Origin: Ktedonobacteraceae bacterium
GTDB taxonomy: Bacteria > Chloroflexota > Ktedonobacteria > Ktedonobacterales > Ktedonobacteraceae
Reading direction: 5' to 3'
Length of the DNA stretch: 48,905 bases
Assembly: GCA_035533955.1 (NCBI GenBank)
Contig: DATLSW010000273.1
Coordinates: 1 to 48,905, forward strand
Part shown: piece by piece, positions 1 through 48,905 of the stretch
Layout: each line of letters begins with the position of its first letter
How positions within the stretch are numbered: the stretch's first letter is position 1
Position numbers and translations under genes: made by a program
The notes under the pieces: generated by a model
What the model was told of the DNA's origin: nothing
The model's database searches: none
The model's input: the letters and a program-made list of their open reading frames with translations, nothing else

Positions 1-1004
1 AAAATTGTTATTTGTGCAAAGGTACCATCAGGATTAAGAATACCTATGTTGTAGGATTGCTGTTTGCCATTGCCATTCCAGCAGACCATATAGGTATATA
101 CACCATTCTGGAGAGAGCCGCTGACCCCCATAACCTGCCCATCTATAACCAGATGCGCGCCCAACTCAAGATCACTACCGGTAATGATGATTGTCGTCTG
201 CCCACCAGAGTGAGAAGGCGATATAAATTGCACATTCTGGAGATGTGGCACGCTGCCACCCAGATCAGCAAGTGTAACGGTCGTCGCCAGCCGTTCTACC
301 AGAGCCAGTCGAGGTAAAAGTCCGCGCAAGACCTGACGCGCCTGTATTTCAAACGTAGCGAGTCTACTCTTCAGTTGATCGCGTTGCGCCCCAGCCGGAA
401 CCTGGTTGATTGACTGAACCGCGTTTTTAATTTGCTGATCCAGTTTCTCTAACTGCTGCTCATATGCCTGCGCATCGGATAGATTAGCAAGGTCGGTCAG
501 CGTGTTGAGCCGATCATTCGCAAATTGCAGGTCGAGCGTTGCACGACCTACAGGCGAACCGCTCAGCGAGATTCGCACATTTTGTTCCCATTGATTCAGC
601 GCATAAAGGGGATTGTTGGGATTAGTAACCTGAGACGAGACCATTAGTATGCCGCATGTGAGCAACACCAGCAGCAAACAGCCGGTCAGGGCTACAGCAA
701 AAACAGGACGGGTTCGCATGAGCCGATGTGGAGAGAGCCTGTTCCACCAGGAACGCTGGGACGGCTGGAGGCGCTGCATAGCATTGTGTACGAGCATCTT
801 TTGCTCTAACTTTTCAGCAAAATCCGAGTCAACCTGTACAGCAGATGCCAGTTGAATATGGCGCGCCAGGGCAACCAGCTCGTTCACCTCCTGATCGCTA
901 GCAGGCAATAGAGATGGCAACAGGTCAGGGGATGTGTGAGCAGACCAGATCGAGTTGTCCTGTCTTTCAAGCTCTTCATTAAGATGTTCATAAAGAGGAT
1001 TCAT
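1..1004 (-). CDS. putative anti-sigma factor / single-pass membrane protein (partial, 3' end runs off the window)
   Basis: Absent from the ORF track because there is no stop in the window. Hand translation of the minus strand from ATG 1004..1002 gives MNPLYEHLNEELERQDNSIWSAH...RTRPVFAVALTGCLLLVLLTCGILMVSSQ (one TM), then a Q/L-rich helical region. The frame stays open to position 1. Its ATG overlaps the sigma-factor stop (ATGA at 1001..1004), the classic sigma/anti-sigma coupling. Confidence 0.55.
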   Translation of the reverse strand, partial: MNPLYEHLNEELERQDNSIWSAHTSPDLLPSLLPASDQEVNELVALARHIQLASAVQVDSDFAEKLEQKMLVHNAMQRLQPSQRSWWNRLSPHRLMRTRPVFAVALTGCLLLVLLTCGILMVSSQVTNPNNPLYALNQWEQNVRISLSGSPVGRATLDLQFANDRLNTLTDLANLSDAQAYEQQLEKLDQQIKNAVQSINQVPAGAQRDQLKSRLATFEIQARQVLRGLLPRLALVERLATTVTLADLGGSVPHLQNVQFISPSHSGGQTTIIITGSDLELGAHLVIDGQVMGVSGSLQNGVYTYMVCWNGNGKQQSYNIGILNPDGTFAQITI

Positions 1005-1690
1005 CGTACCCCCCCTGGATTCTGCATTTGCATGGGAGCTGTCCGGTCAGGCGGTGTTTTCTTTGCCAACAACCGTTGTAGACTATGCAGTGCGCGAAAC
1101 TGCAAAGCCTTCACAGCATTATCATTTTTGCCAAGCATACGTGCGACAGTGGCTACGTCATATCCCAGCAGTAACCGACCAACCAGTACCTGGCGTTGCT
1201 CTTCCGTAAGCATATTTATCGCTTTGACCGTAGTGTTCCATTCATCGCGTGCCTCTGCCCAACGAACCGGGTCGCTATCAGGATGGCTCGCGGGGATTGT
1301 CAAGCTTTCGGCGCCTCCCTCTTTGTCTCCCGAAGTTGCTTCGAGCGGAACATGAACCGGCAGCTTCTCGCGTTTGCGATAATAACCTGCCACGCTGATA
1401 CGCGCAATCTGTAGAATCCAGGCAGCAAAACCTGCCTCATCGCTCGTTCGAAGCTGGCTGATTCCTTCGACCATCTTCAAAAATACCTCCGAAGTGAGAT
1501 CTTCCGCTGTCGCACGATCAGGAACGCGGGTAGCAATGTAGCCAAATACGCCGGGCAAGAACTCACGGTAGAGCGTACTCAGCGCCTCAGATTCACTGCG
1601 CCGCGCAGAATCAAGCAGGAGCGTGAAAATAGATGAGCGATTCCCCGTGTCGGGGATATGGCTCCCGGACGTTCGACGCCAGGAAAACAT
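1001..1690 (-). CDS. ECF-type sigma-70 family RNA polymerase sigma factor
   Basis: Sigma region 2 (FGYIATRVPDRATAEDLTSEVFLKMVEGI...FAAWILQIARISVAGYYRKR) and region 4 HTH (LTEEQRQVLVGRLLLGYDVATVARMLGKNDNAVKALQFRALHSLQRLL). Start trimmed to ATG 1690, 6 nt after GGGAGAGGA. ATG 1696 or the track start 1756 are alternatives. Confidence 0.85.
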   Translation of the reverse strand: MFSWRRTSGSHIPDTGNRSSIFTLLLDSARRSESEALSTLYREFLPGVFGYIATRVPDRATAEDLTSEVFLKMVEGISQLRTSDEAGFAAWILQIARISVAGYYRKREKLPVHVPLEATSGDKEGGAESLTIPASHPDSDPVRWAEARDEWNTTVKAINMLTEEQRQVLVGRLLLGYDVATVARMLGKNDNAVKALQFRALHSLQRLLAKKTPPDRTAPMQMQNPGGVR

Positions 1691-1933
1691 GAACATTCCT
1701 CTCCCAAGAAAATAGTAAAAGGCCCGAGGTAACCAGAGGATTACAAGGTCATACAATCCGAGTCGATGTTGGTGTGCAACACCTTCTGCACATTACATTT
1801 CCTTTTTCGGTGATCGATGGCCTCTGTTGCACACTTCCCCTGGTAAGAGAGTTGCAATTAGCAGCATTTTAGTTACGGGTAAAGGAAAATGCAATCAAAC
1901 TGGCCCATCTGGGTATTTGCACCCGCGCTTTCT

Positions 1934-2090
1934 CAGGCCGTAACCAATAACGGGTGAAATACAACTACCTTACAATCAGCTCTATCATCCTGTGTGAAAG
2001 CTGGCACAATTCCATTTTTATCTGGCAGCGATTGCAATCGACCAGCCAGATACATGTAAAGGGAGCCGCATGTCTGTATCTGTCACTACC
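1934..2090 (+). repeat. copy A of a duplicated ~157-nt leader (paralogous to 6006..6162)
   Basis: Same length as copy B. Identical blocks: CAGGCCGTAACCAAT at the 5' edge, and CAGATACATGTAAAGGG..CATGTCTGTATCTGTCA at the 3' edge. The middle is diverged, roughly two-thirds identical by eye with small indels. Confidence 0.8.
2047..2082 (+). promoter_or_regulatory. 8-bp perfect inverted repeat CAGATACA-N20-TGTATCTG bracketing a Shine-Dalgarno (AAAGGGAG) and an ATG
   Basis: Read directly. The arms are identical to those at 6118..6154, while the enclosed spacer differs (AGCCG vs GAACTA). Confidence 0.6.
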
Positions 2091-2171
2091 AGTATGCTGT
2101 TGTCTGTTCTTCCTGATCGGCATTTGATGGTCAATGCTGCGTCTTTCTTTTTTCAAGGAGAAGTTCGATGA
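2070..2171 (+). CDS. possible 33-codon upstream ORF (MSVSVTTSMLLSVLPDRHLMVNAASFFFQGEVR)
   Basis: Starts with the same SD+ATG and first five codons (MSVSV) as the 872-aa gene at 6142. Its TGA (2169..2171) overlaps the ATG (2168..2170) of the next gene. It may be only a by-product of the leader duplication. Confidence 0.2.
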   Translation: MSVSVTTSMLLSVLPDRHLMVNAASFFFQGEVR

Positions 2172-3298
2172 GTCTCACCATTTGCCTTGCCGCGAGTACC
2201 ATTGAATACCCTGAAGGAGGTGGTCATCTATGGGTCTATCTCAACTGGGCTCTTGGTCTACAGGCGCTTGGATGCCGGGTTATCTGGCTCGAGGGGATTG
2301 ACCCCGCAATGCCTGTGCAACAAGTGCGGACCCTGACTTCGATGCTGAAGTCCCGTCTGGAGTCTTATGGATTAGCAGACGATGTGGCCCTTTGTTCCTG
2401 GGACGGCGCGCCACTGCCACAGGCTATGACGGAGAAGTGCCTGGATGTCGATGCCGCAGTCGAGGCGAATTTGCTGCTGAATCTGGCTTATAGTATCCCT
2501 TCCCAGGTCGTGGAACGTTTCCAGCGTACGGCTCTGGTGGACATCGATCCGGGCCTGCTACAGCTATGGATGAGCGCGGGGCTGGTGAACCCTGCCCAAC
2601 ACGACGTATACTTCACTATTGGGGAAACGGTGGGAAAACCAGCCGCACGATTTCCCGATTGTGGCTTGCAGTGGCATTACACGCCGCCAGCGGTTTTTTT
2701 GCCCGCGTGGCCGATGACTCGGACAAGTTCGAGGGCGCCGTTCACCACCGTTTCAGGCTGGTGGGAAGATTGGATAGAATATCAGGGAGAAAATGTCAAC
2801 AATGATAAGCGAACTTCGTTTCTCGAGTACGCAGACCTTCCATTGCATACATCAGCGCAACTGGAATTAGCGCTGTGTTTGTCAAACGAGGACGATGAGG
2901 ATCGGCGATTTCTGGAGCAGCGAGGCTGGAAGATTCGCGATTCATGGGAGGTGGCCCCGAATCCCAAACAATACCAGTCCTACATTCAACGATCTCGTGG
3001 CGAATTTAGTTGCGCGAAACCATCCTGTATGCTGCTGCAAAATGCCTGGATCAGCGACCGAACTCTGTGCTACCTGGCTAGTGGTAAACCGGCAGTGGTC
3101 CAGCATACAGGTTCCAGCAACTTCCTACCGGACGCGGAAGGGCTGTTTCGTTTCCACAACATAGAAGAAGCGGCTCGCGCGCTTACTATGGTGCAGTCAG
3201 ACTACGAGCAACAATGTATACTCGCGCGCCATCTGGCGGAAGATTATTTTGACGCACAGAAGGTCGTTGGATCGGTACTGGAGCGAGCATTAGCCTGA
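2168..3298 (+). CDS. GT-B-fold glycosyltransferase-like protein (CgeB / Glyco_trans_1_2-like C-terminus), paralog A
   Basis: AAGGAG lies 8 nt upstream of the ATG. Colinear with the 8825..9991 product: FTTVSGW, LELAL, SRGEFSCAK, CYLASGKPAV, EGLFRF, DYEQQ, AEDYFDA. Family assignment is from memory of CgeB-like C-terminal domains, not from a search. Confidence 0.6.
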   Translation: MSLTICLAASTIEYPEGGGHLWVYLNWALGLQALGCRVIWLEGIDPAMPVQQVRTLTSMLKSRLESYGLADDVALCSWDGAPLPQAMTEKCLDVDAAVEANLLLNLAYSIPSQVVERFQRTALVDIDPGLLQLWMSAGLVNPAQHDVYFTIGETVGKPAARFPDCGLQWHYTPPAVFLPAWPMTRTSSRAPFTTVSGWWEDWIEYQGENVNNDKRTSFLEYADLPLHTSAQLELALCLSNEDDEDRRFLEQRGWKIRDSWEVAPNPKQYQSYIQRSRGEFSCAKPSCMLLQNAWISDRTLCYLASGKPAVVQHTGSSNFLPDAEGLFRFHNIEEAARALTMVQSDYEQQCILARHLAEDYFDAQKVVGSVLERALA

Positions 3299-3312
3299 AA
3301 GCGAGGTTGAAG

Positions 3313-4056
3313 ATGAACAGTTTTTTCGTAAGCTCCGGATCAGGAGATCGAATCGTCGCTATTTTGTCCTATCACAAAATAGGGAAGCCATCCGTCCCTG
3401 ATTGGGACACCTGGTTCCATATACCTGAAGCCATCTTTGCGCAACATCTGAGCTACCTGCGTGAAAATAGCTGGCATGTGATCAGCCTCGAAGACTTTCT
3501 CAGGTCTCTGACGGAACCGGATAGTTTGCCCCAGCAGTCAGTATTACTGACCTTCGATGATGGCTACCAGTCGCTGCGCCGCGTTGCACTTCCCTGGCTG
3601 ATCAAATTTGGATATCCGGCAGTCGTCTTCGTGCCATCCGATTTCATAGGAGGGCGCAACTGGTTCGATGCTGACAATGAGCCTGAAGATGTAATGTGTG
3701 ATTGGGACGATTTGCGGGAATTGGAGCGCTGCGGCGTTTCCGTGCAATCCCACGGGGTCTCGCACCGGGCATTTTCTGAGCTTGACCTGGCGCAGCAAAG
3801 GGAAGAATTGATGCGATCTAAAGCAGTCCTTGAGGAAGGGCTGAATAAACCCGTCAACGTCTTTGCGTATCCCTATGGAGATATGGGAACGAACCCTGAC
3901 GTACAGCGCAGCTTGCTGAAGCAGGCTGGTTATATTTCTGCTTGTCTGTACGGGGGAAGACCAATCCGTTTACCCATTACCAACCCCTATTGCCTGAGCC
4001 GTGTAGCAATGGGTCCTGATACTGATCTATACGCGGAACTGGAGCAAGGAACCTGA
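3313..4056 (+). CDS. polysaccharide deacetylase (NodB homology / CE4 family)
   Basis: Motifs LLTFDDGY, VQSHGVSHR, AYPYGD. ATG 3313 preferred because GCGAGG lies 6 nt upstream; the track start is TTG 3307. Confidence 0.85.
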   Translation: MNSFFVSSGSGDRIVAILSYHKIGKPSVPDWDTWFHIPEAIFAQHLSYLRENSWHVISLEDFLRSLTEPDSLPQQSVLLTFDDGYQSLRRVALPWLIKFGYPAVVFVPSDFIGGRNWFDADNEPEDVMCDWDDLRELERCGVSVQSHGVSHRAFSELDLAQQREELMRSKAVLEEGLNKPVNVFAYPYGDMGTNPDVQRSLLKQAGYISACLYGGRPIRLPITNPYCLSRVAMGPDTDLYAELEQGT

Positions 4057-5909
4057 TGAACGAGAGTCCTGAAACTTTAGTGGAGGAGAAAACTCCAGGC
4101 ACACTGCGCCTGATGCGGCGTTTGTTGCGCAGGTGCGCGCCTGGTCAGATACCGATGATTGCCCTGGGGCTGGCCGTGTCATTAGTAAGCGCGGGCGCTG
4201 CGCTGCTCCAGCCATGGCCTTTGAAGCTGGTTGTTGATAATGTCGTAGGCAATCATCCGCTTCCTGCTCCACTGGCCGACCTGGCTGGCGTCATCACTAC
4301 CCATACCGCTCTCACCTCATCCCCAAAGGTAGCGCTGCTGATTATTCTTTGCCTGGGAGTGCTGGTGATCCAATCGCTTGTAAGTATACTCGAGGTTTTC
4401 AGTACCTACCTGCTTGTTTCTATTGGCCTACGCATGGTATTCAAATTACGCTGCTCACTGTTCGATCACATTCAACAGTTATCGCTGTCGTTTCACGATG
4501 CGACTGCCGTGGGGGATTCGCTCTATAGAGTCACCTGGGATACCTACTGTGTACAGGAACTATTCAATAGTGGTATTATCCCGGCTCTCACTGCCACTTT
4601 CACTCTCGTGGGTATCGCTATCGTGATGCTTTCTTTAGATTGGAAGGTGACGCTTGCCGCTCTGATGATCGGTGTGCCACTCGTGTTGTTCATTCGACGC
4701 ATGGACAGGCCGATGACAGAATTCTCGCTGCGGGTACACGAGCGTGAGAGTGACATCAGCTCACGCGTGCAAGAAACGTTGACGGGTATCCGGGCGGTTC
4801 AGGCTTATGGGCGTGAGGAGTTTGAAGGTGTTCGCTTCCGCCAGCATGCCAATGCCAGTATGCGTGCGAATCTCCGGCTCACGGTCCTTGAAAGCGGTTC
4901 CCAGGCAGTGATTGATCTGCTGCTCGCGGCTGGCACGGCGGCAGTAATCGGAGTCACGGCTGTCGAAGCTCTGAGAGGACAACTGACTGTGGGCGACGTG
5001 GTACTCCTGGTTGCCTACGTGGCGATGCTCTATCAACCGCTGCAAACGCTGGCCTCCACTGCCGTTGTGGTGCAGAGCGCCGCGGCGGGCGCGCAGCGTG
5101 TCTTTGCAGTTTTGGATGCCCCTCCCGATGTAGCTGATACAGAGCATGCCATCGAGCTCCAAGGCAGATCAAGCGGCCATATCGCTTTCGAGCATGTCTC
5201 ATTTGGCTACAGAGAAGAGCTTCTTACCCTGCAAGACGTGTGTATTGATATTCCTGCTGGCGGGACGGTGGCGCTCGTTGGCCCTTCGGGCGCCGGGAAG
5301 ACGACGCTGGCAAGCTTGCTTATTCGCTTCTATGATCCCAGGGCCGGTCGCATCACCCTTGATGGAGTTGATCTGCGCAGCCTCACCTTGCAGTCCTTGC
5401 GCCGAAACATCGCGCTTGTGCTTCAAGAGCCGGTTTTGTTCTCTGCCAGCATCCGCGAAAATATCGCCTATGCTCGGCCAGGAGTGCCGCTTGAGGAGAT
5501 TAAGGCAGCAGCTCGCGCGGCGGGCGCTCATGAGTTTATCATGGCATTACCTGAAGGCTACGAGACCGAGATCGGCGAACGTGGTGTCACCCTCTCAGGA
5601 GGCCAACGGCAGCGTCTCTCGATTGCCCGCGCATTCTTGAAGGACGCGCCAATCCTGATTCTGGATGAGCCGACGAGTGCGCTGGATGCGGAGACGGAAG
5701 CGCAGTTGCTGGAAGCCCTTGAACACTTAAAAATGGGCCGAACCACGCTCATTATAGCCCATCGCTTATCGACGATTCGCAGCGCCGACCAGATCGTCGT
5801 ACTACAGGATGGGATGGTTGTGGAGGCTGGAACACATGCAGAGCTGATGCACGCAGAAGGTCTTTTCCAGCGACTCTATGATAGCCAGTTTGGAATCGTT
5901 TCTCATTAG
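4056..5909 (+). CDS. ABC exporter, fused permease/ATPase (MsbA-like type I exporter)
   Basis: N-terminal six-helix TMD. Walker A GPSGAGKTT, signature LSGGQRQR, Walker B ILILDEPTS, H-loop IIAHRL. The ATG overlaps the preceding TGA by 1 nt. Confidence 0.9.
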   Translation: MNESPETLVEEKTPGTLRLMRRLLRRCAPGQIPMIALGLAVSLVSAGAALLQPWPLKLVVDNVVGNHPLPAPLADLAGVITTHTALTSSPKVALLIILCLGVLVIQSLVSILEVFSTYLLVSIGLRMVFKLRCSLFDHIQQLSLSFHDATAVGDSLYRVTWDTYCVQELFNSGIIPALTATFTLVGIAIVMLSLDWKVTLAALMIGVPLVLFIRRMDRPMTEFSLRVHERESDISSRVQETLTGIRAVQAYGREEFEGVRFRQHANASMRANLRLTVLESGSQAVIDLLLAAGTAAVIGVTAVEALRGQLTVGDVVLLVAYVAMLYQPLQTLASTAVVVQSAAAGAQRVFAVLDAPPDVADTEHAIELQGRSSGHIAFEHVSFGYREELLTLQDVCIDIPAGGTVALVGPSGAGKTTLASLLIRFYDPRAGRITLDGVDLRSLTLQSLRRNIALVLQEPVLFSASIRENIAYARPGVPLEEIKAAARAAGAHEFIMALPEGYETEIGERGVTLSGGQRQRLSIARAFLKDAPILILDEPTSALDAETEAQLLEALEHLKMGRTTLIIAHRLSTIRSADQIVVLQDGMVVEAGTHAELMHAEGLFQRLYDSQFGIVSH

Positions 5910-6005
5910 CATTCCCTGTAACCTCTCTCACCTCTCAAGAACGTGAGTGATTTTCAGACATTTCTGTATGGAGAGTAGTCGCACGTTTCTTATCGATTCC
6001 TCTCC

Positions 6006-6162
6006 CAGGCCGTAACCAATCGCTGATAAATTACAACATTCCTTTCAATAACAACATGTTCTGGTGAGAAAGCCGGAACACTATTTTTTTACCTGACAGC
6101 GCCTGCAGTCGCTTCATCAGATACATGTAAAGGGGAACTACATGTCTGTATCTGTCAATACC
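6006..6162 (+). repeat. copy B of the duplicated ~157-nt leader (paralogous to 1934..2090)
   Basis: See copy A. This copy ends in the real start of the 872-aa gene. Confidence 0.8.
6118..6154 (+). promoter_or_regulatory. inverted repeat CAGATACA-N21-TGTATCTG bracketing the SD (AAAGGGG) and start codon 6142
   Basis: Read directly. The arms are identical to 2047..2082. Confidence 0.6.
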
Positions 6163-8760
6163 GGTGTCCGCCCCTCTGTACAAGGCAAATTTCTCTTTTC
6201 TGGTGAGAAAAAGCTGTATATTCGCGGCGTCACCTATGGGACATTTCGTCTCGATCAAGATGGCAATGAGTGCTACGACCCGGACGTAGTCGAGCAGGAT
6301 TTTGCTATGATGGCAGCAAATGGCCTGAATGCAATCCGCACCTATACCATGCCTCCGCGCTGGTTGCTGGATATGGCGCAGCGGCACGGTCTCTATGCCA
6401 TGGTAGGGCTGCCGTGGGAGCAACATATCACATTTCTCGACGACAAGAAACGCGCCGCGTCGATAGAGGAACGAGTGCGCAAAGGGGTGAGAGATTGCGC
6501 CGGTCATCCAGCGGTGCTTTGTTATGCCATTGGCAACGAAATTCCCTCTTCGATTGTGCGCTGGTACGGGCATCGCCGTATCGAATGTTACCTCGAACGG
6601 CTCTATCGCGCCGCAAAAGCCGAGGACCCCACGGGACTCGTTACCTATGTGAACTTCCCATCTACCGAATATCTCGAGTTGCCTTTCCTCGATTTCCTCG
6701 CTTTCAATGTCTACCTCGAGTCGCCGCAGAATCTCGAGTCCTATCTTGCACGCCTGCAAAACATTGCTGGTAATCGGCCTCTGGTGATGGCCGAGATGGG
6801 GTTAGACAGCCGCAGGAACGGCGCGGCAAAACAGGCCGAGACGTTAGACTGGCAGATACGCGCGACATTTGCTGGCGGATGCGCCGGTTCGTTTGTCTTT
6901 GCCTGGACAGATGAGTGGTACCGGGGAGGCTATGAAATCGAAGATTGGGATTTTGGCATTACGAGCCGGGACCGGCAGCCCAGGCTGGCGCTGGAAATTG
7001 TGCGCAAGGCATACAGTGAAGTGCCATTTCCAGCAGATTTACCCTATCCACGCGTCTCCGTCATTGTTTGCAGCTACAACGGTCAACGCACGCTGCGCGA
7101 TTGTTGCGATGGTCTGCTGAAGCAGGAATATCCAAACTACGAGGTCATCCTCGTCAACGATGGTTCTAGCGACATGACCCCGGCTATTGGTCAGGAATAT
7201 GGCATCAAGGTCATTACCACTGAAAACCATGGTTTGAGCAAAGCGCGCAACATTGGTTTGGAAGCTGCCACAGGCGAAATTGTAGCCTATATCGACGATG
7301 ACGCTCGCCCTGACCCTCACTGGCTGACTTATCTGGCAACCACTTTTATGAAGAGCGAGTACGCGGGAGTGGGTGGCCCCAATATTGCACCACCTGGTGA
7401 TGGGCCAATCGCTGATTGTGTTGCCAATGCTCCCGGTGGTCCTATTCATGTCCTTCTCTCTGACCAGGAGGCAGAACATATTCCAGGCTGCAATATGGCG
7501 TTTCGTAAATCGTGCCTTCAGGCTATCGGTGGCTTTGATCCCCAGTTCCGTATTGCCGGCGATGATGTCGATGTGTGCTGGCGCTTGCAACAGCGAGGTT
7601 GGAAATTGGGTTTCAGCCCTGCTGCCATGGTCTGGCATCACCGCCGCAATTCGGTAAGGACGTACTGGAAGCAGCAAAAGAACTACGGCAAGGCGGAGGC
7701 TTTGTTAGAAAAGAAATGGCCTGAGAAGTACAACGCGATCGGTCACTTGACATGGGCCGGAAGACTCTATGGTCCCGGCGTTACCCGATCACTCAATTTA
7801 TGGACGAGCCGCATCTACCAGGGTACATGGGGAAGTGCGCTCTTTCAATCCGTCTACCAACCAGCGCCAAACACATTCTGGTCTCTGGCGCTGATGCCTG
7901 AGTGGTACCTGCTTCTTCTGCTTCTCACGGGTTTGTCCCTGATCGGTATTTTCTGGCCTCCGCTCTTCTTCACACTGGCATTACTCATACTGGCATGCGG
8001 TATACCTGTTGTCCAGGCATGTCTAAGCGCCAGAGAAACAGTGCGCAGGGTAGCAACGAGTGACGCCCCTATGAGGATACGACAGCAAGCCGCCAGGCTA
8101 ACGTTGTACAGCCTGACGGCATTGCTGCACCTGCTCCAGCCATTGGCACGCCTGAACGGACGTCTGCGCGGCGGATTATCGCCCTGGCGCTGGCGCGGCA
8201 TAGCTGGTTATGTACTGCCGAGGCCATCTGTATCCACCACCTGGAGCGAGCAGTGGCAAGATCCTCTTGAACATTTGCGTTCCATTGAAGCAACTACGTA
8301 TGCGATTGGCAGCTATGTTCGGCGCGGCGGCGATTACGACCGTTGGGATATGGAGGTTCGTGGTGGAATATTTGGAGCCGCCCGTATGCGTATGGCAGTT
8401 GAAGAACACGGCGCGGGCAAGCAACTGCTGCGTTTCAGTTTCTGGCCGAGATGTTCGTTTACCGTCCTGGCGCTGATCCTGGTATTTGCTCTTCTCTCAA
8501 CCGGAGCCGCATTCGCGCGAGCCTGGACCGCGTCGGCTATTCTCGGCAGCACGGCCCTGCTGCTAGCTATACGCATGTTCGAGGAATGTGCGAACGCCAT
8601 AACAACGCTTCGACGCGTGTTAAAACAGCCAGAGAAAATAGTTGAACAATCCAGGGGCGCGGCTCGCAATACTGTGGGAGGGAAGCCTGAGCCAGGGCGA
8701 ACTCGTGAGCCAGAGCGACTGCAAGGGTCACCCCTACCATATACGGGTTCTCTAGATTAA
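6142..8760 (+). CDS. three-part fusion: N-terminal clan GH-A TIM-barrel glycoside hydrolase-like domain + GT2 glycosyltransferase + C-terminal multi-TM region (putative processive polysaccharide synthase)
   Basis: GH part: YIRGVTYG, acid/base-like AIGNEIP, nucleophile-like VMAEMG. GT2 part: VSVIVCSYNG, LVNDGSSD, AYIDDDA, GDDVDVCWR, RTYWKQQKNYG (Q-x-x-RW-like). At least four hydrophobic helices follow residue ~575. There is no N-terminal signal or TM. Confidence 0.8.
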   Translation: MSVSVNTGVRPSVQGKFLFSGEKKLYIRGVTYGTFRLDQDGNECYDPDVVEQDFAMMAANGLNAIRTYTMPPRWLLDMAQRHGLYAMVGLPWEQHITFLDDKKRAASIEERVRKGVRDCAGHPAVLCYAIGNEIPSSIVRWYGHRRIECYLERLYRAAKAEDPTGLVTYVNFPSTEYLELPFLDFLAFNVYLESPQNLESYLARLQNIAGNRPLVMAEMGLDSRRNGAAKQAETLDWQIRATFAGGCAGSFVFAWTDEWYRGGYEIEDWDFGITSRDRQPRLALEIVRKAYSEVPFPADLPYPRVSVIVCSYNGQRTLRDCCDGLLKQEYPNYEVILVNDGSSDMTPAIGQEYGIKVITTENHGLSKARNIGLEAATGEIVAYIDDDARPDPHWLTYLATTFMKSEYAGVGGPNIAPPGDGPIADCVANAPGGPIHVLLSDQEAEHIPGCNMAFRKSCLQAIGGFDPQFRIAGDDVDVCWRLQQRGWKLGFSPAAMVWHHRRNSVRTYWKQQKNYGKAEALLEKKWPEKYNAIGHLTWAGRLYGPGVTRSLNLWTSRIYQGTWGSALFQSVYQPAPNTFWSLALMPEWYLLLLLLTGLSLIGIFWPPLFFTLALLILACGIPVVQACLSARETVRRVATSDAPMRIRQQAARLTLYSLTALLHLLQPLARLNGRLRGGLSPWRWRGIAGYVLPRPSVSTTWSEQWQDPLEHLRSIEATTYAIGSYVRRGGDYDRWDMEVRGGIFGAARMRMAVEEHGAGKQLLRFSFWPRCSFTVLALILVFALLSTGAAFARAWTASAILGSTALLLAIRMFEECANAITTLRRVLKQPEKIVEQSRGAARNTVGGKPEPGRTREPERLQGSPLPYTGSLD

Positions 8761-8774
8761 TGAACTGTAGGGCA

Positions 8775-8797
8775 GGGGCGACTCTTGTGGTCGCCTT
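8775..8797. repeat. REP-like hairpin GGCGAC-N7-GTCGCC just after the synthase stop
   Basis: Core GGGCGACTCTTGTGGTCGCC closely matches GGGCGACCCTTGCGGTCGCC at 11139..11165. Confidence 0.6.
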
Positions 8798-8824
8798 ATT
8801 GAAAAATGATTGGAGTTGATGCGT

Positions 8825-9991
8825 ATGAAACCGCTGCGTATTATTGTCGTTGGCACGCTTGCATCCAACCCATATGCAGGAATGGCCTGGATGCATATGC
8901 AGATCGCGGCCGGCTTGCAACGGCTGGGACATGACGTTTACTACTTCGAAACCACCTCCGCCTGGCCCTATGACCCCATACGCCAGGAGATAGTCGGGGA
9001 TTCGGACTACGCGCTGCCATATCTGGCGCGGCTCGCGGAAAGCTTTGGGCTGGGAGGTCGCTGGGCTTACCGGCGCAGTTACTCGGATAAAGAGTGGTTT
9101 GGTTTGAGCCGCGGCAAGGCTGAGGATTTACTTGCGCACGCCGATGCCGTATTGAATGTGGCAGGAGCAACCAAGCTTGGTGAGGAAGGATTGAAAGTAG
9201 GACGCCTGATATATTATGGCACCGATCCTGTATTCGACGAGATTGCCTTTGCCAATGGAGATGAAAATACGCGCAGATTCATTGCGGAGCATGATGACAT
9301 CATCACTTATGGCGAGAACATTGGTAGACCAGATTGCCCAATACCATCCTTGCCTGGTCTTTGCGCCAGAACGCGCCAGCCAGTCTTACTCGATCTCTGG
9401 CAGCGTAATCCTCCTTTAAGGAAAACGTTCACCACTGTGAGCAATTGGAAGCAGGACGGACATGATATCGATTTCCAGGGTGAAACCTACTATTGGAGCA
9501 AGCATTATGAGTTTATGAAGATTCTGGGCCTGCCGCGGCTGGTAGATCAACCTCTCGAGCTGGCTATGGGATTGGCCTACCTTCAGCCTGACACGCTGAA
9601 CATGCTTGAGTCGAACGGCTGGCGCTTAGCCGACGCGCAGACATTTTCTATGGACCCCTGGCTCTACCGCGATTATGTGCAGGCTTCACGCGGTGAATTT
9701 ACGGTTGCCAAAGATCAGAACGTGCGCCTGCGCAGTGGCTGGTTTAGCGAGCGCAGCGCCTGCTACCTGGCGGCCGGGCGACCGGTAATCACCCAGGACA
9801 CAGGCTTTGGAACGGTCTTGCCTACCGGGGAGGGATTGTTCGCATTTAACACTATGGAAGATATCCTGGTCGCTTTCGAAGCCATCAACGCGGACTACGA
9901 AAGGCATAGCAAGGCGGCCAGAGCCATTGCAGAGCAATACTTCAGGGCGGAGACGGTCCTGGCGAAACTTCTAGGCGATTTAGGATTTTGA
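8825..9991 (+). CDS. GT-B-fold glycosyltransferase-like protein (CgeB / Glyco_trans_1_2-like), paralog B
   Basis: Colinear with the 2168..3298 product: FTTVSNW, LELAM, SRGEFTVAK, CYLAAGRPV, EGLFAF, DYERH, AEQYFRA. ATG 8825 lies 9 nt after GGAG; ATG 8819 and TTG 8810 are alternatives. Confidence 0.6.
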   Translation: MKPLRIIVVGTLASNPYAGMAWMHMQIAAGLQRLGHDVYYFETTSAWPYDPIRQEIVGDSDYALPYLARLAESFGLGGRWAYRRSYSDKEWFGLSRGKAEDLLAHADAVLNVAGATKLGEEGLKVGRLIYYGTDPVFDEIAFANGDENTRRFIAEHDDIITYGENIGRPDCPIPSLPGLCARTRQPVLLDLWQRNPPLRKTFTTVSNWKQDGHDIDFQGETYYWSKHYEFMKILGLPRLVDQPLELAMGLAYLQPDTLNMLESNGWRLADAQTFSMDPWLYRDYVQASRGEFTVAKDQNVRLRSGWFSERSACYLAAGRPVITQDTGFGTVLPTGEGLFAFNTMEDILVAFEAINADYERHSKAARAIAEQYFRAETVLAKLLGDLGF

Positions 9992-10080
9992 TCTACTGAT
10001 CTTATTCCGACTGGAAACGCCGCTTGATCGCGGCCAGAGCTTCGCGCTTATCCGGTTGGATAAGGAGGATGGATGGGAAA

Positions 10081-10800
10081 ATGAAGCGATATTTGATCGT
10101 TAATGCCGACGATTTCGGTCTGAGTTTTGGCGTGAACCGGGGTATCATCGAGGCATTTGAGCATGGAATTGTGACGAGTACCAGCTTGATGGTCAACTGG
10201 ATTGGAGCAGCGGAGGCGGCTGCTTACGCTCGCAGGCATCCTAAATTGAGTATCGGGCTGCACCTGGACCTTGGTGAGTGGGCGTATCGAAATGGAGAAT
10301 GGGTAATCTTATACGAGGAGGTTCCCCTGGATGATGCTCAATCCATAGAAAACGAGGTAGCGCGCCAGCTTGCCTCGTTCCGCTTCTTTCTTGGCAAAGA
10401 TCCTGCCCATATCGACTCCCACCAGCATGTTCATCGCGAGGAACCGGTACAAGCCATAGTAGCCAGGGTTGCGCGGGAGCTATCAATCCCATTGCGACAT
10501 TTCAATCCAACAGTCGGCTATTGCGGGAATTTCTACGGACAGACGGCTGAGGGCGAGCCATTTACCGAAGCCATCAGTGTAGAGGGGCTGATCAAAACGC
10601 TAGAAGCATTGCCTTCCGGCATTACGGAACTCTGCTGTCATCCCGGCTACAGCGAAGAACTGGATACGATGTATAGAGCGGAACGCGCAAGAGAAGTGCA
10701 GACGCTGTGCGACCTCAGAGTGTGGGCCATCCTCGACGGGTTGGAGATAGCATTGTGTTCATTCGATGATATTGGCGAAATCGTGTCATCGGGTATCTGA
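10081..10800 (+). CDS. YdjC/ChbG/HpnK-family carbohydrate deacetylase
   Basis: MKRYLIVNADDFGLS...TSTSLMVN...HLDLGEW...HIDSHQHVH are YdjC-family hallmarks. Start moved from the track's 10024 to ATG 10081, just before the conserved NADDFG block. Confidence 0.85.
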   Translation: MKRYLIVNADDFGLSFGVNRGIIEAFEHGIVTSTSLMVNWIGAAEAAAYARRHPKLSIGLHLDLGEWAYRNGEWVILYEEVPLDDAQSIENEVARQLASFRFFLGKDPAHIDSHQHVHREEPVQAIVARVARELSIPLRHFNPTVGYCGNFYGQTAEGEPFTEAISVEGLIKTLEALPSGITELCCHPGYSEELDTMYRAERAREVQTLCDLRVWAILDGLEIALCSFDDIGEIVSSGI

Positions 10801-10833
10801 TCCGGCGAGTCCTGGACACAGCCGAAACCCCGC

Positions 10834-11103
10834 TCATGATCCGATGTCGTCCATCAGTATCTTGCTTCCTGCTTCTCGTACTCCTGGTTCCCGACTCATC
10901 GCAGGACGAGATGCGCCAAAGCGTGGCTCCTGCTCCCATGCCGGATGCACCACGCGCCGTGACGGGAGTGTTTCGTCCATCAGCAGCGCGACCAGCACTC
11001 CACTCATGATCATGAGGGCGGCGGCGAACCAGAAGCCCGCCAGCAGTCCAAAGGCATCCGCGACGATCCGTTCATACACCCAGGCACAGGGGGTATCCAT
11101 CAA
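10834..11103 (-). pseudogene. possible 3' remnant of a transporter gene (one TM helix plus tail)
   Basis: ERIVADAFGLLAGFWFAAALMIMSGVLVALLMDETLP reads like the last helix of an MFS-type transporter. No upstream coding sequence is present, because the REP-like hairpin abuts it. Could also be a genuine small membrane protein or noise. Confidence 0.2.
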
Positions 11104-11138
11104 CTTTTTGCAAACTTACGCCGGTTGATGTATGGAGG

Positions 11139-11165
11139 CCAGGGCGACCCTTGCGGTCGCCCTGG
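11139..11165. repeat. REP-like perfect hairpin CCAGGGCGACC-CTTGC-GGTCGCCCTGG
   Basis: 11-bp perfect stem with a 5-nt loop and no flanking T-run. Same core as 8775..8797. Confidence 0.7.
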
Positions 11166-11233
11166 CACTTTGCAAACTGTTGCCCAGGCTCATGAGCGAA
11201 ATCCATTATCAGGCGTTGAACGCTCTTATGCCA

Positions 11234-11683
11234 TCACCTGGAAGAACTGAGAGAGGCAATCACTCGTTCCAGGCGAGTTCGCGCCTCGCCTGCCAGTTGT
11301 TGTAATGCGGGATTGTGAACGATGCCGAGCATTGCAACGGGATCGGCAATTTCTACACGCGTCCTTTTCCCCTTATCTCCAGCGTCGTCATGCGCTTCAT
11401 AAACGACGACGTTACAGGGCAGCAGCAATCCGACATCGTGATCAAGCTCAAGGGCTCGATGCGCAAGTTGGGGATTGCAGGCTCCAAGAATGGAGTAACG
11501 CTCGTAATCTATGTTGAGTTTGGCTTTCATCGTTGCCTGAACATCGATCGTAGTGAGTACTCCAAACCCTTCAACTTTTAGCGCCTCTGTCACACGCTCG
11601 ACTGCCTCATCAAACGGCAGGTTGACCGTAGTGCCAAATCCATAGTCGGGACCTTTCGTTGTAGGCGGTTGTGTATTTGTCAT
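11234..11683 (-). CDS. DUF302 domain protein
   Basis: GFGTTVNLPFDEAVERVTEALKVEGFGVLTTIDVQATMKAKL...YSILGACNP...LLPCNVVVYE is the DUF302 pattern. Start set at MTNTQPP, after AGGAAG. Confidence 0.75.
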   Translation of the reverse strand: MTNTQPPTTKGPDYGFGTTVNLPFDEAVERVTEALKVEGFGVLTTIDVQATMKAKLNIDYERYSILGACNPQLAHRALELDHDVGLLLPCNVVVYEAHDDAGDKGKRTRVEIADPVAMLGIVHNPALQQLAGEARTRLERVIASLSSSR

Positions 11684-11855
11684 TGTCGTTTCTTCCTTTC
11701 CGATTGGAAATGTCATCTGCACATTTGCGGGGTGTGTCCTCATGCAAAAAGTGCGATAACAATACTATAGATTACGCGCATCAATTATCTTTGCGCTTAA
11801 TAGGCGATAGATGAAGTTGAGTACCTTGTGAACGCACGGTTCATCGTCGCAACCC

Positions 11856-12065
11856 TCAAGTACTGCCGCCTGTACTACTATCGCAGCTACTGCTGCTCAA
11901 ATTGCCGGTAACACCACTATTCATTCGCTGTGCAACCTGCGAGATACGACGCTGCACATATGTATGACCGCACTGCGGGCAGGGTACCGCGTCAGCCTGG
12001 CTGAAGCTCACAATTTTTTCAAATGCCGCTCCACATTGGGAGCAGCGATACTCATACATCGGCAT
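11856..12065 (-). CDS. FmdB-family zinc-ribbon protein (CxxC_CxxC_SSSS type)
   Basis: MPMYEYRCSQCG...VPCPQCG plus the Ser-rich tail SSSSCDSSTGGST. Confidence 0.8.
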   Translation of the reverse strand: MPMYEYRCSQCGAAFEKIVSFSQADAVPCPQCGHTYVQRRISQVAQRMNSGVTGNLSSSSCDSSTGGST

Positions 12066-12124
12066 ATATATCCTATACCTCCCGTATTGTTTCTCCGCTA
12101 CAGATTATTTTTTCGCGCTGATGG

Positions 12125-12589
12125 TTACTTGCTGGCATTGAAACCTAGCGTACGCGCCTGTGAAGCAAACTGCTCTTGTATGCCTACACATACCACATCA
12201 CATAACGTCAATGCTGTACGATCAGCGATCGCATAGTAGATACTGGTTCCCACTTTACGACGACTCACCAGTCCTCCCTGCATCAAGGCGGCCAGGTGTT
12301 TGGAAACATTGGGCTGCCCGGCTCCTGTAAGCGAGACGAGTTCTCCCACGTTACGCTCTCCGGCTGTAAGCGCAGCCAGTAACTTGAGGCGCAGCGGTTC
12401 GCTAAGCAACCGGAAACGAGCCGCAATCAGGTCGAGCAGCGGTTCGGAAAATCCATGCTCGCTATCGACCAGAGTCCATAAAGCAGACGGAATTATACTT
12501 TCTTTCTCAGCGATCTCTTCTCCATCTCTGCATAAAACCGTTTCTTGTTGATCCATACACATCATCCTTCTCAATTGTTCAGCCAGCAA
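12125..12589 (-). CDS. ArsR/SmtB-family transcriptional regulator (copy 1)
   Basis: LLSEPLRLKLLAALTAGERNVGELVSLTGAGQPNVSKHLAALMQGGLVSRRKVGTSIYYAI is the winged HTH. Cys residues lie in the N-terminal extension and in a C-terminal CDVVC. The true start may be an internal Met. Confidence 0.85.
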   Translation of the reverse strand: MLAEQLRRMMCMDQQETVLCRDGEEIAEKESIIPSALWTLVDSEHGFSEPLLDLIAARFRLLSEPLRLKLLAALTAGERNVGELVSLTGAGQPNVSKHLAALMQGGLVSRRKVGTSIYYAIADRTALTLCDVVCVGIQEQFASQARTLGFNASK

Positions 12590-12680
12590 ATCTCAGACGT
12601 TGGCGCATAAGAGATACTCCAACAGACCGGTACAAATATTTCCTCGCACGAGCATCTATTGGTATTTCTTACCTAAAGCA

Positions 12681-12725
12681 TTGACTCTATGACTATATAG
12701 TAATATAATTATAGACATCTGTCAA
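12681..12725. promoter_or_regulatory. face-to-face divergent sigma-70-like promoters sharing a 13-4-13 inverted-repeat operator
   Basis: Plus strand: TTGACT (12681..12686), 17 nt, TATAAT (12704..12709). Minus strand: TTGACA (12725..12720), 17 nt, TACTAT (12702..12697). Inverted repeat TCTATGACTATAT (12686..12698) / ATATAATTATAGA (12703..12715) matches 11 of 13 and covers both -10 boxes. Confidence 0.6.
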
Positions 12726-12794
12726 TAGGTTCCGTACTCACTGAAATGTAAAGTACGGAAAGTGAGCAGAACAAGTCAGCAATAGTAAAGGATA

Positions 12795-13148
12795 ATGACA
12801 ATGTTCCAACGATTTTTTGGAGGATCGAACTCTACCATTCCAGCGATCAGCCCGCCTGATGCCTGGAAACGGCTCTCCCAAACTGGTGCAAAGCCAGTCC
12901 TCATCGATGTACGAGAAGGTTGGGAATTTAAGAGCGGCCATGCGAAAGGAGCTAAAAATATTCCTCTGAGCCAGATACAGGAGCGAGTAGGAGAAGTGCC
13001 GCGCGATCGCGAAGTTCTGCTTATTTGCCAGAGCGGACACCGCAGTATGCGGGCGGCCAAATTCTTGCAAGATCAAGGCATTGAGCAGATCGTGAATGTG
13101 ACAGGAGGCACCACTGTCTGGAAAATGCATGGAATCCCTATGGAATAG
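12795..13148 (+). CDS. single-domain rhodanese-like sulfurtransferase
   Basis: VLIDVRE..EF..GHAKGAKNIPL and the active-site loop CQSGHRS. ATG 12801 is an equally good start. Confidence 0.85.
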   Translation: MTMFQRFFGGSNSTIPAISPPDAWKRLSQTGAKPVLIDVREGWEFKSGHAKGAKNIPLSQIQERVGEVPRDREVLLICQSGHRSMRAAKFLQDQGIEQIVNVTGGTTVWKMHGIPME

Positions 13149-13183
13149 AGCGAGCGAAAAAGTTCGTGCCTGTTGAAAAAGTT

Positions 13184-13217
13184 CTGCCAGTTCCTCAACC
13201 TGTTGAGGGACTGGCAG
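13184..13217. terminator. 16-bp hairpin between convergent genes (T-run on the minus-strand side)
   Basis: CTGCCAGTTCCTCAAC / GTTGAGGGACTGGCAG. On the minus strand it is followed by AACTTTTTC. Confidence 0.6.
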
Positions 13218-13251
13218 AGCTAACGACTGTTTGTCATACTACTTTTATTTG

Positions 13252-13608
13252 TCACTCTGTCTCTGCGTTGGTATCCTGGAGATGGAGAACCAGTTCCTGG
13301 CGCAACTTCTCGTCTCGATCGAGCTGGTTCATGAGGATTTCGGTGATGATGTTGAACGCCTGCATGATGCGCTTATCAGATAGGCTGTAGTAGATGGTGA
13401 CGCCTTCGCGGCGCGAGTTGACGATATTGGTGGAGCGCATGACGGCCAGGTGTTGCGAGAGATTCGCCATGCGTACACCCGTTGCTTCGGCCAGGTCGCC
13501 CACACTGCATTCGCCGCGCTCGTCCAACAATTGAAGCAGTTCCAACCGCAGCGGATTGGCGAAAACAGAGCAGAGTTCGGCGTGCCGCCGGTAAAATTCT
13601 TTATCCAT
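13252..13608 (-). CDS. ArsR/SmtB-family transcriptional regulator (copy 2)
   Basis: HAELCSVFANPLRLELLQLLDERGECSVGDLAEATGVRMANLSQHLAVMRSTNIVNSRREGVTIYYSL. Confidence 0.85.
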   Translation of the reverse strand: MDKEFYRRHAELCSVFANPLRLELLQLLDERGECSVGDLAEATGVRMANLSQHLAVMRSTNIVNSRREGVTIYYSLSDKRIMQAFNIITEILMNQLDRDEKLRQELVLHLQDTNAETE

Positions 13609-13771
13609 AAATGGTCTTTTGCTACCCCTTCGCGCAGCTCGCGCGATCTTTCCTGGCTACACAACAGCCTGAACTTCACAGCAAACTGACTTTTCGTCTC
13701 TAACAAAGACGAATACAAACCACCTCTTTATCACTATTGTCGCACAATTGGACATTCAAAGCAAGCGATCT

Positions 13772-13984
13772 TTATCCATTTGATGAGCTATCCTGGGCGG
13801 AAGACTCCTTCGCGGCCCAGATCTGTTTCAGACGCTGTACAATGACGGCGCGCATCTGGCGATTAATGAAGCCCTGTTCTTCCCAACGATTGAGCAGGTT
13901 GGCGATCTCTTCGCGGCTGCGCGATGGATCGCCTGCCAGCATCTGCGCGAAATTTTCAATAACTGCCTCTAACTCCATACTCAT
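13772..13984 (-). CDS. 70-aa helical protein of unknown function, last gene of the shdr operon strand
   Basis: MSMELEAVIENFAQMLAGDPSRSREEIANLLNRWEEQGFINRQMRAVIVQRLKQIWAAK... Start set at ATG 13984, after AAGGTGAG. The track's longer ORF (to 14161) overlaps the upstream gene. Confidence 0.4.
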   Translation of the reverse strand: MSMELEAVIENFAQMLAGDPSRSREEIANLLNRWEEQGFINRQMRAVIVQRLKQIWAAKESSAQDSSSNG

Positions 13985-14090
13985 CTTGCTCACCTTACCA
14001 TGATATAACCGACGACCGGTAAAATTGGCACAAGAAGGCATAGCAGCAGGCTCAGGCAGATAGACTCGTCGAGCATACCTCGTCTCCGGC

Positions 14091-14663
14091 TCAGATGAAC
14101 AGGGAAACGTCGGCATCCTTCGCGTAGTCGATGAAGTGGGTCGCTCCGCACACCTGCTCAACGCCGTCGATAAAATCCTCTGACTTATAGCCGAAAACGT
14201 CCATCGTCATACCGCAAGGCATCAGTTTGACACCGGCTTCAACCGCCATTTCCAGCAGTTCTTCAATCGTCGCGACGTTATGGGCCTTAAACATCTTCTT
14301 CATGATCGTCGTTCCCATCGCCGTCATGCCAGGTATCGCGCCGACGATGTTGGGTACAGGCATGGGCATAGCTGGATTCCCCAGAGGCGCAACGCTCAGA
14401 TGTTTCTTCTTGTGAATGATGTTCAGGCCGTAGAATGTGAAGAAAATGCCTACGTCCCAGCCCAGAGCCGCCGCTGTCGTCGCCAGAATCAATGGAGGAT
14501 AGGCCCAGTCAAGCGTCCCCTTGGTGGCGATGATCGCGAGCCGTGGCGTGCGTGTCTCCTTCTCTGCCTCTTTCTCCTGTAAGTAAGCGTCCACTCGTTC
14601 GCGGATGAGACGCTCTATCTCAGGAGACAATCTTTCCTGCTGTGTTTCCGTCTGCATATCCAT
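14091..14663 (-). CDS. DsrE/DsrF/DrsH-like family protein (YrkE / PF13686-type)
   Basis: LAIIATKGTLDWAYPPLILATTAAALGWDVGIFFTFYGL...VKLMPCGMTMDVFG...ADVSLFI matches my memory of Bacillus YrkE-type proteins with the conserved Cys. The N-terminal ~45 aa form a charged helix. AAGGAG RBS. Confidence 0.7.
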   Translation of the reverse strand: MDMQTETQQERLSPEIERLIRERVDAYLQEKEAEKETRTPRLAIIATKGTLDWAYPPLILATTAAALGWDVGIFFTFYGLNIIHKKKHLSVAPLGNPAMPMPVPNIVGAIPGMTAMGTTIMKKMFKAHNVATIEELLEMAVEAGVKLMPCGMTMDVFGYKSEDFIDGVEQVCGATHFIDYAKDADVSLFI

Positions 14664-14753
14664 TGGGCAACTCCTTCCGCAAGCTCACCGCTTGCTGCTT
14701 TAGATAACGATGTTACTCCATATTCTACGTGCTAAAAGCACGCTGAACGCCCA

Positions 14754-15836
14754 TTATGCTGCTTCGTGCGTGCCACTTGCTTGCAAGATGACGCTCGCAA
14801 TATCGTCAGGAGTAACGCCTGGAGCCTGGATGTGGTAATCCTGCCAGAAGAGCGCGACGCGCTCGCGTAACTCCTGCTGCTCCAGCGCCGATCCCAACAA
14901 CACCTGCTCCAACGCGCCGATGGTATCCTGCGGATAGATGAAGAAATCGCCGCTGAGCGTCACATCATCCAGCAGTTGATCGCGCACGCGGATAGTCGCG
15001 CGGATCAATCCTCCGGGCGCTTTATAGGCTGCTTCCTGCACATGAATCCCTTCGGAAATCTTCACGCCGGGACGTTTCAGGCCGCCAGCTTGATCTAGCC
15101 ACTCTCGGCTGCTGAACACCTCGCGCAGCCTGACCATCTCGCGCAGTTCCCGTTCGGTCAGGTCGCCGAAATAGGCATCGACGCCGAGTGTTTCGGCGAT
15201 CTGGCTGATCAGGATGCGCTTTCCTTCGTCCCACGATGGCGCTCTGTCGCCAAGCTCGCGGCGAATCGTCGATAAATATTCGCGCAAGCTCTGGTACACC
15301 TTGTCGCGAAACTTTTCCGACGGGACTTTGAGGACGCGCGCCATCACTTCGTAATCGAAATCGAAAATCAGGCTGCCGACTACCACCATAGCCTCGCCGA
15401 TGGTGGCCGCGCCCGTCCCGCCAATTTTGCGTCCCTCGATCTGAATATCGTTGACGGGTCGATGCACTGCCGGAATGCCCATCGCGCGCAGCGCGTTGAC
15501 CGGCCCGGCAAGATAGCGCGAGTAGACATCCTCTATGCGATAGGGTGCGCGCGAGCGGTGAACGATGAAATGCCAGAAAAGCTGGTTTTTATCCAGGTAA
15601 ACCGCTCCACCTCCTACTTGCCGTCGTGTAACCGGCAGTCCGTGTTCCTCACAATAAGCCACGTCCACTTCTTTGTCCAACTCCTGGTGATAGCCGAGGC
15701 ATACATACGGCGTCGCCGGACTCACCAGCGTCAGCGTATCCTCGCTCGCCTCGGTCATCGCCGAGGCCACGGCATGATAGATTACCTGGCTATCGAGCCA
15801 GGGAACTGTGCCGCCATCAATGACGCGAAGTTTCAT
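14754..15836 (-). CDS. lipoate--protein ligase (LplA-like, sLpl(AB)-type)
   Basis: Biotin/lipoate A/B ligase fold: TLVSPATPYVCLGYHQ, RRQVGGGAVYLD, and GRKIGGTGAA carrying the catalytic Lys. Lies directly downstream of two GcvH-like genes. Confidence 0.8.
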   Translation of the reverse strand: MKLRVIDGGTVPWLDSQVIYHAVASAMTEASEDTLTLVSPATPYVCLGYHQELDKEVDVAYCEEHGLPVTRRQVGGGAVYLDKNQLFWHFIVHRSRAPYRIEDVYSRYLAGPVNALRAMGIPAVHRPVNDIQIEGRKIGGTGAATIGEAMVVVGSLIFDFDYEVMARVLKVPSEKFRDKVYQSLREYLSTIRRELGDRAPSWDEGKRILISQIAETLGVDAYFGDLTERELREMVRLREVFSSREWLDQAGGLKRPGVKISEGIHVQEAAYKAPGGLIRATIRVRDQLLDDVTLSGDFFIYPQDTIGALEQVLLGSALEQQELRERVALFWQDYHIQAPGVTPDDIASVILQASGTHEAA

Positions 15837-15893
15837 ATCGCACCTTCCTCAATTTCCTGGACGAGCGCGGGAAGCGTCCCTGCTCTCTGCCCA

Positions 15894-16352
15894 TCAATCC
15901 ATGCAGCGATAGCATTGCAATTTGCGCGCCTCGATTTTCTCGCGATATTCTGCAACAGCCTGCACTTGCGGCAGCAGAAGCGGCCATTCCTCGTCAAAGC
16001 GAGTCGGCTTTAATCGTATCATCCAGCCGTTGCCATACGGGTCTTTATTCGCCAACAAGATGTTCTGCTTGAAGCCAGCTTCGTTCGTCGCGACGATCTC
16101 GCCTGTGAGCGGCGTCGGAAATGGGCCAACCCACTTGGCGCTTTCTATCGTCGCCGCACTCTGACCGCGCTGCAATGTCCGTCCTATCGCTTTGAAGCGG
16201 ATATGTACGAATTTCCCGCACTGCGCCTGCGCCGGATCGGTCATGCCCATTGTTACGCAGCCGTCTTCGTCGCGCCGCAGCCACACATCGTGTTCCACAT
16301 CAAAATAGCAATCTTCTGGAAACTCGCACCCGCGATAGATCACCGAGGTCAC
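15894..16352 (-). CDS. lbpA: GcvH-like lipoate-binding protein LbpA (copy 2)
   Basis: GMTDPAQAQCGKFVHI...GQSAATIESAKWVGPFPTPLTGEIV...DPYGNGWMIRLKP, with the lipoyl-Lys in ESAKW. Start set at GTG 16352, 9 nt after GGGAGGG. This avoids the 70-nt overlap implied by the track ORF. Confidence 0.8.
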   Translation of the reverse strand: MTSVIYRGCEFPEDCYFDVEHDVWLRRDEDGCVTMGMTDPAQAQCGKFVHIRFKAIGRTLQRGQSAATIESAKWVGPFPTPLTGEIVATNEAGFKQNILLANKDPYGNGWMIRLKPTRFDEEWPLLLPQVQAVAEYREKIEARKLQCYRCMD

Positions 16353-16374
16353 GTATTGTTTCCCTCCCGCGTTG

Positions 16375-16812
16375 TTACGCGCAGTGAATGCCCTTTTCAT
16401 CGAGCAATTGCTGGTAGAGGGCGACGCCTTCATCGCCCGTGACAAGGCTTTTGCACTCTTCGCCCCAGTTTGCCGGTTTCACCTTGACGATCCAACCTTC
16501 GCCATACGGGTCCTGGTTGAGCAGACCGGGATTCTTCTTGAGCGCTTCGTTGATAGCTACCAGTTCGCCGCCCACGGGCAGCGGAACCGGCCCGACCCAC
16601 TTACCGCTTTCAACCGTTCCCGCGCTTTGCCCCTTGCTGAGTGCCTTGCCCACCTTCTTCGGGCTGACCGCAATCACTTTGCCGGCCAGGTGTTGCGCCA
16701 CATCGGTCACGCCGACCGTCACCACTGAATCCGCGTCTAAGCGCGCCCAGATATGTTTGTCAACCAGGTAGTAGAGATTTTCCGGGATATTGCACCCGTT
16801 CGCTTTTGCCAT
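16375..16812 (-). CDS. lbpA: GcvH-like lipoate-binding protein LbpA (copy 1)
   Basis: GVTDVAQHLAGKVIAV...GQSAGTVESGKWVGPVPLPVGGELV...DPYGEGWIVKVKP, with the lipoyl-Lys in ESGKW. Confidence 0.85.
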   Translation of the reverse strand: MAKANGCNIPENLYYLVDKHIWARLDADSVVTVGVTDVAQHLAGKVIAVSPKKVGKALSKGQSAGTVESGKWVGPVPLPVGGELVAINEALKKNPGLLNQDPYGEGWIVKVKPANWGEECKSLVTGDEGVALYQQLLDEKGIHCA

Positions 16813-16850
16813 ACTGTTGTTCCGTCCCTCTCATTGTATGTTATCAGGCT

Positions 16851-17123
16851 TCACTCCTCGTGTGCCGCCTCCACATGATAGAGTAACATATCAAACGCCA
16901 CGAGGCGTATTTCGCGTTCATACGTATCCCAAAACTCTGGATCATGCCCGCGCGGTTTCACCTCTTGCTCGGCATATTCGTCACAGAGCGGGCAATCGAG
17001 CCGGTAGTAGAGCCGATCCGTCTTTTCGTCACGCCGCCCGCGCACGTTTTCTCCATGCCGCTCAACCAGGTGAGCATGGAGTTCGCGCCGCGACCCTTCG
17101 ACACTGCAATACGGACAGTGCAT
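16851..17123 (-). CDS. 90-aa putative zinc-binding protein with two CxxC...Hx4H units, unknown function
   Basis: MHCPYCSVEGSRRELHAHLVERH (C3,C6,H18,H23) and LDCPLCDEY...LLYHVEAAHEE (C44,C47,H83,H88). AGGAGG RBS. Tightly packed between emo and lbpA. Confidence 0.6.
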   Translation of the reverse strand: MHCPYCSVEGSRRELHAHLVERHGENVRGRRDEKTDRLYYRLDCPLCDEYAEQEVKPRGHDPEFWDTYEREIRLVAFDMLLYHVEAAHEE

Positions 17124-17132
17124 CGCAACCTC

Positions 17133-19316
17133 CTACGCCTCCGCTGCCGGGCTGGTAGCCGCTACAGCTTTCCGCGCCTCCAACGCCTCGTATACAAGCT
17201 CGATGATGTCTTTCACCATGATCTTGCCTTCGTTGCCCGACGTTTTCACGGCGTCTGTGTACATGGTTACATCTTTGGGACAGGCCACGACAAAGTAATC
17301 TACGTCACCCAGCGCGACTGCCTCGCGAATGCGATTCTCGCTGGGCCGTTCCGTGACGTCGCCTTCCGTCATCCAGATGCGGCCGCCGCCCGCGCCGCAG
17401 CAGAAGCTGTTCTCGCGGCAGCGCCCCATCTCGGTCACACGCAAGCCCAACGCTCCCAGGATCGTGCGCGGCGCGTCAAAGACGCGATTGTAGCGGCCCA
17501 GGTAGCAGGGATCATGATAGGTGGCATGTTTGTCGAGCGGGCTTTCAAAACGCAGTTGGCCGCTCTCTATCAGTCGGCACAGCAGCTCGGTATAATGAAT
17601 GACCTCGTAGTCGCCGCCCAGCGCGGCATACTCGTTCCGCAGAGCGTTCAGGCTGTGCGGGTCGGTCGTGACGATGGTTTTGAACGTCGCTTTGCCCAGC
17701 ATCTTGATGTTATGTTCGGCGAGCATCTGGAACAGGCCCTCTTCGCCCACGCGGCGTACATCATTGCCGGAGTTACGCTCGCCTTCATACAGAATACCGA
17801 AATCCAGGCCGGCTTCCTGAAACACCTTCGCTACCGTGCGCGTCATTTCCTGCACGCGCTGATCGTAGGACGCGAAATCGCCGACGAACCAGAGATATTC
17901 CACCGGCTCTTTCCGCGCGTCCTTGATCTTGAACGGGAGAGTTTTCGTCCACTTCGCGCGCAAGCGGTCAGAAGAGCCAAACGAATTGCCGTATTTGGAC
18001 AGATTGGTCAGAGCTTCTTGCAGCTTGGGATCCATTTCGCCTTCGTCGAGCAGGCTGCGGCGCATCTCTACGATCATCGGTACATGCTCGATGCCCACCG
18101 GACATGCTTCAACACAGGCGCGGCATGTTGTACACGCCCACAACGTCTCTGGCTTAATGACGCCGCCCGCGACTATGTTGATCTTGCCATTCGTCCCGTT
18201 ATCGCCAACGGTGAGAGGGACTGTGCGCTGTCTCAACCACGCCTTGACGCCCAACTGCTCGTCCGCGTGATCGCGCAAGTCCAGAATCAGGTCACGCGGC
18301 GAGAGCGGCGCGCCTGACGCGCGTGCCGGGCAGGCGTCGTGGCAGCGCCCGCACCTGGTGCAGGCATCCAGGTCGAGCAGGTGCTTCCAGGTGAAGTCGC
18401 GAATCTCGCGATAGCCAGGATGCGCTGGCGCGGGGTCTTCGGGGATAGGCGGCAGTTCAACACCGGCGCGTTCGTCACGAAACGAAACGTTGACGAAATC
18501 AGCAAGCATGTGTACCGCTTTGGAGAACGGCACGTAGGCCACAAAGGTCAGCGCCAGCAGCACATGCGTCCACCAGAGAATAAGCCGCCCATCCACAAGT
18601 TGCGGCGGCGTCATACCAAACCAGAGATAGACCTGCGAGACGGCGGAGCCGATGGGCGACCACACACCGTTGAGCGGGTGGTCGTGAGCAAGGCGCGTTC
18701 CTTCCAGTAAATAGCCGGTAACGCCGATGATCAGCAGCCCGCCAAGAAATATGGCGTCGCCTGTTTTGAAAATACGGCGATCATAGGTTCCAGGCGCGCG
18801 ATCCACGCGCTTGTAGTCCAATTGCGGTGGCCGTATGAACCAGCGGCGCGCGGCCATCGCCAGCAAGCCCGCGAGAAAGGCGATACCCATTATGTCGAGA
18901 ACGAGCTTGTAGCCGTCGTAAAAACCGCCGCGATAGAACTGCCAGTTCGTATTGATATTGCGTATGAGGTCATAATCGAGCGCAAGGATGACGGTTCCCA
19001 GGAAGAGGGTGATGAAGCCCCACATCAGCAAGAAGTGGAAAATTCCGGCGTAACTATCGCGTTTCTTAATGGTCGCGCTGCGCGCGATCAATTGTATGGC
19101 CCGCCCAAAACGACGGAAAAGGTGATCGAAGCGATAATCCGGCTTGCCGTGCAGGTACTTCCGCACCTTGAGAAACACGCCCAGGGCGAAGATCAGCGTG
19201 GAGATGGCGGCCAGACTATAGAACGTCACCTCCAATGCTGGTGTGAAAAACTCGAAGATTGGCCGTCCCAGTTGCACCGGGTCGCCTCCCGCTATTGACC
19301 AGAGTGTAAGCTGCAT
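17133..19316 (-). CDS. emo: membrane Fe-S oxidoreductase: NarI/DsrM-like multi-TM domain + 2x[4Fe-4S] + two CCG domains (HdrED/DsrMK-type fusion; EtfAB:quinone oxidoreductase-like)
   Basis: About 6 N-terminal TM helices with His residues (HFLLMWGF, WWTHVLLAL, KAVHMLADF). CTRCGRCHDACP and CTTCRACVEACP. CCG motif CRENSFCCGAGGG. Immediately downstream of etfBA. The symbol is assigned by context, recalling Syntrophomonas-type EMO. Confidence 0.7.
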   Translation of the reverse strand: MQLTLWSIAGGDPVQLGRPIFEFFTPALEVTFYSLAAISTLIFALGVFLKVRKYLHGKPDYRFDHLFRRFGRAIQLIARSATIKKRDSYAGIFHFLLMWGFITLFLGTVILALDYDLIRNINTNWQFYRGGFYDGYKLVLDIMGIAFLAGLLAMAARRWFIRPPQLDYKRVDRAPGTYDRRIFKTGDAIFLGGLLIIGVTGYLLEGTRLAHDHPLNGVWSPIGSAVSQVYLWFGMTPPQLVDGRLILWWTHVLLALTFVAYVPFSKAVHMLADFVNVSFRDERAGVELPPIPEDPAPAHPGYREIRDFTWKHLLDLDACTRCGRCHDACPARASGAPLSPRDLILDLRDHADEQLGVKAWLRQRTVPLTVGDNGTNGKINIVAGGVIKPETLWACTTCRACVEACPVGIEHVPMIVEMRRSLLDEGEMDPKLQEALTNLSKYGNSFGSSDRLRAKWTKTLPFKIKDARKEPVEYLWFVGDFASYDQRVQEMTRTVAKVFQEAGLDFGILYEGERNSGNDVRRVGEEGLFQMLAEHNIKMLGKATFKTIVTTDPHSLNALRNEYAALGGDYEVIHYTELLCRLIESGQLRFESPLDKHATYHDPCYLGRYNRVFDAPRTILGALGLRVTEMGRCRENSFCCGAGGGRIWMTEGDVTERPSENRIREAVALGDVDYFVVACPKDVTMYTDAVKTSGNEGKIMVKDIIELVYEALEARKAVAATSPAAEA

Positions 19317-19346
19317 TGGGACCTCTCTCTGGGTTATATGGTCTCT

Positions 19347-20330
19347 CTATTCCGAGCGCACAGCGGCAAGCCGCTCCGCCAGAGCAGGAACAATATCGAA
19401 AAGATCGCCGACGATGCCGTAATCGGCCACCTCGAAGATCGGCGCGCTGGCATCGCTATTGATGGCGATGATCAGTTCGGCGTCCTTCATGCCCTGTAGA
19501 TGTTCCGGCGCGCCGCTGATGCCCACTGCCAGGTACAGTTTCGGCTTCACCGTCAGTCCTGATTTGCCGACCTGCCGCAGTTTGGGCAGCCAACCGCTGT
19601 CGATGATCGGGCGCGAAGCTGAAAGAGCAGCGCCCAGCGCCGCGGCCAGTTCCTCCACCATCTCGATATTATCCTTGCTGCCGATACCGCGCCCGACGCT
19701 GACCAGTAGGGATTCGCGCGTGATATCCACGTCTCCCGCTTCGGGCATGCTCAATCCTTTAAAGCGCACGCGATCCGCGCCTGATACGCCGCTCGCCACT
19801 GTCTGCATCGACGCGGCTGGCACGGATGATTGTCCTTCCGCCGCTGGAAACACGCCCGCAATCACCGAGATAATGGTATGCTGGCTCTCGCTGGCTGTCT
19901 CAACGGCGATCTTGCCGCCGTACACCTGGCTGGTAGCGACTACTAGCCCATCCGCGATTTGTGCGTCGCTACAATAGGCGATGAGCGGCCAGTCCAGCGC
20001 GGCAGAGAGCGCGGCGGCGAGATCCATGCCCATCGACGTGCTGGCAATCATAGTCAGCGCGGGCTGTTCGTTCCGAAGCAGTATTCTCAGGGCCAGTTCG
20101 GCTCGTTCGGGGACGAAATGCTGTAAGGCTGGATCATCCACCACCAGCACATGATCGGCAGCGCCCAACTGCGCGGCCAATCCTTGCGCCTCGTGACCGA
20201 TCAAGACCGCGACAACGCGCCCGCCCAGCAGCGGGGCAAGCGACCGCGCCTTGCCAAGCATCTCAAACGTCACGTCGCTCAGTTTGCCCTCCAACTGCTC
20301 AGCGACGACAAAGACATCATGTTCAGCCAT
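19347..20330 (-). CDS. etfA: electron transfer flavoprotein alpha subunit
   Basis: C-terminal FAD-binding block KLYLAVGISGAPEHLQGMKDAELIIAINSDASAPIFEVADYGIVGDLFDIVPAL. Confidence 0.9.
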   Translation of the reverse strand: MAEHDVFVVAEQLEGKLSDVTFEMLGKARSLAPLLGGRVVAVLIGHEAQGLAAQLGAADHVLVVDDPALQHFVPERAELALRILLRNEQPALTMIASTSMGMDLAAALSAALDWPLIAYCSDAQIADGLVVATSQVYGGKIAVETASESQHTIISVIAGVFPAAEGQSSVPAASMQTVASGVSGADRVRFKGLSMPEAGDVDITRESLLVSVGRGIGSKDNIEMVEELAAALGAALSASRPIIDSGWLPKLRQVGKSGLTVKPKLYLAVGISGAPEHLQGMKDAELIIAINSDASAPIFEVADYGIVGDLFDIVPALAERLAAVRSE

Positions 20331-20333
20331 TGA

Positions 20334-21119
20334 TCAGGCCCTCCATATTCCGCGCTCGCGGAGAATATCTATCACTCGCTCAACAACGTCGTCGGTATCA
20401 CCTTCGAGCATTTCGGCATGCCCGCTCGATTCAGGCTTATACATGCGGCGCACGCTGATACCCGCGCCTGCTCCTACCGGCTCGGCTGCTTCGATCTCCT
20501 CAATGGTGGCGGTCTTCATGGCCTGACGCACGCGGCTGACTGGCGCGTAACGTGGCACGGCTCGCGCGGCCTGCACCCCCAATACGGCAGGCAGATCGAC
20601 CTCAAAGTTCGCCATGATGCCTCCGGCATACTCCTGATGAATAGCGGCAACACGCGCCGCCGCATCGACCTCGATGCCGCTGACCACGCTGACATGCGGC
20701 AGGCCAAGATACGTGGCGAGCAGCACACCCACCTGACCATCCAGATCATCAGCGGCCTGCACGCCCGTCAGAATCAAATCGTAGGGCATTGCGCGCATCG
20801 CGGAGGCCAGCGCGCGCGCCGCCGTGTGGTTATCGTGACTCTCCTCGAAATCGCCGATGATCTTCACGGCCTTATCGGCCCCTTTCGCGATGCAGGTGAA
20901 GAGCATCTCATCGACATCGCCGCTCGCCAGCGCCAGCACCGTTACCGTGCCGCCGTGCGCATCTTTCAGTTGCAGCGCCTCCTCAAGCGCGTTCTCGTCC
21001 CACTCATTCATCTTGTACTTGAGCCATTCCCGCTCGAGATCCGTTCCTTCGCTGTTGATCTCCAACTCCTCAACCAGGTCGGGAACCTGCTTGACGGGAA
21101 CAATGATATTGATTCCCAT
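20334..21119 (-). CDS. etfB: electron transfer flavoprotein beta subunit
   Basis: MGINIIVPVKQVPDLVEEL...WLKYKMNEWDENALEEALQLK is the typical EtfB N-terminus. Confidence 0.9.
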   Translation of the reverse strand: MGINIIVPVKQVPDLVEELEINSEGTDLEREWLKYKMNEWDENALEEALQLKDAHGGTVTVLALASGDVDEMLFTCIAKGADKAVKIIGDFEESHDNHTAARALASAMRAMPYDLILTGVQAADDLDGQVGVLLATYLGLPHVSVVSGIEVDAAARVAAIHQEYAGGIMANFEVDLPAVLGVQAARAVPRYAPVSRVRQAMKTATIEEIEAAEPVGAGAGISVRRMYKPESSGHAEMLEGDTDDVVERVIDILRERGIWRA

Positions 21120-21183
21120 ATCCTTGTATGCTCTCCTCTTTTATTACAACAGGTATATCCGCTCCACGCGGGCGCGATGCGGA

Positions 21184-22449
21184 TCAGCCGCGCATCGACT
21201 CATCGATGAGTTCGATGATGTCGCGCACGATGATTTTGCCATCGTTGCCCGTTGATTTGACAGCGTCCTCAAAGCGAGAGATCTCATAAGGGCAGCAAAC
21301 GGCCAGGACATCCGCGCCGGTACTGACCGCTTCGCGCACGCGCCGCTCTGACAGCCGTTCGGACATATGATTGCGCGAGAAACTGTCGAGCCACATGCCG
21401 CCGCCGCCGCCGCCGCAGCAATAGCCGTTCTCTTTGCAGCGCACCATCTCGGTCAGCTCGATGCCGGGGATGGCCTCTAACAGGCGGCGCGGCGCTTCGT
21501 ATTCGCCGTTGTGCCGTCCCAGGTAACAGGGGTCGTGGAACGTAACGCGATACGGCAGCCTTTTATGGAATGGAATGCGATCAATCATCGTCGCTAAAAA
21601 TTGCGTGTAGTGGAGGACGTGATAATCGCCTCCATATTTGGGATATTCCTTCTTAAAGGCGTTCAAAGCGTGCGGATCAGCCGTAAGCAGCGTGTTGAAC
21701 TGGTATTTGTTGAACATCTTGATGTTATGTTCGGTGAATGCCTCGAACAACCCCTTTTCGCCGGCGAGACGCTGCGAGTCGCAACTACACTTTTCTTCGA
21801 CGCCCAGGATGCCGTAATCGACATCAAGCGCGTGGAAGATGCGCGCGAGACCGCGCGCCGCGTCCTTGCCGCGCGGGTGATAGGCCGGGTAGCACTCCAC
21901 AAACCACAGAATATCGACCGGGCGGCGAATTTGCGCCATGATGGGAACAGGCACACCGGCATCCTTCACCCAGTCGGCGCGTTTGCGCTGGGCTTCGCCC
22001 AGGGGATTGCCGTAACGAAACGTGTTCTCGAATGCCTGCGCGAGTTCTGTCGGTGCGGTACCCTCAAGCACTGCCTGCTCGCGCACCGCGGGCATGATGT
22101 TGATCATGTTCACTTCTTTGGGACAGACGCGCAAGCAGTTCATGCAAGTAGTGCAGAGCCACAAATCCGGGCTTTCCAGGAGGTTCGTACCCGTCTGTAC
22201 CTTGCGAAATATCTTACGCGGGCTATAATCGCCAACGTGATCGACCGGGCAGACTGGCGTACATTTGCCGCACTGGTAGCACGCGCCCAACGACTCCCCG
22301 CCTGGAATGCTGGTGATCTGATCGAGTGACGAGGTGTCGTAATCCCAGATGACGCGCTGCTCGAACATACGATTCCAGTGGCCGGAAATATCGATCCCCT
22401 CGACGATAGCCACTGCTTTCTCTCGAATGCGCTCAGGTTCGACGGGCAT
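21184..22449 (-). CDS. shdrB3: fused HdrC-like (2x[4Fe-4S]) / HdrB-like (CCG domains) protein
   Basis: CYQCGKCTPVCP, CTTCMNCLRVCP, then the CCG motif CKENGYCCGGGGGGMW. The symbol follows the naming I recall for Etf-linked ('type II') shdr clusters and needs confirmation. Confidence 0.7.
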   Translation of the reverse strand: MPVEPERIREKAVAIVEGIDISGHWNRMFEQRVIWDYDTSSLDQITSIPGGESLGACYQCGKCTPVCPVDHVGDYSPRKIFRKVQTGTNLLESPDLWLCTTCMNCLRVCPKEVNMINIMPAVREQAVLEGTAPTELAQAFENTFRYGNPLGEAQRKRADWVKDAGVPVPIMAQIRRPVDILWFVECYPAYHPRGKDAARGLARIFHALDVDYGILGVEEKCSCDSQRLAGEKGLFEAFTEHNIKMFNKYQFNTLLTADPHALNAFKKEYPKYGGDYHVLHYTQFLATMIDRIPFHKRLPYRVTFHDPCYLGRHNGEYEAPRRLLEAIPGIELTEMVRCKENGYCCGGGGGGMWLDSFSRNHMSERLSERRVREAVSTGADVLAVCCPYEISRFEDAVKSTGNDGKIIVRDIIELIDESMRG

Positions 22450-22452
22450 AGG

Positions 22453-23217
22453 TTATACCTCCATGTTATAAATACCGAGTAATCGCCGGACTAGTTCTGG
22501 TAACTGTGGAATGACTTTGTTGAACTCTTTCGTCATCCGCATGCGCGTGATCGTGTACATGTAGACCGCGTAGACGCAAGCGAGGTAGACATCTGTACCG
22601 AGCAAGCCGCGCCCGCCGCGTTGAAATCCCGCTGCTTCACCGACAGAATTGACGAAGATCATCGCCTCGCCGACCTTCATATAGATCGCACCCGGCGACT
22701 CACCGTGCAAATCGTATTCCTGGATGGTCACGAGCGGCAACGAGCCGGTATTGCGCTGCGGATCCCAGATCCAGCGCGTCCACAACCAGTACCGCCCGCT
22801 GTCCCAGTAGTGCAGGCATTCGCTTGCCAGATCGCAGCACAGCGATTGATCGAGTGGTGCGAGTTGCTCGCAAAACCGGTCGAAGCGCGTCGCCAGCGGG
22901 TCCGCGTCAGGCAGCAGTTCGCCTAGCGCCGCTCGAAACGCGCCGGCATCGACGGCCGCCAGCACATCGGAGACGCGGCGGCGCGTCGAAAACACCGAGC
23001 GCAGGATCGCGCGAAACTCGTTCTCATTCAGTTCCGGCAGATGTTCCGGCGCGAGCAAACTGCGAAAACGCCGACTTTTCTCACGTAGTTCATCAACCAG
23101 CGCTGCGAGTTCCGCTTCGCTGATCTTCTCCAGCGCCTCACGCATGAATTCTTGCGCGCTGGGCGTATCCACGATTTGCCCGACCACTTCGTTATTATTT
23201 GGCGCTGGGGAAAGCAT
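22453..23217 (-). CDS. shdrH: conserved hypothetical at the sHdrH position (between hdrA-like and the next hdrB/C-like gene)
   Basis: No recognisable motif. Assignment is purely positional. GGAGG-type coupling to its neighbours. Confidence 0.45.
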   Translation of the reverse strand: MLSPAPNNNEVVGQIVDTPSAQEFMREALEKISEAELAALVDELREKSRRFRSLLAPEHLPELNENEFRAILRSVFSTRRRVSDVLAAVDAGAFRAALGELLPDADPLATRFDRFCEQLAPLDQSLCCDLASECLHYWDSGRYWLWTRWIWDPQRNTGSLPLVTIQEYDLHGESPGAIYMKVGEAMIFVNSVGEAAGFQRGGRGLLGTDVYLACVYAVYMYTITRMRMTKEFNKVIPQLPELVRRLLGIYNMEV

Positions 23218-23232
23218 GGCGATACCTCTTTG

Positions 23233-24306
23233 CTAGCTTGAAACCGCCGCGCTCTTTCGCAGCCGCCGTAGCGTGCCAACGGCCTTCATTGCGGCAGCCC
23301 CGCCCATCGAAATACTGTCTTCCAGGTCTTTCGGCCCGGCAGCCGCGCCCGCGACGAAAATACCTGCCACCGGCGTAGAGACGGTATCCATCGGCCCGCC
23401 GATAATTTCGAGGAAACCGTGCTGCTCGCGCGGCAGATTCAGCACTTTCGCGATCTCAATCGTGCCGACGCTGGGAACCATGCCGACTGAGAGAATCACC
23501 ACATCCATCGGGACTTCCATCGGGCGGCCCATCGTCGTATCCTCGCCCTTGATGACCAGCGAGTCGCCGCGCTTCACCACCTCCGTGATCATCCCTTTGA
23601 TGTAGTTCACCTTATGCTCTTCCTGGGCTTTCCAGTAGATTTGATCCTCCCAGAAGCCGTACATACGCATGTCGATGTAGAAAATGAAGACTTTCGCGTC
23701 AGGCAGTTGCTCTCTGATTTCGATGGCCTCCTTGGAGGCTATGCCGCAGCAAACCTTCGAGCAATACGTGTTACCGAGGCGACGGTCGCGCGAGCCGACA
23801 CACTGGATGAAGCAGACTCGCTTAGGCGGCAGGCCGGTTGATGGACGAACGAAGTTTTTTTCTTTCAACATCTTCTCGGCATCTACCAGCGTCAGCACAT
23901 CCTCATGCTCGTAGTAGCCATACATCTGCGTTTCGCGGCCCGGATCGAAGTGATCGAAGCCCGTTGCCACGATGATCGAGCCAATGGCGACCTTGCGCGT
24001 CTCGCCGCTCTTGTTAGCCAGCGTGATCTGGAAGTTGCCGACCTCGCCATCGCCGACCGTCACGCGCGTCTGGAGCAGAATCTCGATCAGGGGATCATCG
24101 CTGACCTCGCTGATCATGCGATTAATGGCCGTCTCGGCATCTTCCAGGTTTGGCGTGAGCGAGGCGTAGTGGGCGGCTTGCGGCGTCCCACCCAACCTAT
24201 CGCGTTTCTCCACGAGAACGACGGGCGAGCCGAGATCAGCCACGCCGCGCGCGGCATATAACCCGGCGGGGCCGCCGCCGATCACCAGAACAGTATCACC
24301 AGGCAT
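23233..24306 (-). CDS. shdrA: HdrA-like FAD- and [4Fe-4S]-binding flavoprotein (short sHdrA type)
   Basis: Dinucleotide fold VLVIGGGPAGLYAA and the HdrA cluster motif CVGSRDRRLGNTYCSKVCC. Start set at ATG 24306 (GGGAGG, 6 nt, ATG). It overlaps the shdrB1 stop by 11 nt. Confidence 0.85.
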   Translation of the reverse strand: MPGDTVLVIGGGPAGLYAARGVADLGSPVVLVEKRDRLGGTPQAAHYASLTPNLEDAETAINRMISEVSDDPLIEILLQTRVTVGDGEVGNFQITLANKSGETRKVAIGSIIVATGFDHFDPGRETQMYGYYEHEDVLTLVDAEKMLKEKNFVRPSTGLPPKRVCFIQCVGSRDRRLGNTYCSKVCCGIASKEAIEIREQLPDAKVFIFYIDMRMYGFWEDQIYWKAQEEHKVNYIKGMITEVVKRGDSLVIKGEDTTMGRPMEVPMDVVILSVGMVPSVGTIEIAKVLNLPREQHGFLEIIGGPMDTVSTPVAGIFVAGAAAGPKDLEDSISMGGAAAMKAVGTLRRLRKSAAVSS

Positions 24307-25510
24307 CAGCATCCTCCCAGGTTAAAAATTCTATATCGCCCCTGCGCAGTCGTTCGATGTCTTCCTGGAACTCGGCCCAGCGAGCTTGCCAGTCGATACC
24401 CATCTTTTCCAGCAGAGGGCGGTAATCAACACTGTGCCAGTGCAACTGGCAGATACGATAGGGATGAGCGCCCATCGCCAACGCGGCGAACTGCGCCTCG
24501 GACATCACCGGGATACCGACATTGCGCCCGTGCGCGCGCGCGGCGAACTGGCTCTTGTCCAGCGTCGTCACGCAGCCAGTATCGTGCGTGAGCGTTACAT
24601 CAGGATTGGCCTCTTCCTTCATGCGCTCGATCTTCCGCAGTGTGGCAAATGAACGGGTGAAGTCGCGCTGCACGAGAATATGGCGGAAGCCGAAACCGCA
24701 GCAGTCGAACCAGGTGGAGTAGTCGGCGACCTTCGCGCCCAATGTCTCAACAATCGCGCTGACGACGGCGGTGCGCTGTCCGTTGTACAGTTCGGGATCG
24801 TAGATGGCATCTTCGGCGACGAGCTTGTAGTAGTGGCACGCCGGATGCACCGTTACGGTAATGTTGCTCAGGTCCAGCACTTTAAGTTTGGCGATTTCAT
24901 AGCGCATGACATGCACCCACTCGCTGTAGTGGACGATCTCTTCGGGGATCACAAGCGGCTTGCCGAGTTTCGCCATGATATCGCGCACCTGTTTCCGCAA
25001 CTCAGGATGATGCACAAGCTGCTCGCGCGTCTCCTTATAATGGCCGTAGCTCGTGCCGCAATGGATCATGGGATAGTAGCCGGTCTCATACGCGGCGGCG
25101 AAATTGCGGGCGGCGACGGCGGCCTGCGCGGCGGCATTCGATGTGGCCGAGGCGTAGTAGTTCCAGGCCGTGCAGGACGTTTGATCTTTCGGGTCGTTGT
25201 ATTCCATGCCAAGCTTGCGATGCAGCCAGTAGATGGAAGTCGAATAGCCTGGAATATGGCCGCACTGCCCGCAGCTTTTATGATGCCAGGTGAACTGGCG
25301 CGGGATGCGTTTCGTGCGCCCATACTTCGTCATCACTTCCACGCAATCATCAGGTACGCGCTGCACAATCCACTCGCCCGCAGCCTCAAGCTCAAAAAGT
25401 TTCTCGCGGATATCTTCTGTCGGCGCGTTGGCTGGATCACGCTGAAAGACGCGCTGTGGGATCGTGCCGCGTGTCACGCTGGTAATTGGAACGGTAATTT
25501 CGGTTGCCAT
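24296..25510 (-). CDS. shdrB1: HdrB-like subunit with CCG domains
   Basis: WFDCCGFGFRH, HPACHYYK and IHCGTSYGH blocks. Sits in the expected position between the hdrC-like and hdrA-like genes. Confidence 0.8.
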   Translation of the reverse strand: MATEITVPITSVTRGTIPQRVFQRDPANAPTEDIREKLFELEAAGEWIVQRVPDDCVEVMTKYGRTKRIPRQFTWHHKSCGQCGHIPGYSTSIYWLHRKLGMEYNDPKDQTSCTAWNYYASATSNAAAQAAVAARNFAAAYETGYYPMIHCGTSYGHYKETREQLVHHPELRKQVRDIMAKLGKPLVIPEEIVHYSEWVHVMRYEIAKLKVLDLSNITVTVHPACHYYKLVAEDAIYDPELYNGQRTAVVSAIVETLGAKVADYSTWFDCCGFGFRHILVQRDFTRSFATLRKIERMKEEANPDVTLTHDTGCVTTLDKSQFAARAHGRNVGIPVMSEAQFAALAMGAHPYRICQLHWHSVDYRPLLEKMGIDWQARWAEFQEDIERLRRGDIEFLTWEDADAW

Positions 25511-25563
25511 AGCTCCTCCTGATCGGCATAAGCCGACGGAACGTGAATGTTGTCGTAAGGCGG

Positions 25564-26256
25564 CTAAGAGACGCTATATCCATGCTCTTCGAGGGTTTCT
25601 TCCATGACATCTTGCAAGATCATGTGCAGGCCCTCGTCTATTTCTTTGATCATGTCGAGTACGCCGGTCATGTGCCAGATCAGGTAGAGTTCGGTGATAG
25701 TCTTCTCATCGACATCCCAGGCAAGTTCGGTCGTGTGCAGGGTTTCTGGCGGGAGCGCGCGCCGCCATAGTTCAAGATTGTCCGAAACTTCGCGCACGTC
25801 CGGCCCCCAATCGGGGAATGCGTCGGGCTGCAACATATCCGGCGAAACCTGCGTCCCGGTGGACATAATCTTGTATACGACGCGGCCATACCCTTCAAGA
25901 GCCTCTTTCGCCGTGTGCAAGCCGTTTTTGACGGCAACTTCGCGCAGGATAGTAATGACGCCGCCGGGAGAGTTGCCGCGCGGGCAGCGATCGCATGAGA
26001 AGCATTGCGAGCAGTTCCAGACATCCTCGTTCATCTGATGGTAAACCAGATCGATATCCTCGCGCGCAACCGCCTGCGTAATCTTGCGCGGGCTGAAATC
26101 GTAGAACCGTGCCGAAGGGCAGGCCGCCACGCAGATGCCGCATTCATAACAGCCTTTGAGGTAGTCATGAAAGCGAATATCTTCTGTGACCTGGGTAAAG
26201 AGTCGTTCCTTTTCTTCGTAGGGAACAGCAGCGTACTTATCTACAATCTGGGCCAA
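25564..26256 (-). CDS. shdrC1: HdrC-like 2x[4Fe-4S] ferredoxin subunit
   Basis: CYECGICVAACPS and CSQCFSCDRCPRG. There is no in-frame ATG near the 5' end. I chose TTG 26256 (GGAGG, 7 nt, TTG). The track start 26376 would overlap dsrE3 by 59 nt. Confidence 0.75.
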   Translation of the reverse strand: MAQIVDKYAAVPYEEKERLFTQVTEDIRFHDYLKGCYECGICVAACPSARFYDFSPRKITQAVAREDIDLVYHQMNEDVWNCSQCFSCDRCPRGNSPGGVITILREVAVKNGLHTAKEALEGYGRVVYKIMSTGTQVSPDMLQPDAFPDWGPDVREVSDNLELWRRALPPETLHTTELAWDVDEKTITELYLIWHMTGVLDMIKEIDEGLHMILQDVMEETLEEHGYSVS

Positions 26257-26317
26257 CGGATCGCCTCCATTCGGGCCAATGTACAATTGGCTGGGAATTA
26301 AGTGTGACTCGTTCAGC

Positions 26318-26698
26318 TCAAAATGAAATGACTGCGTCCGCTTCCAACGCCATATCGTTAAAAGCAGCGCCGCCAATCATCTCGACGTCGTCGATCAAGT
26401 CTTCGTAGTTGATGTTGCTTAAATCCAGGCTGGGCTGGCAGACGTAAAATTTGACGCCCAGGTCGGCAGCCTGATCGATAAAGCGGCGCAGAGGCGCGCC
26501 TTTACCATCCTTTTTGGGGATCAATTCCTCGGCAACATTCCGCACAAGCAGGGTGGGGCCGTTGACGGTGAAATAAATGCCTACCTCGATATCCATTGCC
26601 GCGGCAGACGCCGCGAGATAGAACGGGGTAGCTGAACGCTCTGGCGACTCGACGCCATTGGTCTGGATATACAAGAGTTTCTTTGGTGCATCATCCAT
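26318..26698 (-). CDS. dsrE3: DsrE-family sulfurtransferase (DsrE3-like)
   Basis: LLYIQTNGVESPERSATPFYLAASAAAMDIEVGIYFTVNG...VKFYVCQPS, with the conserved Cys in VCQPS. AAGGAG RBS. Confidence 0.75.
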   Translation of the reverse strand: MDDAPKKLLYIQTNGVESPERSATPFYLAASAAAMDIEVGIYFTVNGPTLLVRNVAEELIPKKDGKGAPLRRFIDQAADLGVKFYVCQPSLDLSNINYEDLIDDVEMIGGAAFNDMALEADAVISF

Positions 26699-26758
26699 GC
26701 GGCAACTCCTTTAGCTACAAAATGGGTTGGCGGGTCGAACGATATGTACCAACGGTAT

Positions 26759-27001
26759 TCAGCGTGTCTTGCGAACGTAAAACTTGAAGACTTTGCCTTC
26801 TTGCTCGATTGCCATGAGCTCGTTGCCTGTTTGTTTGGCCCAGGCGACCATATCCGCTTTGGAGCCAGGATCGTCGGCGAGCATGAGCAAGGTTTGGCCT
26901 GTCTGCAATTCTTTTACGGCCTTGCTGATCTTGATGATGGGAACGGGGCAAAGCATCTTGAGGCAGTCCAGGGTGCGGTCAATTTTCTCGACTGGTGGCA
27001 T
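26759..27001 (-). CDS. tusA: TusA-family sulfur carrier
   Basis: LDCLKMLCPVPIIKISKAVKELQTGQTLLMLADDPGSKADMVAWAKQTGNEL, with the Cys-Pro-x-Pro motif. Start set at ATG 27001, after GGGAGG. Confidence 0.85.
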   Translation of the reverse strand: MPPVEKIDRTLDCLKMLCPVPIIKISKAVKELQTGQTLLMLADDPGSKADMVAWAKQTGNELMAIEQEGKVFKFYVRKTR

Positions 27002-27130
27002 ATGTACCTCCCGGTTGTACAACAATGTACGAACGATAACTCTCTGCAAACTTCGACAGGGTAGGATCGCGAACGGGTTACAACGTAGGCAGCAGCATTC
27101 CAAAATTCATAATTTAGAATGTTAGAAACT

Positions 27131-27159
27131 ATGATAATATATATGTATGAAAAAGTCAA
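27131..27159 (-). promoter_or_regulatory. sigma-70-like promoter for the tusA-shdr operon
   Basis: Minus strand TTGACT (27159..27154), 17 nt, TATCAT (27136..27131), about 130 nt upstream of the tusA start. Confidence 0.5.
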
Positions 27160-27236
27160 GTGTCAGGGAAGCCAAAATGGAGAGCAATCGCAAAGTGCAG
27201 GAGATAGCCCGTGTCCACTGGTCGCTGGATCAATCC

Positions 27237-28040
27237 TCACAGCGCTTGCTCGCTGAAGATAGGGCGCATCTCACGAATGGCTGTCATGCCGTTTCTGGTA
27301 TCGCCATGACGACGTAGCGCGAGACGGTAGCTGACACGGTCAGGTCGATAGTAGCGTTTTTGGAGGTAGATAGGAACATCGCCTGTCGTGTAAGAGATAC
27401 GCTGGATGAGCAGCAGCGCGGCATTCGGCACTGATTTGAGCAACGCTGCTTGTTCAGGGGTTGCTGTTGTCGCCGTAATGTTGAAAACCCCTGTCTCGAC
27501 GGGAATGCCATAGCGTTTTTCCAGAATATGATAGACTGATTCACTTGCCAGCATATCTTCCGTTAGCAACAAGCCGAAACGCAGTGGTAACCAGGTTGTA
27601 TCGTATGCGATTGGTCGCTCATTCGCCAGCCGCAAGCGATCTACGCGTACAACTTCATTGTGAACCGGCACAGCTAAGGCTTCAGCTATCTCCGGCGTCA
27701 CCGGCTCGCGCGTGAAGGTGAGTACGCGAGAAGAGGAGTTGAGTCCAGCCAGTTCCATATCCTCGACAAAGTCGGTCAGCCGCACCAGGTCTTGCTCGAT
27801 CGTCCGCTCAGCTACGTAGGTTCCCTTGCCATGCCGCCGCACAATCGCCCCTTCCGCTTCCAGCTCGTCGAGAGCCTGCCGCACGGTGATACGACTCACG
27901 CCATACCTCTTGATCAGTTCCGGCTCAGAGGGCAACCGATCACCTGGTTGGTAGTTGCCCTGTTCGATCTCAGTACGCACGATCTGTTTCAATTGATGAT
28001 AGAGCGGAGTCGGCCCAGGGTTCAGTTGTTGTGTAGTCAT
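27237..28040 (-). CDS. GntR-family (HutC subfamily, UTRA effector domain) transcriptional regulator
   Basis: LYHQLKQIVRTEIEQGNYQPGDRLPSEPELIKRYGVSRITVRQALDELEAEGAIVRRHGKGTYV plus a C-terminal UTRA-like domain. Start set at ATG 28040. Confidence 0.85.
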   Translation of the reverse strand: MTTQQLNPGPTPLYHQLKQIVRTEIEQGNYQPGDRLPSEPELIKRYGVSRITVRQALDELEAEGAIVRRHGKGTYVAERTIEQDLVRLTDFVEDMELAGLNSSSRVLTFTREPVTPEIAEALAVPVHNEVVRVDRLRLANERPIAYDTTWLPLRFGLLLTEDMLASESVYHILEKRYGIPVETGVFNITATTATPEQAALLKSVPNAALLLIQRISYTTGDVPIYLQKRYYRPDRVSYRLALRRHGDTRNGMTAIREMRPIFSEQAL

Positions 28041-28079
28041 GAATCCCCTTACTGTTAGTTTTAGTCTTGTCATGATGAT

Positions 28080-28090
28080 ATGTTGTCATA
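28080..28090. promoter_or_regulatory. operator half/site ATGTTGTCATA (reverse complement of TATGACAACAT)
   Basis: Exact 11-mer shared with 28195..28205 and 28213..28223. Lies 40 nt upstream of the GntR start. Confidence 0.5.
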
Positions 28091-28194
28091 CGCGCTTTGT
28101 TTTCATTATACCCGATAATTTGCTATGAGACAATCGCAAAAGAAGGCTGAGGCTGTCGTCAATGAAGATAAAAGGTGCAGCGCCAAAATCTCAT

Positions 28195-28253
28195 TATGAC
28201 AACATAGCATAGTATGACAACATGTTGACATATGGCAAATATTGAATTATACT
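28195..28253 (+). promoter_or_regulatory. two more TATGACAACAT sites, a 20-bp palindrome, and an overlapping sigma-70-like promoter for the PDO gene
   Basis: TATGACAACAT at 28195..28205 and 28213..28223. TATGACAACATGTTGACATA (28213..28232) is palindromic with one mismatched pair. TTGACA (28225..28230), 17 nt, TATACT (28248..28253). Confidence 0.6.
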
Positions 28254-28335
28254 TACAGAGAGCTTTGGACTCGTATTAACATGATAACAGTGAAGTTGAT
28301 GCCGCCATACCCAGGCATCACGTAAGCGCATAGCG

Positions 28336-29784
28336 GTGAGAGGTGCAGCGATACAAATCGAACAAAATTTTCTCGATGGACTGGGACACCAATCCCACTA
28401 TGTCACCGATGGGACAAGCGGCTTTGCCGCTGTCGTCGATCCCCGGCGCGATGTAGATAGTTATCTGCAAGCAGCCAGACGAACGAATACTGTAATCACA
28501 CACATCCTGGAGACCCATATCCACAACGATTACGTCACCGGCGCGCGGGAACTGGCATCCCGGACGGGGGCGGCCATCGTTGCCAGCGCCGACGCACAGC
28601 TTGTCTATCCTCATCTACCCGTGCATGATGGCGATCAATTTCAAGTGGGTGAGTTGCGCTTCCAGGTCATGGCGACACCAGGTCACACGCCGGAACACAT
28701 GAGCTATATTGTCTATGAGCCAGGCAGTAGTACGCCCTACGCTGTATTCAGCGGAGGCAGTATGCTTGTCGGCGGAGCCGGTCGCACTGATCTGCTTGGA
28801 TCTGGTATGACACTGACGCTCACACGCCAGCAGTACCATTCATTGCGACGACTGCTGGATACGTTGCCCGGCAGCGTTCTCGTCTATCCCACGCATGGAG
28901 CCGGTTCATTCTGTGTCGCCAGCTCCGTCTCTTCCTCGCGCAGTACAACGATTGGACAGGAGCGGCTCGTCAGTCCCGCTGTCCAGGCATACAGCGAAGA
29001 GGCGTTCGTGAAGCAGCAGATCGCCGGGTATACAGCCTATCCGCACTATTACGAATACATGCACGACATTAATCAGAGTGGCCCGCGTATCCTCGGCTCG
29101 CTTCCCAAATTGGCCTCTTTTGCGCCTCCCGTTGTCCAGGAATGGATGCGGGCAGGCGTTCCGCTCGTTGACGGGCGTTCGCGCGACGCTTTCGCACGCG
29201 AACATGTTCCTGGTTCGCTGAATATAGAACTCGATAGTTCATTTGGAACGTATGTTGGTTGGCTTTTGCCGTTCAACACCCCCTTGCTGCTGTTGATCGA
29301 GGATGAAGAAGGGCGTCGCGAGGCGGTAGTGCAACTGGTGCGTATCGGCTATGAGAAAGCGCAGGGCTACCTGGAAGGGGGTATTGTCGGCTGGAAAGCA
29401 GCAGCCCTGCCCACTGGGAGCTTTGAGCGCATCGATCTCGCTACCCTGCATAAGCGTTGGGAAGCGCGCTATCCCATGACGATTATCGATGTGCGCCGCG
29501 ATGACGAGTGGCAAGAAGGTCACATCTCTGATTCCTTGCATTTCCACATCGGCGAATTGCCGCAGCAGCTCGGCGACGTTCCACGCGGTGGGCCGCTCGC
29601 GGTCATTTGCCGTACCGGGCATCGGGCCGAAATCGCGGCCAGCATCCTGGCCGCGAGCGGGCGTGAAGTCATCGCAGTTCAAGGCGGCGTCCCCGATTGG
29701 ATCGAGCGCGGTTGGCCTTCCGACAGCGGTGAGCCTTCAGTCTCGTCAACTCATCTGGATCAATCGTTGCACGCGCATCTATAA
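28336..29784 (+). CDS. MBL-fold persulfide dioxygenase fused to two rhodanese domains (CstB / YrkH-like)
   Basis: MBL motifs ETHIHNDYVTG, TPGHTPEH, YPTHGAGSFC. The C-terminal rhodanese has the active-site loop VICRTGHRA. GTG start with a weak SD, so the start is uncertain. Confidence 0.75.
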   Translation: MRGAAIQIEQNFLDGLGHQSHYVTDGTSGFAAVVDPRRDVDSYLQAARRTNTVITHILETHIHNDYVTGARELASRTGAAIVASADAQLVYPHLPVHDGDQFQVGELRFQVMATPGHTPEHMSYIVYEPGSSTPYAVFSGGSMLVGGAGRTDLLGSGMTLTLTRQQYHSLRRLLDTLPGSVLVYPTHGAGSFCVASSVSSSRSTTIGQERLVSPAVQAYSEEAFVKQQIAGYTAYPHYYEYMHDINQSGPRILGSLPKLASFAPPVVQEWMRAGVPLVDGRSRDAFAREHVPGSLNIELDSSFGTYVGWLLPFNTPLLLLIEDEEGRREAVVQLVRIGYEKAQGYLEGGIVGWKAAALPTGSFERIDLATLHKRWEARYPMTIIDVRRDDEWQEGHISDSLHFHIGELPQQLGDVPRGGPLAVICRTGHRAEIAASILAASGREVIAVQGGVPDWIERGWPSDSGEPSVSSTHLDQSLHAHL

Positions 29785-29850
29785 CGGCCCTGAGTCGCAT
29801 TGGTCGGAGGCACGCTCAAAGGGCTGGAAGGCCATTCCTACGCGCTGTGT

Positions 29851-30738
29851 TCAGGACGTCGTTTCGATCAGATGCAGAAAAGCCTGCGCCGCCTTCGATA
29901 AACATTTCTCATTGAGGCGTACAATTAAGAGTGATCGCCGCACGGAAAAATTGCTCAATAGGATCTGTTTCAGATATCCTGAAGCTACCTCAAACTGGAT
30001 AGTATGTGCTGATACGAACGAAACGCCCAGCCCGGCGGCAACAGCGCGTTTAATGGCCTCAGTGCTGCCTAGCTCTATGATGGGGTGAACAGGCTCGACG
30101 CCGTAACGTTCGAGTGCCTGCTCCAGTACTGATCTCGTTCCTGATCCCTGCTCGCGTAATATAACCGGCGGCTTCTGGGCCAGGAACTGCTGGATCGTTT
30201 GCTCTCCCTCGGGCAGCAAATAGGTGGGCGGCGCGATCAGGACAAGTTCATCCTGTCGCCATACCTGCTCGCTCAATTCCTGGTGCGTAACGCTTCCTTC
30301 GACCAGGCCCACCTCAAGCCGGTGAACCAGTAGCTTTTGCTGAATCTCTTCGGTATTGCCAATTTCGACGACAAGATCAATACCGGGATACTGCTCTTTG
30401 TAGCGTCCCAGCAATTCCGGCAGCAGATACGTCCCAATTGTCGTACTCGCCCCCAACGTCAGCCGACCGCGTTCCAATTGCTGCATCTCGCCCAGCGCGG
30501 ACTCCGCTTCCGCCGACAGCGCGAAGATACGATCGGCATAGTCGTAGAGCAGTTTGCCCGCCTCGGTTAAATAGATCTTCTGTCCTACCTGTGTAAAAAG
30601 CGGCTGATTCAGAGTTTTCTCAAGCTGATGCACCTGTTTCGAGACTGCGGGCTGGCTGATGTACAGGGCTTCTGCTGCGCGAGTGAAGTGTCGCAGTTCC
30701 GCGACTTTGTGAAAGATAAGCAACTGGTTGAAGTTCAT
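29851..30738 (-). CDS. LysR-family transcriptional regulator
   Basis: MNFNQLLIFHKVAELRHFTRAAEALYISQPAVSKQVHQLEKTLNQPLF. Start set at ATG 30738, because LTTR HTH domains begin at the N-terminus. The track start 30864 runs through the repeat tract. Confidence 0.9.
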   Translation of the reverse strand: MNFNQLLIFHKVAELRHFTRAAEALYISQPAVSKQVHQLEKTLNQPLFTQVGQKIYLTEAGKLLYDYADRIFALSAEAESALGEMQQLERGRLTLGASTTIGTYLLPELLGRYKEQYPGIDLVVEIGNTEEIQQKLLVHRLEVGLVEGSVTHQELSEQVWRQDELVLIAPPTYLLPEGEQTIQQFLAQKPPVILREQGSGTRSVLEQALERYGVEPVHPIIELGSTEAIKRAVAAGLGVSFVSAHTIQFEVASGYLKQILLSNFSVRRSLLIVRLNEKCLSKAAQAFLHLIETTS

Positions 30739-30792
30739 TTTCGTCTCCTCTTTATCTCCTTTTCGTCTCCTCTTCATCTCCTCTTCATCTCC
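30739..30792. repeat. ~5 tandem copies of an 11-nt unit (plus strand CTCTTCATCTC; minus strand GAGAYRAARAG)
   Basis: Units: CTCTTTATCTC (30748..30758), CTTTTCGTCTC (30759..30769), CTCTTCATCTC (30770..30780), CTCTTCATCTC (30781..30791), plus a partial unit at 30739..30747. The tract abuts the LysR start codon. Confidence 0.8.
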
Positions 30793-30958
30793 ACTTAGGA
30801 ATGGTGCGGTCAATAACGTGAAGCTATTGTTTCTATATATAACATGTATTGGAGTTATTGGCAAACAGGTTTATACTACCTGGAAAGAAGAATGAATTCC
30901 TCATGCTTCCAGGAAGACCCTTTGGTAGCGTCTTTCTGATCACTACGACGGAGTCGCT

Positions 30959-32587
30959 ATGACGAAATACGCCTTTGTTATCGATCAGCGCAAGTGTATT
31001 GGCTGTCATGCCTGTACGGTGGCGTGTAAAGCCGAACATGATGTCCCCATCGGCGTTTATCGCACATGGGTGAAGTACATCGAGAAAGGCGAGTTCCCCA
31101 ACTCGCGCCGCTATTTCCTGGTCAATCGCTGCAATCATTGCGACAACGCCCCTTGCGTTGCCATTTGCCCAACAAAGGCGCTGTATAAGCGCGCCGACGG
31201 TATTGTTGATTTCGACTCTAACCGCTGTATTGGCTGCAAGTCATGTATGCAAGCCTGCCCATATGACGCTCTCTACATTGATCCCTATAGCCATACGGCC
31301 GCCAAATGTAATTACTGCGCTCATCGCACTGAGGTAGGATTGGAACCGGCGTGCGTGGTCGTTTGCCCTGAACACGCCATCATTGCCGGTGATATGCACA
31401 ATCCGAACACGGAGATCGCGCAGCTCATCGCGCGCCAGCCGGTGCGCGTGCGTAAGCCCGAACAGGGAACCGGTCCGAATGTCTATTATCTTGGAGCGGA
31501 CGAAGCTGCCATCAATCCTGAAGCAGCTACGGAAGAACTGCCGCATATGACGATGTGGAGTACGCTGCTCAAACCGCATCATGAAAACGAAAGCGCCATC
31601 GACGCGAGCAGGTCGCTGCGCGCGCCTGCCACGATCAACCCACTCCCGTCCTCTCATCCGCGAAGCGAGCAGCGCTTTCGTCCCGCCGATGCCCATATTG
31701 TCTACGATACGCCCAAAAATCAACAGCCCTGGGGTTGGATGGTCTCAGCATACCTGGGTACAAAATCGATTGGAGCCGGGGCAATGATGGTAGCCGCGCT
31801 GGCCCTGGCGCTCTATGGATTGAGCGGTACTCTTAGTGGCGCGATGAGTATGTTACTGGGTACCATCGCTCCCATTATCGGCGGCTTCTTTATTGCTGTG
31901 ACGCTGGTGCTGCTGGTAGCGGACCTCAAACGTCCTGAACGCTTTATCTACCTGGTATCTAAGGCCAATCCAACATCCTGGCTTGTCTGGGGCGGTGCGA
32001 TCCTGGCAGTTTTCGGACTGATCCAGGCTCTCTGGTTTGGCGCGGCCGTTTTCGGTCTCACCGTAATACTTCGCCTGTTGATAGTCCCGGCGGCGCTGTT
32101 TGGTCTTGCGGCGGCTGGCTATACCGCGTTTCTTTTTGGACAGGCCGAAGGACGCGACTTCTGGCAAAGCCCGCTGCTCTTCCCCATTCTCATTGTACAG
32201 GCCATGCTGGCGGGAGTAGCCGCTCTCGGCATCATGGCCTGGATATTCACTCCAGGCGGCATACTGAGTACATTCCTCACCATTGTCTTTCTTTGTACCC
32301 TCGCTGCCCATATTGTGCTTGTTATGATCGAGATCTTCGGCGCGCACAGTAACAGTCATGTTGCTGCCGCTGCTCATTATATTTACAGGGGCAAATTACA
32401 AAAACTGTTCTGGGGGCCATTTTTCGTTCTCGGCTCGATCATCCCCCTGATCATGGTCTGCCTTGCCCTGCTAGTTCCTGTCGCTTTGCCGGCGCTACTC
32501 GGCATTGCAGGGATTCTCGCGTTGCCTGGTCTTTTCACCTACGAACACTGTTTTGTAACTGCCGGGCAGATTGTGCCGCTCAGTTAA
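30959..32587 (+). CDS. fused 4x[Fe-S] ferredoxin subunit (PsrB/NrfC/SoeB-like) and 8-TM NrfD/PsrC/SoeC-like quinone-interacting anchor
   Basis: CIGCHACTVACK, CNHCDNAPCVAICP, CIGCKSCMQACP, CNYCAHR...CVVVCP, then eight hydrophobic helices. The N-terminus starts directly at the first cluster motif, with no signal peptide. Confidence 0.85.
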   Translation: MTKYAFVIDQRKCIGCHACTVACKAEHDVPIGVYRTWVKYIEKGEFPNSRRYFLVNRCNHCDNAPCVAICPTKALYKRADGIVDFDSNRCIGCKSCMQACPYDALYIDPYSHTAAKCNYCAHRTEVGLEPACVVVCPEHAIIAGDMHNPNTEIAQLIARQPVRVRKPEQGTGPNVYYLGADEAAINPEAATEELPHMTMWSTLLKPHHENESAIDASRSLRAPATINPLPSSHPRSEQRFRPADAHIVYDTPKNQQPWGWMVSAYLGTKSIGAGAMMVAALALALYGLSGTLSGAMSMLLGTIAPIIGGFFIAVTLVLLVADLKRPERFIYLVSKANPTSWLVWGGAILAVFGLIQALWFGAAVFGLTVILRLLIVPAALFGLAAAGYTAFLFGQAEGRDFWQSPLLFPILIVQAMLAGVAALGIMAWIFTPGGILSTFLTIVFLCTLAAHIVLVMIEIFGAHSNSHVAAAAHYIYRGKLQKLFWGPFFVLGSIIPLIMVCLALLVPVALPALLGIAGILALPGLFTYEHCFVTAGQIVPLS

Positions 32588-32633
32588 ATCGGCCGTACCG
32601 ACGTTGCCTTGCCTGAAAAGGAGCTATAGATAG

Positions 32634-35531
32634 ATGACTGAAATTCCCTTGAAACAGCACATTGCTCCGAGTGGAGAACCAATGACAGTGCGCGATCTCG
32701 CTTCTTGCCCACCACCGGAGAAGTGGCAGGATTGGGTCGAGTATGACGCAAAAGCATGGCCGCGCAAAGTCGCGAGGCACTATGAGTTGATTCCCACCAT
32801 CTGTTTCAATTGTGAGGCAGCCTGCGGGCTTCTTGCCTACATCGATAAAGAGACAGGACAGGTCAAACGCTTCGAGGGCAATCCCTATCACCCTGGCAGC
32901 CGAGGGCGCAACTGCGCCAAAGGGCCGGCCACCATCAACCAGATACATGATCCCGAACGCATCCTTTATCCTCTGAAACGTGTCGGCAAGCGCGGCGAGG
33001 GCAAGTGGGAGCGCGCGACCTGGGACGAGGCGCTGGAGACCATCGCGGCCAAAATCCGCGCCGCCATTATCGAAGATCGGCGCGACGAAGTGATGTATCA
33101 TGTCGGGCGTCCTGGACACGACGGCTATATGGAGCGCGTGCTGGGTGCGTGGGGCGTTGATGGACACAATAGTCACACCAATGTCTGCTCCTCAAACGCT
33201 CGCTTCGGCTACCATATCTGGTGCGGTATTGATCGTCCTTCGCCCGATCACGCCAACGCTCGTTTTATCCTGCTCATCAGTTCTCATTTGGAGACAGGCC
33301 ATTACTTCAACCCCCATGCCCAGCGCATCATCGAGGGCAAGATGAAGGGCGCGAAGCTGGCCGTCATGGACCCGCGTCTCTCCAATACTGCCAGTATGGC
33401 CGACTACTGGCTGCCGACCTGGCCGGGATCAGAGGCGGCAGTATTGCTCGCGATGGCGCGGATTTTGCTGCTGGAGAATCTGTACAACCGCGATTACATG
33501 CGGCGCTGGGTCAACTGGCGGGAGTTTTTGGCGGCTGAATATCCAGGCGAACCGCAGACGTTCGATCGATTCATCGAGCTGCTTATCGAATTGTATGCCG
33601 AATTTACGCCTGCCTTTGCCGCCCAGGAAAGCGGCCTCGCGGAAGATACCATTATCGATATCGCCCGGCAGATCGGGCAGGCCGGGACTGCTTTCGCGGC
33701 ACATACCTGGCGTGCCGCGAGCGCCGGCAACCTGGGCGGCTGGCAGGTCTCGCGCGCGCTCTGGTTCCTCTCGGTGCTGACAGGCAGCATCGGCACGCCA
33801 GGTGGTACAGCCCCTTATAGCTGGAACAAGTTTGTTCCCACGCCGTACATCAAACCCAGCCCCTCTGAAGTATGGAACGAATTGCTTTTCCCGCCGGAAT
33901 ATCCCCTGGCGAATTACGAGATGAGCATTCTGCTGCCCTACTTCCTCAAGGAGGGGCGCGGCAAGCTCTCGGCCTATTTCACGCGCGTTTACAATCCGGT
34001 ATGGACGAATCCCGACGGCACGGCCTGGATCGAGGCGCTGACCAACGAGCAGCAGATTGAACTGCATGCCGCGCTGACGCCCACCTGGAACGAGACGGCG
34101 TGGTACGCGGACTACGTGCTGCCGATGGGTCTTGCCAGCGAGCGGCACGATCTGATGAGCCAGGAGACGCACGCCGGGCGCTGGATCGGCTTCCGCCAGC
34201 CGGTGTTGCGCGTCTATAAGGAGCGGCACGGCGAGCCGATGCAGTACACCTACGAAGCCAATCCAGGTGAAGTGTGGGAAGAAGACGAATTCTGGATCGA
34301 GTTGTCCTGGCGCATTGATCCCGACGGCAGCCTGGGCATTCGCAAGTACTTCGAATCGCCCTATCGCCCAGGCGAAAAGCTCTCTATCGAGGAATATTAT
34401 CGCTGGATGTTCGAGAACAGCGTGCCGGGTCTCCCGGAGGCCGCCGCCCAGGAAGGTCTTTCGCCATTGGGCTTCATGCAAAAATATGGCGCGTTCGCCG
34501 TTCCGCAAGAGAACGTACCAACGTATATGTTGAACGAGCAAGCGTTGAAGCTCTCTGACGTGGAAGGTTCCATCCTCGACAAAGCGTTGAGCGGCCTTTC
34601 GCCAGATGGGGCCGGCGAAGAGCAGCCCTCTAACCAGCAAGGAATCCAGGTTGATAGACAAACTGGCGTCATAAGCCGTGACGGGATCAAGATCGGCGTT
34701 CTAGTGGATGGCAAGGCATACGAAGGCTTTTCCACGCCCTCGCGCAAGCTGGAATTCTACTCGCCTACGCTCAAAACGTGGGGCTGGCCGGAGTGCGCGA
34801 TTCCAGGCTACACGCACAGTCATGTGCATCCTTCCAACATCGATCCTGAGCGCGGAGAATATCTGCTCATCCCGACATTTCGCCTCCCTACGCTCATTCA
34901 TACACGCTCCGGCAATGCCAGGTGGCTCACCGAGATCTCCAATGCGAACCCGGTCTGGATCCATCCTACCGACGCTGAGCGACTTGACGTGCAGACGGGC
35001 GATCTCATTCGTGTAAGCACTGAGATCGGCTACTACGTCAATCGCGTCTGGGTGACGGAAGGCATTCGTCCAGGTGTGGTTGCTTGCTCGCACCACATGG
35101 GGCGCTGGCGACTGGCGACGGACATGGGAGCGGATCGCTGGGCATCCGCGCTGGTTTCGCTTGGGAAGGAGTCGGACGGTTCCTGGCAATTGCGACAGCT
35201 CGAGGGAGTGCGCCCCTACCAGAGTGACGAACCGGATTCGGCGCGCATCTTCTGGCGTGAAGCGGGTGTACACCAGAATCTGACCTTCGGAGTACATCCT
35301 GATCCGGTGAGCGGTATGCACTGCTGGCATCAAAAAGTCGTTGTTGAACCGGCCCGCGCTGGCGATCGGTATGGGGATGTTCATGTCGATAGACAAAAAG
35401 CCTATGAGGTCTACAAACAGTGGCTGGCAATGGCGCGCCCGCAGTTGGATCGCTCTGATCGTCTGCGCCGCCCGTTGTGGATGATACGTCCTTATCGACC
35501 GGCAGCCAGTGTGTTCAAACACAAACAGTGA
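32634..35531 (+). CDS. molybdopterin (bis-MGD) oxidoreductase catalytic subunit without a Tat signal; SoeA-like sulfite dehydrogenase candidate
   Basis: N-terminal [4Fe-4S] motif CFNCEAACGLLAY...GSRGRNCAKG. 965 aa. No RRxFLK-type twin-arginine motif in the first 60 residues. The Soe-type function is inferred from predicted cytoplasmic orientation and sulfur context only. Confidence 0.85.
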   Translation: MTEIPLKQHIAPSGEPMTVRDLASCPPPEKWQDWVEYDAKAWPRKVARHYELIPTICFNCEAACGLLAYIDKETGQVKRFEGNPYHPGSRGRNCAKGPATINQIHDPERILYPLKRVGKRGEGKWERATWDEALETIAAKIRAAIIEDRRDEVMYHVGRPGHDGYMERVLGAWGVDGHNSHTNVCSSNARFGYHIWCGIDRPSPDHANARFILLISSHLETGHYFNPHAQRIIEGKMKGAKLAVMDPRLSNTASMADYWLPTWPGSEAAVLLAMARILLLENLYNRDYMRRWVNWREFLAAEYPGEPQTFDRFIELLIELYAEFTPAFAAQESGLAEDTIIDIARQIGQAGTAFAAHTWRAASAGNLGGWQVSRALWFLSVLTGSIGTPGGTAPYSWNKFVPTPYIKPSPSEVWNELLFPPEYPLANYEMSILLPYFLKEGRGKLSAYFTRVYNPVWTNPDGTAWIEALTNEQQIELHAALTPTWNETAWYADYVLPMGLASERHDLMSQETHAGRWIGFRQPVLRVYKERHGEPMQYTYEANPGEVWEEDEFWIELSWRIDPDGSLGIRKYFESPYRPGEKLSIEEYYRWMFENSVPGLPEAAAQEGLSPLGFMQKYGAFAVPQENVPTYMLNEQALKLSDVEGSILDKALSGLSPDGAGEEQPSNQQGIQVDRQTGVISRDGIKIGVLVDGKAYEGFSTPSRKLEFYSPTLKTWGWPECAIPGYTHSHVHPSNIDPERGEYLLIPTFRLPTLIHTRSGNARWLTEISNANPVWIHPTDAERLDVQTGDLIRVSTEIGYYVNRVWVTEGIRPGVVACSHHMGRWRLATDMGADRWASALVSLGKESDGSWQLRQLEGVRPYQSDEPDSARIFWREAGVHQNLTFGVHPDPVSGMHCWHQKVVVEPARAGDRYGDVHVDRQKAYEVYKQWLAMARPQLDRSDRLRRPLWMIRPYRPAASVFKHKQ

Positions 35532-35852
35532 ATGCGGGAGATCCTGGCTCATACAGGTTCCAGTTTCTGTTCATTCCCTCGTTGCATAACCTCGTGCCAG
35601 GGTTTCCCCGCGCGCCTGGTCATTTGTTTTGCGAAAAATTATGATTTTTCAGGTAACATAATCCTCTTCAGTCGGAGTGTTTTTCTACGAAAACTATCCG
35701 ATGTAGTCTCGTAGGGACTATTGTTCCGAGTCTTGTACAATGCTGTCTCGTCATGTTTCTGCCTGCGATGTAGCGCTGGAGAGATGTTCCTCGCAGCGCC
35801 GCCGGGCAGAGATGATCATGATGAGCGTTCACAGGAAGCGAGGCACTCCGAC

Positions 35853-36842
35853 ATGTCTGTCCGACGTAAATTTGCTGGCTTGATAGCCCTCCTGGTCGTT
35901 CTCTGTATGCTCATTGGTCTCAGCGTTTTCTCGACATCAATGGCACGCGCGTTAACAGCGCCAGGACACCAGCCTGCAAAAGATACCCTCTCCATCCTGC
36001 CCAAAAAGCTGACTTCTCAATCCAGTGTTCCTGCCAATACCATTTCGCTTTACGAACCTACCACCAACGCCGTCACGCTGTACAATCAAGGCTGTAGCGC
36101 CGCTCATGGAGCTCCTGGCTTGATTATCCTGGATTGGGGCCAGCCAGTTTATTTTGGCAATAACACCTATGGCACTTACGATTTTGGTGGTCATGACGAT
36201 ACGGATACGGCCATCTTACATGCCGTCGCCAACTTCGCTCAAGGTGTCTGGTATTGCCGCACCCGTGCCACGGACATCGCTATCGGCATTGCTCAAAGTA
36301 ACTATTACTCTGATCATGCTATTCCCCTTACCACCTCGGCATGGTATGCCGATGGTCAGCAATGGGGCCAGATAGTCAATAGTGTGCAAAGCTTTCTTAC
36401 TAACAATCACTATACCGTCGTGGGCGCCAATGGAGCGGGCGACCTTGAGGTAGAGTGGGAAACCTTTGCCCTGACGAGCAGCCTGGTGAATGGGTACAAC
36501 AGCGTCACCGCGCACGTCTACTTCGATTTCGGAGACGATTCCCCCGGATGGTGGTCCAACTACCAGGTCTGGTACGTTGCGTATGGAGCAAAAGATAATT
36601 TACCACTGCCGGAGATCTACTACAATAGCGATGCTACTTATGACTGGGAACCCCTGAGCGTGTGGGCCTGTAGCTACGAAGGCGGTCCGATCTACTTCAA
36701 GGGAACCATGTCCGAGGACGTCTCTGGCACCAACTCTCCCGCCCAGGCATTTTCTGCTCTGTACAATGCTGAAGCTTCAAATGGCTGCTCAGCGAAAGAC
36801 CTGTCCGGGATGATTTTCTCAACCGAGATCTTTCACCCCTGA
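35853..36842 (+). CDS. membrane-anchored or secreted protein of unknown function
   Basis: MSVRRKFAGLIALLVVLCMLIGLSVFSTSMARA is a signal/anchor. The remainder has no motif I recognise. Start set at ATG 35853, after AGGAAGCGAGG. Confidence 0.6.
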   Translation: MSVRRKFAGLIALLVVLCMLIGLSVFSTSMARALTAPGHQPAKDTLSILPKKLTSQSSVPANTISLYEPTTNAVTLYNQGCSAAHGAPGLIILDWGQPVYFGNNTYGTYDFGGHDDTDTAILHAVANFAQGVWYCRTRATDIAIGIAQSNYYSDHAIPLTTSAWYADGQQWGQIVNSVQSFLTNNHYTVVGANGAGDLEVEWETFALTSSLVNGYNSVTAHVYFDFGDDSPGWWSNYQVWYVAYGAKDNLPLPEIYYNSDATYDWEPLSVWACSYEGGPIYFKGTMSEDVSGTNSPAQAFSALYNAEASNGCSAKDLSGMIFSTEIFHP

Positions 36843-36994
36843 ACCCGTAGGCCGCGAGCGCTGCCCTTCATCAGTAGGTTTTTGGGGAGCGTGTGAGGGT
36901 TCAGCAAAATACCCACTGTTGAAAGCGGTGGCTCTGCCCCTACGGGTTTTCTCTGCCATAGTGAAAAGGACGCGTTGATAGAATCGAGGTTGCC

Positions 36995-37570
36995 ATGCAA
37001 AAACGTTTGCGGAAGAAGCGCCAAACAACGCTGCACGTATCTGCGCTCATGATGCCTGCTCCTCGCCGCTGGGGCTGGGCGCTGGCAGGGTTAGCAGTGG
37101 TCATCGGGTGTCTGATGTTGGGAGTATTCGCTATCAGCAGGAACCAGGCTGCACCGATCGCTATTACGACGCCGCGGCCAGTGATGCGTACTTCTTCTCC
37201 CATAGCCAGTGATGGTCATCCACCGGCTACACAGCAAACGACAGGCGTTTTCCCGCTCTCTGCTGGCGGACCTATCCCTATTTCGGCTACTGTCCTCCAT
37301 CCCACTACTATCGCGCATGTGGTTATCAAGAACGTCTTCACGTCCATTTATGCCGGGTACTTGACGAAGACGCCTGCAATCGGGGCGCTTGCCATCCTCC
37401 AGGAGAACCTCGTGACTGGTCAGCAAAGCCTTCACCTCTATCAGACAGCACAGCCTGTCGGCGCATTGACTATTCTCACCGTGCAGAATGGAATGCTCAC
37501 CCTCTCGACGCCAAAGGCAAGCGGCACCTTTAATCTCAGTACCGATCAATTCCATTTCTCAACGGTGTAG
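36995..37570 (+). CDS. N-terminally anchored protein of unknown function
   Basis: Basic N-terminus, then the TM WGWALAGLAVVIGCLMLGVFAI, then a ~130-aa T/P/A-rich ectodomain. Confidence 0.5.
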   Translation: MQKRLRKKRQTTLHVSALMMPAPRRWGWALAGLAVVIGCLMLGVFAISRNQAAPIAITTPRPVMRTSSPIASDGHPPATQQTTGVFPLSAGGPIPISATVLHPTTIAHVVIKNVFTSIYAGYLTKTPAIGALAILQENLVTGQQSLHLYQTAQPVGALTILTVQNGMLTLSTPKASGTFNLSTDQFHFSTV

Positions 37571-37682
37571 CGCTGCCGCAAAGAGGGCAATATGGCCGCC
37601 GGTTCCACACACGACATTTGCTACATTACTCAGCACGACGAGATGAGTGATATGATAGAGCATCTGCTCTTGGAGGTATTCT

Positions 37683-38636
37683 ATGAGTCACTGGACAACT
37701 AACGACATCCCCGATCTACAGGGGTCTACTGTTCTCGTCACCGGGGCCAACAGCGGCCTCGGTCTCGCGACGACGCGCGCGCTGGCCGCCAAAGGGGCGC
37801 ACGTCATCATGGCCTGCCGCAATCTCGATCGGGCGCGCGCGGCCCAGGCGTCTATTACGGCGAGCGTGCCACGCGCTTCACTCGAGCTGGTTCACCTGGA
37901 CCTGGCCTCGCTTGCCTCGGTGCGTGACTGCGCGGCAGGCGTCCTCAATACCCACGATCAGCTCACTTTGCTTTTCAATAATGCCGGGGTGATGGCGATT
38001 CCCCGCCGCGAAACCGAGGATGGCTTCGAAATGCAGTTTGGGAGCAATCACCTGGGACACTTTGCGCTGACGGGCCTGGCGCTGCCCTTGCTCCTCGCCA
38101 CGCCGGGGAGCCGTGTGGTGACGACCACCAGCCTCGCCCGGTCGGGCAAGGTGCTGTTCGACGACTTGCACGGCGCTCGTTCCTACTCGCGCTGGGGAGC
38201 CTATGGGCAGAGCAAGACCGCGAACCTGCTCTTTGCCTTTGAATTGCAGCGCCGCCTCGCCGCGACAGGCGCGCCGACCATCAGCGTGGCGGCCCATCCA
38301 GGCTATGCGAATACCAGCTTGCAGAGCGCGAGCGCGGCATCCTCCGGCTCCCTTATCGAAAGGGTTGCTTTCACGGTCTTTGGTCCTCTGGTCGGGCAAA
38401 GTCCTGCCATGGGCGCGCTGCCGCAGCTCTATGGCGGAACAGCCCCAGACGTCCGCGGCGGGATGCTCATCGGCCCAGGCGGCTTCTTTGGCTTGCGCGG
38501 CTACCCGAAACCGGAACCGCACAGCCAGAGGGAAGATGACCGGCCCACCGCGGCGCGCCTGTGGGACGTGTCCGTGGCGCTCACCGGTGTAGACTATGCT
38601 CCCCTGCACCTTTCGCGTCCATTGGAAAGCCGATGA
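37683..38636 (+). CDS. short-chain dehydrogenase/reductase (SDR) family oxidoreductase
   Basis: VLVTGANSGLGLATTRALAAKGAHVIMACRN, NNAG, catalytic YGQSK. Confidence 0.9.
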   Translation: MSHWTTNDIPDLQGSTVLVTGANSGLGLATTRALAAKGAHVIMACRNLDRARAAQASITASVPRASLELVHLDLASLASVRDCAAGVLNTHDQLTLLFNNAGVMAIPRRETEDGFEMQFGSNHLGHFALTGLALPLLLATPGSRVVTTTSLARSGKVLFDDLHGARSYSRWGAYGQSKTANLLFAFELQRRLAATGAPTISVAAHPGYANTSLQSASAASSGSLIERVAFTVFGPLVGQSPAMGALPQLYGGTAPDVRGGMLIGPGGFFGLRGYPKPEPHSQREDDRPTAARLWDVSVALTGVDYAPLHLSRPLESR

Positions 38637-38885
38637 TTTGCATCAGGGAAGAGGCATATGATATAGAGCGAGTGTATTGCCCTCTCACGACTGACGCCAT
38701 TTTGGTGTCCGCGAAACTCGTCGCGAGATTTTCGGATTTCGCTTTGTGATACTACCGTGATGTTGATCATCCATTCTGCGAGTGGATTGTGAGCTTTAGC
38801 CTCTATGCTGACAGTAGTTCAAAGTTGAACATACATCCACGCGCGGAGAACGTGGCGCGGAGTAGGCTCAAAAAGGAGCAAGACG

Positions 38886-39905
38886 ATGTTTCAGCATATT
38901 CTCGTCCCATTGGACGGTTCATTACGCGCCGAGCGCGCTCTGCCCGTCGCAGCGCGGCTTGCGCATGCCGCGCACGGCACAGTGGTGCTTTTGCGCGTCG
39001 TTGCTATGCCAGTCGATTATGTTGCGTATATGATGCCCCCGGTGGCCTCTATTGAGGATGTGATTGATACCGATCTGAGCGAAGTCGCTAGCTACCTCAA
39101 CCATGTCGCCCAGTCACCTATCCTGAAAGACATTTCTGTCGAGAAAAAGGCGATCTTCGGCGCTGTTGCAGACACTATTCTCTCGGTCGCTGGGTCTTCG
39201 GATATCGATCTGGTGATCATTTGCAGTCACGGCTACACGGGGCTGACACGCTGGGCGTTAGGCAGTGTGGCCGAGAAAGTGGTGCATCACGCGCCCATGC
39301 CGGTGCTGCTCCTGCATGAAGGCGGCCCTGTACCGGGCGCGCCTCATCTTGACGCTGTGCGCCCGCTGTGCGTACTTGTACCTCTTGATGGTTCGGTATT
39401 GGCGAAAGCCGCTATTGAACCGGCGGCGGAGTTGATCTCTGCTCTGGCAGCGCCAGCACAAGCAAAGCTCCACTTCACGCGCGTGGTGCAGACAACGCCC
39501 ACGGAAGCGCAGGGAGGCAAACACGAAGAGAGCGAGTACCGACTCCACAACGCCAGAAAGTACCTGGAAACTGCTGTAGGACATGTGCGTGAAGGGCTGA
39601 TTGCGCCTATCGTGACAAAGCTCCAGCTCGCGACGAGCTGGTCGGTGGCGATCGAGAACGACGTGGCCGGGGCGATTATTCGCGTGGCAGAGAACGGCGA
39701 GGATGTGAAGGGAGTCGGCGTTCCTGGCGGCTGTGATGTGATCGCTCTTGCGACGCACGGGCGCAGTGGCTTCCAGCGCTGGGCGCTTGGCAGCGTTACC
39801 GAGCGCGTCCTGCACGCTACGAAACTGCCCGTCTTGATCGTGCGTCCGGCGGAAAAAGCACCGGAGGGAGCAGATAGCAAACATGCGGCAGCAGCCGTAC
39901 AGTAA
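38886..39905 (+). CDS. tandem universal stress protein (2x UspA domains)
   Basis: MFQHILVPLDGS...ICSHGYTGLTRWALGSVAEKVVHHAPMPVLLL, and a second unit ALATHGRSGFQRWALGSVTERVLHATKLPVLIV. Confidence 0.9.
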   Translation: MFQHILVPLDGSLRAERALPVAARLAHAAHGTVVLLRVVAMPVDYVAYMMPPVASIEDVIDTDLSEVASYLNHVAQSPILKDISVEKKAIFGAVADTILSVAGSSDIDLVIICSHGYTGLTRWALGSVAEKVVHHAPMPVLLLHEGGPVPGAPHLDAVRPLCVLVPLDGSVLAKAAIEPAAELISALAAPAQAKLHFTRVVQTTPTEAQGGKHEESEYRLHNARKYLETAVGHVREGLIAPIVTKLQLATSWSVAIENDVAGAIIRVAENGEDVKGVGVPGGCDVIALATHGRSGFQRWALGSVTERVLHATKLPVLIVRPAEKAPEGADSKHAAAAVQ

Positions 39906-39916
39906 CCTGTTATAGG

Positions 39917-39966
39917 AAATGCTCAGAAGTATAGCCCCTCAGGCTTCACTTCTGAGCATTTTTTTC
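39917..39966 (+). terminator. rho-independent terminator
   Basis: 14-bp stem AAATGCTCAGAAGT / ACTTCTGAGCATTT with a 17-nt loop, running into T7 (39959..39965). Confidence 0.85.
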
Positions 39967-40009
39967 GCCTTCCAATCCTGTGTGTTCCTTGTGAGATCAA
40001 TAGAGCCTA

Positions 40010-40127
40010 TTGTGACACGAACGTGATGTCTTCGACTTATGCTAGGTAGCAAGTACACGATGTACAGGTTGTGACACGAACGTGATGCCTTCAACGTATG
40101 CTAGGTAGTAAGTACACGATGTACAGG
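40010..40127 (+). repeat. two tandem copies of a 59-nt unit
   Basis: Copy 1 is 40010..40068 and copy 2 is 40069..40127. The copies differ at 4 positions: TTGTGACACGAACGTGATG[T/C]CTTC[G/A]AC[T/G]TATGCTAGGTAG[C/T]AAGTACACGATGTACAGG. Confidence 0.9.
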
Positions 40128-40208
40128 ATTTGATGTGAGGAGATGATTTAGAAGTCATCTTTCTAAAAAGTCAGAACAACAGAAAGCTCTCCATAAAAGG
40201 AGGTACTC

Positions 40209-42167
40209 ATGGCCTATCGTTTTCAGGTCAATGATCAACGGTGTATTAATTGCGGTATTTGTATGGATTTGTGTCCGGTGCGCTGCCTGGACATGACCCG
40301 CCCGTCAGGCACAGGCGAACTATCTCACAATGACGCGCTGCTCAGCCCTATTCCCGGCGAGTCGGCAACGCGCGCGTGGATGATGCTTGTACCTGTGCAA
40401 GTCGCGTCGTGCGTGGGCTGCCAGGTGTGCGTGCAGGAATGCCCTACTAACGCCATCACCATTGAGAGCAGCATGGTAGAGGTTCCGTTTGCCCGTCGCG
40501 GCCCGCTGACATACCTGCCGCCGGAAGCGGGATGGTTGCCGCTCGACGCCTATACGCGCGCCACGCCAGAAGAACCAGGTGAAGCGCCCTGGGGCGAGGA
40601 TCACTCCTGGCATGTGGCCGAACGAACGGCCACCTGGCAAAGCTGGCGTTCCTGGTTAGGCGAGCGCAAAGAAGATCTGCGCGCCCCCTGCCAGGCTGCT
40701 TGTCCGGTAGGGACGAACGCGGGTTTATATGTCAGCCTCATCGCTGAAGGTAAGTATGACGAAGCGCTGCGGGTCGCCGCCGAGCCGAACCCGTTCCCCA
40801 GCATCTGCGGGCGTGTCTGCACTGCCCCGTGCGAAGATGCCTGCCGCCGCGGCGAATTCGATCTACCCATTGCCATCCGCGACCTCAAGCGGTTCGCTAC
40901 CGATCACGGCACGCTCAAGCGCACGATCAGGAGGTCAAAACACTCCTATGCTGAACCGGTCGCTATCGTCGGCGCTGGCCCTACCGGGTTGAGCGCGGCT
41001 TATTACCTGGCGCGGCGCGGCTACCGCGTGACCGTCTTCGATGCCATGCCCGTCGCGGGTGGCATGATGGCAATCGGCATCCCCGACTATCGCCTGCCGC
41101 GCGCGGAGATGAACCGCGATATCGACGCGATGCGCGAACTGGGCGTAGAGATTCGCCTCGACACCGCCATCGGACGTGACATTTCTCTCCCAGAACTCCA
41201 GCAGCAATATCGCGCCGTGCTGCTGGCCGTCGGAGCGCAGCGCAGCCAGCGCCTGGGCATTCCTGGTGAGTTGATCTGGGATGGCGTCATTCCGGCTACC
41301 ACGTTTCTGAAGGACTACAACCTGAACCCGGAGACGAAGCTGTCCGGCGAGGTTGCGGTCATCGGCGGCGGCAGTACCGCAATGGACGCGGCCCGTTCAG
41401 CTTTGCGCGCCGGGGCCAGCAAGGTTCACATCCTCTATCGCCGCACGCGCGTCGAGATGCCGGCGCAGGCCGAAGAAGTGCGCGCGGCTATCGCCGAAGG
41501 CATCACGCTCCACGAACTGGTCGCGCCAGTGCAGATACTCGGCACGGAAGGGCGCGTGCATGCTATCCGCTGCCAGCGCATGGCTTTGAGCGATCCCGAT
41601 GAAAAGGGGCGGCGCAGGCCGGTTCCCGTCCTCGGCACCGAATTCGACCTGCCGGTGGAGACGGTGCTGGTGGCTATCGGCGAAGCGCCTGATCCGTCCT
41701 TCTTGCCGGAAGGCACCAGCGTCGGCGTCGCTCCCTGGGGCGGCCTGCTGATCAACCCGCAGACCCTGGCAACCGGCGCGCCGGGCGTCTTTGCTGCTGG
41801 CGATGTCACCTATGGTCCCAAGTCGATCATTCACGCCGCGGAACATGGTAGGAAAGCGGCGCAAAATATCCACGCCTTCCTGCGTGGTTTCTCACCGAGC
41901 GCGGTCGCTGAAATGCCGGAAGACGAGTTCGAGACGGCTTCAACGCTGCCGCTCAGTGGAGTCATCAGCCTGGATTTGCGACCCACACCACGCGAGATCA
42001 TGCCGCTGTGTGATGGCTCAGCCTCACATGACCGCAGCATTGAGTTCGCGAAGGGCTTTACCGAAGCGCAGGCGCGGCGCGAGGCCAGCCGCTGCTTGCG
42101 TTGTGATCTGGCCTATCTCTGCCCCACCATCAAAGCGATCAATCCTGAGAGGGCGGGTGCGCGATAA
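40209..42167 (+). CDS. 2x[4Fe-4S] ferredoxin domain fused to a GltD-like (glutamate synthase small-subunit family) FAD/NAD(P)H oxidoreductase
   Basis: CINCGICMDLCP, CVGCQVCVQECP. GltD-type N-terminal cluster region CQAACPVGTNAG...ICGRVCTAPCEDACRRG. VAIVGAGPTGLSAAYYLARRG, VAVIGGGSTAMDAA, AAGDVT. Confidence 0.85.
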   Translation: MAYRFQVNDQRCINCGICMDLCPVRCLDMTRPSGTGELSHNDALLSPIPGESATRAWMMLVPVQVASCVGCQVCVQECPTNAITIESSMVEVPFARRGPLTYLPPEAGWLPLDAYTRATPEEPGEAPWGEDHSWHVAERTATWQSWRSWLGERKEDLRAPCQAACPVGTNAGLYVSLIAEGKYDEALRVAAEPNPFPSICGRVCTAPCEDACRRGEFDLPIAIRDLKRFATDHGTLKRTIRRSKHSYAEPVAIVGAGPTGLSAAYYLARRGYRVTVFDAMPVAGGMMAIGIPDYRLPRAEMNRDIDAMRELGVEIRLDTAIGRDISLPELQQQYRAVLLAVGAQRSQRLGIPGELIWDGVIPATTFLKDYNLNPETKLSGEVAVIGGGSTAMDAARSALRAGASKVHILYRRTRVEMPAQAEEVRAAIAEGITLHELVAPVQILGTEGRVHAIRCQRMALSDPDEKGRRRPVPVLGTEFDLPVETVLVAIGEAPDPSFLPEGTSVGVAPWGGLLINPQTLATGAPGVFAAGDVTYGPKSIIHAAEHGRKAAQNIHAFLRGFSPSAVAEMPEDEFETASTLPLSGVISLDLRPTPREIMPLCDGSASHDRSIEFAKGFTEAQARREASRCLRCDLAYLCPTIKAINPERAGAR

Positions 42168-42226
42168 CCATAGCCTTACCATTGTTTTTCAGTTATTCAT
42201 TCAAAGCAGACAAAGGAGACACTACC

Positions 42227-42865
42227 ATGTCACCACAAGACCTTACCCACGCGATTGTCACTGGCATCGGCGCAGGCGGCGAACAGTTCCTGGAGGGAAC
42301 ATTGGCGGCGGTGCTGCCGATCATGTGGCTTGCTATCATGGGGCTTCAGTTGGGGCGCCCATACATCCTGGACATGATTGATCGCTTCACCTTGCGCCTG
42401 GGAGCCGATCTGCTCTGGCTCATCTACGTGGCCCTACGCGATCTGCTGATCGTCACAGGCGTCGTCATGAGCTTCATGTTCTTTTTCCCCGACGTCGTGG
42501 TCACCGATCAATTGCCCTTGACGGGCGGTCTGGCAGCGTGCGCGCTCTTCGGCGTGCTGCTGGTGAAGCTGATGGGCGATCCCGATCACAACCTGCGCGA
42601 TTTCCGCATCACCTCGACGCTGCTGGCTATCGGCGCGGCCCTCTACTTCATCCCATATGTGCTGGGCGTGCAGTTCAATGCCGTTGCGACGGGCCAGTTG
42701 GGCAGTATCAGCACCTTCCTGGTGACATCGAGCAACCCGAACTGGGCCGTTGGTATCGGCTACGTGTCGATTGTTGTAGTGGCAATCATGGGTGCTGCCG
42801 CCGCCGCTTATACACTTTTCACCGGCGGTCGCGCCGAAGCGTCCGCGTCTAGTGATCGTTCGTAG
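42227..42865 (+). CDS. uncharacterised multi-TM membrane protein, paralog 1
   Basis: AAGGAG lies 8 nt before ATG 42227. About 6 hydrophobic helices. Shares LGRPY[IV]L...LRLGAD..W..Y...RD and PLTG/PITG blocks with the next ORF. Confidence 0.65.
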   Translation: MSPQDLTHAIVTGIGAGGEQFLEGTLAAVLPIMWLAIMGLQLGRPYILDMIDRFTLRLGADLLWLIYVALRDLLIVTGVVMSFMFFFPDVVVTDQLPLTGGLAACALFGVLLVKLMGDPDHNLRDFRITSTLLAIGAALYFIPYVLGVQFNAVATGQLGSISTFLVTSSNPNWAVGIGYVSIVVVAIMGAAAAAYTLFTGGRAEASASSDRS

Positions 42866-42950
42866 AGGTGTGATTTATCATATCGCATGTTGAAGAGTAT
42901 CTTCCGCCGCAAAAAAGCAGGGGATGTGATACAGAAAGAGGAGTTTTCCA

Positions 42951-43589
42951 ATGAAACCCACTGATGTCGCCAATGCGATCACCAACTCGCTCGTACAGGG
43001 AGGTTCGGCGTGGTTAATCAGTACGATTGTGGCCTTTCTACCCGTTTTGTGGACGATGGCCTTGATGCTGCACCTGGGACGGCCCTACGTGTTGCGCACG
43101 CTGCGCCGCTGCGGCCTGCGCCTGGGCGCGGATGTTTGGTGGATGTCCTATCTACTTATGCGTGATGCTGTCCTGCTGATCACGTTCGCATTGAGCTGGA
43201 TCTTCTTTGAGCCGAACATTGTGTACAACGCGGCCTTACCGATCACTGGCCCGTTGGCGGCGCTGTGTCTGCTGCTGGCGCTGGCGGTCAAACTGTCTCG
43301 TCGGGTTGATGACGATGTGAACGCCTATCGCTGGGCGACGATCTTCCTGGTCATCGGTGCGACGTTGTACTATGTACCGCAAGTGTTTGCCGTTGAGGCG
43401 ACGAGTCAGTCCTACCTGGCCGGATTCAGCGCGGTCTTCACCAGCAACACCAATCCGACGGTCGCGCTCGTGATCATGTGGATAGCGCTGGCAAGCGCGG
43501 CACTTGTGGCTGTCTGGCTGTTCGCGCGCGCCTGGATGGCCGCCACCCACTCGATGGAGCAGCGTATCGTGCAAAAAAAGGCAGCGTAA
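42951..43589 (+). CDS. uncharacterised multi-TM membrane protein, paralog 2
   Basis: Colinear with the 42227..42865 product over essentially its full length. AGAGGAG RBS. Confidence 0.65.
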   Translation: MKPTDVANAITNSLVQGGSAWLISTIVAFLPVLWTMALMLHLGRPYVLRTLRRCGLRLGADVWWMSYLLMRDAVLLITFALSWIFFEPNIVYNAALPITGPLAALCLLLALAVKLSRRVDDDVNAYRWATIFLVIGATLYYVPQVFAVEATSQSYLAGFSAVFTSNTNPTVALVIMWIALASAALVAVWLFARAWMAATHSMEQRIVQKKAA

Positions 43590-43624
43590 AAGTCTGCTCC
43601 CGTCGTGCAATTGCGTAGCCCAAA

Positions 43625-43692
43625 GGCGGAGCTGAGAACAAACGTGCGGGACGATCGAGTGATCGCTCCGCACGTTTGTTCCTTGTTCCGCC
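43625..43692. terminator. long imperfect hairpin after the membrane-protein pair
   Basis: GGCGGA(43625..43630)...GAACAAACGTGCGG (43636..43649) / CCGCACGTTTGTTC (43668..43681)...TCCGCC (43687..43692). The 14-bp central stem is perfect, and an inner CGATC/GATCG pair lies in the loop. The T-rich tail is only TTTGTTCCTTGTT. Confidence 0.5.
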
Positions 43693-43850
43693 TTCACGGT
43701 AGAGCAGTTTTGCCGCCTACAGACTCACCGGATTGGAGTATGTTGTGATGTATTGGTGATAGGTGAGGAACTTCCGTGATGCTACTGTGAGTGTCCTCAT
43801 GTATACTCAGTTGCGAGTAGGCATCGTGACAGGCGCAGTCAGGCTTGCAC

Positions 43851-45233
43851 ATGAAAGAAAAGCGGGATAAGATGATACCATTGGATAGACCGTTGCAAGA
43901 GCCGTTGCAATCTGACGTGACGGCAATATTGATTAATCTGGCAAAGCTTGCACAGCGCGCCGGAACCGCTTCAGGTGATGCGCTCAATGATCTGGCGCAT
44001 GACTTGCTGGAACGCTTCTTGATCGCCTGTTCTGCGCAGCAGGGAGCCATAGTGCTGATGACGCCAGAAGGCGCTCTTGCAGAGCAGCCCATGCAACGCC
44101 TCAAAGACCCGCGTCTTCTCGCCCTTCATAAGATGCGCGAGGAGGATATGCACGCCCTGCTGGACGCATTTGTGCCGACCGCGAGAGTGATGGGGCGAAT
44201 CACTGGAGAGAAGTTGGATTGGCTCACGTACAGGCTGCCGCTCGTGGAGAAGCAGGATAGGCAGTCCTTGTACGCCCTCTTGCTCCTGGGATGGGGTGAA
44301 TCGGCGCAAGATCGCGCTGCTATCGGGCAGGGACAACAGGTGTTGCCTTTGCTGGCAGATGCTGTCGCGTCCGTTATTGTGACGATGTTGCAAGCTGAAC
44401 GGCTGCATGAGCTTGAGCAAGCCTCGACGCAAGCATCTCTCTTAACGATGGACTTGTTCAAGGCTGAATTGCTCGCGACAGTCAGCCACGAGTTGCGTAG
44501 TCCGCTAGCTTCTATCAAGGGCTATGCATCGACGCTGCTGCGTCACGAACGACTTCTTCCCCGCGACGAACGCCACCAGTTTCTCCTCGCCATCAATGAA
44601 GGAACCAATCGGCTGGAGTACATTGTTGACAGGTTGCTGGAGATGTCTCAGCTTGAGACGGATGCGCTTGTCCTCAACATTGCTCCCATTGACGTATCCC
44701 TCCTGGCGCGAGAGGCTATGAAAGTTGCCGAGGAGAAGCTCCCAGGCACGCTTGCCGGGCGCTTCACGTTCAGCATGTTGTTGGAAGACAGCGCTGGCAA
44801 GCCTGCCGAGAGCGTGCCGCTCGTCGCGGCAGATCTGCGTCGTTTGCGCGAGATACTTGACAACCTGCTGGAAAATGCTCTTAACTATTCTCCAGAAGGA
44901 GGCGCAATTACCGTCGTTGTCCGTCCCATCACGGTAGATTGGCCGCTGGTACGCGGTACGCCGCCGGTTGCGAAGCAGCGCCGTTCGATGCTTGAAATGT
45001 GCGTCTGTGACACGGGCATTGGCATTGCACCGGAACACCTCGATCTCATTTTCGATCGCTTCTACCGCGTCGATATGCGACTGACGCGCGAGGTGAACGG
45101 TCTGGGCCTCGGCCTGGCGATGTGCAAACGCATGGTCGAGTTGCATGATGGCGCTATCTGGGCAGAGAGCTTGCCGGAAGGAGGGAGCGTGTTCCGTGTC
45201 TTGCTCCCACTAGCAATAAGTAGTGATGAATGA
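43851..45233 (+). CDS. soluble (no TM) sensor histidine kinase
   Basis: H-box ATVSHELRSPLASIKGY, N-box LLENALNYSP, G1 DTGIGI, G2 GLGLGLAMCK. The ~200-aa N-terminal region has no hydrophobic helix. Confidence 0.85.
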   Translation: MKEKRDKMIPLDRPLQEPLQSDVTAILINLAKLAQRAGTASGDALNDLAHDLLERFLIACSAQQGAIVLMTPEGALAEQPMQRLKDPRLLALHKMREEDMHALLDAFVPTARVMGRITGEKLDWLTYRLPLVEKQDRQSLYALLLLGWGESAQDRAAIGQGQQVLPLLADAVASVIVTMLQAERLHELEQASTQASLLTMDLFKAELLATVSHELRSPLASIKGYASTLLRHERLLPRDERHQFLLAINEGTNRLEYIVDRLLEMSQLETDALVLNIAPIDVSLLAREAMKVAEEKLPGTLAGRFTFSMLLEDSAGKPAESVPLVAADLRRLREILDNLLENALNYSPEGGAITVVVRPITVDWPLVRGTPPVAKQRRSMLEMCVCDTGIGIAPEHLDLIFDRFYRVDMRLTREVNGLGLGLAMCKRMVELHDGAIWAESLPEGGSVFRVLLPLAISSDE

Positions 45234-45277
45234 AGCGTTCTGATGGGTGATCAAAAAGAAAGATTGGAGACAGTTTC

Positions 45278-46006
45278 ATGAAGAAGACAACCATATTGGC
45301 CGCTGATGACGATCCGCAGTTGCTGCGTCTGGTAACGCGCAACCTGCAGTTAGAAGGCTACGAGGTTCTCGCGGCGAGCGACGGCCAGCAGGCGCTTACC
45401 CAGATCGAAGAGCAATCGCCCGCGCTGGCGCTGCTTGATGTCATGATGCCGAAAATGGACGGCTTTAGCGTCACGCAGCGCGTGCGCACTTTCTCGTCTA
45501 TGCCGATTATCATGCTGACGGCGCGCGGGCAAGACCAGGATAAGATTCGCGGCCTCGACCTGGGGGCGGACGATTACCTGACCAAGCCCTTTAGCATCGA
45601 GGAACTGCTAGCTCGTGTGCGGGCCGTGCTGCGCCGCTCGCAGTTCACCGCGCAGGAAGCAGGACATGGCGTCCCAGGCACGCAGATCATCGGTGACTTG
45701 ACGATTGACTACTCCCAGCGCCTCGTGACACTCGCAGGCATGGAAGTCCCTCTCACACCGACAGAATATCGCATCCTGGCCTACCTCGCGCAGAATGCTG
45801 ACCGGGTCGTGACGCAGGACTTGCTGCTTGAGCATGTGTGGGGCGCGGAGTATCTCGGTGAAAGCCATATGCTCCAGGTCAATATCAATCGCCTGCGCCA
45901 CAAGATAGAGACGGATATCGCTCACCCGCGCTATCTTCTCACGAAGGTTGGCATTGGCTACTATCTTGCCAATCAGTCTGCCACTCCGGCCAGTCAGACG
46001 GGCTGA
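45278..46006 (+). CDS. OmpR/PhoB-family response regulator
   Basis: Receiver ILAADDDPQLL...LALLDVMMPKMDG...LTKP, and winged helix LTPTEYRILAYLAQNADRVVTQDLLLEHVWG. Confidence 0.9.
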   Translation: MKKTTILAADDDPQLLRLVTRNLQLEGYEVLAASDGQQALTQIEEQSPALALLDVMMPKMDGFSVTQRVRTFSSMPIIMLTARGQDQDKIRGLDLGADDYLTKPFSIEELLARVRAVLRRSQFTAQEAGHGVPGTQIIGDLTIDYSQRLVTLAGMEVPLTPTEYRILAYLAQNADRVVTQDLLLEHVWGAEYLGESHMLQVNINRLRHKIETDIAHPRYLLTKVGIGYYLANQSATPASQTG

Positions 46007-46038
46007 CTTTTTCAGGCAGAATCGCTCAGGCACACGAA

Positions 46039-48090
46039 TCAGAAGGTGATTCTGCCTACTCGCAAGGCATTCAGGATGACAAGGACGTCAATGCCTTCCT
46101 GTAAAAGCGCGCCCGCTGCCGGGCTGATGAAGCCGAACGCGGCGAAGAGCATAGCAATGACGCTCAGGCCCATGCCAATCCAGATACCCTGGAGTGCCAC
46201 GCGCATCACCCCTCTGCCCATGCGCACTGCTCGCGCCACGCGCAGGATATCTGTCGAAAGCAGAACTGTGTCGGCAGCGGTCGCGGCGGCGGTTAACCCC
46301 TCCATGCCGAGCGCCATCCCGACCGTCGCGGTTGCCAGCACCGGCGCGTCGTTAATACCGTCACCCACCATCAGCACGCGATGTCCCTGCTGCTCCAATT
46401 CCTTAACGGTGCGTACTTTGTCTTCGGGCAGGCAGCGCGCGATCACGCGATCCACCTGCGCGATCGCGCCGATCTGCCGCGCTACTACCTCGCTATCTCC
46501 CGTCAGCAGGATAATCTCTTTGATACCCGCTGCTTTTAAATTGGTTGTGAGCTGTGAGAGATCTGCGCGCGGTACATCTTCGAGTACCAACAGCCCCTCA
46601 ACCTGCTTCTCCACCGCAATGAAGCTACAGATTTGCCCGGTCTCGACGCGCCTTTCGCGTTCATCGAGCAGTGAATCGGGGACAACAATGCCGAGATGCT
46701 GCATGAACGTGCGGTTGCCCACCGCGACCGCGACCATGTTGCTCGCTCCGTCTGCACCGTTCACCGGCACGCCCCCTCGCACACCCTTGCCGAATAGTTC
46801 CTCAAAATCTGTCGCCGGAGTGAGGGAGAGCAAGCGGTTCTGTGCCGCTTCCACCACGGCACGCGCCAATATATGTGTCGAGAGCTGTTCAACCGAGGCC
46901 GCGAAGCGCAACAGGGTATCCTCGTTCTCCTGTGGAGAGATAGGGCGCATCTCCTGGCTGTCCGCGTCCATCACTTCCGTAGGGCGCTGATCCCGCTCCA
47001 CAAGCACAATAGCCGTCACTTTAGGCGTACCGAGTGTGAGCGTCCCTGTTTTGTCAAAGACGGCGATATCCACTTCTCCTAATTGTTCGATGGACGCGCC
47101 GCTCTTGGCAATGACGCCATTACGAGCCGCGAGATCGATGCCGGACATAATAGCAATCGGCGTTGCTAGAATCAGTGGGCAGGGCGTGGCGACGACCAGA
47201 ACGGCCAGGGCATAGACGCTATCGCCCGACAAAACCCATGCCAGGGCAGCCACAACTACTGCCACCAGCGTAAATCCGATACTGTAGCGGTCGGCTAAGC
47301 GATGGATAGGAGCTTTTTGCGTTTGGGCTTCCTCCACCAGGTGTACAATCTGCGCGTACTTACTCTCCGCGCTGAGTTTGCTGGCGCGAATCTCCAGCAC
47401 CCCATCCAGGTTGACGCTGCCCGAAAGGACAGACATGCCAGGAGTTTTGCGGACGGGGACGGGTTCACCGGTCAGGTCTGCTTCGCTCAAGCTGGAAGTA
47501 CCAGATGTGACGACGCCATCGACAGGAATCAATTCACCCGGCTTGACGACGATCTCCATGCCTACTACAATCTGGTCTGCTGGCAATGTGACGAGTTCAT
47601 CTCCCTGCCAGGTATGCGCGCTCCGTGGAGCGCGCTCAGCCAGCGCCGATAATGAAGAGCGGGCGCGTCGCAGCGCGTAGGCTTCCAACGCTTCACCACC
47701 CGAAAGCATCAGCACGATAATCGCGCCCGCCAGGTATTGCCCCAGCAGGAGTGACCCCGCGATAGCCAGGATGGCAATCACATCAACGCTAAACTCCTTG
47801 TGGAAGAATTGTTGCACAGTCTCCCACAACAGCGGAATACCTCCCAGCAGCACAACCGCCAGCAGTGTCCAACTGGTGATATCGTTGCGCCCGCCAAGCC
47901 AGAAGCCCAGGCTTCCTGCCAGCAGCGCAACCGCCCCAAAAGGTATGGGATAGTGTTTTATGGTACGCCACAAACGCTCATACCAGGGTTTCCTGGTCGC
48001 GGAAGGGGAAACATTGCCGGATGTCTTCTCTGCTGGAAGAGGAGAGACAGTGGGTGGTGTTATTTTGTGCGTGCTTTCTATGTTTAGCAT
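46039..48090 (-). CDS. P1B-type heavy-metal-translocating P-type ATPase (no N-terminal CxxC metal-binding domain)
   Basis: TM CPC motif (VVATPCPLILATP), DKTGTLT, TGDSEV, GDGINDAP. The N-terminal 60 aa lack any Cys pair. Confidence 0.9.
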   Translation of the reverse strand: MLNIESTHKITPPTVSPLPAEKTSGNVSPSATRKPWYERLWRTIKHYPIPFGAVALLAGSLGFWLGGRNDITSWTLLAVVLLGGIPLLWETVQQFFHKEFSVDVIAILAIAGSLLLGQYLAGAIIVLMLSGGEALEAYALRRARSSLSALAERAPRSAHTWQGDELVTLPADQIVVGMEIVVKPGELIPVDGVVTSGTSSLSEADLTGEPVPVRKTPGMSVLSGSVNLDGVLEIRASKLSAESKYAQIVHLVEEAQTQKAPIHRLADRYSIGFTLVAVVVAALAWVLSGDSVYALAVLVVATPCPLILATPIAIMSGIDLAARNGVIAKSGASIEQLGEVDIAVFDKTGTLTLGTPKVTAIVLVERDQRPTEVMDADSQEMRPISPQENEDTLLRFAASVEQLSTHILARAVVEAAQNRLLSLTPATDFEELFGKGVRGGVPVNGADGASNMVAVAVGNRTFMQHLGIVVPDSLLDERERRVETGQICSFIAVEKQVEGLLVLEDVPRADLSQLTTNLKAAGIKEIILLTGDSEVVARQIGAIAQVDRVIARCLPEDKVRTVKELEQQGHRVLMVGDGINDAPVLATATVGMALGMEGLTAAATAADTVLLSTDILRVARAVRMGRGVMRVALQGIWIGMGLSVIAMLFAAFGFISPAAGALLQEGIDVLVILNALRVGRITF

Positions 48091-48256
48091 GATGCCTCAT
48101 TATCGTCTATAGTCTTAGATTTGTCACACTCCCATCATAGCCGGCACAACTCACAAAACGCTCTCAAATATGAAGGGCCAAATCACATTTAGCACACAAC
48201 GCCATACGCTGCTTCTCCTTATTTTTCTTTGTCGTCTTGCCAACGTTCCTGCTTCC

Positions 48257-48905
48257 TTAGCCCTGTCGAGGGCGCACAATCAACAGAGGCAGCCTCGTTC
48301 TTCCCAGCAGCGCCTCGCTGACGCTGCCAAGAAGCAGACGCGAGAGACCGCCTCGCCCGTGCGTTGCTACAGCCAGTATATCACTGCCACCGAAGATTCC
48401 CGCGCCTCTGGTCGCTTTGCCTTGTTCCGCGCACGCGATCAGCGCGTGTGGAATATCGCTGTCAACCACGATAGACCAGGTGACGGACAGGTGGAATTGC
48501 TTCTCCAGTTGCTCTCGCAGATCCCTGGCGACTTCCCTCAGGTAGTCCTCCGCCTCATTGATAGCCATTTCTCTGTTCCTGCGCCTCTGATCATCTGGCG
48601 TGCCGCCGATTTCAGGAAATTGTACCACCTGCACCAGGTGTAACAATCCCGGCGCGGGAGCAGCCAGCGCCGAAACCAGGTGCGCTGCGGGTGAGATGGC
48701 CTCTTCCGCCAGCTCAGAGCCATCAAGCGCGACGACCCCTGTCACCGTATGCAATGGGCGACTGGCGTCCGGGTAAGAACTGGCTGGAAACGTCCCGCCC
48801 GCGCGCAGCGCCAGCACGGGCGCCGCACTGTGCCGCGCTACCTGCTGCGTGACACTGCCGATCGCCCACCGTTTGAAGCCGGTGTATTCGTGTGTCGTCA
48901 TGACG
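48257..48905 (-). CDS. tandem universal stress protein, 5' end outside the window (partial)
   Basis: The window-edge sequence (V)MTTHEYTGFKRWAIGSVTQQVARHSAAPVLAL is the end of a first Usp domain, so the true start lies beyond 48905. Second domain: VATHGRGGLSRLLLGSVSEALLGRTRLPLLIV. Confidence 0.8.
   Translation of the reverse strand, partial: VMTTHEYTGFKRWAIGSVTQQVARHSAAPVLALRAGGTFPASSYPDASRPLHTVTGVVALDGSELAEEAISPAAHLVSALAAPAPGLLHLVQVVQFPEIGGTPDDQRRRNREMAINEAEDYLREVARDLREQLEKQFHLSVTWSIVVDSDIPHALIACAEQGKATRGAGIFGGSDILAVATHGRGGLSRLLLGSVSEALLGRTRLPLLIVRPRQG

Follow-up and report, generated by a model that had tools for sequence, protein, structure and literature searches.

The genome of a soil member of the Ktedonobacteraceae (assembly of 3.84 Mb, 79% complete) carries an ECF sigma factor gene, an anti-sigma factor gene and six enzyme and transport genes side by side, and we give roughly even weight to the reading that this eight-gene unit is one copy of a widespread, uncharacterised and horizontally spread cassette that makes and exports a hetero-oligosaccharide or short glycan. 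The product seems to be an amino-sugar-containing glycan that is built inside the cell and pumped out; the sugar identities given below are ones that we infer. Chance juxtaposition of the genes is ruled out by the recurrence of the core, and no description of the cassette was found in the literature searched. Synteny in at least 12 phyla supports the view of the preliminary description that the genes belong to one system.

Gene content of the cluster

In the window, i.e. the whole 48,905-nt stretch of DNA that was analysed, the ORF listing gives a glycan cluster of six plus-strand ORFs, A to F, from 2168 to 10800 (Table 1). Seven same-strand genes had been counted before; the common strand holds, but there are six ORFs and, in addition, only a 33-codon leader ORF. 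The sigma/anti-sigma pair, thought to lie upstream on the same strand, is indeed beside the cluster, but on the minus strand and therefore divergent from the glycan genes.

Table 1. Features of the cluster and of its control region
Feature	Position	Strand	Length	Basis
Anti-sigma factor (incomplete ORF)	3..1004	-		Pfam PF18915 (DUF5667), E = 1.9e-9
ECF-type sigma factor	1001..1756	-		Sigma70_r2 and r4_2 (Pfam); TIGR02937
ECF-type promoter-like motif, toward sigma gene	1851..1878	-		motif search
ECF-type promoter-like motif, toward leader ORF and A-B-C	1938..1965	+		motif search
Leader ORF	2070..2171	+	33 codons	translation, alignment, sequence
A, accessory paralog of E	2168..3298	+	376 aa	32% identity to E
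B, CE4 deacetylase	3307..4056	+	249 aa	PF01522, 76 bits (cut-off 23.1)
C, type-IV (MsbA-like) ABC half-transporter	4056..5909	+	617 aa	ABC_membrane and ABC_tran
ECF-type promoter-like motif, C-D gap, 105 nt before ATG of D	6010..6037	+		motif search
D, GH-A::GT2::TM fusion	6142..8760	+	872 aa	Pfam, model, hydropathy
E, core GT-B glycosyltransferase (predicted activity), GT4-like fold	8810..9991	+	393 aa	predicted structure
F, YdjC-family deacetylase	10024..10800	+	258 aa	PF04794, 159 bits (cut-off 29.7)

Pfam assignment of the six proteins succeeds for B, C, D and F; A and E match no Pfam or NCBIfam model, PF13524 included, even at E <= 10. In good agreement with the fusion of hydrolase and synthase proposed earlier, Pfam divides D into a GH2_C-type TIM barrel (residues 15-292), a GT2 domain (303-512) and TM segments after them. 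The structural model (mean pLDDT 84) places a clan GH-A barrel at about 10-295 and GT2 at about 300-530, and the membrane anchor consists of about four TM helices around a small alpha/beta domain (696-771). Hydropathy gives no TM segment before about residue 586, and both catalytic domains thus precede the first one. Foldseek matches the barrel to retaining beta-glycosidases, namely GH2 beta-glucuronidases, GH157, GH158 and GH5_18. Residues E133, E218, D340, D385, D387, D474, D475, Q511, Q512, Y515 and G516 are invariant in 25/25 aligned sequences; they include the catalytic glutamates E133 (NE motif) and E218 (nucleophile), and the GT2 motifs DxD and GDDVD are invariant too. The GT2 domain is nearest to MftF, EpsD and PgaC-type models. 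The best NCBIfam model for D is MftF (E = 3e-46, 158 bits, cut-off 280), and PgaC_IcaA gives E = 7e-30 (104 bits, cut-off 422). Where processive synthases have QxxRW, D carries QQxxYG.

E, a predicted glycosyltransferase, adopts in its structural model (pLDDT 96) a GT-B fold that matches GT4 enzymes best. Its structural neighbours are PimA (Z 23.1), BshA (Z 22.6) and DGD2 (Z 22.2), Foldseek agrees on GT-B, and BshA, MshA, tetrahydrobiopterin glucosyltransferase and tll1591 are among the Foldseek and structural matches. The start of E is more likely the ATG at 8825, and the Atlas record of the protein begins at residue 6. A aligns with E over 373 aa at 32% identity (E = 6e-49), is presumably also GT-B, and falls within a small 'A-type' clade of five rows in a quick tree. 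Of the 'two CgeB-like GT-B paralogs' of the preliminary description, the paralogy and the GT-B fold of E are borne out; the CgeB likeness is not supported by any PF13524 match in A or E.

The presence of two different deacetylase families is confirmed, by PF01522 in B and YdjC in F, each with intact motifs (TFDDG and HxxxH are visible in B). All their closer named models score below cut-off: PgaB (86.5 bits, cut-off 322) and IcaB (42 bits, cut-off 248) are the best for B, and F reaches 145 bits on ChbG (cut-off 227) and 102 bits on HpnK (cut-off 232.6). The true start of F is probably near residue 17-20 of the ORF. Both times a GT-B gene is directly followed by a deacetylase gene (E-F with YdjC, A-B with CE4).

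C is the presumed exporter of the cassette, and the gene content fits the export by an ABC half-transporter that had been proposed. Its best NCBIfam model is MsbA (480 bits, cut-off 602), and it also matches the ChvA/NdvA, HepA and PglK models, each below cut-off. A score of this kind on the model of MsbA, a lipid flippase, fits a lipid-linked as well as a soluble product.

Conservation and distribution

We fetched 79 loci via E, counting matches at >=70% query coverage; contig ends cut many of these loci. C occurs in 62/79, D in 49/79 and F in 47/79, and C, D, E and F are all together in 28. The conserved core is D, C, E and usually F, in the usual order D-C-E-F. The loci span at least 12 phyla, with Binatia, Acidobacteriota, Bacteroidota, Verrucomicrobiota, Planctomycetota, Gemmatimonadota, Actinomycetota, Pseudomonadota, Cyanobacteriota, Chlorobiota and others represented, and the distribution is patchy (16/301 Chloroflexota genomes). 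Synteny between the window and locus L001 runs from the anti-sigma gene through F and ends at F.

Conservation is highest for E, far above that of its neighbours, with 63-76% identity to copies in other phyla. ABC exporter domains lie N-terminal to the E domain in 7 of the 20 long E relatives that were scanned; in one such fusion the ABC part shares 40% identity with C (E = 9e-110), and E::GT2 fusion proteins also exist. Among the 47 loci with both E and F, the start of F lies -60 to +150 nt from the end of E in 37, and the YdjC gene is therefore not part of a chitobiose operon. YdjC is missing in 24 loci with room on both sides, and CE4, found in 2/79 loci, is outside the conserved core, so not every copy of the cassette would include a deacetylation step. 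A and B are adjacent in the window, L001 and L032 (order A-B-E-F in L032), and at the same locus in the related genome G225, A is absent and the coding sequence of B is broken into two frames. Other genes accompany some of the loci: a PMT_2 (GT-C) gene in seven, NodS-like methyltransferases (PF05401) in 10, and an extra DevBCA-like HlyD/MacB exporter in the cyanobacterial ones.

A promoter-like motif shared by the sigma gene and both halves of the cluster

The sigma factor scores 63.7 bits on TIGR02937 (cut-off 42.9) and 113 bits on the BldN-family model TIGR02952, under the cut-off of 206. The anti-sigma ORF is incomplete because its reading frame passes beyond the start of the window; it has a single TM segment (residues 104-122) with the DUF5667 domain extracytoplasmic, as judged by Pfam and hydropathy, and is kept beside the cluster in L001 and L080.

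The ECF-type motif has the 28-nt form CCGTAACYAA-N12-TRCAAC. The pattern CGTAAC-N17-CAAC occurs three times in the window (0.07 expected), upstream of the sigma gene, A and D, and the 28-nt motif is confined to these three sites in the whole 3.84-Mb assembly, with 0 for the reversed control; it was derived from the sites themselves, from two initially, the third having been located later. The copy before the sigma gene, presumably an autoregulatory promoter, is also found at the same position in L001, G147 and G225, the copy before A has an equivalent in L001 and a loose version in L080, and the copy before D is kept in L001, G225 and L080. The two related genomes repeat the pattern: all three genome-wide matches in G147, and both of those in G225, are at the same locus.

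The stop codon of the leader ORF overlaps the ATG of A (ATGA). The start of the leader ORF is a duplicate of the 5' end of D, from the region upstream through the ribosome-binding site into the first codons (1925-2100 aligned with 5997-6172). Near-identical contigs from a soil metatranscriptome library cover the sigma gene, the leader with A, B, D and the E/F junction, and one contig starts at 1989; this is a weak hint of expression, since DNA carry-over is possible. The genes would form two transcription units, leader-A-B-C and D-E-F, each preceded, like the sigma gene, by the same motif, and the cluster is apparently activated by its own neighbouring sigma factor. Since the motif stands before both units and the sigma gene, the membrane-spanning anti-sigma factor is probably a pathway-wide switch that turns the whole pathway on upon an envelope or external cue.

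Proposed route of synthesis and export

A, B, E and F have neither a signal peptide nor a TM segment by hydropathy, and all catalytic domains of the cassette are predicted to be cytoplasmic, so the order of events would be to build, to deacetylate and then to export. Assembly would take place at the inner side of the membrane, facing the cytoplasm, where the inverting GT2 domain of the membrane-anchored D would build a beta-linked chain and its retaining clan GH-A barrel would then trim, transglycosylate or release it. Each GT-B enzyme would add an alpha-linked N-acetylhexosamine, which the deacetylase encoded downstream would convert to a free-amine hexosamine: E would be followed by F (YdjC), and A by B (CE4). 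The finished, partly cationic product would be passed to C, a type-IV ABC transporter, with E probably docking on it. We infer this route; the invariance of the two D glutamates is its observed part.

Alternative explanations

A lipid-anchored glycoconjugate instead of a soluble glycan is possible, if on the unlikely side. In that case polyprenyl phosphate, diacylglycerol or phosphatidylinositol could serve as the membrane lipid to which the GT-B and GT2 enzymes attach sugars. The deacetylases would then free an amino group, as is the case for NaxD and HpnK, and the glycolipid would reach the outer leaflet by the flippase action of C, in the manner of MsbA or PglK. The MsbA and PglK matches of C speak for it, as do the lipid-acceptor enzymes PimA and DGD2 among the neighbours of E, the lipid-linked cases NaxD and HpnK among known YdjC substrates, with the HpnK score of F, the PMT_2 genes, whose family uses lipid-linked donors, and the DevBCA-like exporter of cyanobacterial loci. 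However, the conserved core lacks an initiating phosphoglycosyltransferase and any lipid-synthesis gene, the GT2 domain of D is poor on polyprenyl-phosphate models (ArnC 19.5 bits, dolichyl-phosphate hexose transferase 20.8 bits), F scores higher on ChbG, with its soluble substrate, than on HpnK, and it is hard to see what a glycosidase domain in the cytoplasm would do to a glycolipid. We also regard as improbable that the cassette glycosylates and then exports a peptide or some small molecule, such as a natural product, a signal or a cofactor, much as MftF acts on mycofactocin. Passages of PMC7491314 describe how a cellulose-like chain is attached to a small molecule by MftF; MftF is the top NCBIfam model for D, the small-acceptor enzymes BshA, MshA, tetrahydrobiopterin glucosyltransferase and tll1591 are near the fold of E, and NodS-like methyltransferases accompany 10 loci. 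Against this, the MftF score is under its cut-off and no gene for scaffold biosynthesis (RiPP, NRPS, PKS or radical SAM) is conserved beside the core in the 79 loci.

The PNAG- or chitosan-like chemistry suggested at the outset, in which D would act as a processive GlcNAc polymerase and some of the N-acetyl groups of the polymer would be removed by the two deacetylases, is very unlikely. The cluster does hold two deacetylase families, PgaB and IcaB are the top models for B, and D matches PgaC_IcaA, but all three scores are far under their cut-offs. B and F lack signal and TM segments and the D domains precede its TM segments, so deacetylation would be cytoplasmic and come before export, whereas PgaB and IcaB work outside the cytoplasm. 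Furthermore, the TM helices of D number only about four, its motif is QQxxYG in place of QxxRW, at least one GT-B is always in the core, for which a homopolymer has no need, and CE4 is missing from 77/79 loci. As to separate known pathways lying side by side (YdjC in chitobiose catabolism, the ABC protein in lipid A flipping), the nearest named model of each protein does come from a different pathway, but all of these models score under their cut-offs. LpxC was not found in the 79%-complete assembly, which makes lipid A flipping unlikely. Synteny over at least 12 phyla, the ABC::E-domain and E::GT2 fusions and the promoter motif common to both cluster halves contradict this scenario, which we consider hardly credible; the conserved neighbourhood instead indicates one coherent glycan system. 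The observation from which we started is thus partly confirmed, and its first interpretation partly supported.

Comparison with known systems

In Agrobacterium and Brucella, the domains of the cyclic beta-1,2-glucan synthase Cgs lie on the cytoplasmic side and the glucan leaves through ChvA/NdvA, an MsbA-like exporter. The cassette is similar in its membrane enzyme, with glycosyltransferase and glycoside hydrolase domains predicted on the cytoplasmic side, and in its presumed export by an MsbA-like half-transporter; C reaches 399 bits on the glucan-exporter model NF010178 (cut-off 733) and 315 bits on TIGR01192 chvA (cut-off 585). MsbA-type exporters for glycans have precedents in ChvA/NdvA, HepA and PglK. 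Parts of PMC10901819 describe Cgs as a membrane-anchored enzyme with glycosyltransferase and glycoside-hydrolase-type domains. However, Cgs combines GT84 with GH94, whereas D combines GT2 with a clan GH-A barrel, and the cyclic beta-1,2-glucan system is without the GT-B enzymes and deacetylases of the cassette. NdvB and the pseudomonad 'Orphan' cyclic beta-1,3-glucan synthase (GH17 and GT2) likewise join, in a single polypeptide, a GT2 domain to a TIM barrel at the N-terminus that acts as glycosidase or transglycosylase; for them, sections of PMC10237404 propose synthesis followed by cutting or cyclisation. There, GH17 is periplasmic, and between it and GT2 lies a TM region that includes a channel like that of BcsA; in D, the barrel matches GH2_C, not GH17, and joins GT2 directly with no TM segment between them, which would place both domains in the cytoplasm.

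The two-step logic of GT-B enzyme and deacetylase would be that of MshA/MshB, BshA/BshB and PIG-A/PIG-L, where a GT4-fold enzyme and then a de-N-acetylase give a GlcN-acceptor product; BshA and MshA are among the top structural matches of E, and E-F and A-B are adjacent pairs. Unlike those systems, the cassette uses YdjC and CE4 deacetylases in place of the LmbE family, and E shares no more than 10-14% sequence identity with BshA and PimA. NaxD/LgmC and HpnK are YdjC enzymes that deacetylate a HexNAc just after its transfer to a lipid by a GT2 enzyme; for NaxD, excerpts of PMC11279074 give undecaprenyl-phosphate-linked GalNAc as the substrate. The conserved neighbour of F is a GT-B, not a GT2, and a lipid A pathway was not detected in the 79%-complete assembly of the host.

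In Nod factor synthesis, a GT2 enzyme (NodC) at the inner membrane face, a cytoplasmic deacetylase (NodB) and optionally NodS precede export by NodIJ. The cassette shares GT2, predicted cytoplasmic deacetylases and presumed ABC export, and has NodS-like PF05401 genes in 10 loci, but D scores only 25 bits on the NodC model (cut-off 550), a NodA acyltransferase is lacking, C is a type IV exporter and not of the NodIJ type, and the GT-B enzymes are extra. The build-then-export logic predicted here resembles Nod factor or Cgs/ChvA more closely than PNAG.

A six-gene locus divergent from a sigma/anti-sigma pair

Genes A to F lie head to tail on the plus strand from 2168 to 10800. The ORF listing of the window gives six ORFs here and not the seven genes counted in the preliminary description, and the ECF sigma and anti-sigma genes, which that description had placed directly upstream, are encoded on the minus strand and diverge from A–F. 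The genes are closely packed (8 nt between A and B, a 1-nt overlap of B and C, 49 nt between D and E and 32 nt between E and F), with the exception of a 232-nt gap between C and D. The Ktedonobacteraceae gene order is A-B-C-D-E-F, as against the usual D-C-E-F elsewhere.

Features of the locus and candidate promoter sites (window coordinates)
Feature	Position	Strand	Length or remark
A, paralog of E, putative GT-B	2168-3298	+	376 aa
B, CE4 protein	3307-4056	+	249 aa
C, ABC exporter	4056-5909	+	617 aa
D, GH-A::GT2::TM fusion	6142-8760	+	872 aa
E, GT-B protein	8810-9991	+	393 aa
F, YdjC protein	10024-10800	+	258 aa
ECF sigma gene	1001-1756	-	
Anti-sigma gene	3-1004	-	incomplete, extends past window start
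CGTAAC-N17-CAAC	1851-1877	-	upstream of sigma gene
CGTAAC-N17-CAAC	1939-1965	+	upstream of A
CGTAAC-N17-CAAC	6011-6037	+	C-D gap, 105 nt before ATG of D

Synteny between the window and L001, the related locus of a Ktedonobacteraceae MAG, runs from the anti-sigma gene through the end of F, with none beyond. Soil metagenome contigs matching the window diverge or break at ~10900–11165, just 3' of F (loose ends in libraries X3, X4 and X7), and this strain-variable junction marks the right edge of the unit. A 120-aa ORF at 10766–11128, with neither a Pfam match nor a counterpart in L001, was excluded as a member of the system. Further downstream (13772–27159) the window holds a type II sHdr-LbpA sulfur-oxidation operon unrelated to the glycan cassette.

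E is a highly conserved GT-B protein with relatives fused to ABC exporters

A and E are paralogs (32% identity, E-value 6e-49), and neither has any Pfam or NCBIfam family match, even at E-values up to 10 and with the PF00534-type GT4 models included. Since an E-family profile gave only weak matches to PDB sequences (E-value >= 0.02), the fold of E had to come from structure prediction. The model, built from a 76-sequence alignment, has a mean pLDDT of 96.1; in a VIA search against representatives its neighbours are PimA (Z 23.1 over 320 residues), BshA (Z 22.6) and DGD2 (Z 22.2), and in Foldseek it is matched by tll1591 (E-value 5e-12). Both methods agree on a GT-B fold nearest to retaining GT4 enzymes. 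The earlier label 'GT-B-like' is confirmed for E by the superposition of its predicted structure on GT4 enzymes, and presumably extends to A through its identity to E. The label 'CgeB-like' found no such backing, as A and E are both without a PF13524 match; that model does match the E-type domain in P0132 (E-value 1.7e-8) and P0197 (E-value 2.1e-6), two distant relatives that are fusion proteins, and is carried by 10% of one Atlas neighbour cluster.

The family is large, with at least 7,949 relatives of E in the 90%-identity collection and 670 representative clusters at E-values up to 1e-30; tblastn with E as query found no match among 72,556 plasmid records. Across 27 four-gene loci, the median identity to the window proteins is 63% for E, 53% for F, 45% for D and 43% for C. 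E is unusually conserved relative to the neighbouring genes, and because these are much more diverged, recent transfer alone cannot account for its conservation.

Domain fusions were scanned in 20 long relatives of E (>= 800 aa) picked among the 150 matches listed. An ABC exporter lies N-terminal to the E domain in seven of these 20, three of which also contain a GT2 domain, and E::GT2 fusions make up a further 10, some of them with GT4, sulfotransferase or methyltransferase domains in addition. Proteins P0141, P0146, P0147, P0156, P0170 and P0223 are single polypeptides that combine a type-IV ABC exporter with an E-type GT-B domain, and GT2 is present as well in P0141 and P0156. In one fusion, the ABC portion shares 40% identity with C (E-value 9e-110), a level equal to that of the syntenic orthologs of C. 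These Rosetta-stone fusions argue that E is tied to the exporter functionally, and probably physically.

D combines a clan GH-A barrel with a GT2 domain

D opens with a GH2_C-type TIM barrel (residues 15–292; GH2_C E-value 2.7e-17), followed directly by a GT2 domain (303–512; 110 bits on PF00535 against a cut-off of 23.3). In a model based on a 25-sequence alignment (pLDDT 84), the N-terminal domain is a clan GH-A (beta/alpha)8 barrel with Foldseek E-values of ~1e-13 to GH2, GH157 and GH158 barrels; the enzymes that it resembles are GH2 beta-glucuronidases, GH157, GH158 and GH5_18. The predicted acid/base E133 (NE motif) and nucleophile E218 are invariant in 25/25 sequences and N132 nearly so. 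By its predicted fold and these two glutamates, the domain qualifies as a predicted clan GH-A retaining glycosidase.

The GT2 domain retains D340, D385-x-D387 (both Asp invariant) and GDDVD, and the best named model for D is the oligoglycosylating MftF (158 bits against a cut-off of 280). Since hydropathy reveals no hydrophobic segment before ~residue 586, the hydrolase-type and transferase domains are both predicted to be cytoplasmic; the membrane anchor consists of about four helices around a small alpha/beta domain. Beta-linkages are what inverting GT2 enzymes form and what clan GH-A enzymes cleave or transglycosylate; from these family properties the two domains of D appear stereochemically matched.

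Two deacetylase families and a half-transporter complete the locus

B is a CE4 protein (PF01522, 76.2 bits against a cut-off of 23.1) with TFDDG and HGVSH motifs and without a signal peptide or TM segment. F is a YdjC protein (PF04794, 159.3 bits against 29.7) with NADDFG and HxDSHQHVH motifs, scoring under the equivalog cut-offs of ChbG (145 against 227) and HpnK (102 against 232.6). C has the ABC_membrane and ABC_tran domains of a half-transporter. All catalytic domains of the system are placed in the cytoplasm by prediction.

The core cassette recurs in at least 12 phyla

A genome scan through E yielded 79 loci from at least 12 phyla. Local tblastn with the window proteins, counting matches of at least 70% query coverage, detected E in 78 of these loci, C in 62, D in 49, F in 47, and B and the sigma gene in two each; many loci end at contig edges, and all counts are lower bounds. 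D, C, E and F occur together in 28/79 loci, nearly always in the order D-C-E-F. Of the 47 loci with both E and F, 37 have the start of F at −60 to +150 nt from the end of E. F is absent from 24 loci with room on both sides. The recurrence of this synteny across the phyla bears out the earlier treatment of the genes as a cluster: they form one coherent system.

Other loci add more E-family paralogs, NodS-like methyltransferases (10 loci), APH-type kinases (10), PMT_2 GT-C enzymes (7), pyruvyl transferases (7) and an epimerase (5), and cyanobacterial loci add an acetyltransferase and a DevBCA-like exporter. Such variable additions are the signature of a modular glycan-decoration cassette. The family occurs patchily in Chloroflexota (16 of 301 sampled genomes, the window's own counted) and in 2/21 Ktedonobacteraceae genomes, and a quick tree places the E orthologs in a single tight clade of 37 rows that mixes the phyla; patchiness and intermixing point to probable horizontal spread.

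The cyanobacterial versions (L060–L079; Nostoc, Scytonema, Tolypothrix and Brasilonema) contain a tandem pair of ABC exporters, three E-family paralogs and a D that is split into parts of ~687 and ~188 aa. Their acetyltransferase is of the hexapeptide type and their DevBCA-like exporter of the HlyD/MacB type; they also carry further GT2 genes, and YdjC is missing from most of them.

A and B appear as an accessory pair at a rearranged site

The ~165 nt upstream of A (1925–2100) are a second copy of the start of D (5997–6172), with its promoter motif, leader, ribosome-binding site and first codons. This yields a 33-codon leader ORF (2070–2171) that ends in a stop codon overlapping the ATG of A; most of the duplicate is missing from L001. 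In L080 (contig C38 of the Ktedonobacteraceae genome G225), gene A is absent and the CE4 gene in the corresponding stretch (3293–4248) extends over two reading frames (3527–4150 and 4129–4248), a pattern that may reflect degeneration of the accessory pair or else an assembly error. The Frigoriglobus contig L032 has the order A-B-E-F. Judged by gene content and order, A and B behave as a putative accessory GT-B and CE4 pair added to the core.

Candidate ECF promoters cluster at the locus

The sigma protein has regions 2 and 4 (TIGR02937, 63.7 bits against a cut-off of 42.9) and scores 113 bits on the BldN-family equivalog, below the cut-off of 206; its anti-sigma neighbour has one TM segment and DUF5667. 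Alignment of the sigma–A intergenic region of the window with that of L001 produced two conserved blocks, one per strand, both containing CGTAAC-N17-CAAC. Three matches to this pattern occur in the window against 0.07 expected, and the third, in the C–D gap, played no part in defining it. L001 has the same three sites at equivalent relative positions. As the loose pattern is at chance genome-wide (7 matches, compared with 13 in the reversed control), we give weight solely to its local clustering and to the 28-nt form, CCGTAACYAA-N12-TRCAAC. The three sites are the only matches to this longer form in the 3.84-Mb assembly (0 in the reversed control), and all genome-wide matches in the related genomes G147 (3/3; 4.8 Mb) and G225 (2/2; 6.6 Mb) are at this locus. 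We infer that an autoregulated ECF sigma factor probably drives two operons, leader-A-B-C and D-E-F. A generic sigma-70 promoter and terminator scan performed at chance level (9 promoters against 7.9 expected; 11 terminators against 9.3).

In the soil metatranscriptome X13, near-identical contigs cover the sigma gene (1301–1666), the leader with A (1989–3180, starting 24 nt past the motif end), B, the B/C junction, D twice and the E/F junction; showing neither starts nor strand, and possibly reflecting DNA carry-over, they are a weak hint at expression. The ~105-nt leader between motif and start codon is conserved in sequence (window 6038–6144 and 1966–2072; L001 7328–7434; L080 6232–6338), with a GAAAGC block and with its Shine-Dalgarno sequence flanked by a CATGT/ACATG pairing, and a hairpin with a T-run is located at window 6057–6090. 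An Rfam scan of window positions 1–12500 gave no match at E-values up to 0.1, and we make no claim for the leader as an RNA element, the four-copy consensus fold being weak (−4.45 kcal/mol, one compensatory pair).

Discussion

In this study we describe a real and coherent system, probably for cytoplasmic glycan synthesis with ABC-dependent export. What the window contributes is E with YdjC as members of the core, the fusions of exporters with GT-B proteins, the pairing of GT-B proteins with deacetylases, and the probable ECF regulon.

Beyond the folds, conserved catalytic residues, predicted cytoplasmic location, synteny, fusions and motif distribution shown above, we propose the following enzymatic steps. 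D would build, and then process, a beta-linked chain; each GT-B protein would add an alpha-linked HexNAc, which the deacetylase encoded alongside would turn into HexN (E then F, A then B); and C would export the product. A GT4 enzyme followed by a deacetylase is the logic of MshA/MshB, BshA/BshB and PIG-A/PIG-L. A YdjC enzyme acting after a GT2 is exemplified by NaxD (PMC11279074).

No curated cut-off was reached for PgaC, PgaB, IcaB, MsbA, ChvA, NodC, MftF, ChbG, HpnK or BldN. As a PNAG synthase (PgaC/IcaA, TIGR03937), D scores 104.2 bits against 422.3, and it has QQxxYG at the position of the QxxRW of processive synthases. As a secreted deacetylase, B scores 86.5 bits against 321.9 for PgaB and 42.4 against 248 for IcaB, and its architecture is that of a protein with neither signal peptide nor TM segment. 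The PNAG-like chemistry suggested in the preliminary description is therefore not upheld: D and B score below the PgaC, PgaB and IcaB cut-offs, and with predicted cytoplasmic deacetylation, before export, the system would work like Nod factor synthesis or Cgs/ChvA and not like PNAG. An NdvB-type GH17::GT2 protein was likewise rejected for D, whose barrel matches GH2_C and is separated from GT2 by no TM segment.

For the exporter, the best model is MsbA (TIGR02203), at 480 bits under a cut-off of 602. The lipid A flippase was rejected as an identity for C on this score and on LpxC (PF03331), which was not found in the 79%-complete assembly and was detected in control genomes. A ChvA/NdvA exporter was rejected too, C falling under both glucan-exporter cut-offs (NF010178, 399 against 733 bits; TIGR01192, 315 against 585). 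As to what C carries, we see an even chance that it is a soluble or wall-bound glycan; that the product is instead lipid-linked seems to us rather unlikely.

The most far-reaching proposal, improbable in its entirety by our own reckoning, is an unrecognised, horizontally mobile, exporter-coupled glycan assembly line in which a hyperconserved GT-B protein, docked on or fused to a type-IV ABC exporter, would work beside a cytoplasmic GH-A::GT2 'make-and-cut' synthase. Soil bacteria from a dozen phyla or more would use it to produce a defined oligosaccharide or glycolipid, cationic through free-amine hexosamine and of the Nod-factor or GPI-core type, and in Ktedonobacteraceae a dedicated ECF regulon would remodel envelope charge or emit a signal in response to an external cue.

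If the synthesis and export steps proposed above hold, an unstudied route to exported amino-sugar glycans is common to soil bacteria from at least 12 phyla. Its enzymes would include a GT-B protein that no curated family model covers and a glycosidase, cytoplasmic by prediction, that is joined to GT2. The ABC::GT-B fusions suggest physical coupling of glycosylation and export, which is of general interest for ABC-transporter-dependent glycan pathways. The Ktedonobacteraceae copy, as a putative one-sigma, three-promoter regulon, is directly testable, and manipulation of the sigma/anti-sigma pair could reach both the inducing signal and the product.

The preliminary description did not recognise the combination as a described system, and full-text literature searches likewise found no paper on it. 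Pseudomonas fluorescens encodes a YdjC protein in its Pap cluster (PMC7716237), but that cluster is of the Wzx type and unrelated. In logic, the system comes closest to Cgs/ChvA, NdvB and Nod factor synthesis; NdvB also combines a glycoside hydrolase domain (GH17) with GT2 (PMC10237404), but its hydrolase domain is periplasmic, whereas that of D is predicted to be cytoplasmic.

Follow-up and report, generated by a model that had tools for sequence, protein, structure and literature searches.

Positions 11234-35531 of the window (the whole stretch of DNA analysed, 48,905 nucleotides) come from a soil Ktedonobacteraceae bacterium and hold about 25 genes, called with Pfam and NCBIfam profiles, nearly all of which can be assigned to cytoplasmic sulfur oxidation. 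All parts of the locus belong to families already described. Its left arm (11.2-13.1 kb), which would form a module for sensing and handling persulfides, consists of an ArsR / zinc-ribbon / DUF302 operon and a divergent rhodanese:

11234..11743, minus strand: DUF302 protein, last gene of the operon (Pfam DUF302, E 3e-22)
11856..12065, minus strand: zinc-ribbon protein (Pfam Zn_ribbon_8, E 7e-16)
12125..12589, minus strand: ArsR/SmtB regulator 1 (Pfam HTH_5)
12795..13148, plus strand: single-domain rhodanese, 117 aa (Pfam Rhodanese, E 1e-17)

Counterparts of these genes are found in Thermomicrobium roseum, where an ArsR / Zn-ribbon / DUF302 / MBL / rhodanese operon is upregulated 7- to 207-fold together with the shdr genes (Islam 2019); identity between the left-arm genes and that operon is 34-63%, and the order ArsR / zinc-ribbon / DUF302 is kept in the window. 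The DUF302 protein is 63% identical to trd_A0833, which is induced 120-fold together with the shdr genes (Islam 2019), the zinc-ribbon protein is 47% identical to its positional equivalent in the plasmid operon, and the rhodanese, which possesses the active-site loop CQSGHRS, is 41% identical to trd_A0835. The best solved relative of ArsR/SmtB regulator 1 is the persulfide sensor BigR (3PQJ), matched weakly (E 3e-10).

The neighbouring block (13.25-27.1 kb) has the gene order C1-B1-A-H-B3-etfB-etfA-emo, together with TusA, DsrE, DrsE_2, two LbpA and LplA. The sHdr gene set recurs in synteny in L002, a contig carrying a 93% identical molybdoenzyme, and in L087, a foreign type II cluster, and its clustering is thus not a matter of chance:

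13252..13608, minus strand: ArsR/SmtB regulator 2, first gene of a high-GC3 block (Pfam HTH_20/HTH_5)
14091..14663, minus strand: DrsE_2-family sulfurtransferase, 190 aa (Pfam PF13686, E 4e-52)
14754..15836, minus strand: lipoate-protein ligase, sLpl-like (Pfam LplA-B_cat, E 2e-38, plus C-terminal domain)
15894..16812, minus strand: two tandem GcvH-like lipoate-binding proteins, LbpA (ORFs 15894-16445 and 16375-16812; Pfam GCV_H, E 5e-29 and 4e-38)
17133..19316, minus strand: Emo-like ETF:menaquinone oxidoreductase, membrane Fe-S/CCG protein, 727 aa (QmoC-like match, residues 28-162)
19347..21119, minus strand: etfA (19347-20330) and etfB (20334-21119) (Pfam ETF_alpha and ETF, E ~1e-30)
21184..22449, minus strand: sHdrB3, fusion of HdrC-like and HdrB-like parts (Fer4 and CCG domains)
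22453..23217, minus strand: sHdrH, conserved hypothetical, 254 aa (position conserved in L002, 419 bits, and L087, 246 aa)
23233..24312, minus strand: sHdrA, short HdrA flavoprotein, 359 aa (best PDB match 6TJR)
24296..26376, minus strand: sHdrB1 (24296-25510) and sHdrC1 (25564-26376, start uncertain) (NCBIfam)
26318-26698, minus strand: DsrE3-type sulfurtransferase, 126 aa (Pfam DsrE, E 1e-17; cysteine in YVCQPS)
26759-27004 (ORF to 27103), minus strand: TusA (Pfam TusA, E 4e-23; LCPVP motif)

Because etfAB, an Emo-like protein and a lipoate ligase are present, as in the published definition, the Hdr-like module can be classed on gene content and order as a textbook type II sHdr system (shdrC1B1AHB3-etfBA-emo with TusA, DsrE, two LbpA and LplA). 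It shares with the type II sHdr-LbpA systems already described (Justice 2014, Cao 2018, Kuempel 2024, Tanabe 2024) its gene set and order, an sHdrB3 fusion with one complete CCG motif, etfAB and emo, as well as the accessory TusA, DsrE3-type carrier, LbpA and dedicated lipoate ligase. In sHdrB3, whose best NCBIfam matches are HdrC and TfrB, the complete motif is the C-terminal one only, in agreement with published sHdrB3. The Emo-like gene follows etfBA, matching the published cluster, and its product has some six hydrophobic helices in its N-terminal part, together with two [4Fe-4S] motifs and a single complete CCG domain. sHdrA aligns over its full length with its Hyphomicrobium counterpart in structure 6TJR (E 5e-87), and with methanogen HdrA over the core only; sHdrC1 finds its best NCBIfam match in HdrC (85 bits), and sHdrH matches no Pfam or NCBIfam profile. 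The LbpA pair bears the lipoyl-lysine motifs ESAKW and ESGKW, the DrsE_2 protein has a cysteine within a KLMPCGMT motif and a homologue in L087, where a lipoate-protein ligase gene is also found, and ArsR/SmtB regulator 2 (GC3 0.71) shares 42% identity with the ArsR encoded on the T. roseum plasmid.

The preliminary description, which knew of no earlier account of such an arrangement from a Ktedonobacteria-like genome, had overstated its novelty, as type II sHdr clusters are known mostly from Chloroflexota, Actinobacteriota and Bacillota (PMC11094781), and in T. roseum no locus is induced more strongly in stationary phase than a 19-gene cluster of this type (PMC6776052). What differs is the host class, Ktedonobacteria, for which no description of a type II sHdr system was found in the literature and one cultured member of which, Thermogemmatispora T81, is reported to be without it, and the direct adjacency of the cluster to a CstB-type dioxygenase and a PSRLC3-type molybdoenzyme. 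In L087, lbpA-lplA-DrsE_2 lies upstream of shdrC1, whereas in the window it lies downstream of emo. The T. roseum sulfur regulon (trd_0160-0142 and plasmid trd_A0831-A0835; Islam 2019) comprises the same type II shdr, etf, lbpA, tusA and dsrE families, plus an ArsR / zinc-ribbon / DUF302 / MBL-rhodanese / rhodanese operon, but is split over the chromosome and two megaplasmid places, whereas in the window all of these lie within 24 kb.

The third module contains the dioxygenase, the molybdoenzyme and their presumptive regulators:

27237..28073, minus strand: GntR/UTRA regulator, upstream of TusA and divergent from the dioxygenase gene (Pfam GntR and UTRA)
28336..29784, plus strand: predicted CstB-type persulfide dioxygenase, metallo-beta-lactamase plus two rhodanese domains (best PDB matches 3TP9 and 3R2U)
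29851..30864, minus strand: LysR regulator, divergent from the molybdoenzyme operon across a 94-bp spacer (Pfam HTH_1 and LysR_substrate)
30959..32587, plus strand: fused electron-transfer/membrane-anchor subunit, 4x[4Fe-4S] and 8-helix NrfD (Pfam Fer4_11, residues 52-145; NrfD, 254-539)
32634..35531, plus strand: Mo/W-bisPGD catalytic subunit, 965 aa, cytoplasmic, candidate PSRLC3-type sulfite:quinone oxidoreductase (Pfam Molybdop_Fe4S4, Molybdopterin, Molydop_binding)

The dioxygenase fusion is assigned to the CstB type from its similarity to 3TP9 (E 5e-90, full length) and 3R2U (E 6e-53) and from its intact catalytic motifs, with THIHNDY serving as metal motif and VICRTGHR holding the cysteine of the C-terminal rhodanese. 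As in CstB (Staphylococcus aureus; 3R2U, 3TP9), an MBL dioxygenase domain is followed by a cysteine-less rhodanese and then a catalytic one. The genetic setting is different, consisting in S. aureus of a cstR-cstA-cstB-sqr operon, whereas here the gene is divergent from GntR and adjoins the molybdoenzyme operon; the order GntR / rhodanese / PDO / molybdoenzyme is likewise found in the Ktedonobacterales MAG L009.

The 965-aa catalytic subunit, correctly described beforehand as signal-less, has no twin-arginine motif and possesses the CxxCxxxC FS0 motif. The FeS::NrfD subunit has neither signal nor RR motif, its first cluster motif starting from residue 13. The N-terminal fusion of the FeS domain to NrfD, with no Tat motif in either subunit, fixes a cytoplasmic orientation. 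The closest homologues are from Ktedonobacteraceae (93% identity on an ENA contig; 79% in Ktedonosporobacter rubrisoli and Dictyobacter aurantiacus), as the guess at a Ktedonobacteria-like genome had anticipated, and a LysR gene is also upstream of the operon in L002 and K. rubrisoli L001. Eighty genomes from many phyla contain homologues with 59-82% identity, the fused gene almost always lying directly upstream of the catalytic gene; no characterised member of this two-gene family was found in the literature.

Gene context suggests that the molybdoenzyme converts sulfite to sulfate. Among 138 immediate neighbours the commonest are sulfate permease with STAS (11), rhodanese (8), metallo-beta-lactamase (7) and ThiS (7), followed by YeeE-type Sulf_transp (3) and TauE (2), and about 24 of the 80 loci have a CstB-like gene no more than 10 kb away; the sulfate permease, rhodanese and metallo-beta-lactamase-fold (dioxygenase-type) neighbours support such chemistry. 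DsrE and TusA are directly upstream of the homologue on Rhodococcus pRHL3, TauE and rhodanese are beside that of Natrinema, and TauE, DrsE_2, rhodanese and TusA are beside the two-gene homologues of Chlorobium (60-61% identity). TauE is also found in the L002 context, and emo lies 3.4 kb upstream in the unrelated MAG L022. T. roseum has a two-gene molybdoenzyme too (62% identity), whose genes trd_A0628/A0629 are expressed but, unlike the shdr cluster, not induced (1.0x, 1.6x).

The enzyme had been labelled Soe-like, and it does share with SoeABC (Allochromatium vinosum, Aquifex aeolicus, Ruegeria pomeroyi) the form of a cytoplasm-facing complex iron-sulfur molybdoenzyme, in which the catalytic subunit lacks a Tat signal, has a [4Fe-4S] site at the N-terminus and is accompanied by a subunit with four clusters and an NrfD anchor; if the proposed function holds, it would do the equivalent job after sHdr or Dsr. 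The two-gene fused architecture, with B and C joined and preceding A, is that of PSRLC3 and not of soeABC, a distinction of gene architecture rather than of direct sequence comparison. Canonical SoeA is not evident among the best 150 cluster representatives related to the molybdoenzyme, so the relation is probably distant, and no canonical A-B-C operon occurs among the related proteins looked up; in surveys, SoeC is recorded only from Proteobacteria, Aquificae and three Firmicutes species of the class Clostridia. The PSRLC3 complex of green sulfur bacteria, inferred to be a sulfite oxidase (Frigaard & Bryant 2008; Gregersen 2011), shares two genes, cytoplasmic orientation and proposed role. 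The likeness is one of layout, the Chlorobium homologues not being tied by sequence to the genes so named, and sulfite oxidation is a hypothesis for both enzymes.

The locus is a real, coherent pathway locus, its family memberships, gene content, cofactor and active-site motifs, cytoplasmic topology and synteny being directly observed. The sensors (two ArsR/SmtB, GntR/UTRA, LysR), carriers (rhodanese, TusA, DsrE, DrsE_2), dioxygenase::rhodanese fusion and Hdr-like/LbpA module (Hdr-like genes 21184-26376) of the preliminary description all stand, as does their reading as one cytoplasmic sulfane-sulfur oxidation set. The two profile outcomes that it had named as refuting it, one for the Hdr-like proteins and one for the molybdoenzyme, did not come about. 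That description did not mention etfB/etfA, the Emo-like protein, the lipoate-protein ligase, the DUF302 and zinc-ribbon genes or the FeS::NrfD fusion. It had also noted the absence of transposase and integrase genes, which, like tRNA genes, are indeed absent from the whole window, and had taken the island for chromosomal core. This last view is doubtful because the sHdr block has a distinct GC3 and only two close relatives, the next nearest, outside the lineage, being in other phyla; in the loci read from K. rubrisoli and other Ktedonobacteria, moreover, the molybdoenzyme has no shdr genes nearby. The locus is a mosaic in which the sHdr module looks laterally acquired, though without mobility genes.

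The three adjacent modules could take protein- or thiol-bound sulfur via sulfite to sulfate inside the cell, and on balance we favour their forming such a pathway, cytoplasmic and starting from sulfane sulfur. Persulfide sulfur would be handed by rhodanese, TusA and DsrE-type carriers to sHdrC1B1AHB3, which would work with lipoylated LbpA and release sulfite, the electrons reaching menaquinone by way of EtfAB and membrane-bound Emo. The GntR-linked dioxygenase would convert low-molecular-weight persulfides and O2 to sulfite or thiosulfate, and the LysR-controlled molybdoenzyme would oxidise sulfite to sulfate at its cytoplasm-facing catalytic subunit, reducing menaquinone. We infer all substrates and products, above all the sulfite-to-sulfate step, and likewise the co-regulation of the modules. 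Several observations count against the route: the window has no gene for exporting sulfate or sulfite and none for importing sulfur, T. roseum does not induce its molybdoenzyme with the shdr cluster, the molybdoenzyme stands apart from shdr genes in K. rubrisoli and other Ktedonobacteria, and no characterised enzyme from this locus was found in the literature.

The locus may instead, with a smaller but appreciable likelihood, serve mainly to detoxify reactive sulfur species (persulfides, H2S, sulfite from cysteine or organosulfur breakdown) or to aid starvation persistence in an aerobic heterotroph, without allowing the cell to grow lithotrophically on inorganic sulfur. Sulfide-stress operons typically contain a CstB-type dioxygenase and ArsR regulators weakly similar to BigR/SqrR, homologous T. 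roseum genes are upregulated on nutrient limitation with no sulfur compound added, relatives have TauE sulfite exporters where the window has the dioxygenase, and the window lacks genes for Sox, SQR or a sulfur importer. Energy would, however, be conserved by EtfAB-Emo and a quinone-reducing molybdoenzyme irrespective of where the sulfur comes from, and detoxification and sulfur oxidation are not mutually exclusive.

It is rather unlikely that the molybdoenzyme is not a sulfite dehydrogenase and acts, perhaps reductively, on another cytoplasmic sulfur compound, such as thiosulfate, polysulfide or tetrathionate, whose oxidoreductase it would then be. CstB, a frequent partner, yields thiosulfate, not free sulfite, and the substrate could therefore be another sulfur oxyanion; YeeE-type thiosulfate/sulfur transporters are sometimes adjacent, and in alignment Cys185 falls in the region of the Mo-ligand cysteine of PsrA and ArrA. 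Thiosulfate and polysulfide reductases give the enzyme's best matches among profiles and structures (PhsA, 203 bits; PsrA 2VPW, E 6e-39), but these fall far under the family cut-offs and lie mostly in the N-terminal third, the orientation is cytoplasmic, which sets the enzyme apart from Psr, Phs and Ttr, and sulfate permease is the commonest neighbour, with TauE sulfite exporters recurrent.

A formate dehydrogenase or formate:quinone oxidoreductase with incidental sulfur neighbours is highly improbable, although databases name the K. rubrisoli, D. aurantiacus, Entotheonella and T. roseum homologues 'formate dehydrogenase' and N-terminal FS0 and molybdopterin domains are common to Fdh enzymes. 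The subunit scores below all NCBIfam cut-offs, and best against PhsA/DmsA/PsrA types rather than nitrate, formate or arsenate enzymes; the score with the Fdh-alpha profile is 154 bits (cut-off 666), lower than with PhsA and DmsA, and Fdh structures rank behind PsrA, ArrA and acetylene hydratase. Formate dehydrogenases (FdhH, FdnG) have a histidine beside the Sec/Cys ligand, whereas an invariant serine follows Cys185, and sulfur genes surround the enzyme where formate transporters or fdh accessory genes would be expected; profile, structure rank, Cys185-serine pair and neighbours all speak against this identity. Slimmest of all is the chance that the Hdr-like/Etf genes encode a lactate-, glycolate- or other organic-acid-oxidising, or electron-bifurcating, complex unrelated to sulfur, since the CCG-domain and Etf proteins also known from LutABC, GlcF and Ldh-Etf give weak Lut, GlcF and LdhH matches here but match HdrA, HdrB and HdrC best by wide margins (sHdrB1, HdrB 135 bits versus GlcF 21 bits in NCBIfam), with sHdrA matching 6TJR, and TusA, two DsrE-family proteins, two LbpA and a dedicated lipoate ligase accompany them in the published type II order.

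Under the favoured reading of a cytoplasmic route from sulfane sulfur to sulfate, the main weight of the locus lies in its bearing on the PSRLC3-type enzyme, so far a candidate for the final step.

Open reading frames (ORFs) were called across the window and scanned against Pfam and NCBIfam, and nearly every gene between 11234 and 35531 received a sulfur-related assignment. The preliminary description had taken this stretch for a complete sulfane-sulfur-to-sulfate island in a Ktedonobacteria-like genome; its observation is confirmed and extended here, its interpretation is partly supported, and its taxonomic guess was correct, the nearest relatives of the molybdoenzyme being from Ktedonobacteraceae. 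The locus comprises a minus-strand array with further genes on either side.

Features of the sulfur locus (array genes in transcription order)
11234-12589, left of the array: ArsR / zinc-ribbon / DUF302 operon
Left of the array: divergent gene for a 117-aa rhodanese
Left of the array: ArsR gene
28073 down to 14091, minus strand: array from GntR/UTRA to DrsE_2
Array start, minus strand: GntR/UTRA regulator, TusA, 126-aa DsrE, HdrC-like protein, HdrB-like protein
Array middle, minus strand: 359-aa HdrA-like flavoprotein, 254-aa protein without family match, 421-aa HdrC/HdrB fusion
Array end, minus strand: EtfB and EtfA, 727-aa protein, two GcvH-like proteins, LplA-type lipoate ligase, 190-aa DrsE_2
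Right of the array: protein with a metallo-beta-lactamase (MBL) and two rhodanese domains
Right of the array: LysR regulator
30959-32587, plus strand, divergent: fused 4x[4Fe-4S]::NrfD protein
32634-35531, plus strand: 965-aa molybdopterin enzyme

Active-site motifs are readable in TusA (LCPVP) and the rhodanese (CQSGHRS), as are the cysteines of both DsrE-family proteins. Genes in the flanks code for glycosyltransferases, an ABC exporter, YdjC, SDR and Usp proteins, a two-component system and a P-type ATPase. Across the whole window neither a transposase nor an integrase was found, in line with the earlier remark that none flanks the locus, and searches for tRNA genes, riboswitches and other Rfam families gave no match either. 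Four ORFs (11964-12236, 13166-13390, 13737-14003 and 13772-14161) were discarded as spurious, having no Pfam match and no conservation in any fetched locus, and the 373-aa ORF that follows the molybdoenzyme on the same strand (35721-36842; one N-terminal hydrophobic segment, no Pfam or NCBIfam match) was left out of the system. Further downstream, the region 40209-43589 encodes a 652-aa Fe-S flavoprotein that combines a GltD/SudA-like pyridine-nucleotide-disulfide oxidoreductase domain with a DPD-type 4Fe-4S domain and two ferredoxin motifs. The next two ORFs (227 and 212 aa) match no family.

Judged by gene content and order, the middle block very probably encodes an sHdr system of type II. 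For that type, the arrangement shdrC1B1AHB3-etfAB-emo has been published, sHdrB3 being a fusion of C2 and B2 that holds only one non-cubane site (PMC11094781). In the window, shdrC1, B1, A, H and B3 lie contiguously on the minus strand from 26376 down to 21184 with the expected domain content, an order shared with the contig carrying the closest molybdoenzyme relative (L002) and with a foreign type II cluster (L087), and directly downstream of shdrB3 come etfB, etfA and the gene for the 727-aa Emo-like protein, a membrane/Fe-S/CCG protein with roughly six hydrophobic helices at its N-terminus, one CCG domain and two [4Fe-4S] motifs. sHdrB3 has Fer4 and CCG domains, and its sole complete C...CCG...C motif is the C-terminal one; both GCV_H proteins (LbpA) carry the lipoyl-lysine motif ES(A/G)KW, and the LplA-type ligase adjoins them. 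Residues 8-356 of the 359-aa sHdrA, a short-form flavoprotein, match PDB 6TJR (E 5e-87), which we take to be the sHdrA of Hyphomicrobium. That identification agrees with PMC11094781.

The sHdr module of the preliminary description thus stands, its gene list having lacked etfAB, the membrane Fe-S protein and the lipoate ligase; with these added, the cluster agrees with the type II arrangement as published, and L087, the nearest cluster outside the lineage, has the same components. The reading that was to overturn the module, a LutABC/GlcF lactate- or glycolate-utilization identity for the Hdr-like proteins, fails on profile scores, because their best NCBIfam matches are to HdrA, HdrB and HdrC (85-264 bits) as against 21-37 bits for GlcF and LutB. 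Most type II systems are found in Chloroflexota, Actinobacteriota and Bacillota, their EtfAB and Emo proteins have been proposed to carry electrons to menaquinone, and published proof that they oxidize sulfane sulfur to sulfite in vivo is indirect (PMC11094781). A type II cluster is the most strongly induced locus in stationary-phase Thermomicrobium roseum, and the cluster is absent from the ktedonobacterium Thermogemmatispora T81 (Islam et al., PMC6776052). Since type II sHdr has already been reported from Chloroflexota and T. roseum, the module of the window adds a member to a known kind; within the literature searched, no published description of type II sHdr in Ktedonobacteria was found.

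Thermomicrobium roseum also provides a counterpart to the left arm. Its megaplasmid carries an ArsR / zinc-ribbon / DUF302 / MBL / rhodanese operon (L094 2992-5913, equivalent to NC_011961.1 817991-820912), and the ArsR / zinc-ribbon / DUF302 order is kept in the window (11234-12589), defining a common operon core. In T. roseum, genes for an MBL-rhodanese fusion and a rhodanese extend this core. Identity between the two organisms is 63% for DUF302, 47% for the zinc ribbon, 42% for the second ArsR, 41% for the rhodanese and 34% for the dioxygenase fusion. The T. roseum genes trd_A0831 and trd_A0832 (ArsR), trd_A0833 (DUF302), trd_A0834 (metallo-beta-lactamase) and trd_A0835 (rhodanese) were induced, and Table S1 of Islam et al. 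places these left-arm counterparts among the top induced genes of stationary phase, at 7-207-fold, alongside the shdr genes (PMC6776052). By analogy with that other organism, this co-induction, the one expression-level indication available, suggests that the left-arm genes may work with sHdr.

To the right of the array, the dioxygenase fusion matches 3TP9 over residues 8-463 (E 5e-90) and also aligns with 3R2U (E 6e-53), and these end-to-end alignments mark it as a dioxygenase of the CstB type. As in CstB, the MBL domain has its metal motif (THIHNDY), and the last of the two rhodanese domains has the catalytic cysteine (VICRTGHR). CstB couples persulfide dioxygenation to sulfur transfer, giving thiosulfate.

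The catalytic subunit of the molybdoenzyme has no RR motif at its N-terminus, where an FS0 motif (CFNCEAAC...C) is found, and contains three Pfam domains of the Mo-bisPGD type. Its partner B and C subunits form one 542-aa protein encoded upstream of A, an arrangement kept across the family. In this protein the Fe-S part, which opens with its first cluster, is joined to the N-terminal end of an NrfD domain of eight helices. With a twin-arginine motif absent from both subunits and the Fe-S part fused to NrfD, the redox subunits are predicted to lie in the cytoplasm, implying an inverted NrfD orientation such as the literature predicts for SoeC. The NCBIfam profiles place the catalytic subunit under every cut-off, the top match being PhsA (203 bits against a cut-off of 694), and its top structural relatives are PsrA and ArrA, mainly over the N-terminal third.

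A described counterpart is PSRLC3, the polysulfide-reductase-like complex 3 of green sulfur bacteria, matched here to the published description of its layout: two genes, a fused PsrB/PsrC-like and a PsrA-like one, with the complex facing the cytoplasm. In the literature, "2 genes encoding PSRLC3" are mentioned, and the complex of green sulfur bacteria is called "inferred to be sulfite oxidase". Full-length homologues at 60-61% identity, with a fused 521-aa gene upstream, are encoded by Chlorobium sp. N1 and by two Chlorobiaceae metagenome-assembled genomes (MAGs). Compared by layout and domains, the window's enzyme also resembles SoeABC, the sulfite:quinone oxidoreductase, in its cytoplasmic catalytic subunit, missing Tat signal, N-terminal FS0 and Mo-bisPGD domains, but soeA, soeB and soeC are three separate genes in that order, whereas here B and C are fused and precede A. 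Formate dehydrogenases carry a histidine directly after the Sec or Cys ligand. In the present family the predicted Mo ligand, Cys185, is followed by serine, the Cys185-Ser186 pair being invariant, and Fdh profiles score below the top match (the Fdh alpha profile TIGR01591 reaches 154 bits against a cut-off of 666), with Fdh structures ranked behind PsrA and ArrA; the enzyme is thus very unlikely to be the formate dehydrogenase of database names or to fall in the formate clade that the preliminary description had named as contrary evidence. FqoABC (Calisto & Pereira) is ruled out as the same family, its model gene, C. tepidum CT0494, belonging to a three-gene psrABC set (CT0496-CT0494), and so is the equation of PSRLC3 with CT0494-0496, a different three-gene Psr-like complex.

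When cluster representatives were searched with the catalytic subunit, the matches were mostly fragments, and no A-B-C operon occurs among the full-length relatives (33-49% identity) traced to contigs. L088 and L093 show the two-gene fused form, L089, L090, L092 and L095 have B-C-A operons, in some cases with a TorD/NarJ-type chaperone, and in L096 only the Fe-S gene was called upstream. In a sister group at 33-46% identity, FeS and NrfD are encoded by separate genes ahead of the catalytic gene, and a TorD/NarJ-type chaperone gene comes after it (L005, a Sulfurovum mangrovi plasmid; L090, Azoarcus sp. KH32C pAZKH; L092; L095); a large 4Fe-4S protein also follows in three of these four loci (L005, L090 and L092), and L095 has a TatA/TatC pair. 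A tblastn search of plasmids with the catalytic subunit returned family members and then PhsA/DmsA-type enzymes at about 26%; an Agrobacterium plasmid match proved to be an unrelated 708-aa enzyme.

The family itself is widespread. One relative is 93% identical (an ENA contig), Ktedonosporobacter rubrisoli and Dictyobacter aurantiacus stand at 79%, and some 85 clusters lie at 77-84% and some 90 down to 74%. Counted with one genome per species, there are at least 593 relatives, the best 80 of which (59-82% identity) span Chloroflexota, Acidobacteriota, Binatia, Bacteroidota, Chlorobium, Planctomycetota, Rokubacteria, Methylomirabilota and Gemmatimonadota; plasmids of haloarchaea, Rhodococcus and T. 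roseum carry the catalytic subunit at 53-62%. The haloarchaeal homologues show that the family crosses the domain boundary. In nearly all of the best 80 loci the fused gene lies directly upstream, and a CstB-like gene is found within 10 kb in about 24 of them. The nearest ORF on each side in these loci (138 ORFs) was scanned against Pfam.

Commonest families among the nearest neighbours of the molybdoenzyme pair (best 80 loci, 138 ORFs)
Sulfate permease plus STAS: 11 ORFs
Rhodanese: 8 ORFs
Metallo-beta-lactamase: 7 ORFs
ThiS: 7 ORFs
YeeE-type Sulf_transp: 3 ORFs
Thioredoxin-like: 3 ORFs
TauE: 2 ORFs

Individual loci show similar surroundings. In Chlorobium the pair is followed by TauE, DrsE_2, rhodanese and TusA; a Myxococcota contig has an MBL-rhodanese gene, two YeeE-type genes and the pair; and the 93% relative has TauE and DUF1634 at the place of the window's GntR and dioxygenase genes. 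On Rhodococcus plasmid pRHL3 (L004) the order is DsrE-TusA-[fused gene]-[Mo]-Mrp, with MBL fusions, ArsR genes, rhodanese and thioredoxin around it. That stretch (R. jostii RHA1 pRHL3 212195-234969, from a mobilizable linear plasmid) is a dense sulfur island containing three MBL-fold genes (two of about 455-460 aa, one of about 380 aa), three ArsR genes, a rhodanese, a thioredoxin and two DUF202 genes, with DsrE-TusA in operon order with the two-gene enzyme and an Mrp/NBP35 ATPase. The two-gene enzyme is also encoded on haloarchaeal megaplasmids (53-57% identity), the neighbours being taken from one locus, the Natrinema caseinilyticum plasmid (L006), which has rhodanese, TauE, the molybdoenzyme pair, an Mrp/NBP35 ATPase and MobA. 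In an unclassified and unrelated MAG (L022), the molybdoenzyme pair (5895-12730) is preceded, 3.4 kb upstream, by an emo gene (341-2434) that shares 55.5% identity with that of the window. This is a second, independent case of a type II cluster end lying near the molybdoenzyme, and only the emo end falls within the fetched stretch. The pair of K. rubrisoli (L001) is accompanied by LysR, a PAS sensor and a response regulator, and no shdr gene lies within 10 kb of it. Just downstream of that molybdoenzyme gene, two adjacent minus-strand TauE-like ORF fragments (CP035758.1, L001 12937-13900), absent from the record's gene list, may represent a disrupted or uncalled sulfite-exporter gene. The T. 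roseum homologues, mapped via the neighbouring RtcB and archease genes, are trd_A0628/A0629, which were expressed and not induced with shdr (Islam et al., PMC6776052).

Sulfite- and sulfate-related genes consistently adjoin the molybdoenzyme pair; this evidence, circumstantial as it is, gives the main support for the role, and the balance tips slightly towards an enzyme that oxidizes sulfite to sulfate. On the other side stand a gene organization unlike that of soeABC, the lack of an A-B-C operon among the relatives traced, the missing co-induction with shdr in T. roseum and the absence of shdr genes near the pair of K. rubrisoli. Rather more tentatively, the PSRLC3-type enzyme could be the general sulfite:menaquinone oxidoreductase, the functional counterpart of SoeABC, in Chloroflexota, Actinomycetota, Acidobacteriota, Bacteroidota, green sulfur bacteria and haloarchaea, and Ktedonobacteria that gained a type II sHdr cluster beside it might, as facultative lithoheterotrophs, use sulfane sulfur for respiration and oxidize it all the way to sulfate. 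The sulfite-oxidase hypothesis for PSRLC3 dates from 2008, and a metagenomic survey has found persulfide dioxygenases and sHdr to be abundant and direct sulfite-oxidizing enzymes almost nonexistent, a gap that would close if the family oxidizes sulfite. In that case surveys based on SoeABC miss the PSRLC3-type enzyme, whose family retains at least 60% identity across very many phyla and is mostly annotated as "formate dehydrogenase" or generically. Homologues in the cultured and tractable R. jostii RHA1, K. rubrisoli, Dictyobacter and T. roseum make the function directly testable.

The modules appear to differ in origin. GC3 steps sharply at both ends of the sHdr block (13252-27103), at whose borders no repeats, tRNA or mobility genes were found.

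GC3 along the sulfur locus
DUF302 to rhodanese: 0.48-0.51
Second ArsR to TusA: 0.64-0.75
GntR, dioxygenase, LysR and fused FeS::NrfD: 0.57-0.60
Molybdoenzyme catalytic subunit: 0.68

This evidence for separate blocks is only suggestive, since parts of the window further downstream have a high GC3 too; the distribution of relatives says more. For sHdrB3 there are only two close clusters (89% and 84%), with the next relatives at 74% or less; the few of these named by taxon are from Calditrichota, Bacteroidota, KSB1, Armatimonadota and unclassified Chloroflexota, and no named Ktedonobacteria are among them. The molybdoenzyme, in contrast, has many Ktedonobacteraceae relatives, and other Ktedonobacteria loci have the dioxygenase-molybdoenzyme module without shdr. 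The dioxygenase/molybdoenzyme module is thus ancestral in the family, and the sHdr block was probably acquired laterally by the source lineage and inserted beside it. The earlier view of the locus as chromosomal core is accordingly doubtful, although no mobility genes are visible.

Taken together, the locus is fairly likely to be a mosaic of three known modules that makes up a cytoplasmic sulfane-sulfur-to-sulfate route; it belongs to known kinds and is no new kind. The chemistry and regulation that we infer from gene identity, motifs, topology and synteny would run as follows. Persulfide sulfur, possibly derived from thiosulfate, polysulfide, sulfide or organosulfur breakdown, would be passed by the rhodanese, TusA and DsrE proteins to sHdr/LbpA and oxidized to sulfite, and menaquinone would receive the electrons by way of EtfAB and Emo. 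Alongside this, the CstB-type enzyme would oxidize low-molecular-weight persulfides with O2, and the molybdoenzyme would convert sulfite to sulfate and reduce menaquinone, the ArsR, GntR and LysR proteins presumably controlling the three modules.

The locus offers a compact, testable case for the role of the widespread PSRLC3-type enzyme and a first indication of a complete cytoplasmic sulfur-oxidation route in some Ktedonobacteria. For these abundant pioneers of soils and caves, known as scavengers of trace gases, a complete route would add a supplementary energy or detoxification trait in at least one lineage.

Follow-up and report, generated by a model that had tools for sequence, protein, structure and literature searches.

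Gene content and organization of the locus

The window analysed in this work is an entire contig of 48.9 kb from the genome of an uncultured member of Ktedonobacteraceae (Chloroflexota), the assembly of which is 79% complete, so that statements concerning absent genes are weak. Its minus strand carries a tightly packed operon with the gene order tusA-dsrE-shdrC1B1AH-B3-etfBA-emo-lbpA-lbpA-lplA-dsrE3 (Table 1), a promoter-like site being located near tusA (27159-27131, minus strand), while no terminator-like sites were found between the genes on this strand. The gaps amount to 64 nt between shdrB3 and etfB, 3 nt between etfB and etfA and 30 nt between etfA and emo. An earlier note on this DNA had placed etfB, etfA and an open reading frame for a 727-aa protein at 17133-21119, between shdrB3 and lbpA; these coordinates were exact, on the minus strand, the Pfam identities agreed, and the identities of the flanking genes confirmed the placement. 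Pfam search gave no match for the shdrH product. The contig further encodes a PDO-rhodanese and a molybdoenzyme of Soe-like type.

Table 1 Genes of the operon in the order of transcription
Gene and product	Coordinates	Strand	Evidence
tusA, sulfur carrier, first gene of the operon	26759..27103	-	Pfam TusA 3.9e-23
dsrE-type sulfurtransferase	26318..26698	-	Pfam DsrE 1.4e-17
shdrC1, two-[4Fe-4S] ferredoxin-like subunit	25564..26376	-	Fer4_8 and NCBIfam HdrC-like matches
shdrB1, CCG-domain subunit, proposed catalytic	24296..25510	-	Pfam CCG; NCBIfam HdrB 2.7e-39
shdrA, short HdrA-like Fe-S flavoprotein	23233..24312	-	Pyr_redox_2; NCBIfam HdrA2 3e-78
shdrH, conserved hypothetical of sHdr clusters	22453..23217	-	position kept in related loci
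shdrB3, fused HdrC-like dicluster and CCG domains	21184..22449	-	Fer4_9 and CCG
etfB, small Etf subunit, 261 aa	20334..21119	-	Pfam ETF 2e-30
etfA, large Etf subunit, electron-transfer FAD, 327 aa	19347..20330	-	Pfam ETF and ETF_alpha
emo/etfD, Etf:(methyl)menaquinone oxidoreductase homologue, 727 aa	17133..19316	-	PDB 9ojn_A E 4.6e-84; Fer4 dicluster and CCG
90-aa CxxC/His zinc-finger-like protein, conserved, directly after emo	16851..17123	-	sub-threshold zf-Di19 match only
lbpA1, lipoate-binding protein	16375..16812	-	GCV_H 4e-38
lbpA2, lipoate-binding protein	15894..16445	-	GCV_H 4.5e-29
lplA, sLpl(AB)-type lipoate-protein ligase	14754..15836	-	LplA-B_cat 1.9e-38
DsrE3-like sulfurtransferase	14091..14663	-	DrsE_2 4.3e-52

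Assignment to the type II sHdr systems

The genes shdrC1, B1, A, H and B3 are syntenic with etfAB on one strand (19347-26376), with emo and lbpA next to them, in agreement with the definition of the type II sHdr system as shdrC1B1AHB3-etfAB-emo, for which Chloroflexota are among the named hosts (Tanabe 2024, PMC11094781). This gene arrangement was first described, under the name 'Hdr cluster II', from Sulfobacillus (Justice et al. 2014, PMC4378227), and 'Group III' of Cao 2018 (PMC6067878) is likewise the type II sHdr cluster. The locus shares with the published cluster its gene set and order, the fused sHdrB3, etfBA and the membrane CCG protein, as well as two lbpA genes, lplA, DsrE and TusA; nothing of substance differs, apart from an extra small CxxC/His gene located after emo.

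Conservation of this linkage is broad. In all 16 loci that extend 6 kb or more beyond shdrB3 in the downstream direction etfBA is present, and emo is the next cluster gene in 33/33 loci with room after etfA, the synteny spanning Chloroflexota, Actinomycetota, Bacillota, Acidobacteriota, Marinimicrobia, Bacteroidota and others. Within a set of nine sHdr-linked loci, eight have the gene of the 90-aa CxxC/His protein directly behind emo; it is missing in the Bacillota and Marinimicrobia copies examined and absent from every non-sHdr emo locus examined.

Type of the electron transfer flavoprotein

Scoring of EtfA and EtfB against signature motifs, as the earlier note had proposed, was carried out with rules taken from PMC12630350, PMC8958531 and PMC9713284, and the signatures of bifurcating EtfB turned out to be missing. 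Asn97, Ala100 and Asp125 occupy the positions of bifurcating Thr94, Thr97 (R. palustris numbering) and Gly123 (A. fermentans numbering), and the former two align with the Thr residues of ADTxATS in three bifurcating Etfs; Thr94 and Thr97 bind the FAD phosphate according to PMC9713284. Among 57 sHdr-linked EtfBs the Gly123 position is held by Asp in 54, Glu in 2 and Gly in 1, while Thr is found at the Thr97 position in none and at the Thr94 position in 5. The zipper motif of EtfB is DDLDGQ, the bifurcating DGDTAQ being missing, and the top PDB match is the beta subunit of the AMP-containing W3A1 ETF (1.3e-44), as compared to 5e-23 or worse for bifurcating EtfBs. In EtfA, the residues Arg240, Ser257 and His277, invariant in the sHdr-linked alignment, are those of the canonical alpha-FAD site, and were equated with Arg237, Ser254 and His274 (PMC12630350) by identical spacing, not by alignment. 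No N-terminal ferredoxin domain was detected on EtfA by Pfam search.

Judging from these residues, the Etf looks canonical and non-bifurcating, and its EtfB is predicted to hold AMP and no second FAD. The prediction of AMP is based on the additional Asp that stands at the Gly123 position, a feature of 68% of group 1 Etfs (PMC8958531). The canonical call rests on few signature residues, because the top PDB matches of EtfA are bifurcating Etfs (5ol2_A, 2.7e-56) and the EtfB motif retains 'GQ(V/L)G', a tail that is typical of bifurcating Etfs; the nearest NCBIfam models are AcrA/FixB-like. The canonical W3A1 ETF of Methylophilus methylotrophus (1O94 and related; FAD and AMP) also lacks the bifurcating signatures, but has trimethylamine dehydrogenase as its partner and the zipper DQAYAS. 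The sHdr-linked Etfs share 50-85% identity among themselves, as compared to only about 30% with other Etfs that are linked to EMO or encoded in the same genome, and form by sequence a distinct clade.

Domains, ligands and fold of the membrane protein

Hydropathy and the AlphaFold2 model (pLDDT 89.5, five long helices) both give five transmembrane (TM) helices for the 727-aa protein, as in the solved EtfD, and not about six as noted earlier. The top Foldseek match of the model is 9OJN (E 2.5e-37, TM 0.82/0.81), the cryo-EM structure of Mycobacterium smegmatis EtfD published in 2026 with its unusual linear [3Fe-4S] cluster (PMC13083937), so that the EMO-type architecture suggested previously is supported by both the sequence match (Table 1) and the fold. 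At about 29% identity, the two proteins share the five-TM domain, a predicted site for one haem b on an equivalent His pair, the Phe pair at the menaquinone site and the contacting Arg residues, as well as the motifs for two cubane clusters and a non-cubane site that includes a His ligand. The predicted haem ligands His94 and His269 do not vary among 256 homologues, and neither does Arg158; their counterparts in EtfD are His78, His241 and Arg137. At the menaquinone site, conservation amounts to 89% for Phe101 and 86% for Phe258. The heme-b-like histidines indicated in the earlier note are therefore present, as one conserved bis-His pair only, and a TM domain devoid of haem ligands and quinone site, which would have spoken against its reading, was not found.

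The two [4Fe-4S] motifs were also correctly recognized: both are of the CX2CX2CX3CP type (Cys319/322/325/329 and Cys395/398/401/405), contain all eight cubane Cys residues and align to EtfD clusters D3 and D4. Of the CCG domains, claimed in the plural, one is intact (residues 599-680), but the region equivalent to the first is without any Cys. The distal, linear [3Fe-4S] cluster D1 of EtfD has four Cys ligands (Cys503, 538, 581 and 584), none of which is retained here, Asp480, Asn515, Asp552 and Ser555 standing in their places; the replacement is found in 33/33 sHdr-linked EMOs. At cluster D2 the last Cys of EtfD is changed to Asp682 and an extra Cys633 occurs, the ~30-kDa disordered C-terminal tail of EtfD is absent, and the partner is the sHdr system instead of beta-oxidation. 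We rejected the idea of a D1-less EMO as a specific mark of sHdr, since the same type is encoded in a non-sHdr etfBA-FAD-oxidoreductase-emo locus (L020); the loss of D1 marks a sub-family of EMO and not an exclusion from the EMO/EtfD family.

The EMO of Syntrophus aciditrophicus, an ETF:methylmenaquinone oxidoreductase, is likewise a membrane haem/Fe-S protein linking a non-bifurcating Etf to (methyl)menaquinone, but is reported to be di-haem (PMC8805022), a comparison made here by description. A second haem was rejected as a conserved feature of the present protein: TM2 has one His, and His251, conserved in 97% of the wider family, is Asp or Ala in 14/33 sHdr-linked EMOs. With HdrDE and DsrMK it shares a cytochrome b part, an HdrD/DsrK-like Fe-S/CCG part and the link to the quinone pool, the two parts being fused here in one polypeptide; the di-haem subunit and the two-cluster CCG site of these complexes are lacking, and one CCG cluster site implies no two-cluster disulfide-cleaving active site. 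The NCBIfam DsrK model, with a cut-off of 400 bits, scored 58.6, and the HdrC match was also far under its cut-off. The 727-aa protein is thus, by sequence, an EtfD/EMO homologue with predicted quinone-reductase activity and haem b, and the sHdr-linked EMOs appear to hold one haem and three clusters.

Discussion

We read the three genes, with a probability of roughly 78%, as an EtfBA-EMO module belonging to an operon for sulfur oxidation of the type II sHdr-LbpA kind, from which electrons would exit to quinone via Etf and EMO. We infer the following steps of electron transfer, and with them the direction of flow and the cofactor contents. The sHdr core (C1, B1, A, H) would oxidise the sulfane sulfur that TusA and DsrE proteins deliver, and the electrons would leave via sHdrB3 for an AMP-containing, non-bifurcating EtfAB, where the only electron-transfer FAD would accept them; the reduced Etf would then dock at the cytoplasmic HdrD-like domain of EMO, which would pass the electrons to menaquinone. 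Both the synteny and the conserved haem and quinone residues support such a relay, outlined already in the earlier note. It is a published hypothesis, including the contrast with the lipoamide/NAD+ route considered for type I systems; EtfAB and EMO as electron carriers to menaquinone are a proposal in the literature too, as given in PMC11094781 with reference to Kumpel et al. 2024. In the literature surveyed we found neither a biochemical measurement for any type II system nor open papers from 2023 onwards on the electron transfer flavoprotein in type II sHdr.

The locus is one more, ordinary copy of a published system in Chloroflexota, with nothing categorically new, and the idea of a quinone exit through Etf and EMO is already in print. 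Of use for the sHdr field are points at the level of residues, that is the Etf without bifurcating-FAD signatures, the EMO without the linear [3Fe-4S] cluster, and the likeness of sHdrB3 to the soluble domain of EMO. The redox potentials speak against the exit route: by textbook values, the sulfite/sulfane-sulfur couple lies at about -40 mV and menaquinone at about -74 mV. Since this couple is no more reducing than menaquinone, transfer from sulfane sulfur would need product removal or activated persulfides. The genome contains menA, and no match to MqnA of the futalosine pathway was obtained in the 79%-complete assembly.

As to direction, which the earlier note had given as exit or entry and which sequence cannot fix, menaquinol might instead reduce Etf by way of EMO, with proton-motive force as a conceivable driving force, and Etf would feed sHdrB3 or sHdr for a reductive reaction, for example of a disulfide or of lipoamide. 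Syntrophus EMO is indeed reported to be bidirectional in vivo, in enoyl-CoA respiration (PMC8805022), but the operon lies within a sulfur-oxidation island (TusA, DsrE, PDO-rhodanese, Soe-like enzyme) and sulfur oxidation is known from the organisms that carry type II systems (PMC11094781), which favours exit and leaves entry improbable. To a similarly low degree we believe in a bifurcating Etf with a second FAD, in which the reduction of quinone would be coupled to NADH or another carrier, of low potential, after the manner of EtfABCX/FixABCX. The affinity of EtfA to bifurcating alpha subunits and to AcrA/FixB-like models speaks for it, while the replaced Thr94, Thr97 and Gly123, the single Gly among the 57 EtfBs, the much stronger W3A1 match of EtfB and an EtfA devoid of a ferredoxin domain all weigh against flavin-based bifurcation by this Etf.

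Still less probable is a general role in respiration, in which EtfBA-EMO would connect acyl-CoA dehydrogenases or other flavin dehydrogenases to quinone and would only happen to lie beside shdr. Nine acyl-CoA dehydrogenase genes are present in the genome, one EMO only was found in the incomplete assembly, and the D1-less subtype at L020 shows that such proteins occur apart from sHdr. Against this stand the linkage to shdrB3, kept in every informative locus of many phyla, the separate clade of the sHdr-linked Etfs and the presence of further Etf genes in the genome, one of them adjoining an ETF-QO fragment; moreover, an acyl-CoA dehydrogenase gene nearby, which according to the earlier note would, together with an Etf of the acyl-CoA-dehydrogenase-linked group, have counted against its reading, is found nowhere on the 48.9-kb contig.

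Returning to the Etf/EMO exit from sHdr, sHdrB3 (421 aa), a candidate donor to Etf alongside sHdrA, joins Fer4_9 and CCG in one protein and, as expected for type II, is a fused dicluster-ferredoxin and CCG protein with room for one non-cubane cluster only: its second CCG motif is complete, and the first is without the CxxC-equivalent part (DPHA). It is 38% identical to residues 316-712 of EMO and is probably a paralogue of the soluble domain of the latter. Prediction of a complex of EtfB, EtfA and sHdrB3 (residues 40-421) was accompanied by a control scoring nearly as high. A wider reading, not stated in the literature surveyed and in our opinion rather doubtful, would make the sHdr-linked EMO an EtfD/EMO sub-family with invariant Asp-Asn-Asp-Ser in place of the distal cluster ligands and sHdrB3 its soluble paralogue, with Etf shuttling between two homologous HdrD-like docking modules (sHdrB3 as donor, EMO as acceptor) and the 90-aa CxxC/His protein acting as an unrecognised accessory subunit.

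Gene organization of the locus

The window spans the whole of contig C273, part of a Ktedonobacteraceae MAG of 3.8 Mb that is 79% complete, and the nearest relatives of the contig's proteins are found in other Ktedonobacteraceae MAGs. Genes of the sulfur-oxidising heterodisulfide-reductase-like (sHdr) system lie in a single run of minus-strand genes at 14091-27103 (Table), with spacing of 64 nt between shdrB3 and etfB, 3 nt between etfB and etfA and 30 nt between etfA and emo. A promoter-like site was located upstream of tusA on the minus strand, whose intergenic regions yielded no terminator-like site. The earlier note had placed etfB, etfA and the gene of the 727-aa membrane protein (EMO) correctly, and its domain calls for all three hold. 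Given the strong homologues of the minus-strand genes, the two plus-strand ORFs that lie opposite emo and etfB are most probably shadow reading frames of GC-rich coding sequence.

Table. Features of the sHdr locus and its surroundings (window positions)
Feature	Position	Strand
4Fe-4S/NrfD fusion (542 aa), then molybdopterin oxidoreductase (965 aa)	30959-35531	+
metallo-beta-lactamase/rhodanese fusion	28336-29784	+
GntR/UTRA regulator	27237-28073	-
tusA	26759-27103	-
dsrE	26318-26698	-
shdrC1	25564-26376	-
shdrB1	24296-25510	-
shdrA	23233-24312	-
shdrH	22453-23217	-
shdrB3	21184-22449	-
ORF antisense to etfB (263 aa)	20418-21209	+
etfB	20334-21119	-
etfA	19347-20330	-
emo, membrane Fe-S protein (727 aa)	17133-19316	-
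EMO residues 480, 515, 552 and 555	~17652-17879	-
ORF antisense to emo (457 aa)	16944-18317	+
90-aa CxxC/His protein	16851-17123	-
lbpA (two genes)	16375-16812 and 15894-16445	-
lplA	14754-15836	-
DsrE3-like gene	14091-14663	-

Just upstream of the shdr operon lies a gene for a persulfide-dioxygenase-like fusion protein, from which the GntR/UTRA regulator gene diverges. Further on, the 4Fe-4S/NrfD and molybdopterin oxidoreductase pair may be a SoeABC-like sulfite:quinone enzyme, which, if so, would consume sulfite produced by sHdr.

Conservation of the shdr-etf-emo linkage

Tanabe et al. 2024 defined two types of sHdr cluster, type II being shdrC1B1AHB3-etfAB-emo, and listed Chloroflexota among the main host phyla (PMC11094781); the same gene arrangement had first been described by Justice et al. 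2014 as Hdr cluster II of Sulfobacillus (PMC4378227) and was named Group III by Cao et al. 2018 (PMC6067878). Our locus is thus an ordinary member of a known, already published system, and the residue-level observations on Etf, EMO and sHdrB3 reported here are incremental additions.

For comparison, 17 loci were fetched via the EMO protein and 80 via an sHdrA alignment. All 80 sHdrA loci, from many phyla and including Sulfobacillus, Alicyclobacillus, Marinimicrobia, Bacteroidota, Acidobacteriota, Dormibacterota and Rokubacteria, are of type II in gene content over the length that each covers. The etfBA genes are present in all 16 loci that extend 6 kb or more downstream of shdrB3, and emo is the next cluster gene wherever there is room after etfA (33/33), starting at most 400 nt from it in 30 of these. 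Gene order is variable, with lbpA, lplA or lipoate-synthase genes sometimes intervening, which speaks for selection acting on the association, not on a frozen operon. In three loci (L085, L095 and L102) extra shdrA-like and shdrB3-like genes precede the type II cluster, upstream of shdrB1.

The sHdr-linked Etfs share 50-85% mutual identity, compared with only ~30% to the genome's other Etf pair and to Etfs encoded at emo loci outside sHdr clusters. No acyl-CoA dehydrogenase is encoded on the 48.9-kb contig, all nine of the genome being on other contigs; other Etf genes also occur elsewhere in the genome, one adjoining an ETF-QO fragment.

Type of the Etf

In bifurcating Etfs Gly123 of EtfB is invariant, while canonical Etfs carry a bulkier residue (PMC12630350), and the zipper motif reads DGDTAQ versus DDDSNQ in canonical group 1, whose extra Asp has been proposed to substitute for a missing phosphate (PMC8958531). 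The FAD phosphate is bound by EtfB Thr94/Thr97, and when Ala replaces both, the Etf contains AMP and is canonical-like (PMC9713284). We aligned our EtfB with those of A. fermentans, C. difficile, A. woodii (CarD and LctB) and T. maritima. Its zipper motif is DDLDGQ, with Asp125 at the Gly123 position, and Asn97 and Ala100 align with the Thr residues of ADTxATS in C. difficile, A. fermentans and CarD. Among 57 sHdr-linked EtfBs the Gly123 position is occupied by Asp in 54, Glu in two and Gly in one; Thr is found at the Thr97 position in none and at the Thr94 position in five. The closest structural relative of EtfB is the AMP-containing W3A1 ETF (1.3e-44), compared with 5e-23 for the best bifurcating EtfB.

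EtfA carries no ferredoxin domain according to Pfam, although it is closest to alpha subunits of bifurcating Etfs. Its Arg240, Ser257 and His277, equated by spacing with the alpha-FAD triad of PMC12630350, are invariant in the sHdr-linked alignment. The earlier note had left the Etf type to be scored against such signatures; EtfB displays the canonical pattern, and judged from these residues the Etf of the sHdr operon is probably canonical and non-bifurcating (probability about 0.8). Unlike the sHdr-linked EtfB of this genome, the EtfB of a second pair (contig C271, 3226-5000) has Gly at the Gly123 position and the motif DGYTGM, and that pair may be of bifurcating or FixAB type.

EMO and its predicted cofactors

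EMO aligns with M. smegmatis EtfD, solved by cryo-EM (9ojn_A), at E 4.6e-84, and 9OJN is also the top fold match (TM 0.82) of its AlphaFold2 model (pLDDT 89.5, pTM 0.88). Through a HMMER alignment, EtfD ligands described in PMC13083937 were transferred to EMO. His78/His241, the ligands of haem b, correspond to EMO His94/His269 and the menaquinone-site Phe85/Phe230 to Phe101/Phe258; Arg137 and Arg306 align with Arg158 and Arg324, and all eight Cys ligands of the two cubane clusters are kept. His94 and Arg158 are conserved in all 256 homologues, and His269 in 255 of them. The conserved, heme-b-like His and the two [4Fe-4S] motifs of the earlier note are borne out, but not its count of about six TM helices, as the model has five long ones. 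Residues 51-87 and 158-185 form positively charged loops, and by the positive-inside rule the Fe-S domain and haem would be on the cytoplasmic side.

A second bis-His haem, reported for Syntrophus EMO (PMC8805022), is not supported here: a third His, His251, reaches 97% conservation across the wider family, but 14 of the 33 sHdr-linked EMOs have Asp or Ala in its place.

EMO differs from EtfD at the linear [3Fe-4S] cluster D1, all four Cys of which are replaced (Asp480, Asn515, Asp552, Ser555). At the non-cubane cluster D2 the final Cys is Asp682, the remaining ligands are retained (His554, Cys604, Cys639, Cys640, Cys679) and Cys633 is additional. The family as a whole divides in this respect into a CCCC sub-family (at most 43% identity to our EMO), which has the four-Cys pattern of mycobacterial EtfD, and a DNDS sub-family (at least 44%) without it; each of the 33 sHdr-linked EMOs belongs to the D1-less type. 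When 40 of the closer homologues, almost all of them DNDS members, were aligned, Asp480 and Asp552 showed no variation and Asn515 hardly any, and the nearby Glu513, Asp519, Arg521, Glu525 and Glu526 were likewise invariant. Such conservation points to non-random replacement and a new function of the site, e.g. metal binding or Etf docking.

The D1-less type is not exclusive to sHdr, since a Betaproteobacteria MAG (L020:6556-12115) encodes it after etfB-etfA and a 550-aa FAD oxidoreductase (NAD_binding_8; weak DAO and Amino_oxidase matches), with no shdr genes. The role of this sub-family thus extends to other flavoprotein dehydrogenases.

sHdrB3 and the proposed electron path

Over ~400 residues, sHdrB3 shares 38% identity with residues 316-712 of EMO. 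Both proteins have the DPH motif, an additional Cys and, instead of the last CCG Cys, an acidic residue, which suggests that sHdrB3 is a paralogue of the EMO soluble domain. Of the D1 positions, the first and second are still Cys in sHdrB3. The pattern fits the published remark that sHdrB3 binds only one non-cubane cluster (PMC11094781).

In the best-supported path, every transfer of which we infer, electrons from sulfane sulfur would enter the sHdr core, pass via sHdrB3 to the Etf with its one FAD, and leave through EMO to menaquinone; the predicted EMO wire comprises one non-cubane cluster, two cubane clusters and one haem. The genome contains menA. The earlier note had allowed EtfBA-EMO to be a quinone exit or entry route, and our results support the exit, which equals the standing published hypothesis for type II (Kumpel et al. 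2024, as cited in PMC11094781). Reverse flow, with electrons drawn from the quinone pool, is less likely, as the sulfur-oxidation context (TusA, DsrE, PDO-rhodanese and the Soe-like molybdoenzyme) argues against it.

The 90-aa protein downstream of emo

The 90-aa product of a gene starting 9 nt after emo contains two CxxC motifs along with His-rich ones, and its sole family match is a sub-threshold one to zf-Di19. No homologue of it occurs at the non-sHdr emo loci examined, and none was detected in the examined type II loci of Bacillota or Marinimicrobia. Directly 3' of emo, homologues (39-69% identity) occur in eight of the nine sHdr-linked EMO-derived loci, L001 being the exception, from Chloroflexota, Actinomycetota, Acidobacteria and 'Deltaproteobacteria' MAGs; the sHdrA-derived set adds Dormibacterota and Gemmatimonadota to the hosts.
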